This document shows positions 1-37,499 of a stretch of DNA of 37,499 bases, piece after piece. Below the pieces are notes generated by a model. It was given only the letters and a program-made list of their open reading frames with translations. It was not told the origin of the DNA and did no database searches. This DNA is from Ruminococcus sp. (GTDB lineage: Bacteria; Bacillota; Clostridia; Oscillospirales; Ruminococcaceae). The stretch's first letter is position 1. Each line of letters opens with the position of its first letter. Both the position numbers and the translations under genes were made by a program. The DNA is taken from the NCBI GenBank assembly GCA_014799735.1, contig JAAVHL010000010.1, positions 1-37,499 on the forward strand, read 5' to 3'.

Positions 1-247
1 CACCCAATTTGGAATAGACCGTCTTTGCCGTAATTCCTTCGACCCTTCCCAGCTTGCCGGAAAGTGCGCTGATAACGTCCTGAGGAGCATCCACCGCAAC
101 GCTGATTATGGACACCCCCTTTTTTTCATAGGGTATTCCCATTCTTCCGATTATGTACTGCCCGTAATCGTGGAGCAGTCCGTTAAGCTTTTCCACCGAG
201 TTAAGGTTTTCCACAACAATTCCGATAAGCGCAACCCTTGTTTCCAT
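1..247 (-). CDS. TM1266-family iron-only hydrogenase system regulator (small ACT-like protein); C-terminal end runs off the window
   Basis: My own reverse-strand translation from the ATG at 247 gives METRVALIGIVVENLNSVEKLNGLLHDYGQYIIGRMGIPYEKKGVSIISVAVDAPQDVISALSGKLGRVEGITAKTVYSKLG... A GGAAAGGAGA RBS lies upstream. It is absent from the ORF track because it is open at the window edge. The family call rests on remembered similarity (GRMGIPY, DAPQDVISALSGKLGR). Confidence 0.55.
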   Translation of the reverse strand, partial: METRVALIGIVVENLNSVEKLNGLLHDYGQYIIGRMGIPYEKKGVSIISVAVDAPQDVISALSGKLGRVEGITAKTVYSKLG

Positions 248-269
248 TTATAATAGTATCTCCTTTCCA

Positions 270-308
270 AAATATAGAAAAAGCCCGCTGCACATACTGA
301 CAGCGGGC
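270..308 (-). terminator. Leader terminator/attenuator hairpin between the promoter and the start codon of the hydrogenase regulator gene
   Basis: The minus strand reads GCCCGCTG-N10-CAGCGGGC followed by TTTTTCTATATTTT. It sits about 25 nt upstream of the RBS, inside a roughly 150-nt leader. Confidence 0.5.
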
Positions 309-419
309 ATAATTATCACGTATCACATCGCCTTTCTCCGCAGGAAAAACCTTTGGAAGTCAGTACAGATAAAATTTTTAAGTGTTTGCGGTAAGACTTC
401 TCTGTCCGCTTACGAATTA

Positions 420-448
420 ATTATAGCATACTTTTTTTGAAATTGCAA
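420..448 (-). promoter_or_regulatory. Sigma-A-type promoter for the hydrogenase regulator leader
   Basis: On the minus strand, TTGCAA (443..448) is followed by a 17-nt spacer ending TGC and then TATAAT (420..425), an extended -10. Confidence 0.5.
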
Positions 449-515
449 TAGGAAAATAAAAAATGCTGCAGTTGGGCAAGTAGAGATACCGAAGTATTGT
501 TACCCATGGGAGCAT

Positions 516-564
516 TTTACCCTTATTGACAAAGTATGCCAATAAGGGTAAAGGCTCAGCCTTT
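516..564. repeat. Perfect 13-bp inverted repeat followed by a 15-bp palindrome in a divergent intergenic region
   Basis: TTTACCCTTATTG (516..528), an 11-nt spacer, then CAATAAGGGTAAA (540..552). This overlaps AAAGGCT-C-AGCCTTT (550..564). Confidence 0.6.
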
Positions 565-629
565 AGCCGGGCCTATATCTTTTTCTAAAAATTGGCAAAA
601 TTTTCAGTTTAAACTCCTTAAAGAAATTG

Positions 630-658
630 TTGACAAAAACCGAGCGCTGTGGTATAAT
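630..658 (+). promoter_or_regulatory. Sigma-A-type promoter of the Hpt / response-regulator operon
   Basis: TTGACA (630..635), a 17-nt spacer, then TGGTATAAT with TATAAT at 653..658. Confidence 0.6.
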
Positions 659-718
659 TTATCATAGTTATATAAAACCGATCGTGCGCACTGAGAACTT
701 AGCGTATGACGGAGTTCT

Positions 719-1117
719 ATGAAAGCAGGTAGGTATATGAACATAAAAGAATTCTACGATTTTATCGGAGAGGACTACAACGAGGTGATCGGAAGACTTC
801 GGCTGGAAAGCAGAGTTTATAAGTATCTTATGAAATATCCCGAGGACAAAAACTTTGATATGCTCCTTAATGCGATGAAAGATAAAAATTACGAAGAGGC
901 TTTCAGAGCGGCGCATACCATTAAGGGCACCAGCCTTAATTTCAGCTTCAACGGCCTTGCCGCAGTCACTTCGGAGATCACCGAAAAGCTCAGGCATTTT
1001 GAGAATACGGAGGCGATCGAGTCCGATCCCGACCTCAACAGGCTTCTTATGGAAGCGGGAGAAAAGTATGTCAATATCATCACGGGCATTAATCAGATCG
1101 ACCCGGTTGAACAGTAA
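719..1117 (+). CDS. Hpt (histidine phosphotransfer) domain protein
   Basis: The ORF carries the HTIKGTSLNF motif (HxxKG phosphohistidine signature) in a helical protein of about 125 aa. An alternative start is the ATG at 737 (MNIKEFYDF). Confidence 0.7.
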   Translation: MKAGRYMNIKEFYDFIGEDYNEVIGRLRLESRVYKYLMKYPEDKNFDMLLNAMKDKNYEEAFRAAHTIKGTSLNFSFNGLAAVTSEITEKLRHFENTEAIESDPDLNRLLMEAGEKYVNIITGINQIDPVEQ

Positions 1118-1175
1118 TACGGTTTGACCAATACATAACTATAATTTCCAATTTTTTTGAAAAGGAGAATTCAAA

Positions 1176-2711
1176 ATGAGTGAAGAAATTTTTGCTGCGG
1201 ATTCCCGCAAACAAAAGGTTTTGATAGTCGATGACAATGCTATGAACCGTTGTATGCTGGCGGATATTCTCGAGGACGATTACGAGATCATTCAGGCGGA
1301 AAACGGTGTTGAAGCTGTTGCTGTTCTTAAAGAAAGACATTTTGAGATATCTTTGGTAATGCTTGATATGGTAATGCCCGAAATGGACGGTATCGAAGTT
1401 CTGGAGGTCATGAACAAGCAGCACTGGATCGATAATATCCCCGTTATAATGATATCGGTGGAAAATTCCGCGGGCTATATCGAGCGCGCTTACAATCTCG
1501 GAGTTACCGATTACATAAAGCGTCCGTACGACGCGTTTTCTGTGCGCCGCCGCGTTATCAACACCATCATGCTGTACACCAATCAGAAGAATCTGGTTGG
1601 TCTGGTTGCGGATCAGATCTATGAAAAGGAAAAAAGCACCAATCTGATGATAAACATTCTCAGCCATGTTGTTGAGTTCAGAAACGGTGAGAGCGGTCTG
1701 CACGTTATCCATGTTCAGAACATCACAAGAATAATCCTTGAAAAATATGCCGAAAAATATCCCGATTCGGGTCTTACGGAGTCAAGCATAGCTACTATCA
1801 GCCTTGCTTCCTCGCTCCACGATATAGGAAAAATTTCCATTCCCGAAAGCATACTCAACAAGCCGGGCAAGCTTACCGACGAGGAATTCGCTATAATGAA
1901 GACCCACTCCAGCGTAGGCGCGTCCATGCTTGAAAGTCTTTCCTTCGGCTCGAACGATCCGCTTATTAAGGTCGCTTACGAGGTCAGCCGCTGGCACCAC
2001 GAGCGTCATGACGGAAGAGGATATCCCGACAGACTTGAGGGAGATCAGATACCGCTTTCGGCGCAGGCAGTTTCGGTTGCTGACGTTTATGACGCCCTGA
2101 CAAGCGAACGTGTCTATAAGAAAGCTTTCACCCATGAAAAGGCTATAGATATGATACTCGGAGGAGAGTGCGGTACGTTCAATCCGAGAATTCTTGAGTG
2201 TCTGAAAGAAACGTCCGATATGCTCAAGGATACCCTTAACCTCACTGCGGCAGAGCATTTAAGCCCGCGCGGAGTTAAAAATATTACCGAGGAAATCCTG
2301 AAAAACAACGCTCTGAAAGCTCCCGGAAAGACTTTGAACAATCTTGAAAACGAGATCGCAAAGCACAGATTCCTCCAGTCGATCTCCAGAGAGATACAGT
2401 TCGAGTACGGCAGCGATCCCTCTATGCTCAATATTTCCGAGTTCGGAGCTAAAAAGCTGGGACTTCCCGAAAATATTCCCGACCCCAAAAACAGCGAACA
2501 GCTTTTGTCCGTCATTTCCGCAGAATGCCTTAAGGAGCTTTCCGAAGCTGTTTATAAGGCTACCTTTGAGCAGCCTGTTACCGAATACGAGTGCGATCTG
2601 AAGATAGGCGGAGAATCCAAACGCTGCAAGGTTGTTTGTCTCACTATTTGGGCGGACGACGATCACGGCCGCCGCGACGGTGTAGTGGGCAAGGTTTTTG
2701 ACGCCGAGTGA
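1176..2711 (+). CDS. Response regulator with receiver domain, HD-GYP domain and an uncharacterised C-terminal region of about 140 aa
   Basis: The receiver is KVLIVDDN...LDMVMPEMDG...KRP. The HD-GYP motifs are HDIGKISIP and WHHERHDGRGYP. An AAAAGGAGAA RBS precedes the ATG. Confidence 0.85.
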   Translation: MSEEIFAADSRKQKVLIVDDNAMNRCMLADILEDDYEIIQAENGVEAVAVLKERHFEISLVMLDMVMPEMDGIEVLEVMNKQHWIDNIPVIMISVENSAGYIERAYNLGVTDYIKRPYDAFSVRRRVINTIMLYTNQKNLVGLVADQIYEKEKSTNLMINILSHVVEFRNGESGLHVIHVQNITRIILEKYAEKYPDSGLTESSIATISLASSLHDIGKISIPESILNKPGKLTDEEFAIMKTHSSVGASMLESLSFGSNDPLIKVAYEVSRWHHERHDGRGYPDRLEGDQIPLSAQAVSVADVYDALTSERVYKKAFTHEKAIDMILGGECGTFNPRILECLKETSDMLKDTLNLTAAEHLSPRGVKNITEEILKNNALKAPGKTLNNLENEIAKHRFLQSISREIQFEYGSDPSMLNISEFGAKKLGLPENIPDPKNSEQLLSVISAECLKELSEAVYKATFEQPVTEYECDLKIGGESKRCKVVCLTIWADDDHGRRDGVVGKVFDAE

Positions 2712-2795
2712 CAAACAATATGTATGGACGGAGCATAAGTCCGTCCTATGCAAAAACAATTTAAAAATAATGTCGATAATTGTCGATTAAAAACG

Positions 2796-2833
2796 GTGTG
2801 CCTTTTTAGTTCTGCAAAAGGCACACTGTTTTT
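2796..2833. terminator. Bidirectional intrinsic terminator between convergent genes
   Basis: GTGTGCCTTTT, a 10-nt loop, then AAAAGGCACAC. T-runs follow the stem on both strands (TGTTTTTC on plus, CGTTTTTAAT on minus). Confidence 0.6.
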
Positions 2834-2834
2834 C

Positions 2835-3677
2835 TTATCCCTTGACAGCGCCTGCGATTACTCCCTCAATTATATATCTCTGACAGAACAGATAGAAAAC
2901 TATTATGGGAAGTATTGCCAGCACAAGCATTGCCATGAAGCCGCCCCAGTTTACCGCGCCGTACGCGCCCTGCATGGCTATCTGTATCGCTACGGGCAGG
3001 GTCTTGTTTCCCGTGCCGAGAATAAGGTAGGGGAGCAGGTAGTCGTTCCATATCCACATGGCGTTCAGTATGGTGACGGTTATCGCCGTGGGCTTCAGGA
3101 TAGGGAATACTATCATGAAAAATTTCTGTATGGGATTGCAGCCGTCTATTTCGGCGGCTTCCTCCAGCTCCAGCGGTATGCTTTTTACAAAGCCGCTGAG
3201 CATGAAAACCGACAGTCCAGCTCCGAAGCCAAGATACACGAAAATAATTCCTACGGGGTTGTTGAATTTAAGCTTTGTTACAACATAAGTCATGGTATAC
3301 ATTACCATCTGGAAAGGCACTATCATGCTGAACAGGAACGTGTTGTACAGTACCGTGCTGACCGCCGATTTAACGCGGACAAGATACCAAGCCGTCATCG
3401 AGGTCAGCAGCACAAGAACCAGTACCGACAGTACCGTGATGAACAGCGATCTGCCGAACGCGCCTGCGATACCCGCGCTCTTAACGCCGCTGACGTAGTT
3501 CTCGAAGCCCGCAAAGGTCTCGCTTGTGGGAAGCTTAAAGGGACTTCCCATAATGCTGAACTTGGTCTTGAACGAGTTCAGGAACACTATCAATATCGGA
3601 AACAGAAACAGCGCGGCAAGCACTATCAATACTACAAATAGTAGTGTATTGAGCCGCTTTTTCTGCGGAATATCCAT
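2835..3677 (-). CDS. Carbohydrate ABC transporter permease (MalG-like)
   Basis: A 280-aa protein with six hydrophobic segments and an EAA-type loop (LEEAAEIDGCNPIQKFFMIVFP). It is translationally coupled to the upstream permease, with the start at 3677 overlapping the neighbouring stop. Confidence 0.85.
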   Translation of the reverse strand: MDIPQKKRLNTLLFVVLIVLAALFLFPILIVFLNSFKTKFSIMGSPFKLPTSETFAGFENYVSGVKSAGIAGAFGRSLFITVLSVLVLVLLTSMTAWYLVRVKSAVSTVLYNTFLFSMIVPFQMVMYTMTYVVTKLKFNNPVGIIFVYLGFGAGLSVFMLSGFVKSIPLELEEAAEIDGCNPIQKFFMIVFPILKPTAITVTILNAMWIWNDYLLPYLILGTGNKTLPVAIQIAMQGAYGAVNWGGFMAMLVLAILPIIVFYLFCQRYIIEGVIAGAVKG

Positions 3678-4483
3678 CAGCTTTCCACCTCCCTGCTTCC
3701 TGTAAGCTTAAGCTGTGCAAAGGCTATCATTGCCACTATTAGGAAGAATATTACAGCCTTTGCCTGACCTACGCCCTGCCAGCCCGCGCGTCCGTAAAAG
3801 GTGTTGTAGATGTCAAGGGCAAGCATTGCAGTCTTTCTTGCGGGAGCGCCCGCGGTAAGGGCAAGGTTCTGGTCGAACAGCTTGAATGAGTTGGTGAGGG
3901 TCAGAAAGGTGCAGATGGTAATTGACGGCATAAGCATTGGTATGGTAACATTCCCCAAGGTTTGGAAACGGTTTGCGCCGTCTATTTCCGCCGCCTCGTG
4001 GAGGTCGCGGGGGATATTCTGCAAGCCCGCGATATAAATTACCATCATATAGCCGATAAGCTGCCAGTTGGTGAGGACGACAAGTCCCCAGAAGCCGTAC
4101 TTTGCGCTGTAGCTGATGTCAACGCCGAAATTCGCCAGCACGCCGTTTATGATGAGGTTCCAGATATAGCCGAGAACAATTCCGCCGATAAGGTTGGGCA
4201 TAAAGAATATTGTGCGGAAAATGTTTTTCCCGCGGACTGCTCCCGTCAGGGCGAGAGCAAGCAGGAACGCGAAAATGTTAACGGTTATTACCGAAACCAC
4301 GGTGAACAGAGCCGTGAAGCCCAGAGCGCGGAGAAAATCGTTGTTGCTGAATGCCTTGACGTAATTGTCAAAGCCTGCCCATTGGGCGTTGGAAACGGTT
4401 GTAAATTTATTGAACGACAGATAGATACCCATGATAAAGGGTACTATAAAGAATGCCGCAAACGCTGCAAGCGTGGGAAGCAC
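3677..4483 (-). CDS. Carbohydrate ABC transporter permease (MalF-like)
   Basis: It has the EAA loop LHEAAEIDGANRFQTLGNVTIP and multiple TM segments. The track start is a GTG. The frame stays open eight codons further to an ATT at 4505..4507 that sits 9 nt from AAAGGA, so the true N-terminus is uncertain. Confidence 0.8.
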   Translation of the reverse strand: MLPTLAAFAAFFIVPFIMGIYLSFNKFTTVSNAQWAGFDNYVKAFSNNDFLRALGFTALFTVVSVITVNIFAFLLALALTGAVRGKNIFRTIFFMPNLIGGIVLGYIWNLIINGVLANFGVDISYSAKYGFWGLVVLTNWQLIGYMMVIYIAGLQNIPRDLHEAAEIDGANRFQTLGNVTIPMLMPSITICTFLTLTNSFKLFDQNLALTAGAPARKTAMLALDIYNTFYGRAGWQGVGQAKAVIFFLIVAMIAFAQLKLTGSREVES

Positions 4484-4575
4484 AAACAGCGGAAAATATT
4501 TTTTAATAGTGATCAGTCCTTTCTTGCGGAAATTTCCGCGGAAAAGAAACGGAAACAGCGTTATACTATTTCTTT

Positions 4576-4606
4576 ATCAAACTGTAGACTTTGTCTACAG
4601 TTTGAT
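4576..4606 (-). other. Intercistronic stem-loop between the binding-protein and permease genes
   Basis: A perfect 14-bp stem, ATCAAACTGTAGAC-TTT-GTCTACAGTTTGAT, with no clear T-run. This is typical of mRNA-stabilising or processing hairpins downstream of ABC binding-protein genes. Confidence 0.5.
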
Positions 4607-4618
4607 TAGTGATTAGTA

Positions 4619-5998
4619 TTATTCAAGATTTGCGCTTTCGGTTTTCCAGCTGGACTTGACAACGTCCTCAACGTCCTGCCACTCTATGGTTTCCTGAGCG
4701 TACTGGAGCAGAGCTGCGCCGAAATCGTCCTTGAAATTCTGGCTGGGGAAAAGTGTGAAGTTCCATGGAATATTCTGCACGTCGTCCTCGTCCATCCAGT
4801 CAAGGACTTCGTGAGTGAGCGGGTCTTCGGGTCTTTCCGCGTCGGTAAAGGTGTCAAAGGGAGCTATAAAGCCCAGACTTTCGGTAACGTATTTCTTTCC
4901 GCTTTCGGTGGAGTAGAGCCAGAAAATGAAATCAACAGCGTCCTTTTGGAGCGCCTCGTCAGCCTGTGAGTTTATGCAGAAAAAGTTTTCCGTACCAATG
5001 CACAAGCCCTGATTTGCTTCGCCGTCCATACCCGTGTAAATGGGGAGATACTTGATGTTGTCGGCAGTAACAACGTTTCCGCTTATGCCGTTTATCTGGC
5101 TCCAAGCCCAGTTTCCGTTCTGCACCATTGCGCATTCGCCGAGAGCAAATTCCGCCATGGATTCGTCGGTAATCTTCGAGCCGAGGACTTTTCTGTCAAC
5201 GGTGGAATTGTTTATATAGAGGTCGAAAATGTTCTTGAAATTCTGACCGTACTGGAAAGAAATTTCCTTTGTGCCGTCTCCCGTAAGGTCAACGTTGTTA
5301 TTGTGGAACTCGTAATAAATCGGCACGTTTGCAAGGTGGGTCTGCCATCTCCAGTCGTCGCCGGGCTTGAGGGAGGTGCTTGCAAATACGCCCTTTATGC
5401 CCAAAGCATCCTTTTTGGACTGCATATCCTCCACCACGGTTTTCAGGTCGGCAAAGCTTTTTATGTCGTCCGTATCGTCAAAGGAAACGGTTTTGTCGGG
5501 CATATCGAAATATTTTTCCATAATTTCGTCGTTGTAGATAATTCCGTAACCCTCCACGGCGTAGGGAATACCGTAGGCCTTTCCGTCAACGGTGAGAGCC
5601 ATGCTCTTGTCGGTGAGATGAGCGTAAAGATCGGTACCCGTAAGGTCGGCGCAGTAGTCCTTCCAGTTCGCGTAGCCGCGGGGGCCGTTCACCTGAAAAA
5701 TTGTGGGAGCTTCGCTTGTCGCCATTTTTGCGCTCAGGGTCTGTTCGTAGGTGTTGTTTGCGGCTGTTTCCACAATTACGGTCTTGCCCGTTTCCTCTTT
5801 GTATTTTGCGGCGATTTCCTCGTAGGCAGTGGCTATTTCCGGTTTGAAGTTAAGGAAACGTACTGCCGCGTTATTTCCGTTTCCGTTTCCTCCTCCGTTT
5901 CCGCCGTTTCCGCCCGTGCCCGAGTCTCCTCCGCAGGCGGCAAAAATAAACGGAGCGGCAATTGCTGCCGAAATTAAAAAGCTGATTTGCTTTTTCAT
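4619..5998 (-). CDS. ABC transporter extracellular solute-binding lipoprotein (family 1, sugar)
   Basis: It has a lipoprotein signal, MKKQISFLISAAIAAPFIFAAC, with the lipobox Cys, followed by a Gly/Asn-rich linker. At 459 aa it is typical in size for the family, and it heads the operon with the two permeases. Confidence 0.85.
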   Translation of the reverse strand: MKKQISFLISAAIAAPFIFAACGGDSGTGGNGGNGGGNGNGNNAAVRFLNFKPEIATAYEEIAAKYKEETGKTVIVETAANNTYEQTLSAKMATSEAPTIFQVNGPRGYANWKDYCADLTGTDLYAHLTDKSMALTVDGKAYGIPYAVEGYGIIYNDEIMEKYFDMPDKTVSFDDTDDIKSFADLKTVVEDMQSKKDALGIKGVFASTSLKPGDDWRWQTHLANVPIYYEFHNNNVDLTGDGTKEISFQYGQNFKNIFDLYINNSTVDRKVLGSKITDESMAEFALGECAMVQNGNWAWSQINGISGNVVTADNIKYLPIYTGMDGEANQGLCIGTENFFCINSQADEALQKDAVDFIFWLYSTESGKKYVTESLGFIAPFDTFTDAERPEDPLTHEVLDWMDEDDVQNIPWNFTLFPSQNFKDDFGAALLQYAQETIEWQDVEDVVKSSWKTESANLE

Positions 5999-6114
5999 AT
6001 TATCAATCCTTTCAGAGCATTAGGCAGTACCGCACAAAATTCGCGTGCCGCCTTTGTATGTTTTGCTATAGTATTTTCAGAAACGGCACGGCTTATTCAT
6101 TCCTTTAAAATACA

Positions 6115-6156
6115 AAGCAGCCGCGTTTGCGGAAAAATCTGCAAATGCGGCTGCTT
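6115..6156 (-). terminator. Hairpin with a minus-strand T-rich tail upstream of the ABC operon (insulator or leader terminator)
   Basis: The arms AAGCAGCCGC (6115..6124) and GCGGCTGCTT (6147..6156) pair. On the minus strand the stem is followed by TGTATTTTAAAGG. Confidence 0.35.
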
Positions 6157-6245
6157 GCATTAAATGCGTGCAAGAAATGCTTGTAAAAAATACGTACATA
6201 AAAATTGTGAAACAATACTTTTAACGTAAATTTGCCAATAAACCA

Positions 6246-6274
6246 TTGAAAAAACGCTGCGGATATGGTACAAT
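6246..6274 (+). promoter_or_regulatory. Sigma-A-type promoter of rnhA
   Basis: TTGAAA (6246..6251), a 17-nt spacer, then TGGTACAAT with TACAAT at 6269..6274. Confidence 0.5.
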
Positions 6275-6302
6275 AATAACATCAAAAAAACAGGAGAAAG
6301 CA

Positions 6303-6743
6303 ATGACTGTAGAAATTTTTACCGACGGAGCTTGTTCCGGAAATCCCGGCCCGGGCGGATACGGCGCGATACTCCGCGTCGGGGAGCATACAAAGGAAAT
6401 TTCAGGCGGCGCGCCCGATACCACCAACAACCGCATGGAGCTTATGGGCGTTATTGCCGCTCTTTCTGCGCTGAAATACCCATGCGACGTTATACTCACC
6501 ACCGACAGCAAATATGTGGTGGACAGCGTTACAAAGGGCTGGGCAAGGGGCTGGCAGGCAAAAGGCTGGGTCAAATCCGACAAAAAGCCCGCGCTTAACG
6601 CAGACCTGTGGGAAAAGCTTCTCGGCCTGCTCGATACCCACAACGTAAAATTCGTCTGGGTAAAGGGTCACGCGGGACACCCCGAAAACGAACGCTGCGA
6701 CCGTCTTGCTGTCATGGAGAGAGACAAATACGCCGAAAAATGA
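6303..6743 (+). CDS. rnhA: Ribonuclease HI
   Basis: The protein reads [25 protein letters not shown]...[16 protein letters not shown]...TDSKYV...[15 protein letters not shown]. The ATG at 6303 is preceded by CAGGAGAAAG. The TTG start at 6246 in the track is probably an artefact. Confidence 0.9.
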
Positions 6744-6788
6744 CCTCCCGCCGAACGCTCGGAACGTTCAGCAGGAGGTCTTTTTTTT
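6742..6788. terminator. Bidirectional terminator between rnhA and the convergent membrane protein gene
   Basis: GACCTCC ... GGAGGTC followed by T8 on the plus strand. The reverse strand gives the same stem followed by ATTTTTCGG. Confidence 0.55.
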
Positions 6789-6846
6789 GCATTTGTAAAT
6801 TCTTTGAAATATACAATATGTATATTATACTTATGTTTATACAGAA

Positions 6847-7728
6847 TTACTGTTCCCTGTCGGTCTCACCTTTTGCATTTTCAATGGACTGCATAAAGCT
6901 GTCGTTTGCGTAGGACGGTCTTTCGGGCGGAACAATATCCTTGCCCATACGCAGTGCGAATATCAGAGCTGCTGCTCCTATAGCGGCTGCAACGATAGCC
7001 GAGGCCGCTGCATTGGAAACAAAGCCCATTACCCCGAACTGTGCCGCAAAAAGCACTAAGGATATGCCTATTCCCGCAAACGCCTTTTTAGCGCATACTC
7101 CGCGCATGATGAACACTGCGGCCGCAGTCATAAGCAAAGCGACTGCTATAGATAAAATTATGCTGAATAATATGTCTCCAACAGTCATGGCGGTGAAAGT
7201 CTCTTTCATTGCGTTGACAGCTTCCTTGGTTATAAAGCCATTAGACACCATATCGGTATAGTTACGGTCAAACGAACCGTTATTGATCATGCCGAAGGTC
7301 GAATAGGATGAGAAAAAGCTCATTGCCGCCGTTACAAGATAGCTTATGCCGAAGCCAAGTCCGCAGGAAAGCGCGGCGTTAAAGGTGCGGGTTTTCATGC
7401 ATTTGCCCACGCAGATCGCCATGGCAAGAACGATGGCAACACCCATAAATATCTGCAAAACGGCAGTCATCGTGCTGTTTTCGTTCATTGCGGCGGTCAT
7501 AAGATCCGCTGCTCCGTTTTGCACTGAAGATACCATTACCGCTGCGGAAATAATTCCGCTTATGATGGAAAATGCCACAATGGCAATAACAAACGCCAGC
7601 ACGCCCGCCCAGAAGCTGGACGCCTTGATCTTATGCATTGCAAGCAGAACAAGCGCTGCGGCAACAGGGATAAGTCCCGTTACTACCAGTCCTATAAGAG
7701 CTGCGGTTATAACTTCTCTTGATATCAT
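6847..7728 (-). CDS. Polytopic membrane protein, function unknown
   Basis: A 293-aa ORF with about 7-8 hydrophobic segments and a charged C-terminal tail. I recognise no diagnostic motif. Confidence 0.6.
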   Translation of the reverse strand: MISREVITAALIGLVVTGLIPVAAALVLLAMHKIKASSFWAGVLAFVIAIVAFSIISGIISAAVMVSSVQNGAADLMTAAMNENSTMTAVLQIFMGVAIVLAMAICVGKCMKTRTFNAALSCGLGFGISYLVTAAMSFFSSYSTFGMINNGSFDRNYTDMVSNGFITKEAVNAMKETFTAMTVGDILFSIILSIAVALLMTAAAVFIMRGVCAKKAFAGIGISLVLFAAQFGVMGFVSNAAASAIVAAAIGAAALIFALRMGKDIVPPERPSYANDSFMQSIENAKGETDREQ

Positions 7729-7859
7729 AACTGATTTCCCCCTAACATTGTATTAGAACAGTACTACAAGTAGATATTACCATATTATTTTGGATTTGTC
7801 AAGTGGGACTGCTGAAATTGCAGTAAATTTTGATTTCCGCGCGTCTTGAAACTTGTCTA

Positions 7860-7888
7860 TTGACAATATGTCAAATTTGGGATATAAT
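7860..7888 (+). promoter_or_regulatory. Sigma-A-type promoter of glyQS
   Basis: TTGACA (7860..7865), a 17-nt spacer, then TATAAT (7883..7888). This leaves only about 40 nt of 5' UTR. Confidence 0.6.
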
Positions 7889-7930
7889 TATAGCATATGT
7901 TTCGATCAATAAAAAAGGTGGTAAAATAAA

Positions 7931-9304
7931 ATGGCAGAAAAAAGTATGGATAAGATCGTTGCGCTCTGTAAGGGCAGAGGCTTTGTATACCCGGGCTCCG
8001 AGATCTACGGCGGACTTGCTAACACTTGGGATTACGGCCCTCTCGGCGCGCTTCTGAAAAACAATATCAAAAACGCATGGCTGAAAAAATTCGTGCAGGA
8101 ATGTCCCTATAACGTTGGCTTGGACAGCGCTATCCTCATGAACCCCCAGACTTGGGTCGCTTCGGGACACCTTGGCGGCTTCTCCGACCCGCTTATGGAC
8201 TGCCGCGAGTGCAAAACAAGACACCGTGCCGACCAGCTTATCGAGTCCCAGACCGACACCAACCCCACAGGCTGGACTAACGAGCAGATGAGCGAATTTA
8301 TCGAAAACAATGACATAAAGTGCCCCAACTGCGGAAAGAAAAACTTTACCCCTATCCGTCAGTTCAACCTGATGTTCAAGACCTTCCAGGGCGTTACCGA
8401 GGACTCCAAGGCGGAGCTTTATCTCCGTCCCGAGACCGCGCAGGGTATCTTCGTAAACTTCGCCAACATTCAGCGTACCACAAGAAAGAAAGTTCCTTTC
8501 GGCGTTGCGCAGGTGGGCAAGTCTTTCAGAAACGAGATCACTCCAGGCAACTTTATTTTCCGTGTACGCGAGTTCGAGCAGATGGAGCTTGAATTCTTCT
8601 GCAAGCCCGGAACAGACCTTGAATGGTTCCAGTACTGGAGAGGCTACTGCCGCGACTTCCTGCTTGGTCTGGGTATCAAGGAGGAAAATATTCGTCTCCG
8701 CGACCACTCTCCCGAGGAGCTTTGCTTCTACTCAAAGGCAACGACCGACTTCGAGTACCTGTTCCCCTTCGGCTGGGGCGAGCTTTGGGGCGTTGCTGAC
8801 AGAACCGACTACGACCTTACTCAGCACATCAAGACCAGCGGAAAGTCCCTTGAATATTTTGATCCCGAGACAAACGAGAAGTACGTTCCCTACGTTATCG
8901 AGCCGTCTCTCGGCGTGGAGAGACTGTTCCTTGCCATCGTTTGCGAGGCTTACGACGAGGAGGAGATCGGCGAGGGAGACGTGCGCACAGTTATGCACCT
9001 GCACCCCGCTCTTGCTCCCGTTAAGGCGGCTGTACTGCCTCTTACCAAAAAGCTTAAGGAGCAGGCTACCGAGGTCTACACAATGCTTTCCAAGCACTTC
9101 TCAGTTGAGTACGACGAGGCGGGACAGATCGGCAAGCGTTACCGCCGTCAGGACGAGATCGGTACTCCGTTCTGCATTACCTACGATTTTGACACTCTTG
9201 AAAAGGACGGCTGTGTAACAGTCCGCGACCGCGACACTATGGAGCAGGAGCGCGTTAAGATCGAGGAGCTTGTTGATTATCTCAACAAGAAGCTTGAATA
9301 TTAA
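7931..9304 (+). CDS. glyQS: Glycine--tRNA ligase (class II, single-chain GlyQS type)
   Basis: The protein begins [39 protein letters not shown], contains [25 protein letters not shown], and has a C-terminal anticodon-binding region. It is 457 aa. Confidence 0.95.
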
Positions 9305-9315
9305 GACAGAAAAAA

Positions 9316-9345
9316 ATATCGGGGCATTAACGCTCCGATATTTTG
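9316..9345. terminator. Terminator after glyQS, shared with the convergent small gene
   Basis: An imperfect stem, ATATCGGGG ... CTCCGATAT, followed by TTTTG. Confidence 0.45.
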
Positions 9346-9356
9346 CCTGCTGAGTT

Positions 9357-9605
9357 TTATATTTTAAAAACGGCTTTCAGCAGCTTTACCGCAAAGCAGA
9401 AGCCCTGCTTAAATGAGGCACGCTGCGCTTCGGAGATACAGCCCAAGGCGGCTGACTCTACGTTTGAGCGTATCACAGTGTCATCGGAATATGATATGAT
9501 AACTCTGTTCAGTTCATCGTAAGCCGAAAGCAGTTCTTTCGATTCATACACTTTAAATTCATTGCTTTCAAAAAGCGCGTCAAAGCTGAATTCATTGCGG
9601 TCCAT
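9357..9605 (-). CDS. Small hypothetical protein (82 aa from the second ATG)
   Basis: This is the track ORF 9357..9611. The second ATG, at 9605, has better spacing from AAAGGA. A promoter is predicted upstream. No family is recognised. Confidence 0.45.
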   Translation of the reverse strand: MDRNEFSFDALFESNEFKVYESKELLSAYDELNRVIISYSDDTVIRSNVESAALGCISEAQRASFKQGFCFAVKLLKAVFKI

Positions 9606-9637
9606 AAGCATTTCCTTTCAAGTTTTATCATGATTTT

Positions 9638-9666
9638 ATTGTATCATAGTACACTGAAAATTGCAA
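9638..9666. promoter_or_regulatory. Back-to-back divergent promoters sharing one palindromic -35 hexamer
   Basis: TTGCAA (9661..9666) is its own reverse complement. On the minus strand it reads TTGCAA-17-TGATACAAT, with the -10 at 9638..9643. On the plus strand it reads TTGCAA-15-TATATT, which is weaker. Confidence 0.4.
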
Positions 9667-9712
9667 TTAACATACTGTGTATATATTGTTAAATATTTAA
9701 AAACAGAGGTAT

Positions 9713-9952
9713 GTGAATTACATGGATAGAAAATATATCGAACGTCCCCATAAAATGTCAGACGAAGAGCGGAAACGAAAACATATTGAGGCAACCAACA
9801 AGTACAACAAAGAAAATTATAAACAACTAAAAGCCAATGTTAAGCCTGACGATTACAGCCTTATAGACGACTACTGCAAAAAAAATAAAATCAGCAAGGC
9901 AAAGTTCATTGTTGACGCCTGCAAATACTACATTGACAATCACAGCGAATAA
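9713..9952 (+). CDS. Small basic hypothetical protein, possibly a ribbon-helix-helix-like DNA binder
   Basis: A 79-aa lysine-rich ORF (EERKRKHIEATNKYNKENYKQLK...ISKAKFIVDACKYYIDN). An alternative start is the ATG at 9722. The fold call is only an impression. Confidence 0.45.
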   Translation: MNYMDRKYIERPHKMSDEERKRKHIEATNKYNKENYKQLKANVKPDDYSLIDDYCKKNKISKAKFIVDACKYYIDNHSE

Positions 9953-9974
9953 TTAAAAAAGAAAGGAAGCTAAT

Positions 9975-10928
9975 ATGCCCGATACCGAAAACAAAGAACC
10001 GCGTGAGGACATTTCCGCGGAAGAACCCAAAGCAAAAAAAGGCAAATCCTTTATGGATGTTTACCGCGAGGTGAACGAAAGGGAACGCGCCGAGGAACTT
10101 AAACGGCAGAGCGAGCTTGAGGCGGCAAGAGCCGAACGCGAGCGCAAAGAAAGAGACCGCTATGCCGAAAAGCTCAGGCAGGAAAAGCTGGAGCTTTTAA
10201 AGCTTAAACAGGGGGTCATTTCCGAGGAGGACATTCCGTCCGAGGTCAAGGAGGAACGTCACTACACGGTTTGGGAGAGGGTAAGCAATTTCTTTTATCA
10301 CAACAAGATGTACATTATCATAGGCACGGCGATTTTCCTTATTCTGGCGTTCCTTGTGTACGATCTGGTGACGCGGGTCAAGCCCGACGTTACGGTAATG
10401 ATAATCGCCAAGGACGACAGCTTTCAGTTCTATACCGAGAACATTGAGCTGGTTCTGGAGCGGTACTGCGAGGACTATAACGGCGACGGAAAAGTTGACG
10501 TAAGAGTGTTCTACGCTCCCGCGGTAATGGGCGAATCCCAGACCGATCTGTACACGCGCCAGTCCGATCAGACAAAGCTTGTGGCGGAGTTTCAGTCGGG
10601 AGATACGGTCATTATCATTGCCGACATGGAGGCCTGTGAGGAGATCGGCGCAACAGAAGGAGTTTTCTCCGATCTGAGTGAGGTTTTCCCCGACGACGAA
10701 AACGTCACCGAGCTTGGCTATATGCTCAGCGGAACAAATCTTGCGGAGGATATGGAGTATCCCGCGCTTTCCGACGAGCTGTTCGCCGCGTTCAGAGAAC
10801 CCCACGGCGGCATCGGCATGAACGAGGAAAAATTCAGAACAAATTACGAACACGCCGTTGAGCTGTGGACAAATTATATAACGGGCAACGAGATCAATCC
10901 GGCAGCCGAAGATACGGACAACAGCTGA
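9975..10928 (+). CDS. Bitopic membrane protein with a charged coiled-coil N-terminus and an extracytoplasmic domain; function unknown
   Basis: A 317-aa ORF preceded by an AAAGGAAG RBS. It has an E/K/R-rich N-terminal stretch of about 100 aa, a single TM segment (MYIIIGTAIFLILAFLVYDLV) and an acidic C-terminal domain. Confidence 0.6.
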   Translation: MPDTENKEPREDISAEEPKAKKGKSFMDVYREVNERERAEELKRQSELEAARAERERKERDRYAEKLRQEKLELLKLKQGVISEEDIPSEVKEERHYTVWERVSNFFYHNKMYIIIGTAIFLILAFLVYDLVTRVKPDVTVMIIAKDDSFQFYTENIELVLERYCEDYNGDGKVDVRVFYAPAVMGESQTDLYTRQSDQTKLVAEFQSGDTVIIIADMEACEEIGATEGVFSDLSEVFPDDENVTELGYMLSGTNLAEDMEYPALSDELFAAFREPHGGIGMNEEKFRTNYEHAVELWTNYITGNEINPAAEDTDNS

Positions 10929-10954
10929 CAACCATACGAAAGGGGAGCCGCAGT

Positions 10955-11560
10955 ATGAGCAAATTCCGATTTGAGATAAACGTGGAGCCAAAGGACATTC
11001 CAAGACTTGACGACGCCCATAAGCGGGACTGTGCCGACGCTCTGACAAAGGTTATCAATCAGGTGTTCAAGTATACACTTATTTACTCTGCGGGTGTAAT
11101 GGCGTTTTTCGGCGCGTACTCTCTTTTCGGCTTCACGTACCTTATGCGAATGGAAAAAATGCTGCCGCAGATCAATCTTTTCATACCGCTGCTTGCGCTG
11201 GCTGTTTTTCTTCTTGAATTTATCGCGGGTACTATGAACAAGACTGCGCTTATTATTGAAGTTATACTTAATATTCTGCTTATTTTTGCTGTGATACCGA
11301 AGTTACAGACGGTCTGGATAGCTCCTTTCGCGCTGTATGCGGTGGTCGTTCATATCAAGCTTATCACGTTTATACCGTTTCACAAGGTCATTTCGGAGCA
11401 GCCGGGATATCCCGAATTCACGTCTCTGCCTACAAGGGACGAGATCGTGATCAAAAAAGAGGACGTTCCCCCCGCGGAAACCGGCGAAAGCGGCTCGGAC
11501 AGTACCGACAGCGGCGACGCTTCGGACGATAAAAATAATACGGAAACAAAAGAAAAATAA
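10955..11560 (+). CDS. Membrane protein (about 4 TM) with an acidic Ser/Asp-rich tail; function unknown
   Basis: The ATG at 10955 is preceded by AAAGGGGAG. The track start at 10865 overlaps the preceding gene and is unlikely. Confidence 0.55.
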   Translation: MSKFRFEINVEPKDIPRLDDAHKRDCADALTKVINQVFKYTLIYSAGVMAFFGAYSLFGFTYLMRMEKMLPQINLFIPLLALAVFLLEFIAGTMNKTALIIEVILNILLIFAVIPKLQTVWIAPFALYAVVVHIKLITFIPFHKVISEQPGYPEFTSLPTRDEIVIKKEDVPPAETGESGSDSTDSGDASDDKNNTETKEK

Positions 11561-11565
11561 AATGT

Positions 11566-11630
11566 GCCGCAGACTTTGGCGAAAACCGAAGTCTGCGGCG
11601 TTTTTGCGGGTATAGGACATTTTTTCGCGG
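11566..11630 (+). repeat. Intergenic hairpin repeat, copy A (also acts as a terminator between convergent genes)
   Basis: GCCGCAGACTTTGG-CGAAAA-CCGAAGTCTGCGGC, then GTTTTT, then GGTATAGGACATT...CGCGG. By eye it is about 80 percent identical to 17404..17468 in the same orientation. Confidence 0.65.
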
Positions 11631-11652
11631 CAGAGGGCGGTAATGTCATACT

Positions 11653-12852
11653 TTATTCTGCCTGCTCTATGCCGTGCAGTCTGTCGGATATTTTACGTAT
11701 CATTTCCCGGTCGGAATCGAATTTTATCCTGCGCAGTGTCCGTGAATAGAAGCCGTCGCTTACGTCCCATATAACGGGAACGAAGCCGTTGTCGATAAGC
11801 TTGTTCAAAACCATTTCGACGCATTCGGTGGAATCCGTGTATTTTGCGTTTGCCTCAAAGTTTGAAGCGGGATAGCCCGCAGTCGTTTCGCCCATAAACA
11901 CGGGGATATTTTTCTCGGTAAAAGCCTTGTTGAGCAGGTCTATCTGACTGTCGGTATATTTTACCCATTCGTCGCCGCCGATCTTGTTTGTCCAGTACAT
12001 TGCGTTGTCAACATAATGCACCGAGACCATAAGCCTGTCGCTTACCTTGTCCGCGGGCATAACAAATTCGGGGGAAGTTGTATTGTCGATATTCGTCCAG
12101 TAGCCCGAAACGATAAGCACGCGATCCTTGTTTTTTCCGCCCGTACTTCTTACAGCGTCCACAAATGCCTGATTTAAGGTGTTTGTCATTTCGTAAGCGT
12201 CCGCCTTGGAAAGTCCCGCAAGATTTCCGTTTTCGTCAAACTGATCTCCGCCAAGATATTCGTTGTATCCCTCAAATACTACAGTGTATGGATAATCCTT
12301 GAAGTATTTCGCTATCTGCTTCCACAGATTTGTGAAAATTTTCTTGCAGTCCTCGGTGGAATTGCGGCGGATAATAAACTCGTCAAAATGGTGAATGTTT
12401 ATAACCGTGTAAAGTCCCGCGTTCTGGCAGTAATCAACGATTTCCTTGACCCTTGCAATGTAATCGGAATTTATTGTGTATTTCCCATTGTTCTCCATCA
12501 TGTTTCCCCAAAAGACGGGAATTCTCACCGTGTCAAAGCCCTCCGCCTTTATGCCGTCAATTATCTCTTGCGTTGTTTCCACAGCGCCCCAGCAGGTCTC
12601 GTAATCCTTGGGAGTGTTGTTTCCCACAACGGGAATCCATTCGTATGTTACCTGTTCGCAGTTGGCCGCACTGTAAGCCTCCATAGTGTTGCCAAGGTTG
12701 AGACCGATACCCATTTTCTTGGCGACCTCCTGAGCCGTGGGAGAGGCCTCATTGCTTGCCGCCGAAGCGGAGCTTCCTCCGCCCGCAGAACACGCCGATA
12801 TCGACACAAGCATAAGGACAGCTGTAAAAAGTGATATTGCTTTCTTTAACAT
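11653..12852 (-). CDS. Glycoside hydrolase family 5 lipoprotein (endoglucanase/mannanase-type)
   Basis: It has a lipoprotein signal (LMLVSISACS), the GH5-like GIGLNLGNTMEAY, an FEGYNEY acid/base region and an FMGETT nucleophile region. Confidence 0.8.
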   Translation of the reverse strand: MLKKAISLFTAVLMLVSISACSAGGGSSASAASNEASPTAQEVAKKMGIGLNLGNTMEAYSAANCEQVTYEWIPVVGNNTPKDYETCWGAVETTQEIIDGIKAEGFDTVRIPVFWGNMMENNGKYTINSDYIARVKEIVDYCQNAGLYTVINIHHFDEFIIRRNSTEDCKKIFTNLWKQIAKYFKDYPYTVVFEGYNEYLGGDQFDENGNLAGLSKADAYEMTNTLNQAFVDAVRSTGGKNKDRVLIVSGYWTNIDNTTSPEFVMPADKVSDRLMVSVHYVDNAMYWTNKIGGDEWVKYTDSQIDLLNKAFTEKNIPVFMGETTAGYPASNFEANAKYTDSTECVEMVLNKLIDNGFVPVIWDVSDGFYSRTLRRIKFDSDREMIRKISDRLHGIEQAE

Positions 12853-12866
12853 TGTTCAAACTCCTT

Positions 12867-17296
<4,430 letters not shown>

Positions 17297-17323
17297 GGCT
17301 TCCTCCCGAAAATTATTTTTAAC

Positions 17324-17353
17324 ATTATAACATTTATTGACAGGCAGGTCAAT
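17324..17353 (-). promoter_or_regulatory. Sigma-A-type promoter of the GH29-GH2-GH5 operon, with a palindrome over the -35
   Basis: On the minus strand, TTGACC (17347..17352) is followed by a 17-nt spacer and TGTTATAAT, with the -10 at 17324..17329. The palindrome ATTGAC-N6-GTCAAT (17336..17353) overlaps the -35. Confidence 0.55.
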
Positions 17354-17403
17354 AGGTGTTATTATCATTACATAATATTAAAGCAATACCGCACAAAAAC
17401 TGC

Positions 17404-17468
17404 GCCGCAGACTTTGGTGAAGACCGGTATCTGCGGCGTTTATTTTTTGGTATAGGACATTCCCGCGG
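17404..17468 (+). repeat. Intergenic hairpin repeat, copy B (in the divergent promoter region upstream of sigK)
   Basis: GCCGCAGACTTTGGTGAAGACCGGTATCTGCGGCGTTTATTTTTTGGTATAGGACATTCCCGCGG. This is a degenerate copy of 11566..11630. Confidence 0.65.
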
Positions 17469-17501
17469 CGGCATAGGTTTAAATAAAGAAAGCTGTGTTA
17501 T

Positions 17502-17850
17502 ATGGAGTGGGAGAAAATGTTTACCGAACTGATAGAACTTGCGCTGGAAAATCTGCTGTATTTTGCGCTTCACCTTGAATCGGGGGGAGTGTTTCCGAAA
17601 CCGCTTTCCGCCGCCGAGGAGGAGGAGTGCTTCAGAAAAATGCACGAGGGTGACCGCAGCGCAAAAAACAAGCTGATAGAACACAATCTGAGGCTCGTGG
17701 CGCACATTATAAAGAAGTACTACAACGTCACCACCGATCAGGAGGATCTGATCTCCATCGGTACTATCGGGCTTATCAAGGCTGTTTCTACCTTTGATTA
17801 TTCCAAGAAAACGCGGTTTGCTACCTATGCTTCAAGGTGTATTGAAAATG
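17502..17850 (+). CDS. sigK: Sporulation sigma factor SigK, 5' segment (spoIVCB-like: pro-sequence to region 2.4), interrupted
   Basis: The segment reads ...FPKPLSAAEEEECFRKMHEGDRSAKNKLIEHNLRLVAHIIKKYYNVTTDQEDLISIGTIGLIKAVSTFDYSKKTRFATYASRCIEN. It then reads into 33 unrelated codons (IIPCWNTKL...) before the stop at 17948. Confidence 0.9.
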
Positions 17851-18010
17851 CTATTATACCATGTTGGAACACAAAGCTGCCGAATATGTTTCCTCTATTT
17901 TTTAAGGAAAGACAGATTTTTTCGGTGTTCGGAGAGCTTTTAAAATGATTGAAAACAATCTGTATATCCTTTACAAGCTTGAAAAGGCGGCTAATGTTTG
18001 GTGAAAATGG

Positions 18011-18045
18011 AAAAAGTCCTCGGTGCTGAACCGAGGACTTTTTAA
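18011..18045. terminator. Bidirectional terminator separating the truncated sigK 5' transcript from the end of the cargo operon
   Basis: AAAAAGTCCTCGG-TGCTGAA-CCGAGGACTTTTT, with T-runs after the stem on both strands. Confidence 0.65.
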
Positions 18046-18312
18046 ATATGGCAAAAATGTCTGTTTATAGCATTCCGATTTCCGTAAAGCGCTTACTATG
18101 GATAAGCACAGCAGCCGGGACATTTTTTCGGGCGCTTTCCTATTTTTCAATTAAAAATTTCAATGCAGAAAAATCGTTTTGTATACTTGCATAATTTTAA
18201 TTTTTACAATACGATTGATTATGAAAAACGAGATGAATTCGTTGCCGTGCAAATCAGCAGGCGCACAAGTGAATGTCTCAGCTTTCGTTTTACGTCCGCG
18301 TTTTTGTAAATC

Positions 18313-19227
18313 CTACCGCATTTGAGTTGAAAAGCTATTAATTATATTTTCGATGCCGTCCTTAAATTCCATGAGAGGCTCCCACCCCGTATCGTTCCGA
18401 AGCGCCGAAATATCAGCGCACAAAAACATGACCTGCTTCTCTCCGTATGGGATCGCGCCAAGTCCAACCCTGCCTTCGGGAGCAGCAACGCTGCGTATAT
18501 CCTCGATATATTCCGAAAGAGGTCTTGCTTTACCGCTGCCAAGGACATAAACCATGCCGTCCTTTCCTTTTTCCCCCAGCAAAGCAAATGCTTCCGCGGC
18601 GTCTCCGCTGTACAGATAATCCCAATTTTGCTCGCCCTTTGTAAATTGGGGGATTTCTCCGTTTTTAAGCTTCTTCACCGCTGACATGACCATAGTATCA
18701 TCGCCGTCGTTCGGACCGTAAACGCTAAGTATCCTTACCCAGATATGACGAAGCCCCAGCTGGTGAGCAAGGTCACGCGTCATCTGTCCTGCACAAAGCT
18801 TTGCATAGCCGTAACCGTTTTCGGGAAAAGCGGGCGTATCGGGCTTGAGTATACCCTCAACCCTTCCGTATTCCGCCTGTGAACCCGCTCCGATAAACAC
18901 CTTGCAGCCTAACCTCTTTGCCGCGGAAACAGCGTCGAGAGCATACTCCACATTTTTGTTCTGCAGGTACATATCGTTTCTTGCCGAACCGAAAGTCCCA
19001 CCCCACGCCAAATGATAGAAAACGTCATATTCACCGTCGGTTTTAAAATTATGCAGGTCTGCAAGAGAGCAGTACATGACTTCAACAAACGGTGATTTGG
19101 GAATTCGGCTGTTTCTTGTAGAATCCTCCCTTGTCAGCACAAGCACCCGTATTTCTTTTGAGATAAAATTATTTATAAGAGCCGTGCCTATTGCCCCCGT
19201 AGCTCCCGTAATTACAGCACTTTTCAT
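18313..19227 (-). CDS. NAD(P)-dependent SDR epimerase/reductase (CDP-paratose/abequose synthase-like or YerF-like 4-ketoreductase)
   Basis: It has the GATGAIG Rossmann motif and YGYAK (YxxxK). It is 304 aa, has a GAGGTAATAT RBS, and is the last gene of the operon. Confidence 0.75.
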   Translation of the reverse strand: MKSAVITGATGAIGTALINNFISKEIRVLVLTREDSTRNSRIPKSPFVEVMYCSLADLHNFKTDGEYDVFYHLAWGGTFGSARNDMYLQNKNVEYALDAVSAAKRLGCKVFIGAGSQAEYGRVEGILKPDTPAFPENGYGYAKLCAGQMTRDLAHQLGLRHIWVRILSVYGPNDGDDTMVMSAVKKLKNGEIPQFTKGEQNWDYLYSGDAAEAFALLGEKGKDGMVYVLGSGKARPLSEYIEDIRSVAAPEGRVGLGAIPYGEKQVMFLCADISALRNDTGWEPLMEFKDGIENIINSFSTQMR

Positions 19228-19230
19228 ATA

Positions 19231-21027
19231 TTACCTCAAATATTTTATACTTTCAAATTCTTCCCTCGGCAGGAACGGCGCCATATCGTCAAGGGACGGC
19301 GAAACTATTCTTCCGTCAGGCAGTATCTTCGAGGAAGATTTCGGCGCAAAATTCTGCTTCGGATCGACAATCACCTCGCATAAGCAGGGCTCGTTCCCGC
19401 TTAAAGCTTCGCTTATAATTTCGGAGCAGTCCGTTTCGCTGTCTGTCCGCATATACTTTATCCCGAACGCCTCCGCAAGCTTTCCGAAATCGGGGAAGCC
19501 CACGCCGCTGTCCCTGTCAATTCCCACAAAGGGCGGCTTGAAAAGATTGGTCTGGGTTTGTCTTATGGAATGATAACCGTTGTTGTTTATAAGAAAAAGC
19601 TTGATATTAAGCCTGTTGTGTGCTATTGCGGCAAGCTCTTGAACGTTCATCATCAGACTTCCGTCACCGTCAACGCAGATCGTCCTGCCTCCGCATACAG
19701 CCGCTCCCACCGCCGCGGGCAGGGCATAGCCCATTGCCGCACAGCCCGAATTGGCGTACATACGCTGTCCTTGCTTTATCTTTCCGCACTGATAGGTTAT
19801 AACGCTTGCGCTGCCGTTGCCGCAGACTATCTTGTCTTTCGTATCCAAATGTTCAAACAATTTCTCCATAAACACATATGGGTTAAGCAAGCCATTGCCG
19901 CCGTTATAGTAGCTTTCCTCCGCCGCAGGGTATTTTTCAACAAGTTCCCTGCACCACTTGCGCCACGGCTCATGCTTCGGCGAGGGTGTGTACGGTCTTT
20001 CGGCCAGCCTTGTCAGCAAGTCCTTAACGTCCGCGTTTACGGGCATATCCGCCTTTATCGTCGGCTTAGCAAGCTCGTTAGGGTCGATATCGACTATTAT
20101 TTTGTACGCGTTTTTTGCAAAATCGAAATGATTGTATCCGATCATGCGGATATTCAGACGGCAGCCGAGACTGATAAGCAGGTCGCAGTTCTGTACCGCA
20201 AAATTACCCGCTCTTGTGCCGACCGTTCCCGCCATGCCCGCAAAATACGGACTTTCATAGGCTATTGTATCGTTTGCGTTCCAAGCGACCGAAACAGGTA
20301 TTTTCAGCTTCTCAATGACTTTCAGGAACTCCTCCTCCGCGCCGCCGAGACGTATTCCCGTGCCTGCCAGAATAAGGGGAGCCTTTGCCTTTTGTATCTT
20401 TTCCAGAATACCGTCCGCAAGCTCGTCCGTGATCTTGGGAAGCTCCCAGAACATCTCCGCATTGGGGTCAAAGTGGATAAGCTCGTCGGTGTCTATGACC
20501 GCACCCTGAACGTCAAGGGGAATATCTATCCACACGGGACCCTTTCTGCCGTTCATTGCAAGATACAGCGCCTTTTCAAGGTGATAAGCCGTCTCTTTGG
20601 GATTTGTCAGCATTACTGCATACTTTGTCATATTCGAGACCGAGTTGATTATGTCGAACTCCTGGTCGCCAAGCTGTCTCAAATGAAGCTGGGGACAAGC
20701 CGACATGGTGGTCTCGCGCTTGACCTGACCCGAAATAACAAACATAGGAATTGAGTCCAGCCAGCCGCCCATAACTCCTGTTATGGCATTGGTTCCCCCC
20801 GGACCGCTCGTTACGCACACGGCCGCGATCTTTCCCGTCAGGCGAGCGTAGCTCTCCGCGGCGATAGCACTCGCCTGCTCGTGATGATTAAAAAAGCACT
20901 TTATCCCGCCGCAGTGTCCTATAGCATCGTTAAGATGCATAGCCCCGCCGCCTGTTATCATAAAGCAATCGGTAATGCCGTTTTTAACAAAAAATTCCGC
21001 AATATAATCCGCCGCTCTTATCTTCAT
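19231..21027 (-). CDS. Thiamine-diphosphate-dependent enzyme, acetolactate synthase large-subunit-like (YerE-like candidate)
   Basis: The protein begins MKIRAADYIAEFFVKNGITDCFMITGGGAMHLNDAI, contains TSGPGGTNAITGVMGGWLDSIPMFVISGQV, and has a C-terminal GDGS...NN ThDP motif (VDGDGSLMMNVQELA...INNNGY). The ATG at 21027 follows AAAGGA by 9 nt. The track start at 21051 is a TTG. Confidence 0.8.
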   Translation of the reverse strand: MKIRAADYIAEFFVKNGITDCFMITGGGAMHLNDAIGHCGGIKCFFNHHEQASAIAAESYARLTGKIAAVCVTSGPGGTNAITGVMGGWLDSIPMFVISGQVKRETTMSACPQLHLRQLGDQEFDIINSVSNMTKYAVMLTNPKETAYHLEKALYLAMNGRKGPVWIDIPLDVQGAVIDTDELIHFDPNAEMFWELPKITDELADGILEKIQKAKAPLILAGTGIRLGGAEEEFLKVIEKLKIPVSVAWNANDTIAYESPYFAGMAGTVGTRAGNFAVQNCDLLISLGCRLNIRMIGYNHFDFAKNAYKIIVDIDPNELAKPTIKADMPVNADVKDLLTRLAERPYTPSPKHEPWRKWCRELVEKYPAAEESYYNGGNGLLNPYVFMEKLFEHLDTKDKIVCGNGSASVITYQCGKIKQGQRMYANSGCAAMGYALPAAVGAAVCGGRTICVDGDGSLMMNVQELAAIAHNRLNIKLFLINNNGYHSIRQTQTNLFKPPFVGIDRDSGVGFPDFGKLAEAFGIKYMRTDSETDCSEIISEALSGNEPCLCEVIVDPKQNFAPKSSSKILPDGRIVSPSLDDMAPFLPREEFESIKYLR

Positions 21028-21047
21028 ACGAAGCAGTCCTTTCATGA

Positions 21048-22658
21048 TCAAATATCAAAAATACTTTCCGTAACAAACGTTATATCCCTGCAGTTAACAG
21101 CGTGCCGCCTGAAATCCGCAAAAATATCCTTTATCTCCTCGTTGAGCTCGTCCCACTTGTTGTCGGGATTAAGCGTTGGCATAAATGGATCGGCATAGCT
21201 TTCATTGTACTTTGTCTTGAAACCGTCAAACCCCGCAACAGCCGCCTTTTTTACTCCGAGCATATCCAGCATTCTGAAGCAGCATACCGCAGCGTTGTCA
21301 AAATGCTTCCAACCGCGCTTTACCACCTTGTTGAAGCTGATAATTATTTCGTCCTCATCGGGAACGCTCTTAACGGTGGAAAGGAGAATTTTTCTGAATT
21401 TCCCGAAAGCCTCTCCCTTGGCATTTTTGGCGTATTCGTACCTTGCCGCGTTTGTAAAAAGAACATAATCGTAATCATACCCGTCAAGTAAAGCGTTTAC
21501 GCCGATGACCGCAGGGGCGCGCTCCGATATATACGCAAGTACTTTCTCCCGCTCGTCCAGCGACGACTTTCCCGGCGCCACAAGCAAAGCTTCACGTCCC
21601 GAAAAATATTCTGCAAGTTTTTTTACAGCCTCGGCGTCGTCCGCATAAAAGCTTTGATTTTCAAAATATTTTTTCTCCAGAAGATCGTAGTCGTATTTTT
21701 TTCTGTCCGCAGGATCAAGCGACTCAATAATATTGCGCATATCCTTTGCCTTTGTCCTGTGATTATCGAGAAGATACGCAATATTATTAACATGACAGCC
21801 GTACATTCCCGCGATAAAATAAGGCGTTGAATATCCCCAGCTGTAGTTTTCACCGAAGTACTCCATATAAATATCGATAGCGTCCATGACCGCGTCCATA
21901 TCGTAGCCGCACCCGCATTTCCTGTTAAGAAAGCTTACCGCAAGCTCCGTGGGGGTATTGCCCGCTCCCCTGCCCATTCCGCAAAGGCTTGCGTCAATAA
22001 TGATGTCCCTGCCGCTGTCACCGAGCATATTTACAAAATTCATCGTCAGCGCAAAGGAAAGCTGCTGATTGTTGTGGGAATGAAAGCCCAGACTTATATC
22101 CTTATCCGTGTGCTTGTGAAGTATTTCCGTTATCCTCTCCAAGTCCTCGGGGTACATAGCTCCGAACGTGTCCACTATCGACAAGCCAACGGGCTTTGCT
22201 TTGTTTACCGCCTCGGCAAGACGCTTTAGGTCGTCGTCGGAATAATCCATTGTATTTGCTGCCTGAAAATAAACCCTGTAGCCCTTTTCCTTTATTTTTA
22301 AGCCAACCTCAATGCCCTCCCTGTACTTGCCGCAGGGGAACACGACCCTTACCGCGTCAACGGATTTCCCGTCGCATTGGGGTAAAAGCGACAGGTCGTA
22401 CCTGTCCCAGTCGATCATTACCGTATAGGTCAGTCCGCCGTCCTTTTTTATAAGGTACTGCTCCAGATCCTGCGGGACATGATAAAACGATGTTCCGGCC
22501 TTATGGGGACTGTTTTTCAGCCAGCCGCACTCGATTATATCTGTTCCCGCTTTCTGTAACTTTTCAATAATACCCTTTATGGAGTGTTCGCCGAACTCGC
22601 TTCCCGTGATGTATGCGCCGTCGCGCAGCGTACAATCCAAAAGCTTGATATTTCCCAT
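21048..22658 (-). CDS. DRE-TIM metallolyase (HMGL/aldolase-like) N-terminal domain fused to an uncharacterised C-terminal domain of about 200 aa
   Basis: It contains LLDCTLRDGAY, GFHSHNN (HxH metal site) and GMGRGAGNTPTE. I do not recognise the C-terminal half (LLVAPGKSSLDEREK...). Confidence 0.7.
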   Translation of the reverse strand: MGNIKLLDCTLRDGAYITGSEFGEHSIKGIIEKLQKAGTDIIECGWLKNSPHKAGTSFYHVPQDLEQYLIKKDGGLTYTVMIDWDRYDLSLLPQCDGKSVDAVRVVFPCGKYREGIEVGLKIKEKGYRVYFQAANTMDYSDDDLKRLAEAVNKAKPVGLSIVDTFGAMYPEDLERITEILHKHTDKDISLGFHSHNNQQLSFALTMNFVNMLGDSGRDIIIDASLCGMGRGAGNTPTELAVSFLNRKCGCGYDMDAVMDAIDIYMEYFGENYSWGYSTPYFIAGMYGCHVNNIAYLLDNHRTKAKDMRNIIESLDPADRKKYDYDLLEKKYFENQSFYADDAEAVKKLAEYFSGREALLVAPGKSSLDEREKVLAYISERAPAVIGVNALLDGYDYDYVLFTNAARYEYAKNAKGEAFGKFRKILLSTVKSVPDEDEIIISFNKVVKRGWKHFDNAAVCCFRMLDMLGVKKAAVAGFDGFKTKYNESYADPFMPTLNPDNKWDELNEEIKDIFADFRRHAVNCRDITFVTESIFDI

Positions 22659-22659
22659 T

Positions 22660-24009
22660 TTATTTTACGCTCCTTAAAGCATCCGTTACAACCTCAGCCG
22701 TATAGTCAAGCATTTCCGGACTCATTCCCGGGTAAACGCCTATCCAGAACGTGTTGTTCATAACAAAATCGGTGTTCGCCAGTCCTCCCGATATACGATA
22801 ACCGTCCGTATCCCGCATTTCGTCAAAGCATGGGTGTTTTGTCAGATTGCCGCTGAAAAGCAGCCTTGTCTGAATATTGTGTTCCTCAATATATTTTGTA
22901 ACAGCGTTCCTGCTTATGCCGCTTTCGGGTCTTAGCGAGATAACAAATCCGAACCATGACGGGATACTGTTTTCGGCTGCTTCGGGAAGAATTATCTTAT
23001 CCTCCTCAGGCTTCAGAGCCGAATACAGCTTTTCCCAGTTGCTCCTGCGCTTCACAATAAAATCGGGAAGCTTTTTAAGCTGCTCGCAGCCTATTGCAGC
23101 CTGCATATCCGTCGCTTTAAGATTGTAGCCGAAATGGCTGTACACATATTTATGATCGTAGCCTTTTGGAAGCTCGCCGAATTGTCCCTCAAACCTGTGT
23201 CCGCAGAAATTGTCTTTGCCCGACGGACAAACGCAGTCCCTGCCCCAGTCCCTGAAAGAAAGTATCAGCCTGCTCAAAAGCGGATCGTTCGTATAAACGC
23301 AGCCGCCCTCTCCCATGGTGATGTGGTGCGGCGGATAAAAGCTGCTTGTGCCGATGTCGCCCCATGTTCCCGTGTATTTTTCGATCCCGTCACAGGCGTA
23401 CTTAGAGCCCAAAGCGTCGCAGTTATCCTCGAGAAGCCATAAATTGTTCCTGTCGCAGAATTCCCTTACGGCTTTCAGGTCAAAGGGATTTCCCAGCGTG
23501 TGCGCGATCATTACCGCTTTTGTTTTTTCTGACAAAGCCGCTTCAAGCTTTGTAACATCAATATTGTACTGCGGAACCGTCACGTCTATAAAAACAGGAA
23601 CAGCCCCGTACTGAATTATGGGAGTAACAGTTGTGGGAAAACCGCAGGCCGCCGTAATGACCTCGTCCCCGCGCTTTATGCGCCGCTCGCCAAGCTCCTT
23701 AGCAGTAAGCGCAGAAAAAGCGATCAGATTTGCCGACGAGCCGCTGTTCACAAGGTGAGTGTGCTTTACGCCGAGGAAGTCTGCAAAATCCTTTTCAAAC
23801 CGTTCGGCAAACCGTCCCGTAGTCAGCCAGAAATCAAGCATAGCGTCCGCAAGAGCGCACATCTCCTTTTCGTCATAGACCCTTGCCGCATAAGGTATTC
23901 TGTCTCCATTTGAAAAACCGCCGCTGTCCTTTTTGAAATCATGATAATATTCCGAAACGGCTTTTTTTATAAATTCTCTTGCTTCCGCCTCGGTTTCCCA
24001 ATTCTTCAT
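22660..24009 (-). CDS. rfbH: CDP-4-keto-6-deoxy-D-glucose 3-dehydratase (E1; RfbH/DdhC/AscC family)
   Basis: It contains DFWLTTGRFAERFEKDFADFLG, NSGSSANL, ACGFPTTVTPIIQ and FYPPHHITMGEGG (His in place of the usual PLP Lys), plus the Cys cluster GRDCVCPSGKDNFCGHRF. The ATG at 24009 overlaps the rfbG stop (ATGA). The upstream extension in the track is an artefact. Confidence 0.88.
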   Translation of the reverse strand: MKNWETEAEAREFIKKAVSEYYHDFKKDSGGFSNGDRIPYAARVYDEKEMCALADAMLDFWLTTGRFAERFEKDFADFLGVKHTHLVNSGSSANLIAFSALTAKELGERRIKRGDEVITAACGFPTTVTPIIQYGAVPVFIDVTVPQYNIDVTKLEAALSEKTKAVMIAHTLGNPFDLKAVREFCDRNNLWLLEDNCDALGSKYACDGIEKYTGTWGDIGTSSFYPPHHITMGEGGCVYTNDPLLSRLILSFRDWGRDCVCPSGKDNFCGHRFEGQFGELPKGYDHKYVYSHFGYNLKATDMQAAIGCEQLKKLPDFIVKRRSNWEKLYSALKPEEDKIILPEAAENSIPSWFGFVISLRPESGISRNAVTKYIEEHNIQTRLLFSGNLTKHPCFDEMRDTDGYRISGGLANTDFVMNNTFWIGVYPGMSPEMLDYTAEVVTDALRSVK

Positions 24010-25070
24010 TTTGACATATCCTCCAAAAATTCCTCGATCTCCCTGTCCATTTCCTTTGAAACGTCCCCGCCGGAAAGCTGAACCTTTGTAAAACGGCATA
24101 CTTCCTCCATAGCCTTTTCAACGTGCCATACAGGCTTCCACCCGAAAACCGATTTAAGTCTCGAACAGTCCAGCTTCAGGAAATTTGCCTCTTTTGGAGC
24201 ATTGCTTTCCGAACGGTTTTCCCACGCCGCGCCCTCGCCCCAGCATTTGCAGAACAGTTCCGTAAGCTCCGCCGTTGTGATACAGTCTCCCTCATCGGGA
24301 CCCACATTATAGCAGCCCGCGGTTTCGGGACGTTCATACTGTCCCTGCACGATAATGAGGTACGCCGTCAAGGCTTCAAGAACGTGCTGATAGGGACGTA
24401 CCGAGTGAGGATTTCTCACCGCAATTTTTCTGCCGTCGGTCACAGCCCTTATGCAGTCGGGAACTATTCTGTCCGCGGAAAAATCTCCGCCGCCGATAAC
24501 GTTTCCCGCTCTTGCGGTTGAGACGCCGACGCTGTTCAAATAACAATTTTTATAAGTACCTGTCACAAGCTCCGAACAGGACTTTGAATTTGAGTACGGG
24601 TCAAAGCCGTTCAGCTCCTCGTTTTCTCTGTAGCCCCATTCCCACTCCCTGTTTAAGTATACCTTGTCCGTGGTAACGTTAAGAAAAGACCTTACCGAAT
24701 TGCTTTCCCTAATACATTCAAGAATATTGACGGTGCCCATAACGTTTGTTTCGTAGGTATAAGCAGGATTTTTATAGCTTTCCTTGACAATAGGCTGAGC
24801 CGCAAGATGAAAGACCATCTCGGGCCGTGCTTTTTCAAAAGCGGCTTTGAGGCTTTCCAAGTCCCTTATGTCTCCTGTTACGGAAACCATATTTCCTGCA
24901 ATGTCCGAAATATCAAACAGCGAGGGCTTCGCGGGAGCAAGAGCATAGCCTGTCACGTCAGCGCCCGCTTTTAAAAGAAATCTGCAAAGCCAGCTTCCCT
25001 TAAAGCCTGTGTGACCCGTTATAAAAACACGTTTGCCTTTATAAAAGGACAAATCAAAACTGTTTATCAC
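24006..25070 (-). CDS. rfbG: CDP-glucose 4,6-dehydratase
   Basis: The protein reads (V)INSFDLSFYKGKRVFITGHTGFKGSWL...YSNSK...RAGNVIGGGD...RPYQHVLE. The GTG at 25070 lies 6 nt after GGGAGGA and 2 nt after the rfbF stop. The track starts at 25094/25085 overlap rfbF. Confidence 0.88.
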   Translation of the reverse strand: MINSFDLSFYKGKRVFITGHTGFKGSWLCRFLLKAGADVTGYALAPAKPSLFDISDIAGNMVSVTGDIRDLESLKAAFEKARPEMVFHLAAQPIVKESYKNPAYTYETNVMGTVNILECIRESNSVRSFLNVTTDKVYLNREWEWGYRENEELNGFDPYSNSKSCSELVTGTYKNCYLNSVGVSTARAGNVIGGGDFSADRIVPDCIRAVTDGRKIAVRNPHSVRPYQHVLEALTAYLIIVQGQYERPETAGCYNVGPDEGDCITTAELTELFCKCWGEGAAWENRSESNAPKEANFLKLDCSRLKSVFGWKPVWHVEKAMEEVCRFTKVQLSGGDVSKEMDREIEEFLEDMSK

Positions 25071-25072
25071 CG

Positions 25073-25855
25073 TCAGTCCTCCCATTTTTTCCAAGGCGCC
25101 TGTCCAAGCGTCAGAAGCTTTTCAAGCATATCCATTTCCCGTTTCGTATCCATGCACTGCCAGAAGCCCTTGTGCATATACGACATAAGCTGTCCCTCTT
25201 CCGCAAGCTTTTCAAGGGGTTCTTTTTCAAATACTGTCTCGTCACCCTCGATATAATCAAAAATCTCGGGATTTAAAACCATGTACCCTGCATTTATAAG
25301 CGCGCCGTCGCTGAGGTTTTTCTCACGGAAGGAGCGCACCGCGTTGTCTCCGCCGACGTCAAGCACACCCTTTTGCTGCTCAAGCGTGACCGCCGTAAGG
25401 GTAGCGATTTTTCCGTGGGAAGCGTGAAACTCCACAAGCTTTTTTATATCAACGTCGCACACTCCGTCGCCGTATGTCATCATAAACGGCTCGTCCCCGA
25501 TATATCTGCGCACCCGCTTTATTCTTCCGCCTGTCATGGTTTTAAGGCCTGTGTCAACTATAGTGACCTTCCACGGCTCGCAGTGCTGACTGTGTATAGT
25601 GGTCTGTTCCGTGCCGCTTGTGAAATCAAACGTAACGTCGCTGTTATGGAGGAAATAATCCGCAAACCATTCCTTTATCATATGCTGTTTATAGCCCGCA
25701 CAAATGATAAATTCGTTAATGCCGTAATGGTAATATTCCTTCATAATATGCCATAAAATAGGCTTTCCGCCGATTTCTATCATAGGCTTCGGCTTTAAGC
25801 TCGACTCCTCGGAAATTCGGGTTCCGTATCCTCCCGCCAGCAATACAGCTTTCAT
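25073..25855 (-). CDS. rfbF: Glucose-1-phosphate cytidylyltransferase
   Basis: The protein begins MKAVLLAGGYGTRISEESSLKPKPMIEIGGKPILWHIMKEYYHYGINEFIICAGYK and contains MTGGRIKRV and GFWQCMDT. It aligns with Salmonella RfbF, as I remember that sequence, along the whole length. Confidence 0.92.
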   Translation of the reverse strand: MKAVLLAGGYGTRISEESSLKPKPMIEIGGKPILWHIMKEYYHYGINEFIICAGYKQHMIKEWFADYFLHNSDVTFDFTSGTEQTTIHSQHCEPWKVTIVDTGLKTMTGGRIKRVRRYIGDEPFMMTYGDGVCDVDIKKLVEFHASHGKIATLTAVTLEQQKGVLDVGGDNAVRSFREKNLSDGALINAGYMVLNPEIFDYIEGDETVFEKEPLEKLAEEGQLMSYMHKGFWQCMDTKREMDMLEKLLTLGQAPWKKWED

Positions 25856-25878
25856 ATTATAAAATCATTCCCTTGAAA

Positions 25879-27459
25879 TTATTTTTTGCATATGTATTTA
25901 TAGAAATCCGATTCAGTATAATTTCTTGCAATAAAATTATTTTTTATCTCTATCTCGTCCATGGATTCCGTTTCCTCAAGATCGGCCACTGTTTCAATTT
26001 TTAAAACTGTTCTGCTGATCTCGCGGTAAAATTCCACCAAAGGAGTTACAGCTCCCAGGATAAAAATAAACGACGACACAAACAGCAGCGTTTTTTTGCG
26101 TATAAATTCATCAAGACCCTTTATTTCGCCCTTTGCCGGAACACTGTCAGTAAATGCTTTTATAAATTCAACCGCAAGATAAATGATCGGCGGTATCGAC
26201 GCTCTCATCGTAAAATCTCCGTCCATTCCCAAACGGAACAGCGGTAAAAGCAGCAGCATGATAATTGTCCCGATAAATTCGGGAGCCGCTTTTTTCTTTT
26301 TTATTTTCAAGTAAATCAGAATGATCGCAGTATAAAATCCGACCTCGACCAAAATAAAAAAAATATACAACAAAAGCTTTGAAATAATTCCCGAAACATT
26401 CCCCTCGGCAAACGGCTCCAGCCAGATGTCATTCACACGAAAGCCCACGTTGGCTTTTCCCGTTTCATAATAAGCATCGTTTGAAGCGATCGCGTTTGAA
26501 AAATAATACAAATAATACACAGGAAGCACAGAAACGCACGCCAGAATATTCTGGAATGAAAGTACGTTTTTCACCGCCTCCGAAAGCCTGCCGCCGCGTA
26601 TCATTCCAACGCTTATAACAGCCGCTTTTATCACGCACATCAAAACTATCCCGATAAACGGCAGCGGTCCGAACGGAAGCGCAAGCAGTCCGAGAAAAGC
26701 GAAATTCTTAACGCTGCGCTCGTTTATTATGCAAAAAGTAACAAGCCATATTGCTATTGTTTGATTATACACCCAGAACAAGCAGGTGGTAAACGAGCTG
26801 TACTGAATAATATAGTATGCCCACCATTCCAGGTGATTGTCGAATGTATTCGCTGTCACAGCGTTTCCCACCAGATCAAGCCCGCTGAAAAAAATAAACA
26901 GAAAAACTGTCAGCATAATATGCGGTTTTTTCTTTGAAAACGTTAGAATGACCACCAGCAGCAGCGAAAGAAACACTCCTATGCTGCTCCATATCAGCAA
27001 AAAGACATTTCCCGCCGCATAGCCTGCCGATACCGAACCCGAAACCGTGTAAAAAATTTTGCCCACCAGCGCGGGAGGCATCCAATGCGCAATATAATAT
27101 GACAGCATTGAACCGTCAGAATACACCACAGGCCAAGGCATTTTTATCAAATCGCGAAAGATCGCATTCCTTATCGTATTATCGCTTGACTGATGGATAA
27201 ACCCTCCGTGTCCCGCAAGAAAGCACCATGCCAAAGAGACCGCGCCGATAATTATCAGTGCTTTTTTTGACACAACAGCATACGTTTTTTCGCCGTCACG
27301 CTTTCGGGAGCTTTTCCAAAAGAAAAAGCAGGCCGCCGCAAGCAGCGCGGAAAATACTGCCGCCCATAGAGCCGAAAGCCATCCGAAAAAGAAAATAAAG
27401 ATCGGGACAGCCACATATATTACCGCGGCGGATCTGATACGGTTATATGAAATTTTCAT
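25879..27459 (-). CDS. Polytopic membrane protein (about 12-14 TM), candidate GT-C-type / GtrC-like glycosyltransferase or polymerase
   Basis: A very hydrophobic 526-aa ORF preceded by a GGGGAGAA RBS. It lies between the GT2 gene and rfbF. The function is inferred from position only. Confidence 0.5.
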   Translation of the reverse strand: MKISYNRIRSAAVIYVAVPIFIFFFGWLSALWAAVFSALLAAACFFFWKSSRKRDGEKTYAVVSKKALIIIGAVSLAWCFLAGHGGFIHQSSDNTIRNAIFRDLIKMPWPVVYSDGSMLSYYIAHWMPPALVGKIFYTVSGSVSAGYAAGNVFLLIWSSIGVFLSLLLVVILTFSKKKPHIMLTVFLFIFFSGLDLVGNAVTANTFDNHLEWWAYYIIQYSSFTTCLFWVYNQTIAIWLVTFCIINERSVKNFAFLGLLALPFGPLPFIGIVLMCVIKAAVISVGMIRGGRLSEAVKNVLSFQNILACVSVLPVYYLYYFSNAIASNDAYYETGKANVGFRVNDIWLEPFAEGNVSGIISKLLLYIFFILVEVGFYTAIILIYLKIKKKKAAPEFIGTIIMLLLLPLFRLGMDGDFTMRASIPPIIYLAVEFIKAFTDSVPAKGEIKGLDEFIRKKTLLFVSSFIFILGAVTPLVEFYREISRTVLKIETVADLEETESMDEIEIKNNFIARNYTESDFYKYICKK

Positions 27460-27479
27460 ATCGTTCTCCCCAAAAAATT

Positions 27480-28442
27480 TTATTCTTTCGACTCATCGCT
27501 TTCATCACAGTCAAAATTTATACGTTTTTCTTCTATAACAAGCGGTCTGTTCATTATCCTCTGGTTAATGCTCATTATGTATTCTCCCAGCAATCCAATA
27601 AAAATAAGCTGTATTCCGCCGAGCACGAAAACTCCGATAAGCGTCGGCGCATTGCCCAGAGCAAAGCTGTCCCAGTTTATAAGCTTTAATATAAGGTACG
27701 CAAAGGCAATGACCATGCTTATAATTGAAATAATAAAGCCCGCAATGGTGCATACCCTCATTCCAACCTTTGTGTACGCCGTAAAGCTCAGCATTGCCGC
27801 GTCGTAAAGAGTATACCAGTTATTGCTGGTTTTGCCCGCACGCCTTTTCTGCTGTTCGTATGTAATTTCCTTGCGCTTAAAGCCAAGCTCCGCAACGATA
27901 CCCCTCAAAAACGGCGTAGGGTCGTTAAGTCTGCGCAGGACGTCCACAAAATCCTTGTCATAAAGACCCGTTCCCGTAAAATGCTCTATCTGTTCAACGT
28001 CGGATATTTTTTTGATGACCTTATAGTAGCACGTTCTGCAAAACCGCATTACCGGATTTTCGCGGCTCTGCGCCTTTATCGGACAAACTATTTTATATCC
28101 CTGTTCCCACTCGTGAACAAGCCTGGGGATAAGCTCCACAGGATCCTGAAAGTCGGCGCACATTGATATCGTGCAGTCTCCCGTAGTCTGGAGGATACCG
28201 TAATAAGGCGAATTGAACTGCCCGAAATTGCGGGCGTTGAATATCGCTTTTATCCTCTTGTTTTTTTCACAAAGTCCGATAAGCTTCTGACGGGTACTGT
28301 CCGTCGAATTGTTGTCGATAAAAACTATCTCGTAATCGTACCCGCTCAGGAACTCGTTAAACTGACCTATGATAGCCTCGCTGAGAGGGACAACGTTCTC
28401 CTCTTCATTATAACACGGGATCAGGACAGATATTTTTTTCAC
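27480..28442 (-). CDS. GT2 polyprenyl-phosphate glycosyltransferase (GtrB/CsbB/ArnC-like)
   Basis: The protein begins MKKISVLIPCYNEEENV, contains FIDNNSTD and ADFQDP (DxD-type), and has two C-terminal TM helices. It is 320 aa. Confidence 0.85.
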   Translation of the reverse strand: MKKISVLIPCYNEEENVVPLSEAIIGQFNEFLSGYDYEIVFIDNNSTDSTRQKLIGLCEKNKRIKAIFNARNFGQFNSPYYGILQTTGDCTISMCADFQDPVELIPRLVHEWEQGYKIVCPIKAQSRENPVMRFCRTCYYKVIKKISDVEQIEHFTGTGLYDKDFVDVLRRLNDPTPFLRGIVAELGFKRKEITYEQQKRRAGKTSNNWYTLYDAAMLSFTAYTKVGMRVCTIAGFIISIISMVIAFAYLILKLINWDSFALGNAPTLIGVFVLGGIQLIFIGLLGEYIMSINQRIMNRPLVIEEKRINFDCDESDESKE

Positions 28443-28484
28443 AGAAGAACCCCCTATTTAAGCTCACGTAATATCCTACTTTTA

Positions 28485-28907
28485 TTATTTCATCGCCCAG
28501 TTTTTATTTATAAAGTAATTGAGCGGAACTGTTATAAGCAAGCCGAGCAGCGGCGCTATGAACTCAGAAATTTTGATCACATCTACAAATATGTAAAGGA
28601 TCGCCGTACCAATAAACAGATTGCTTCCGTATGCCGCAAAGGTTTTGAAAAGCGTTTTGGCTTTTTCATCGGTTTTCTTAAAGACAAATCTGCTGTTCCA
28701 GAAATATGAATTAAGCACGCTGACTACAAAGCCGACAATGTTTCCTATGATATAAAGCTTTGGGTCGAAAACGATAAAGATGTAATATATTCCCAGCGAG
28801 ATGACCGTATTGGAAACCCCGACAATACAAAATTTTATAAAACGTATCAGCTCTTGCCACTGCTTATCGGAAATATTAAGCCGTTCCTTTATTTTTTCAA
28901 GAAGCAT
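28485..28907 (-). CDS. GtrA-family small membrane protein (lipid-linked sugar flippase candidate)
   Basis: From the ATG at 28907 it is 140 aa. It contains LIRFIKFCIVGVSNTVISLGIYYIF and has four TM segments. The track start at 28982 is a TTG and adds 25 unlikely residues. Confidence 0.75.
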   Translation of the reverse strand: MLLEKIKERLNISDKQWQELIRFIKFCIVGVSNTVISLGIYYIFIVFDPKLYIIGNIVGFVVSVLNSYFWNSRFVFKKTDEKAKTLFKTFAAYGSNLFIGTAILYIFVDVIKISEFIAPLLGLLITVPLNYFINKNWAMK

Positions 28908-29004
28908 AAATATCTTTTTCAAATAATCACCTGCGTACACAGTCACACAAACGCTTAATACAGCGTTTGCAGGAATTAACAAAAATATGTCTATACATAC
29001 TTAT

Positions 29005-29032
29005 ATTATACACATTTTTTGCCGTTTGTCAA
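29005..29032 (-). promoter_or_regulatory. Sigma-A-type promoter of the nine-gene cargo operon
   Basis: On the minus strand, TTGACA (29027..29032), a 16-nt spacer, then TATAAT (29005..29010). It is followed by a structured leader of about 90 nt (CAAACGC-N8-GCGTTTG at 28949..28970). Confidence 0.6.
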
Positions 29033-29240
29033 TCGTATTGGGCGAATTGCCGCTGACGCAAAGTAAAAGCTATACAAGTTGATTAGAGCAAACGTGTTGG
29101 CGGCAAACCTGTTAATGTATGGTGTCCCCTTAAATTACGAGCCGAATAATCCTGCGTTACAGTTGTATATTATTTATATGAACAGCGGCGAATAATACGC
29201 TGTCAAATCAAATACTATTGATATTAAGAGGAGGCTTCAC

Positions 29241-29408
29241 ATGAAAATTATAGTACATCTTCCATCGGATAAAAATAATAAGGATGAGCTTGAAAAAAGA
29301 GTTGCGGAAGTACACGGCGACAGTGCGGTCGCATACATAAAAAAACAGCCATGGACTAAAGAACAAAAGCTATTGATAATAAAATCAATTGCAGGAAAAT
29401 GCTCATAA
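29241..29408 (+). CDS. Small 55-aa protein, unknown function (candidate recombination directionality factor or regulator)
   Basis: My own translation is MKIIVHLPSDKNNKDELEKRVAEVHGDSAVAYIKKQPWTKEQKLLIIKSIAGKCS. A strong AAGAGGAGG RBS lies 6 nt upstream and an intrinsic terminator follows immediately. It is below the 60-aa track cutoff. Confidence 0.55.
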   Translation: MKIIVHLPSDKNNKDELEKRVAEVHGDSAVAYIKKQPWTKEQKLLIIKSIAGKCS

Positions 29409-29415
29409 AATAATC

Positions 29416-29451
29416 GAGAGACGGTGTCAATACCGTCTCTCTTTATTTTTT
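29416..29451 (+). terminator. Intrinsic terminator after the 55-aa ORF
   Basis: GAGAGACGGT-GTCAAT-ACCGTCTCTC followed by TTTATTTTTT. Confidence 0.7.
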
Positions 29452-29778
29452 ATTGTTCAGATGAACATCGTTCAGATACAGCGATATTTTTTTGTATATT
29501 TCAACTGCATCGAGAGAGCCATCAAAAATTTCCTTATATTCGGGATTTTTTAAAAATTCAAATAAATATAGCTTTCGTAATTTTTCTTGCCAAACTGCTC
29601 TATGATACAGGAGTATCTGCATAACAGATTTGACTATATTTATTCAAGGGAAAGCAATATCCACAAGTTTGACCGTAATAAATTTATACGTCAATCTGTT
29701 GGCGAGGAGCCGGAGGATTCCGAATATAAAGAATTGACAACTGTACGAATTCCATTTAACAACAAGGAGGAGTAGTGT

Positions 29779-29913
29779 ATGTTAGTTAAAGTATCGCCAT
29801 TGTCAGACGAAAGCGTTCATTTTTGGAACTATGAAAGATTTAAAGAGCATCACAAGGCAAAAGTAAAGTCATGGGACACTATGATATTGACGTTGAAATT
29901 GATCAAGCTTTGA
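29779..29913 (+). CDS. Small 44-aa ORF, in frame with ORF 29587..29775 across a single TAG (possible gene remnant)
   Basis: AAGGAGGAG lies 6 nt before the ATG. The translation is MLVKVSPLSDESVHFWNYERFKEHHKAKVKSWDTMILTLKLIKL. It is in the same frame as the upstream 62-aa ORF, separated by TAG-TGT. Confidence 0.3.
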   Translation: MLVKVSPLSDESVHFWNYERFKEHHKAKVKSWDTMILTLKLIKL

Positions 29914-30020
29914 TAAACTCATTAGGGCTGAAGTGTGAGCATTTACTTTCAAAACAGTAATATATTGCTATATTCTGTTTCCATATGTTATTTAAAAAAA
30001 TCCAAATTTTACTTTTCATC

Positions 30021-30071
30021 TTTACATTTTAATTCCATAGTGATATAATAAATGATAGTATATATCACTAT
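30021..30071 (+). promoter_or_regulatory. Sigma-A-type extended -10 promoter of the recombinase gene, embedded in an 11-bp perfect inverted repeat
   Basis: TTTACA (30021..30026), a 17-nt spacer, then TGATATAAT with TATAAT at 30044..30049. The inverted repeat is ATAGTGATATA (30037..30047) and TATATCACTAT (30061..30071). Confidence 0.5.
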
Positions 30072-30088
30072 AGAAGGGGATTTTAAAT

Positions 30089-31789
30089 ATGCCAAAAGAT
30101 GACGTCCGCACAATTGCCATATACTCCCGCAAATCCAAATTCACAGGCAAAGGCGAAAGCATAGAAAACCAAATCGAGCTGTGCAGACAATACATATCCT
30201 CGCACTACAGCCAAGAAGAAGCAACCGCAGCAATCGTCTACGAGGACGAAGGCTTCTCCGGCGGAAACACTGACAGACCGCAGTTCCAGCAGATGATGTC
30301 CGACGCGAGAGCGAAAAAAATTTCTGCGGTGGTATGCTACCGTCTTGACCGTGTGAGCAGAAATATCAGCGACTTTTCGGGACTTATCCAAGAGCTTGAA
30401 CGTCTGGGCATTTCCTTTATCTCTATCCGCGAGGACTTCGACACCTGCTCTCCCATGGGACGGGCAATGATGTACATAGCTTCGGTTTTCTCCCAGCTTG
30501 AACGTGAAACCATTGCCGAGCGCATACGGGACAATATGCACGAGCTTGCCAAAACTGGTCGCTGGCTTGGCGGCACAACTCCCACGGGGTACGCTTCGGA
30601 AAGCGTTTCTCATGTTACCGTGGACGGAAAATCAAAAAAAGCCTGCAAGCTTTCGCTTATCGAAAAGGAAGCGGATATTGTCAGGCTTATCTTTTCAAAA
30701 TTCCTTGAAACCAATTCCCTCACACAGACAGATACTTTTTTACTGCAAAATCATATCACGACCAAAAACGGACGGAATTTTACACGGTTTGCAATAAAAA
30801 ATATTCTTACAAATCCTGTGTATATGATTGCCGACGAAGCCGCCTACAGATATCTTTCCGAAAGCGGTGCTGAACTTTTTTCTGAAAGATCGGACTTTGA
30901 CGGCATATGCGGAATAATGGCGTACAACCGCACCGAGCAGAAGCACGGCGAAGCCCACAAGATACGTCCCGAAGACGAATGGATAGTCGCCGTGGGAAAG
31001 CACCCCGGAATAATCAGCGGTTCTGACTGGATAAAGGCGCAGACCTATCTTGAACAAAACCGCTCAAAAAGCTTCCGTAAAACCCGCAGCAACACCGCTT
31101 TGCTGTCGGGGATACTTCTCTGCGGTAACTGCGGTGACTATATGCGTCCCAAGCTTACCAAGCGCACAAACAAGGACGGTGAGCTTGTCTACACATACCT
31201 CTGCAGCACAAAGGAAAGAAGCCATTCCGAACGCTGCGCTATTCCCAACATCAGCGGAAATCTTCTTGACCGTATCGTCTGTACCGAAATCAAAAAGCTT
31301 TCCGAGGACAGTTCCGCTTTTGTAAAGTCTGTTGAAAAGGCAAAGAAAGATATTTTATCGGACAAAGGCGACTTTTCGGAGAACATTGAAGAGTTGAAAA
31401 AAAGCTTTTCCGAAAACGAAAAAGCAATTGAAAATCTTACAAAAAGCTTGTCGGAGAATTCGGAAAGCTCTGCGGCGGGATACATTATAAAAGAAATGGA
31501 ACGTCTGCACAAGAAAAACGACGGACTGAAATCCCAGATCGACGAGCTTGAAAATATCAGAAAGCGGCAGATCATAAACGGCAGAGAGTTCGACATACTC
31601 AGAGATATGCTTTCAAGCTTTGCGGGCACGGTGGACATTATGTCCGCGGAGCAGAAAAGAGCAGCGATACGCGCCTGTGTAAGGAAGATAGTCTGGGACG
31701 GCGAAAACGTTCATATATATCTTTACGGCTCGGACGATGACGATACAAAGAATACTCTTGAAATTCCGCTGAGTGAGTATAGCAAATGA
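30089..31789 (+). CDS. spoIVCA: Large serine recombinase (SpoIVCA-like site-specific recombinase)
   Basis: The N-terminal resolvase domain is IAIYSRKSKFTGKGESIENQ...VVCYRLDRVSRN, with the catalytic Ser in YSRKS. It also has a recombinase domain, a zinc-ribbon-like LCGNCGDYM...YLCSTK, and a C-terminal coiled coil. It is 566 aa and abuts the right junction. Confidence 0.9.
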   Translation: MPKDDVRTIAIYSRKSKFTGKGESIENQIELCRQYISSHYSQEEATAAIVYEDEGFSGGNTDRPQFQQMMSDARAKKISAVVCYRLDRVSRNISDFSGLIQELERLGISFISIREDFDTCSPMGRAMMYIASVFSQLERETIAERIRDNMHELAKTGRWLGGTTPTGYASESVSHVTVDGKSKKACKLSLIEKEADIVRLIFSKFLETNSLTQTDTFLLQNHITTKNGRNFTRFAIKNILTNPVYMIADEAAYRYLSESGAELFSERSDFDGICGIMAYNRTEQKHGEAHKIRPEDEWIVAVGKHPGIISGSDWIKAQTYLEQNRSKSFRKTRSNTALLSGILLCGNCGDYMRPKLTKRTNKDGELVYTYLCSTKERSHSERCAIPNISGNLLDRIVCTEIKKLSEDSSAFVKSVEKAKKDILSDKGDFSENIEELKKSFSENEKAIENLTKSLSENSESSAAGYIIKEMERLHKKNDGLKSQIDELENIRKRQIINGREFDILRDMLSSFAGTVDIMSAEQKRAAIRACVRKIVWDGENVHIYLYGSDDDDTKNTLEIPLSEYSK

Positions 31790-32216
31790 AATCCTAATGC
31801 ACTTCCGTTCACTGAAAAAGTCCGCGGGAGACATATACTTCGACGAGCCCATCGACACCGACAAGGAGGGCAACCAGCTTACCCTGATAGACATTATTGC
31901 CGAGGACGACGGCATACTGGACAAAATTGACCTGAGCATAAAATCGGAGCAGCTTTACCGCTTTATAGGAGAATGTCTTGACGAGCGGGAGATCACCGTA
32001 ATAAAACGCCGCTACGGACTTTACGGCTGTATGCCTCAGACCCAGCGGGAGGTTGCTGATTCGCTGGGGATATCCCGTTCTTATGTTTCGAGAATAGAGA
32101 AAAAAGCTTTGCAGACGCTTAAAAAGAAATACGACCGTACTTCGATCTTCGGGTCTTCGGGTTCGGCGGGTCAGACAGGTCAGGCAAAGGAGGGAGGAAA
32201 GAGTTCCGAAAAATAA
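31784..32216 (+). CDS. sigK: Sporulation sigma factor SigK, 3' segment (spoIIIC-like: regions 3 to 4.2)
   Basis: From the core onward it reads (N)EILMHFRSLKKSAGDIYFDEPIDTDKEGNQLTLIDII...REVADSLGISRSYVSRIEKKALQTLKK. The four codons upstream of the core (VSIA) belong to the element and the recombinase 3' end. Confidence 0.9.
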
Positions 32217-32273
32217 TTTTCGGGCATACCGTTGCATATGGTTGTCCCATGGGGGTGAAAAAAATGAAGCCTG

Positions 32274-32310
32274 CCGTCCCGCCGTACAAGGTACGCCGGG
32301 ACGGTTTTTT
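32274..32310 (+). terminator. Intrinsic terminator of sigK
   Basis: CCGTCCCGCCGTAC-AAG-GTACGCCGGGACGG followed by T6. Confidence 0.7.
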
Positions 32311-32389
32311 GGCTTCTAATCCTAATCGCCAATTAAAAGTGCAGATTTTTTTATACACTTTTTAATCGGTGATTAGTATAAACGGAATT

Positions 32390-32422
32390 AAGCCGGTTTC
32401 CGAAGAACCGGCTTTTCCTTTT
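32390..32422 (+). terminator. Second hairpin with a T-rich tail downstream of sigK
   Basis: AAGCCGGTT-TCCGAAG-AACCGGCTT followed by TTCCTTTT. Confidence 0.4.
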
Positions 32423-32509
32423 CAGTCCGTAAGATAAATCTTATTCGGACTTGTGTTTTCCGCACTCTGCATATTATGCAGGATATGCGGAGTATTTGGC
32501 GGAGGTCAA

Positions 32510-32641
32510 TCAGCAGTTGCTGCAGCCGCATCCGCAGTCGTTGTCGCTGCTGTTGTTATTGCCGCAGCAGAACCAGAGAACGAGAAGGATAATGATGATC
32601 CAGCAGCAGTTATTGCCATTGCCAAAAATTCCACAGTTCAT
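32510..32641 (-). CDS. 43-aa cysteine-rich small hydrophobic protein
   Basis: My own translation from the internal ATG at 32641 is MNCGIFGNGNNCCWIIIILLVLWFCCGNNNSSDNDCGCGCSNC (9 Cys). An AAGGAG RBS lies 9 nt upstream. The 91-aa track ORF from 32785 runs through a GC-rich hairpin and is unlikely. Confidence 0.55.
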   Translation of the reverse strand: MNCGIFGNGNNCCWIIIILLVLWFCCGNNNSSDNDCGCGCSNC

Positions 32642-33043
32642 AAAGATACGCTCCTTAAAATAATGTATTCTGAAAGCCGCGCCGCAGCCTGTTGCCGCGG
32701 GCTTCGGCTTTTCATAGTTCATTCTATGCCGCGGCATAATTTTGGTTACAGAAATTGAAGCGGAATTTTTTCCAGTTTGCGACAAATAATTTTAAAGTAT
32801 CGTGCAATAATATAGGACAGAACCCCCATTGCGGAGCAGATACGGGATATCGGAGCAATTATTTTTGCAGCAGATCTATAAAAATATAAGCATTTTTGCA
32901 GGGACGGAGTTTTTCCCGCCGTTAGGACGGGTGACACGTCCCACGAAAAATTTGTGCAAATATTTCGGGAGCAGCTGCAATTTCCGGCTTCCGATACCCG
33001 ATCTCCGATTTCTAATTTCTAAAAGGGAAGGCAGATAAAGCTT

Positions 33044-35419
33044 ATGTATAATCTGGAAAGCTTTACGAAAAAAGCGAACATCGTCATCAACAAGGCGTAT
33101 ATTCAGGCGGGACGGCTGGGACACATCTATATGGGCAGCGAGCATCTTCTTCTGGCGCTTGTAAGCGAGCCAAACTGCACGGCTTCGGGTATTTTCAGAA
33201 TGTGCGGCATAAGAGAGGAGACCGTCCTCGGCAGGATAACCGCTCTTGTGGGCAGGGGAGAGCCCTGCGCCGTAGACAGGGACGCGGCTACGCCCTCGGT
33301 AAAAAGGATAATCGAAAGAGCCTTTATCCTTGCTTCGGAAAGCGGCGCGCGTCTGACGGGTACGGAGCATCTTCTGCTTGCCCTGCTTCGTGAGGAGCAG
33401 TGTACCGCTGTAAGCATTATAGAGGAGATCGGCGGAAATCTTTCGGGACTTTCCAGAGCCTGCTCCGCGACAACCGCAAACGATATTCCGGGAGGAATGA
33501 CCAAAACGCCAACCCTTTTGAAGTACGGCAAAGACCTTACCAAAGCCGCCCGCGAGAAAAAATTCGACCCCGTTTTCTGCCGCGAAAAGGAGATAGAGCG
33601 GGTCATACAGGTGCTTTCCCGCAGGACGAAAAACAATCCCTGCCTTGTGGGAGAAGCGGGCGTGGGCAAGACCGCAATTGCCGAGGGTATTGCGGTAATG
33701 CTTGCTGAGGGACGAGTTCCCGAGGCGATACGGGGAAAACAGCTTTTTTCACTGAGCCTTACCTCAATGCTTGCGGGAGCGAAGTACCGCGGAGATTTTG
33801 AGGAGCGCATAAAGCAGTGTCTTGACGAGGTCGCCGCAAACGGCAGGATAATCCTGTTTATAGACGAGCTTCACACCGTTGTGGGAGCGGGCGCGGCCGA
33901 GGGAGCTATCGACGCGGCAAATATCCTCAAGCCACAGCTTGCCCGCGGGGAATTGCAGATAATCGGCGCGACCACACTTGAAGAGTACAGACGGTTTATC
34001 GAAAAGGACAGCGCACTCGAACGCCGCTTTCAGCAGGTGCTTATAAAAGAGCCCACCGAGGAGGAGGCGTTAAGCATTATCGGCGGACTGAAACGCTGCT
34101 ACGAGGATTTTCACGGTGTGACTATTACGGACGGCGCGGTCAGGGCTGCGGTGTCAATGTCGGTGAGATATCTTCCCGACAGGTTTCTGCCCGACAAGGC
34201 TATTGACCTTATAGACGAGGCCTCCTCGCGGGCGAGAATGAAGTACGCAGAATCTCCGAGAACTCTCAGCGAGCTTGCGGAAAGCCTGAAAAGAATGCTT
34301 GAAAAGCAGACGGAAAGCTGTGCGGGACTAAGCGGTCAAGGAAACAATTGCAGCAGCAAGCGCGGGGATACAAGCTGGTACAGCGACAGCGAAGCCCCTG
34401 CCGTGGAAGTGACGGAGGAAAGCATTGCGGAGGTTGTCTCTCTCGCCACGGGAATACCTGTCACAAGACTTACCGCCGACGAAAGCAAGCGTTTGCTGGA
34501 GCTGGAGGGCGAGCTGAAAAAGCGTGTTATCGGTCAGGACGAAGCTGTGGAAGCGGTTGCGGACGCTGTGCGCCGAAGCCGCGCGGGACTGAAAGACCCC
34601 TCACGTCCCATGGGGTGCTTTTTGTTCACGGGGCCGTCGGGGGCGGGCAAGACCGAGCTTTCAAAGGCGCTGGCGGAATGTCTTTTCGGCACGGAAAACG
34701 CCATGATACGGTTCGATATGTCCGAGTATATGGAGAAGCACAGCGTAAGCAAGCTTATAGGCGCGCCTCCGGGCTACATGGGCTGCGAGGACGGCGGGCA
34801 GCTTACCGAAAAGGTTCGGAAAAAGCCTTACAGCGTCATACTTTTCGACGAGATAGAAAAGGCTCACGGAGACGTAAGCAATATCCTGCTCCAGATAATG
34901 GAGGACGGCATTCTCACCGACAGCAAGGGCAGGCGGGTAAGCTTCCGCAGCACTGTGGTAATTCTTACGTCCAACGTGGGCGCGGAGCTGCTGGGGGACA
35001 AAAAGTCCGTGGGCTTCCTGCCTGTCGGAGCGGGGGACGAGGCTGTACGTTCGGACGTGCTGAAAGCCCTGCGGGAAAGATTTCGTCCCGAGCTTATCGG
35101 CAGACTGGACGAGATTATCGTGTTCAAAAAGCTTGAAAAAGCCGAGCTGGGACAGATAGCAAGAAAGATGCTGACAGGCCTTTGCAGGCGTGCGGAGGCT
35201 ATGGAGATAGCCGTGGAGTTCAGCGACGGAGCGATAGACGCGCTGGTCTCGGACGGTCTTGACAGGACAGGCGCGCGAAAGCTGCGGAGAAAGATAACCT
35301 CCGAGGTGGAAAGTATGCTGTCGAAAAATATTCTGGACGGCACGGTCAAAAAGGGCGACAAGGCTGTGGTAATGGCGGAGGACGGCAGGATTTACCTGAA
35401 AGTCTCCCAAATGCAGTAG
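33044..35419 (+). CDS. ClpC/ClpA-family AAA+ ATPase (Clp protease ATP-binding subunit)
   Basis: It has two Clp_N repeats ([12 protein letters not shown] and [13 protein letters not shown]), Walker A motifs [13 protein letters not shown] and [14 protein letters not shown], and the sensor/arginine-finger regions. I could not see an obvious UVR-type middle motif. It is 791 aa. Confidence 0.88.
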
Positions 35420-35445
35420 AATTTGCCGAAATCTGAAAAATACTA

Positions 35446-35521
35446 TTGACAAAAGTATACTAATGTGGTATACTTTGACTGTACAGAAAATACTTGACAA
35501 AATCCCGGCAAATGCTATAAT
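35446..35521 (+). promoter_or_regulatory. Tandem sigma-A-type promoters upstream of the rubrerythrin gene, with a 9-bp inverted repeat over P1
   Basis: P1 is TTGACA (35446..35451), a 17-nt spacer, then TGGTATACT with the -10 at 35469..35474. P2 is TTGACA (35494..35499), a 16-nt spacer, then TGCTATAAT with the -10 at 35516..35521. The inverted repeat AAAGTATAC-N7-GTATACTTT lies at 35452..35476. Confidence 0.55.
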
Positions 35522-35555
35522 TAAAGTATCAGAATTTTTAAGGAGGACGATTATC

Positions 35556-36110
35556 ATGAAGAAGTTTGTTTGCTCGGTTTGCGGCTATGTTTACGAGGCA
35601 GAAAGCCTCCCCGCGGATTTCAAATGTCCCCAGTGTAAGGCTCCCGCTTCCAAGTTCAACGAAGCAGGCGCGGACAAGCTGAACTGGGCTTGCCAGCACG
35701 TTATCGGCATCGGCAAGGAGGGCGCTGACGACGAGATCATCGAGGGTCTCAATCAGAACTTTACCGGCGAATGTACCGAGGTCGGAATGTACCTTGCAAT
35801 GGCAAGAGTTGCTTACAGAGAGGGCTATCCCGAGATCGGTCAGTACTATGAGAAAGCCGCTTACGAGGAGGCTGAGCACGCTGCCAAGTTTGCAGAGCTT
35901 CTGGGCGACGTTGTTACAGCGTCCACGAAGAAGAATCTTGAAATGCGCGTTATGGCTGAGAACGGCGCCTGCGAGGGCAAGCTGAAGCTGGCTGCAAAGG
36001 CTAAGCAGATGAACCTTGACGCTGTTCACGACACAGTTCACGAAATGGCTAAGGACGAGGCTCGTCACGGCTGTGCATTCGAGGGTCTGCTCAAGAGATA
36101 CTTCGGTTAA
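35556..36110 (+). CDS. Reverse rubrerythrin (N-terminal rubredoxin-like domain plus C-terminal ferritin-like diiron domain)
   Basis: [14 protein letters not shown]...FKCPQCKAP supplies two CxxC pairs at the N-terminus. The diiron ligand motifs are [18 protein letters not shown] and KDEARH. The ATG at 35556 follows AAGGAGGA. Confidence 0.85.
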
Positions 36111-36134
36111 TTTTACGCAGAGTATATTTATTAG

Positions 36135-36172
36135 AAAACGGTACGCAAAGTAATTCTTGCGTACCGTTTTTT
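36135..36172. terminator. Bidirectional terminator between the rubrerythrin gene and the DUF1284 gene
   Basis: AAAACGGTACGCAA-N8-TTGCGTACCGTTTT, with T-runs following the stem on both strands. Confidence 0.7.
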
Positions 36173-36175
36173 AGT

Positions 36176-36559
36176 TTATTTCCCGCAGATATAGAACCAA
36201 GCGCAGTCCCCGCAGACCTTGCCAAGCTTTCCCGCTGAAATAATCTTCTCCCGCGCCGCTTTTTTCAGCTCCGACCAAGGGGCGGTGTCATTCTCGTGAA
36301 GTCCCAGAAGATCAAGCACCGCCATATCGTACCGAAGTACCTTTTCATATGTATCGCATCTGCCGCCGAGGTTGTGGGGACATTTTCTGCACACTATGTC
36401 CGTGTCGGCGGTAAGCCGTACCGTTGGGTCATCAGCATTAAGTTCGGCTATCACCGCGGACATATTCGCCGTGAAATCGTCGCTGTAGCCGTACCCGCGG
36501 AAAAATTCCGTGCAGAGCAGGTGATGAGGTCTAAGCGGGCTGTCTTTCAGTTCGGACAT
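36176..36559 (-). CDS. DUF1284-family Cys-rich protein
   Basis: It contains LRPHHLLCTEFFRGYGYS and the Cys motifs CRKCPHNLGGRC and CGDCAWFYICG. It is 127 aa and overlaps the bioY 3' end by 29 nt. Confidence 0.7.
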   Translation of the reverse strand: MSELKDSPLRPHHLLCTEFFRGYGYSDDFTANMSAVIAELNADDPTVRLTADTDIVCRKCPHNLGGRCDTYEKVLRYDMAVLDLLGLHENDTAPWSELKKAAREKIISAGKLGKVCGDCAWFYICGK

Positions 36560-37085
36560 ATTTGGACACCCTCCCCGCCACGAAAATTGCCAGCGCGGCT
36601 TTCACAGCGTCTGGAATAATAAACGGCAGCACGCACCACTTTAACGCCGTGAGAAAATCCACCGCCTCGGTGGTTTTGGTGTAGACCCACATGAACCAGA
36701 ACGTCCCGAAAGCGTACAGCACGAGAAGTCCCACAGCCATTGAAGCGATAACAACTGGCAGACTTTTCCCGAAGATTTTTTCGGCTGCCCAGTAGACCAG
36801 AGCCATTGGGATAAAGCCGATTATGTACCCTCCCGTTGTGCCGAGAACTATTCCGAAACCGCCGGTAAATTCAGCAAAAACTGGTATTCCCACCGTTCCG
36901 AGGATAACGTACAGCGTAATGGAGATCGTTCCCATTTTTCCGCCGAGTATGGCAAGGGAACAGAAAATCGCAAAGGTCTGCATTGTAAAAGGCACTGCCA
37001 GCGGAATGTAAATTTGTGAGCATACGGCGATTATTGCCGTAAAGATCGCGCATAAGGTCATGTGACGCACGGTAAAATTTTTCAT
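36531..37085 (-). CDS. bioY: BioY-family biotin transporter S-component
   Basis: It contains IPLAVPFTMQTFAIFCSLAILGGKMG and GTTGGYIIGFIPMALV. It is 184 aa with about six TM segments, and a BirA-type operator lies upstream. Confidence 0.85.
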   Translation of the reverse strand: MKNFTVRHMTLCAIFTAIIAVCSQIYIPLAVPFTMQTFAIFCSLAILGGKMGTISITLYVILGTVGIPVFAEFTGGFGIVLGTTGGYIIGFIPMALVYWAAEKIFGKSLPVVIASMAVGLLVLYAFGTFWFMWVYTKTTEAVDFLTALKWCVLPFIIPDAVKAALAIFVAGRVSKYVRTERQPA

Positions 37086-37149
37086 GGTATCCTCCTGTAA
37101 AAAGCAAGAATTTTTGAAGCAAAAGGCAGAGTCTCCTGCTTTAAGGAAC

Positions 37150-37204
37150 AGTATACCACATATTCACAAGATTGTCAACATAAATTTTGATATTGGTTGA
37201 CAAT
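37150..37204 (-). promoter_or_regulatory. bioY promoter with an overlapping BirA-type operator
   Basis: On the minus strand, TTGACA (37173..37178), a 17-nt spacer, then TGGTATACT with the -10 at 37150..37155. The perfect inverted repeat ATTGTCAAC-N16-GTTGACAAT (37171..37204) fits the TGTnAAC-N-GTTnACA BirA site pattern. Confidence 0.6.
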
Positions 37205-37214
37205 TACTTTCCGC

Positions 37215-37258
37215 AAAAATAACGGATACCGCACTGAAACGGTATCCGTTTTGTTTTT
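37215..37258. terminator. Terminator downstream of the partial HD-domain gene
   Basis: AACGGATACCG-CACTGAA-CGGTATCCGTT, with T-rich tracts after the stem on both strands. Confidence 0.6.
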
Positions 37259-37499
37259 ACTTTGCAGAAGCCTTTCCGAGCCTTGCGCCCAGCTTCACAA
37301 ACAGCGACGACAGCTTTTTCATTCTGGGAATGACCGTCTCGATCAGACCGCAGTATTTATCCACAAGAACAATGACCAGTGTCTCGCGGTACTTTGGCAG
37401 AGCGGTTATGTTAAGGGGAAACATATGCTTTTCGATCATATCGCTCTCCAGATCGGAAACGTAAAAGTGTTCTCTGACGTTTTTCAAAGCGGTTTTTGC
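37257..37499 (-). CDS. HD-domain phosphohydrolase-like protein, C-terminal part (5' end outside window)
   Basis: The frame is open to the window edge. It reads ...KNVREHFYVSDLESDMIEKHMFPLNITALPKYRETLVIVLVDKYCGLIETV, which resembles the C-terminal region of clostridial HD-superfamily hydrolases. The TTG start in the track is an edge artefact. Confidence 0.5.
   Translation of the reverse strand, partial: AKTALKNVREHFYVSDLESDMIEKHMFPLNITALPKYRETLVIVLVDKYCGLIETVIPRMKKLSSLFVKLGARLGKASAK

Follow-up and report, generated by a model that had tools for sequence, protein, structure and literature searches.

The window analysed here is a 37,499-nt stretch of a Ruminococcus sp. contig (JAAVHL010000010.1) in which two distant reading frames resemble the two ends of sigK, which raises the question of whether the gene is interrupted by an element that is excised to rebuild it, and of what such an element carries.

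The split sigK gene and its attachment sites

The original prediction placed the two ends in plus-strand ORFs at 17502..17948 and 31773..32216, both of them correctly, and held that joining them at a shared AAATG restores an in-frame sigK of 258 codons. The 5' part (17502..17850, plus strand) extends from the pro-sequence to region 2.4 and comprises codons 1-116 and the first base of codon 117, after which the ORF runs into 32 unrelated codons (33 by the earlier count); the 3' part (31788..32216, plus strand) encodes regions 3-4 and starts with codon 117 (EILMH...). Inspection of the two junctions found AAATG at 17846-17850, the attL core, and at 31784-31788, the attR core, with 13,938 bp of insert from core to core. 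Joined in silico, 17502..17850 and 31789..32216 gave 777 nt in frame, and the 258-aa product agreed with that prediction, matching the NCBIfam SigK model NF004471 nearly end to end (model positions 5-230 of 235; 298.9 bits, cutoff 252) and scoring slightly below cutoff against TIGR02846 (289.1 bits, cutoff 298.65). Profile searches matched its N-terminal extension to pro-sigma-K models. No second sigK was found within the window.

Intact SigK proteins 92-98% identical to the rejoined product were found in relatives, among them L001, whose protein is 99% identical to the window's over the 5' part. The split gene differs from the intact L001 gene by 1 non-synonymous and 46 synonymous changes (dN/dS 0.005), and neither part contains a stop or frameshift. 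The uninterrupted site, sought in related genomes as a check on the predicted insertion, was present in three related lineages (L001, L217 and L002-5), where the DNA runs colinear with the window at its left junction as far as 17850 and again from 31777 on, with a ClpC-like gene and rubrerythrin common to the right flanks. A contig from a separate assembly, L104, has the same cargo and an attL junction identical to the window's, and in L101 the cargo is present at 98.9% identity. Given the intact orthologues, the colinear empty sites and the L104 junction, the split sigK is neither a chance resemblance nor an assembly artefact. Upstream of the gene is a likely mother-cell-type promoter (17452..17479, plus strand; ATA-GGACA...N...CATAGGTT), a block that aligns as identical in the window, L001 and L005, with diverging DNA farther upstream. 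By analogy to the consensus sequences of B. subtilis and C. difficile, it may be of the sigma-E/K plus SpoIIID type.

The left end of the element (17851..18339; 36% GC) begins with the P' arm, CTATTATACCATGTTGGAA, over ~20 bp, and the rest is non-coding and AT-rich; the family-wide consensus of this arm is GCTATCCTATCAxAACGGC. At attR, the P arm ends in CCGCTGAGTGAGTATAGC directly before the core, and an element-side motif, GAG(G/T)ATAGC(A/G)AAT, is kept across the family. The attP site is a dyad with imperfectly palindromic arms centred on a non-palindromic AA, and the window's arms fit the family consensus; the predicted crossover dinucleotide is this AA, at 17847-17848. Contiguous attP forms (int, attP and an orf55 homolog) were found in the metagenomic loci L194 and L146, but a search of viral and JGI metagenome contigs yielded only such distant family members, none with the window element's sequence, and no attB or attP excision product carrying that sequence was observed.

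The element backbone

The backbone is minimal, consisting of the att arms, a conserved 55-aa ORF and a recombinase driven by a sigma-A promoter. The insert had been predicted to encode a large serine recombinase, and the domain set (Resolvase, Recombinase and Zn_ribbon_recom) was recovered in a SpoIVCA-like protein of 566 aa (30089..31789, plus strand) that matches the phrog_95 integrase and, among PDB sequences, the TP901-1, SprA and PhiC31 integrases. The gene lies at the right edge of the insert, its TGA stop is created at the junction with sigK, and in the excised form its ORF would gain 18 codons. Its promoter (30021..30049, plus strand; TTTACA, 17 nt, TGaTATAAT) is of the sigma-A type with an extended -10, and TGATATAAT is invariant in an alignment of six sister loci; the sole sigma-E-like match nearby, at 29962, is not kept in the sisters. 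With such a promoter, a small accessory factor would have to time excision, as in skinCd of Clostridioides difficile, where this is the role of a recombination directionality factor (RDF) under sigma-E/SpoIIID control (PMC5025042).

The best candidate for this factor is orf55 (29241..29408, plus strand), which encodes a basic 55-aa protein and has a ribosome-binding site and an intrinsic terminator (29416..29441, plus strand). The original prediction was right that the insert holds a few tiny ORFs, but it did not single out this one, which is conserved: homologs are present in 16 of 16 complete family elements, at 49-85% identity in sister elements. Both orf55 (dN/dS 0.13-0.21) and the recombinase (0.06-0.10 against sister copies) are intact and under purifying selection. 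The protein matched no known family and resembles known RDFs in neither sequence nor fold; its candidacy comes from co-occurrence, position and promoters. Outside the close family, 18 of 24 distinct upstream regions of orf55 homologs contain ATA(C)GGACA-N-CATA at -47..-65 (chance expectation ~0.07 per region), the same form as the host sigK promoter, and it is because these distant homologs sit behind a mother-cell-type promoter that orf55 is put forward. The window and the five sisters closest to it lack the CATA -10 element upstream of orf55; the sequence there reads AATACTAT. In relatives, orf55 homologs adjoin attL or diverge from int; excision would then leave attP between the two genes, the layout described for SPbeta and phi3T (PMC6957869).

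Just upstream of orf55, at 29090..29149 (plus strand), are the last ~20 codons and stop of a primase/helicase-like DUF5906 gene, which align to the 3' terminus of the full-length gene in the sister element L010. The cargo block appears to have replaced a replication-type module present in sister elements.

A glycan operon as cargo

The cargo segment (18340..29034, minus strand; 10.7 kb from promoter to last gene) is 93.3% identical in DNA to a chromosomal operon of another Ruminococcus sp. MAG, L100, over 18340..29037. At one end the homology stops immediately beyond the -35 hexamer and at the other ~25 nt short of the end of the last gene, and the left end of the element has none to L100. Both L100 and L102 have the nine genes in the same order at ordinary chromosomal loci. 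By sequence comparison, what the element carries is a cell-surface sugar operon captured from a chromosome, with no phage genes, and this is its unusual part. Nine co-oriented genes behind a promoter with 12/12 matches to the sigma-70 consensus (29005..29032, minus strand; TTGACA, 16 nt, TATAAT) agree with the glycan operon and vegetative-type promoter first proposed, and the insert contains no phage structural genes, as had also been noted. The promoter lies within the segment shared with L100 and therefore arrived together with the operon.

All nine genes are on the minus strand. The first three in transcription order encode a GtrA-family small membrane protein, a putative flippase component (28485..28982; PF04138, 2e-24); a GT2 polyprenyl-phosphate glycosyltransferase of the GtrB/PgfS/ArnC-like kind (27480..28442; Pfam Glycos_transf_2, with PgfS and ArnC matches below cutoff); and a polytopic membrane protein of 526 aa (25879..27459). 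The last had no match in Pfam or NCBIfam, but its AF2 model is confident (pLDDT 93.6) and the only PDB folds retrieved at high probability were ArnT, AftD, PglB, STT3 and Emb, all weakly (E >= 9e-3, TM 0.33-0.40), making it probably a GT-C-fold glycosyltransferase. Next come glucose-1-phosphate cytidylyltransferase (RfbF; 25073..25855; TIGR02623, 381 bits, cutoff 300), CDP-glucose 4,6-dehydratase (RfbG; 24006..25094; TIGR02622, 415.7 bits, cutoff 278) and the CDP-6-deoxy-4-keto-glucose 3-dehydrase RfbH (E1; 22660..24099; NF011936, 705 bits, cutoff 423); no E3 reductase of the RfbI/AscD type was recognisable in the operon by profile search. The remaining genes encode an ErwI-like, HMGL-like pyruvate aldolase of 536 aa (21048..22658; Pfam HMGL-like, partial match to 4-hydroxy-2-oxovalerate aldolase), a YerE/ErwE-like ThDP-dependent carboligase with all three TPP_enzyme domains that scores far under every acetolactate synthase cutoff (19231..21051), and an NAD-dependent epimerase/reductase (18313..19227; Pfam Epimerase, 9e-40), a candidate YerF/ErwF-like side-chain reductase; the roles of the last two follow a published pathway scheme (PMC9306805).

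Together these genes predict a CDP-linked, acyl-branched dideoxy sugar pathway with GtrA, GT2 and a GT-C-like transferase. RfbF, RfbG and RfbH would produce CDP-4-keto-3,6-dideoxyhexose, to which the aldolase, carboligase and reductase would add an acyl-derived branch; GT2 may then place the sugar on polyprenyl phosphate, with GtrA assisting flipping, and the GT-C-like protein may use it to modify a wall polymer or a protein. Phage gtrABC serotype-conversion cassettes likewise combine GtrA, a GT2 and a large membrane transferase on an integrating element and are expressed while integrated. Domain and fold evidence points to the same three-part module in the window. Unlike those cassettes, the window's module is linked to six genes of a CDP-sugar pathway, belongs to a non-phage element of a Gram-positive host and is part of an operon that is chromosomal elsewhere in nearly the same form.

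The element family and related systems

The window element belongs to a very large family whose architecture has already been published (Galperin 2022). Among 80 reference-genome relatives of the recombinase (57-93% identity), 67 have a sigK 3' fragment with the same start residue 0-130 bp after the gene, and three further relatives adjoin an inverted sigK 5' half that breaks off at the same codon. Five other cargos are found on the near-identical backbones of close sister elements. This comparative evidence backs the architecture of split sigK, recombinase and short core proposed at the outset. The novelty is smaller than was then implied, since sigK-interrupting elements of 2.6-48 kb were reported from 15 Firmicutes genomes, with a SpoIVCA-like recombinase "usually immediately upstream of spoIIIC" (bioRxiv 10.1101/2022.02.25.481979), and non-phage intervening elements are also known (PMC10745906; PMC5595907). 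The remark that no described developmentally excised element with a glycan pathway as cargo was known does stand within the limited library that we searched, where no such paper was found.

The closest systems are Galperin's skin elements (e.g., Ruminiclostridium cellulolyticum, 7.4 kb), which have the same split sigK, size range and layout; that survey of all skin types found no other gene common to the elements, whereas orf55 is shared by all 16 complete elements of the window's recombinase sub-family. skinCd (14.6 kb; recombinase CD1231, RDF CD1234) is similar in size and likewise has a recombinase gene that points the same way as sigK, reaches a junction with its 3' end and is driven by a sigma-A promoter (PMC5025042; PMC3442830). 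It differs in its reported position in sigK (PMC3442830; PMC6957869; PMC10745906), in being phage-like, in a host sigK that lacks the pro-sequence, and in its RDF, which at 72 aa is acidic, whereas orf55 is basic.

The target codon in Bacillus subtilis is probably the same as the window's, since the core of skinBs fits the window's GAAAATGAAAT stretch encoding IEN|EI. That core is AATGA (PMC10745906), and skinBs (48 kb; SpoIVCA and Skr) resembles the window element in its joining by a large serine recombinase, 5-bp core and ~21-bp imperfect inverted repeats (PMC5025042). Unlike the window element, it is a defective prophage; its spoIVCA lies beside the 5' half in opposite orientation under sigma-E control, and skr overlaps spoIVCA (PMC6957869). 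Two developmentally excised elements, island IV in sigK of B. cereus bv. anthracis (22 kb, type I R-M; PMC10745906) and gin in gerE (28.6 kb; PMC5595907), also combine a large serine recombinase with accessory cargo and no phage structural genes, but their insertion sites and recombinase lineages differ and their cargo consists of defence and DNA-metabolism genes, where the window element has a biosynthetic operon that chromosomes of relatives also contain.

Proposed mother-cell excision and its alternatives

We think it likely that the window holds a sigK-intervening ("skin"-type) element excised in the mother cell; analogy and evolutionary constraint are the grounds on which the mother-cell specificity is inferred. 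In vegetative cells and the forespore the element would stay integrated, with sigK silent and the glycan operon expressed as other chromosomal operons are. Recombination of attL with attR at AA would take place in the mother cell, carried out by the recombinase with the help of a directionality factor, for which orf55 is the best candidate; it would release a circle with attP and leave an intact pro-sigma-K gene.

An ordinary integrative island that uses sigK as a safe landing site, with stochastic or signal-triggered excision (stress, transfer) and spores formed only where it was lost by chance, is an unlikely alternative. The strong, constitutive-type recombinase promoter, the lack before orf55 of the CATA-type promoter of distant relatives, and the cargo turnover and free attP forms of a mobile lifestyle would suit it, and SPbeta shows that one element can answer both stress and sporulation (PMC6957869). 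Yet the whole family keeps to one and the same codon of a gene used only in the mother cell, mother-cell-type promoters precede orf55 homologs of many lineages, and all experimentally studied sigK, gerE and spsM elements excise in the mother cell (PMC5025042; PMC5595907; PMC10745906).

It is very unlikely that the insertion is a dead end, no longer excised, with sigK a pseudogene in a lineage that is or is becoming asporogenous. The unobserved excision product would fit, as would the many gut Oscillospiraceae not known to sporulate (Flavonifractor and Oscillibacter, both in our recombinase family list, are called non-spore-forming; bioRxiv 10.1101/2022.02.25.481979) and a close MAG, L020, whose 93%-identical recombinase has no sigK after it. 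Against this stand the open and constrained sigK parts, the selection on recombinase and orf55, cores identical to each other, arms that fit the family consensus and the conserved sigK promoter block. An assembly chimera fusing a glycan locus to sigK fragments is hardly credible: the window does come from a metagenome-type assembly and its cargo is 93% identical to another MAG's chromosomal locus, but L104 and L101 repeat junction or cargo, the attR side is common to many sister loci, the junctions coincide exactly with family att arms and not with repeats, and the DUF5906 remnant and orf55 link the cargo to the backbone.

Under mother-cell excision, the rearranged chromosome would be lost when the mother cell dies, and the element and its glycan operon would therefore be inherited via the spore. 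What is specific to this element, and sets it apart from the skins described by Galperin, is a cargo that consists of a complete glycan operon taken up from the chromosome, in an uncultured mouse-gut member of the Oscillospiraceae.

Split sigK and its empty site in related genomes

Both plus-strand ORFs proposed as halves of sigK were recovered, at 17502..17948 and 31773..32216, and joining 17502..17850 to 31789..32216 yielded an in-frame gene of 777 nt with a 258-aa product, the halves being co-oriented. The joined product matched the SigK model NCBIfam NF004471 end to end with 298.9 bits (cutoff 252), while TIGR02846 gave 289.1 bits, slightly below its stricter cutoff of 298.65, and SigE models scored about 70 bits lower than SigK models. 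The joined protein, used as a query, retrieved intact SigK proteins at 92-98% identity. The left junction reads …TGTATTGAAAATG/CTATTATACC… and the right junction …GAGTATAGCAAATG/AAATCCTAATG…; as originally predicted, the 5' ORF runs from its sigK portion into unrelated codons, although these number 32 and not 33. No second sigK-like sequence was found elsewhere within the window. In one relative, L026, a contiguous sigma factor gene (11044..11664) with the same CIENEILMH stretch (43-54% identity) lies 8 kb from a recombinase and sigK 3' fragment; the gene must be sigE or a further sigK copy that is intact, and it touches the caveat of a second copy.

Uninterrupted sigK, which the original prediction had proposed to look for, is present in related genomes, with six contigs (L001, L217 and L002-L005) running unbroken through the junction. 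The alignment of L001 to the window reaches 17850 and resumes at 31777, an overlap of 12 bp, and the right-flank genes of the empty-site contigs (ClpC-like ATPase, rubrerythrin, DUF1284 and BioY) are syntenic with those of the window. In a different assembly (L104) both the attL junction and the cargo are 100% identical to the window, and a further locus (L101) carries the cargo at 98.9% identity. The empty sites, the L104 junction and the L101 cargo together indicate that the arrangement is real and recurrent.

Decay of sigK into a pseudogene was weighed as an alternative. Between the split gene and the intact gene of L001, 46 changes are synonymous and 1 is non-synonymous (dN/dS 0.005), and the recombinase has a dN/dS of 0.06-0.10; this substitution pattern argues against a decaying pseudogene, although a share of the sigK divergence from L001 may predate the insertion or belong to the intact lineage. 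The skin-like architecture, with a split sigK, a recombinase at the edge and a shared core, is upheld by the join, the protein domains and the empty sites, and we infer that developmental excision is probably the mechanism by which the window element would restore the gene. Purifying selection, free attP forms of relatives and promoters in relatives lend indirect support to excision.

A large serine recombinase family at one sigK codon

The predicted large serine recombinase is encoded at the edge of the insert by ORF 30089..31789 (plus strand, 566 aa), which ends inside the attR core and contains PF00239 (Resolvase), PF07508 (Recombinase) and PF13408 (Zn ribbon), in that order. Its N-terminus reads AIYSRKS, in the resolvase catalytic domain with its Ser nucleophile. 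It was assigned to the phage integrase family phrog_95, its PDB sequence matches are the TP901-1, SprA and PhiC31 integrases, and its closest counterparts among phage integrases share 37-46% identity. In large serine recombinases as a class, directionality is controlled by a coiled-coil motif set into the zinc-ribbon domain. The recombinase promoter (TTTACA, 17 nt, TGaTATAAT) is invariant across six sister loci, that is, loci with closely related elements. A sigma-E-like match at 29962 was rejected as a recombinase promoter, being not conserved in the sisters.

Recombinase relatives with 82-93% identity all lie directly upstream of a sigK 3' fragment. Across 80 relatives in reference genomes (57-93% identity), 67 have a sigK fragment that begins from the EILMH residue 0-130 bp downstream, and of the other 13, three adjoin an inverted sigK 5' half with the same end codon, three reach the end of their contig, and close to the remaining seven there is no sigK. 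Among the hosts are Oscillospiraceae, Lacrimispora, Intestinimonas, Flavonifractor, [Clostridium] viride and Paenibacillaceae MAGs. Elements at the 16 loci with both sigK halves range from 4.8 to 15.6 kb. The inverted 5' halves (L050 2828..2983, L056 2519..2776 and L083 11741..11878) represent use of the same site in a B. subtilis-like orientation, which agrees with the near-palindromic inner attP, ATAGCA-AA/TT-TGCTAT, of which the TT version occurs in L146. At L020 11690..12000 (MAG MGBC137711) the closest reference recombinase, 93% identical, has the usual end, …TATAGCAAATGAAAT, and is followed by a secreted-protein gene, not sigK. Integration at a secondary site, loss of the sigK 3' part by deletion or a mis-join could each account for it.

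The TGA stop of the recombinase arises where the element meets sigK, in AAA-TGA-AAT. Excision as a circle would lengthen the ORF by 18 codons (…SEYSK-CYYTMLEHKAAEYVSSIF) from the 17851..17905 side, and a comparable read-through across attP gives a 606-aa ORF in the free form L194. Because the sigK side of attR supplies the stop codon, the integration state alters the C-terminus of the recombinase.

Attachment sites and predicted excision products

The predicted AAATG core is identical at both junctions, with copies at 17846-17850 and 31784-31788 spaced 13,938 bp apart. Excision of the window element is predicted to give an attB of …GTGTATTGAAAATGAAATCCTAATGC… and an attP of …GAGTATAGCAAATGCTATTATACCATG…. 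Element-side ends are conserved family-wide (right, …GAG(G/T)ATAGC(A/G)AAT; left, GCTATCCTATCAxAACGGC), and the reconstructed attP is therefore an imperfect palindrome of about 21 bp around a non-palindromic AA. In the window 11/20 arm positions of its dyad, TAGCA-AA-TGCTA, match, and the family consensus shows the dyad far more clearly; the symmetry of attB is weak (7/20). An inverted-repeat finder returned nothing useful from the junction regions, and the dyad was seen only once attP had been reconstructed.

Searches with the attP pattern ATAGCAAATGCTATNNTANCA produced 13 viral and 99 metagenome matches, almost all due to chance. Six attP-pattern loci also had a recombinase or orf55 relative, and the excised form of the window element or a close sister was absent from these. 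A contiguous attP beside a recombinase relative was found on two metagenome contigs, one of which, L194, also has a homolog of orf55, a small ORF of the element; the predicted attP thus occurs in nature. Four loci have attP-like sites (…GTGTCACA…ATAGCAAATGCTATGCTA…) at L198 2583..2603, L141 1040..1060, L138 231..251 and L148 3402..3422, each 0.75-3 kb upstream of an integrated recombinase with an orf55 homolog between; such sites may mark where tandem or nested elements meet, or the edges of mini-elements of about 2.5 kb with only orf55 and the recombinase gene (int).

orf55 as a candidate directionality factor

The element encodes a 55-aa ORF, orf55 (29241..29408, plus strand), with its own RBS and terminator. 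Homologs in sister elements are 49-85% identical, and an iterative HMM search placed homologs at 35 loci, including all 16 of the complete elements. A dN/dS of 0.13-0.21 indicates purifying selection. Searches of Pfam, PHROGs and PDB sequences gave no match for orf55, and a single-sequence structure model (pLDDT 72) has three helices and no meaningful fold match. In distant relatives the homologs adjoin attL or are divergent from the recombinase, and circularised relatives would have attP flanked by int and an orf55 homolog, the layout described for SPbeta and phi3T (PMC6957869). We regard orf55 as the best candidate for the recombination directionality factor (RDF) of this recombinase family. 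One element of 15.6 kb (L057) has two copies of orf55.

Outside the close family, 18 of 24 distinct orf55 upstream regions have the motif ATA(C)GGACA-N-CATA(C/T)A at -47..-65. With both strands counted, a looser form of the motif turns up roughly once in each kb, for an expectation of about 0.07 per upstream region, and the 18 regions represent roughly ten independent lineages, since several are from close Lacrimispora relatives. The conserved sigK promoter of the host, ATAGGACATTCCCGCGGCGGCATAGG, shares this form, and from its sequence the motif of the orf55 homologs is read as a putative mother-cell promoter with a SpoIIID-like box. In the window no clean sigma-E/K promoter motif was found for orf55 or the recombinase; the equivalent -10 of orf55 in the window and its five closest sisters reads AATACTAT, with spacing that is not conserved. 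The element resembles skinCd in its logic, with a constitutive integrase; the timing of skinCd is set by a small RDF under sigma-E/SpoIIID control (PMC5025042).

The only other strict ATA-GGACA-N-CATA match in non-sigK sequence of the window, at 10912..10936 on the plus strand (ATACGGACAACAGCTGACAACCATA), just precedes an ORF at about 10955..11560 (about 201 aa, no Pfam family) that, judging by this motif, may be a mother-cell sporulation gene. Other small ORFs of the element, at 29443..29622 (minus strand), 29587..29775 and 29779..29913 and at the left end, were treated as unsupported because they have no homolog in any sister locus or family.

A glycan operon of chromosomal origin

Nine minus-strand genes (18313..28982) were identified by domain and family matches, in agreement with the predicted nine-gene glycan operon, and its promoter is of vegetative type as proposed, with a perfect TTGACA, 16 nt and TATAAT. 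The operon begins with a GtrA-family protein. It also encodes a glycosyltransferase of the GT2 polyprenyl-phosphate type, a membrane protein of 526 aa and no family (25879..27459), RfbF, RfbG and RfbH (each exceeds its equivalog cutoff), an aldolase of HMGL-like type, a ThDP enzyme with scores far under every acetolactate synthase cutoff and, last, an NAD-dependent reductase. Acyl-branched sugars, among them yersiniose, erwiniose and caryophyllose, follow a published scheme (PMC9306805). The CDP-4-keto-3,6-dideoxy sugar genes of the yersiniose/erwiniose-type pathway (RfbF, RfbG and RfbH) are present. The scheme also calls for an adjacent pyruvate aldolase, a ThDP carboligase and an NAD(P)H reductase, and candidates from these domain families stand in the expected order (PMC9306805). 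The E3 reductase that partners RfbH (RfbI/AscD) is absent among the nine genes and may be encoded elsewhere in the genome.

Two components of a Gtr-type three-component system were found, GtrA and GT2; the third protein has GT-C-like fold matches with weak scores. The model of this 526-aa protein (pLDDT 93.6) has high-probability fold matches only to GT-C proteins (ArnT, AftD, PglB, STT3 and Emb), all weak-scoring. Its family, of at least 247 proteins, has no Pfam or NCBIfam model and is thus still without a curated description; residues D92, R96, D102, D194 and E210 are invariant.

The same nine genes occur in the same order as a chromosomal operon in a Ruminococcus sp. MAG (L100), where a ferredoxin-like gene and a WYL regulator flank it, and at L102, where its neighbours are pilus genes and an ECF sigma factor. 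Window 18340..29037 shares 93.3% DNA identity with L100; the homology ends just beyond the -35 hexamer at one side and, at the other, roughly 25 nt within the last gene. Immediately past this homology, 29090..29149 encodes the last 20 codons of a DUF5906 gene that precedes orf55 in sisters. These limits and the DUF5906 remnant indicate that a block from promoter to last gene replaced an ancestral replication-type module. None of the close sister elements carries the glycan genes; their cargos are ABC exporters with MarR; YqaJ, DUF5906, AAA_14 and DUF2971; a tyrosine integrase with dockerin, transglutaminase and cadherin-like proteins; DUF5906 with AAA_14; and DUF5906 with a 1928-aa protein.

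The insert had been described as free of phage-like genes, and this holds in that the integrase is the sole PHROG match and the other large ORFs are glycan genes. A prophage or defective prophage was rejected: structural, packaging and lysis genes are lacking, and only the 20-codon DUF5906 remnant remains.

A non-coding repeat of about 100 nt lies outside the element at 470..566 (plus strand), with copies at about 9801..9928 in L006/L017 and at 222..313 (reverse strand) in L019; the window copy is 77-88% identical to sequence directly upstream of the recombinase promoter in the ABC-transporter sisters. The repeat forms a long hairpin on folding (z = -3.3), with paired changes between copies in the stem; a small dispersed repeat and a terminator module are both possible readings. 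An Rfam scan of the window gave no matches.

Relation to known elements and implications

Galperin and co-workers described 15 skin elements of 2.6-48 kb (bioRxiv 10.1101/2022.02.25.481979), so the architecture itself was already published. Non-phage elements are also on record: island IV of B. cereus bv. anthracis interrupts sigK with a type I R-M system (PMC10745906), and gin is inserted in gerE (PMC5595907). The proposal that a glycan cargo was undescribed in such elements stands within the literature searched, where no paper reporting one was found. The interest of the element lies in the host-derived glycan cargo, the turnover of cargo at one codon, the candidate RDF ORF and the host-supplied stop of the recombinase. 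skinCd is reported at a different position in sigK from the window element (PMC3442830, PMC6957869, PMC10745906), and the sigK core in B. subtilis is AATGA (PMC10745906). The B. subtilis element, skinBs, has the opposite orientation to that in the window. We take its AATGA core to fit the same GAAAATGAAAT stretch as the window core, and the target codon is therefore probably shared with skinBs.

For the directionality factor that this very large recombinase family is missing, orf55 offers a concrete candidate, open to testing, and an RDF of this kind could serve serine-integrase tools. For annotation, sigK in many Oscillospiraceae and Lachnospiraceae MAGs can be expected to be called as two fragments or a pseudogene, yet is probably functional. 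The window adds a probable developmentally excised element with an adaptive, host-derived biosynthetic operon instead of phage or defence genes, and one sigK-targeting backbone has at least six different cargos among closely related gut bacteria. A speculative reading, to which we give a low probability, is that the int/orf55/att backbone is a cargo-swapping platform fixed at one sigK codon that, in these gut Oscillospiraceae, captures whole chromosomal operons and moves them between strains, a non-phage 'serotype conversion'. If so, orf55 would be a new family-wide class of RDF with sigma-E/SpoIIID-type promoters, and the spore germline would carry a captured, strain-variable glycan operon, promoter included, that the terminal mother cell loses.

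Follow-up and report, generated by a model that had tools for sequence, protein, structure and literature searches.

A candidate gene module for a C-4-branched CDP-3,6-dideoxyhexose carried by a sigK-interrupting element of Ruminococcus sp.

Introduction

In the clusters for erwiniose, caryophyllose and gastriose a cluster-encoded aldolase makes a 4-hydroxy-2-oxoacid, a YerE-like enzyme joins this oxoacid to CDP-4-keto-3,6-dideoxyglucose and a reductase then completes the branch (Steitz 2022, PMC9306805); the roles of aldolase, ThDP enzyme and reductase in CDP-4-keto-3,6-dideoxyglucose clusters are also described in a review (PMC12247030). ErwE, an enzyme partnered by an aldolase, does not accept pyruvate (PMC9306805). 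Erwiniose is a sugar of Pectobacterium atrosepticum (ErwI aldolase, ErwJ dehydrogenase, ErwE and ErwF; PMC9306805), caryophyllose and gastriose are found in Mycobacterium marinum and M. gastri (MMAR_2331 aldolase and MMAR_2332; MygE, MygI and MygF), and yersiniose A, whose branch is C2, is a sugar of Yersinia pseudotuberculosis (DdhA-D, YerE and YerF).

The window analysed here is a stretch of 37,499 nucleotides from Ruminococcus sp., and it holds six tightly packed minus-strand genes, for RfbF, RfbG, an E1-type RfbH, a two-domain aldolase-like protein, a ThDP enzyme and an extended SDR. As in erwiniose, CDP-deoxy-keto-sugar genes are clustered with those for a pyruvate aldolase of the DRE-TIM type, a YerE-like carboligase and a reductase using NAD(P)H; the likeness to ErwE and ErwF is one of enzyme class. 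With yersiniose A the locus shares homologues of DdhA, DdhB and DdhC, a ThDP enzyme of the YerE group and a reductase, and with the mycobacterial systems it shares the set of aldolase, ThDP enzyme and reductase which there gives a 3,6-dideoxyhexose its long hydroxylated branch. On balance we favour the reading that this locus is a module for a CDP-3,6-dideoxyhexose with a carbon branch at C-4, made by the aldolase/YerE-like ThDP/reductase scheme.

Results

A sequence-only reading of this DNA had placed six genes between 18313 and 25855 and called them cargo. The coordinates were borne out, with all six reading frames on the minus strand, and the label is correct as well, as the operon lies between the two halves of sigK, along with a large serine recombinase. 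An AAATG core is present at both sigK junctions, where the protein reads CIEN/EILMHFRSLKK.

17502..17850, sigK N half (Sigma70_r2/Sigma70_r4 fragments)
17851..31788, no strand assigned, sigK-interrupting (skin-like) element of ~13.9 kb that carries the operon
30089..31789, plus strand, large serine recombinase (Resolvase, Recombinase and Zn_ribbon domains)
31789..32216, sigK C half (Sigma70_r2/Sigma70_r4 fragments)

With the most plausible starts, the spacing of the six genes ranges from a 2-nt overlap up to 20 nt.

25073..25855, minus strand, rfbF/ddhA, glucose-1-phosphate cytidylyltransferase, 260 aa (TIGR02623 full length; PF00483)
24006..25094, minus strand, rfbG/ddhB, CDP-glucose 4,6-dehydratase (TIGR02622 equivalog)
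22660..24009, minus strand, rfbH/ddhC, E1-type CDP-4-keto-6-deoxyglucose 3-dehydrase (PMP, 2Fe-2S; NF011936)
22658..21048, minus strand, aldolase-like protein, 536 aa (PF00682 over the N-terminal ~260 residues only)
21843..22658, minus strand, its N-terminal DRE-TIM (HMGL-like) domain, about residues 1-272 (PF00682)
21051..21656, minus strand, its C-terminal alpha/beta domain, residues 335-536 (motif AGFDGFxxxYNESYADP invariant)
19231..21027, minus strand, YerE-like ThDP-dependent carboligase, 598 aa from Met9 (three TPP domains)
18313..19227, minus strand, extended SDR, 304 aa (PF01370; TGxxGxxG and YxxxK visible)

The earlier assignments of rfbF, rfbG and rfbH stand, with all three proteins exceeding curated equivalog cutoffs: RfbF scores 381 bits against TIGR02623 (cutoff 300), RfbG 416 bits against TIGR02622 (cutoff 278) and RfbH 705 bits against NF011936 (cutoff 423). 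The real start of rfbG is probably the GTG at 25070 or the ATG at 25085; the RfbG orthologue of a related locus, L005, is called at 354 aa with a GTG start. The RfbH reading frame reaches 24099 (24099..22660), yet homology begins only at Met31 and the true start is therefore probably 24009. RfbH scores 504 bits to the Yersinia E1 (3bcx) compared to 201 bits to ColD. The catalytic His signature noticed earlier, FYPPHHITMGEGG, lies at ORF residues 254-266, and the Cys cluster, C289-x-C291-x7-C299 together with an upstream Cys in EDNCDALGS, does align with the E1 2Fe-2S ligands.

The window has no E3 reductase gene, as had been claimed from the sequence: phmmer searches seeded with E. coli Hcr, PaaE and Fre (FNR/2Fe-2S) returned nothing at E<=10 among its stop-to-stop ORFs of at least 70 aa, and Pfam scans of its large ORFs showed no Fer2, FAD_binding_6 or NAD_binding_1 domain. 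This absence had been taken for an open puzzle, but it is not peculiar to the locus. An E3-like gene is absent from all 84 related loci, so that going without E3 is the rule in these anaerobes, and the Fe-S cysteines are kept in all 41 of the RfbH homologues of those loci. There is also a precedent in SpnQ, the E1 homologue of the spinosyn forosamine pathway, an Fe-S 3-dehydrase from a cluster without E3, for which general ferredoxin or flavodoxin reductase pairs are the reported electron source (PMC8987622). SpnQ differs in that its substrate is a TDP-2,6-dideoxy sugar and its host an aerobic actinomycete, whereas the enzyme in the window is a close E1 orthologue acting on a CDP sugar. The related suggestion that the aldolase replaces E3 fails, since the protein is a DRE-TIM metallolyase without a redox cofactor domain and published cluster aldolases make the oxoacid donor.

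The reading frame of the ThDP enzyme runs up to a TTG at 21051 (21051..19231), and the Met9 start (598 aa) was also chosen when an identical metagenome contig was gene-called independently. Whether this protein is a true acetolactate synthase had been set as the test of the branched-sugar idea. Every ALS equivalog model scores far under its curated cutoff, and no AHAS small/regulatory subunit gene or ilv gene adjoins the ThDP gene. Among PDB entries JanthE (8rph; PMC12188165) scores 407 bits, PpYerE (5ahk) 262 and E. coli AHAS I 221, and the JanthE alignment, at 36% identity, is full length and includes a C-terminal tail that AHAS lacks. A rough, unbootstrapped NJ tree likewise joins the enzyme to JanthE and PpYerE and separates it from IlvB, IlvI and Gcl. 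The ThDP enzyme thus groups with the YerE-like sugar-branching type and not with true acetolactate synthases, a grouping drawn from two PDB proteins and that tree. On account of this grouping the 4-C-branched 3,6-dideoxyhexose first proposed is still the best prediction for the product. JanthE, from Janthinobacterium sp. HH01, is the closest characterised relative, although its own ThDP motif, CDG, is unusual and the protein in the window has GDG, the canonical form. No characterised protein is closely related to the SDR (best PDB matches <=54 bits). The SDR is conserved together with the aldolase-ThDP pair in 45-49 of 80 loci; by analogy it is predicted to be a side-chain ketoreductase in the role of YerF and ErwF.

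JanthE accepts pyruvate too (PMC12247030, PMC12188165), and so homology is compatible with a C2 branch. This was the original model, in which a yersiniose-like sugar receives a C2 branch (acetyl, then 1-hydroxyethyl) from pyruvate while the aldolase stands in or compensates for E3, and in its favour the remaining gene set matches ddhABC, yerE and yerF. We nevertheless consider it unlikely: the aldolase, a DRE-TIM barrel with a small alpha/beta domain and no flavin or Fe-S domain, cannot pass electrons to E1, the tight and widely conserved pairing of aldolase and ThDP genes and what is published on aldolases in such clusters both indicate donor synthesis, and the aldolase-partnered ErwE refuses pyruvate. 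For the favoured module the branch is probably longer than the C2 of yersiniose, a prediction by analogy, because the published schemes use the cluster aldolase for the oxoacid donor.

The aldolase is indeed in two parts, as first described, with PF00682 matching at the N-terminus and no Pfam family for residues 335-536. Its N-terminal domain matches 3dxi first (BVU_2661 of Bacteroides vulgatus, 'N-terminal domain of a putative aldolase'), the two sharing a TLRDG-x-Y motif, and then 4-hydroxy-2-oxovalerate aldolases of the DmpG/BphI type; sequence and fold agree on this. The metal ligands of DmpG/BphI are conserved (D13, H193 and H195), and TLRDGAY aligns with TLRDGSH of DmpG; however, Tyr16 stands where DmpG/BphI have their catalytic His, and their acylating dehydrogenase partner is missing from the locus. 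With Tyr in place of His and an identity of ~20% to DmpG/BphI over the aldolase domain, the chemistry may differ. No equivalent of ErwJ as an aldehyde-supplying enzyme is encoded at the locus. In Acutalibacter the aldolase-ThDP pair is flanked by the aldehyde-forming enzymes LuxC/LuxE, which fits an aldehyde-requiring aldolase.

A structure prediction, called for in the sequence-only reading, gives the C-terminal domain an alpha/beta fold (AF2, pLDDT 89.7). Among 1.84 billion representative proteins this domain occurs essentially only at ~335-535 of ~530-aa proteins. Such near-exclusive fusion to this aldolase domain, with several near-invariant motifs, suggests a ligand-binding or catalytic role, and a weak SteA/MptE-like signal in fold and sequence, together with HAD phosphatase genes between the aldolase and ThDP genes at some related loci, hinting at phosphorylated intermediates, would suit an aldolase that acts on the nucleotide sugar. 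The ThDP enzyme would then add a short acyl group first and the two-domain protein, its C-domain holding CDP, would extend or modify the branch, or else the C-domain would be a kinase or nucleotide-binding module working on the aldol product. We regard this as improbable, as the SteA match is marginal (E 2e-3, TM about 0.5), hhalign of the C-domain against a Maf MptE-like protein gave no match, and branching before the aldolase step is disfavoured in the one tested system by ErwE rejecting pyruvate (PMC9306805).

Dideoxyhexose chemistry had been thought unusual for a clostridial spore former, a view that the distribution of the module contradicts. The aldolase family was detected in 286 genome-collection hits, mostly Clostridia and mainly Lachnospiraceae and Oscillospiraceae. 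In the 80 species loci fetched for neighbourhood counts, the ThDP gene is near the aldolase gene in 66, immediately downstream in 35 of these 66, and all six genes occur together in 26 of the 80, often as RfbF-RfbG-RfbH-Ald-ThDP-SDR and including loci of Treponema and Riflebacteria. The module is not rare but common in gut anaerobes; given this and the published scheme, the find is a modest one and not surprising. That two unrelated pathways lie side by side, RfbFGH and the SDR (as C-4 ketoreductase) making a paratose- or abequose-type sugar and the aldolase and ThDP enzyme an acyloin or keto acid, or the latter being an acetolactate synthase, is very doubtful: the SDR shares the extended-SDR superfamily with CDP-sugar 4-reductases and in about one fifth of the long-flank loci the aldolase-ThDP pair has no RfbFGH within 10 kb, but the six genes form one co-linear run in which no gap exceeds 20 nt, their order recurs across phyla, and the ThDP enzyme fails every ALS cutoff, groups with sugar-branching enzymes and has no AHAS small subunit or ilv genes nearby.

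Discussion

In the branched-sugar pathway that we propose, RfbF would make CDP-glucose and RfbG would convert it to CDP-4-keto-6-deoxyglucose, two steps for which homology is strong. The E1-type RfbH would remove the 3-OH to give CDP-4-keto-3,6-dideoxyglucose, its 2Fe-2S cluster presumably taking electrons from a low-potential housekeeping system, ferredoxin or flavodoxin, and not from a dedicated E3, as with SpnQ. From its fold, its gene adjacency and the published scheme, the DRE-TIM aldolase is expected to combine pyruvate with an aldehyde from general metabolism into a 4-hydroxy-2-oxoacid. The YerE-like enzyme, judged by JanthE and PpYerE, would decarboxylate this oxoacid and add the acyl anion to the C-4 ketone, and the SDR may then reduce the side-chain carbonyl.

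The locus differs from each of its closest counterparts. Compared to erwiniose, the aldolase is from another DRE-TIM subfamily with Tyr for the catalytic His and carries an extra ~200-aa C-terminal domain, the acetaldehyde dehydrogenase partner is absent, the host is a Gram-positive anaerobe, and Gtr-type attachment genes take the place of an O-antigen glycosyltransferase. Compared to yersiniose A, DdhD/E3 is missing and an aldolase gene is present, implying a non-pyruvate donor and a longer branch. In the mycobacterial systems the aldolase is an HpcH/citrate-lyase type and not DRE-TIM, and the final sugar belongs to lipooligosaccharides.

Upstream of rfbF lie three further genes and a promoter:

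25879..27459, minus strand, polytopic membrane protein, 526 aa, about 10 TM, candidate extracytoplasmic GT-C-like transferase adjoining the GtrA and GtrB-like genes
27480..28442, minus strand, GtrB/ArnC/PgfS-like GT2 polyprenyl-phosphate glycosyltransferase with a C-terminal TM pair (PF00535)
28485..28982, minus strand, GtrA-family small membrane protein, putative flippase for a lipid-linked sugar (PF04138, 86 bits)
29005..29032, minus strand, consensus sigma-70-type promoter TTGACA-16-TATAAT (12/12 match) preceding the nine-gene operon

The best NCBIfam matches of the GT2, PgfS at 176 bits and ArnC at 120 bits, fall under their cutoffs; its TM segments lie at residues 233-290, and homologues occur in 30 of the 80 related loci. 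The 526-aa protein has 10 hydrophobic segments, and neither Pfam nor NCBIfam gave it a family match. Gtr-type systems (GtrA/GtrB/GtrC; CsbB-GtcA-YfhO; PgfS; ArnC) likewise combine a member of the GtrA family and a GT2 whose C-terminus carries a TM pair with a polytopic membrane protein, although the donor there is a UDP-sugar and the 10-TM protein here matches no known GT-C family. Together these three proteins probably link the sugar to a polymer of the cell envelope: the GT2 would load polyprenyl phosphate, with the CDP-sugar assumed to be its donor, GtrA would flip the product and the 10-TM protein would transfer it. The GtrA gene, the GT2 gene and the consensus promoter complete a self-contained cassette of nine genes in all, and its homology to L005 and a second related locus, L059, stops at 29037, just upstream of the promoter.

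The nine-gene operon and its first three enzymes

By comparison with published gene clusters, the nine-gene operon of the window rather probably makes a long-branched 3,6-dideoxyhexose, and the broader claim, that a ThDP enzyme would install a C-4 branch on a 3,6-dideoxyhexose, appears quite likely. The genes are as follows.

Genes of the nine-gene operon
25855..18313, minus strand: six-gene set encoding RfbF, RfbG, RfbH, the aldolase-like protein (Ald), the ThDP enzyme and an SDR
upstream of the six-gene set, same strand: GtrA (PF04138)
upstream of the six-gene set, same strand: GtrB-like GT2 (PF00535; best NCBIfam models PgfS and ArnC, both below cutoff)
upstream: 526-aa protein with about 10 TM segments

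Our analysis confirmed the six minus-strand ORFs recognized in the sequence-only reading, and the first three score above the cutoffs of curated NCBIfam equivalogs: glucose-1-phosphate cytidylyltransferase (DdhA/RfbF; TIGR02623, 381 bits, cutoff 300), CDP-glucose 4,6-dehydratase (DdhB/RfbG; TIGR02622, 416 bits, cutoff 278) and the E1 3-dehydrase (RfbH; NF011936, 705 bits, cutoff 423). RfbH also matches the crystallized Yersinia E1 (3bcx) with 504 bits, compared to only 201 bits for ColD. The His signature and Cys cluster previously described for this protein are both present and aligned with E1: the histidine motif reads FYPPHHITMGEGG, with His in the PLP-lysine position, and a C-x-C-x7-C triplet together with an upstream Cys aligns with the four 2Fe-2S Cys ligands. 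As the RfbH ORF extends 30 codons beyond the region of homology, its real start is probably 24009. With plausible starts, spacing within the six-gene set ranges from a 2-nt overlap to 20 nt, so that the earlier estimate of gaps of 1 to 20 nt stands at its upper end and gives way to an overlap at its lower end. The start of the ThDP enzyme is the same as that called independently on an identical metagenome contig. Homology above curated thresholds thus identifies RfbF, RfbG and RfbH, and we infer all later steps from family membership, gene linkage and published analogues.

The ThDP enzyme

The ThDP enzyme has the three domains PF02776, PF00205 and PF02775, and its alignment shows the catalytic-Glu motif HHEQ as well as GDGS...NNNGY. 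In order of score across the PDB, it matches 8rph (407 bits), 5ahk (262 bits) and E. coli AHAS I (221 bits), and the 8rph alignment spans the full protein, including a C-terminal tail that is absent from AHAS. The 5ahk entry, deposited as 'acetolactate synthase II', is presumably the PpYerE structure. The top match, 8rph, is JanthE, a characterized YerE-like enzyme (PMC12188165), and PpYerE and JanthE are the YerE-like enzymes with solved structures (review PMC12247030). We built a neighbour-joining tree from 65 aldolase-associated ThDP proteins together with the window protein, JanthE, PpYerE, IlvB, IlvI, Gcl and PoxB, in which the whole aldolase-associated clade joins JanthE first and PpYerE next, separate from AHAS and Gcl. 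The tree is without bootstrap and identity to JanthE is 36%; a closer relationship to YerE-like JanthE and PpYerE than to AHAS is supported, not strongly resolved.

The alternative that the protein is a true acetolactate synthase, which the sequence-only reading had named beforehand as an outcome that would undo its proposal, is rejected on the curated cutoffs, the PDB ranking and the tree. The best acetolactate synthase model reached 334 bits against a cutoff of 738, TIGR00118 reached 332 against 538, and every cutoff of this kind was failed widely; JanthE outscores AHAS I, and the tree agrees. The operon contains no AHAS small-subunit gene and no ilv genes. The ThDP gene shares one operon with the genes for its presumed acceptor, RfbF, RfbG and RfbH, an arrangement found again in 26 of the 80 species loci described below.

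The aldolase-like protein and the SDR

The 536-aa Ald was expected to combine a DRE-TIM domain with a C-terminal domain outside the known families, and this is what we found: an HMGL-like (DRE-TIM) domain covers the first ~260 residues only, and the C-terminal domain matches no family in a Pfam search. By both sequence and fold, the N-terminal domain is closest to 3dxi, the N-terminal domain of BVU_2661, which is without assigned function, and then to DmpG/BphI-type 4-hydroxy-2-oxovalerate aldolases, to which Ald is about 20% identical. The metal ligands D13, H193 and H195 are conserved, but the catalytic His of DmpG (TLRDGSH) is replaced by Tyr in Ald (TLRDGAY) and in 3dxi (TLRDGGY), which makes pyruvate-aldol chemistry plausible rather than proven. 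Literature searches on 3dxi/BVU_2661 and on clusters combining rfbH, acetolactate synthase and aldolase returned nothing relevant.

The C-terminal domain (residues 335-536) is confidently predicted to form a small alpha/beta fold (pLDDT 89.7). Its only PDB profile match (E 0.064) and its only Foldseek match (E 2e-3) are both SteA and both marginal, and hhalign showed no similarity to a Maf MptE-like protein. Among 1.84 billion representative proteins the domain is essentially confined to this one position in ~530-aa proteins, with no other architecture. The conservation of its motifs, several of them invariant (notably PGKS, GVNA, RGWxHFDNA and AGFDGFxxxYNESYADP), makes a ligand-binding or second catalytic role likely. 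The remaining gene encodes an extended SDR in which both a Rossmann motif and YxxxK are recognizable. It is co-conserved with the Ald-ThDP pair and is a candidate for the YerF/ErwF role, NAD(P)H-dependent reduction of the side-chain carbonyl.

Predicted C-3 deoxygenation in a locus lacking E3

The absence of the 2Fe-2S flavin reductase E3 from the window, claimed from the sequence alone, is borne out by our searches. Phmmer with E. coli Hcr, PaaE and Fre as seeds gave no match at E<=10 among window ORFs of at least 70 aa and 84 related loci, Pfam scans of the large ORFs of the window and of annotated related neighbourhoods contained no Fer2, FAD_binding_6 or NAD_binding_1, and a regex screen for the plant-type ferredoxin motif produced no candidate in the window or the 84 related loci. 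The dedicated E3 (DdhD/AscD/RfbI) of the CDP-3,6-dideoxyhexose pathway is therefore missing from all of these loci, and the Fe-S cysteine motif and catalytic histidines are kept in all 41 RfbH homologues that the related loci contain. SpnQ, an E1 homologue without a dedicated E3, was reported to be active with general ferredoxin/ferredoxin-reductase or flavodoxin/flavodoxin-reductase pairs (PMC8987622). For strict anaerobes, rich as they are in low-potential ferredoxins, it is simplest to suppose that E1 would receive its electrons from housekeeping carriers, and the clade lends itself naturally to a test of C-3 deoxygenation without E3 in such organisms.

The proposal that the aldolase-like gene takes the place of E3 did not hold. 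Ald as a functional substitute for E3 is rejected, since it has no redox domain and a different role has been published for such an aldolase in other clusters (PMC9306805). Separately, in L005, a related locus that carries the nine genes outside a skin-like element, a divergently transcribed gene adjoins the cassette (2727-3491, minus strand); its 254-aa product contains a 4Fe-4S dicluster ferredoxin domain and is a possible local electron carrier for E1.

The published long-branch scheme and the predicted product

The gene clusters for erwiniose, caryophyllose and gastriose combine CDP-4-keto-3,6-dideoxyglucose genes with a pyruvate aldolase, a YerE-like ThDP enzyme and a reductase (Steitz et al., PMC9306805). 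In the scheme of these authors, the aldolase forms a 4-hydroxy-2-oxoacid, which the ThDP enzyme decarboxylates and adds to the C-4 ketone; pyruvate is not accepted by ErwE, and ErwI is a BphI-like, i.e. DRE-TIM, aldolase (PMC9306805). By predicted function, the gene set of the window matches this scheme one for one, which suggests that the role of Ald is unrelated to E3 and that the branch would be longer than the C2 branch of yersiniose.

On this basis, CDP-glucose would be converted to CDP-4-keto-6-deoxyglucose and then, by E1 and a general reductant, to CDP-4-keto-3,6-dideoxyglucose. In parallel, Ald would condense pyruvate and an aldehyde to a 4-hydroxy-2-oxoacid for decarboxylative addition by the ThDP enzyme to C-4 of the keto sugar, after which the SDR would reduce the side-chain carbonyl. 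The GtrB-like GT2 would then move the sugar onto polyprenyl phosphate, GtrA would flip the lipid-linked sugar, and the 10-TM protein would pass it to an envelope polymer.

A system of this kind is already known, and the version in the window differs in its partner aldolase, E3, aldehyde supply, attachment and carrier element. It has a non-orthologous, two-domain, uncharacterized aldolase partner, lacks both an E3 and an aldehyde-supplying enzyme, has predicted Gtr-type attachment in a Gram-positive anaerobe host, and sits in a sigK-interrupting element.

Distribution and locus variants

A pattern search for the Ald family in one genome per GTDB species yielded 286 stretches, mostly from Lachnospiraceae and Oscillospiraceae, with further carriers in Selenomonadaceae, Bacteroidia, Treponema and other Spirochaetia, Erysipelotrichaceae and one Riflebacteria MAG. 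At the genomic level, this wide spread leaves unsupported the earlier statement that a clostridial spore former would be an unusual host for such chemistry. We examined the best 80 of the 286 stretches as loci; as many lie on incomplete contigs, the following co-occurrence counts are lower bounds. A ThDP homologue lies within 10 kb of Ald in 66 of the 80 and immediately downstream in 35, RfbF is found in 44, RfbH in 40, an SDR in 45 and a GtrB-like GT2 in 30, and the 26 loci with all six genes very often have the order RfbF-RfbG-RfbH-Ald-ThDP-SDR.

Some variants carry additional genes. A HAD-family phosphatase gene, absent from the window operon, lies between the Ald and ThDP genes in 17 of these 80 species loci and in three related loci compared with the window (L004, L091 and L092), a hint that the aldehyde or the aldol product may be phosphorylated in those variants. 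In other variants LuxC/LuxE aldehyde-forming pairs adjoin the Ald-ThDP genes, which fits an aldolase with an aldehyde substrate that some loci supply in cis. The locus of Acutalibacter sp. 1XD8-33 (L003/L011, 5000-19000) has an Ald-ThDP pair amid two LuxE/LuxC pairs, an AMP-ligase, a thioesterase, a split transketolase, SDRs and a radical-SAM/SPASM gene, which suggests a far more elaborate branch, possibly derived from a fatty aldehyde.

On a gut metagenome scaffold (L091, 1-21812), a ThDP enzyme 73% identical to that of the window is part of a flagellin glycosylation island with the order flagellin, Maf (MptE-like), GT, SDR, methyltransferase, HMGL-like protein of 542 aa, HAD, ThDP, SDR, methyltransferase, RfbF/G/H-like genes, PglD-like, NeuB and NeuC. 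Given this location, the branch-building module may also decorate flagellin.

Possible significance

To our knowledge, the record of long-branched 3,6-dideoxy sugars has so far been confined to a small number of Gram-negative lipopolysaccharides and to mycobacterial lipooligosaccharides. Among the papers searched, none dealt with branched dideoxy sugars in Firmicutes; yersiniose has been reported from the polysaccharide of Eubacterium saburreum. Long-branched 3,6-dideoxy sugars are strong antigens and determinants of phage or host recognition. If our reading is true, gut and rumen Firmicutes would commonly carry them on their surface as well, and the clade would hold many as yet unexploited YerE-like carboligases and partner aldolases for the synthesis of chiral tertiary alcohols. 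The locus would not surprise a specialist in deoxysugar biosynthesis; its use lies in pointing to surface sugars and enzymes of gut anaerobes that await description.

Taken jointly, and tentatively, the two-domain Ald family, essentially fusion-only and with the half-length 3dxi as its sole structure, could represent a novel type of enzyme for building branches. Combined with ferredoxin-driven, E3-independent E1 enzymes, it might account for a family of higher-carbon branched dideoxy sugars, so far without chemical description, in gut and rumen Clostridia, Negativicutes, Bacteroidia and spirochaetes. In that case cell-wall polymers and, in some species, flagellin would carry these sugars, and in the window the trait would be moved as a promoter-equipped cassette in a sigK-interrupting element.

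Putative attachment genes, cassette and sigK element

The GtrB-like GT2 has a C-terminal TM pair (residues 233-290), so that GtrA is accompanied by a GT2 with the C-terminal TM helices of a Gtr-type system. The polytopic 526-aa protein matched no Pfam or NCBIfam family and is, by position, a candidate GtrC/GT-C-type transferase. A perfect TTGACA-16-TATAAT promoter precedes the nine-gene operon, which lies within the element listed here.

Features of the sigK-interrupting element and copies of the cassette
17502-17850: N half of sigK (ends ...CIEN)
17846-17850 and 31784-31788: AAATG core at the two element junctions
17851-31788: skin-like element, ~13.9 kb, housing the nine-gene operon
18340-29037: cassette (nine genes and promoter), 10.7 kb
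30089..31789, plus strand: large serine recombinase, 566 aa, with its stop codon at the right junction
31789-32216: C half of sigK (resumes EILMHFRSLKK)
L005 3620-14319 and L059 1077-11776: cassette copies in two Ruminococcus/Oscillospiraceae MAGs

The nine genes thus lie inside a recombinase-carrying element that splits sigK, which justifies the word 'cargo' used for them in the sequence-only reading. The nine genes and their promoter recur as a discrete block in the two MAGs, with 93% and 90.5% nucleotide identity. Their flanks in these MAGs are unrelated to the window: one has a P-type ATPase and a 4Fe-4S protein, the other a WYL regulator together with a GerA operon, and neither a recombinase nor sigK was found beside the cassette. 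A conserved block between unrelated flanks indicates that the operon behaves as a portable cassette that has moved between contexts.

In the window, a 1.1-kb low-GC (about 34%) spacer with no ORF above 66 aa separates the operon from the recombinase gene (28983-30088). It contains a strong bidirectional hairpin terminator (29416-29441) and a near-consensus extended -10 promoter (30021-30049) that faces the recombinase gene. Just outside the element, beside the 5' half of sigK, a run of glycoside hydrolase genes (11653-17368) encodes a GH5 cellulase-family protein, a ~1000-aa GH2 beta-galactosidase-like protein and a GH29 alpha-L-fucosidase. Such a set fits an organism of the gut or rumen that degrades glycans.
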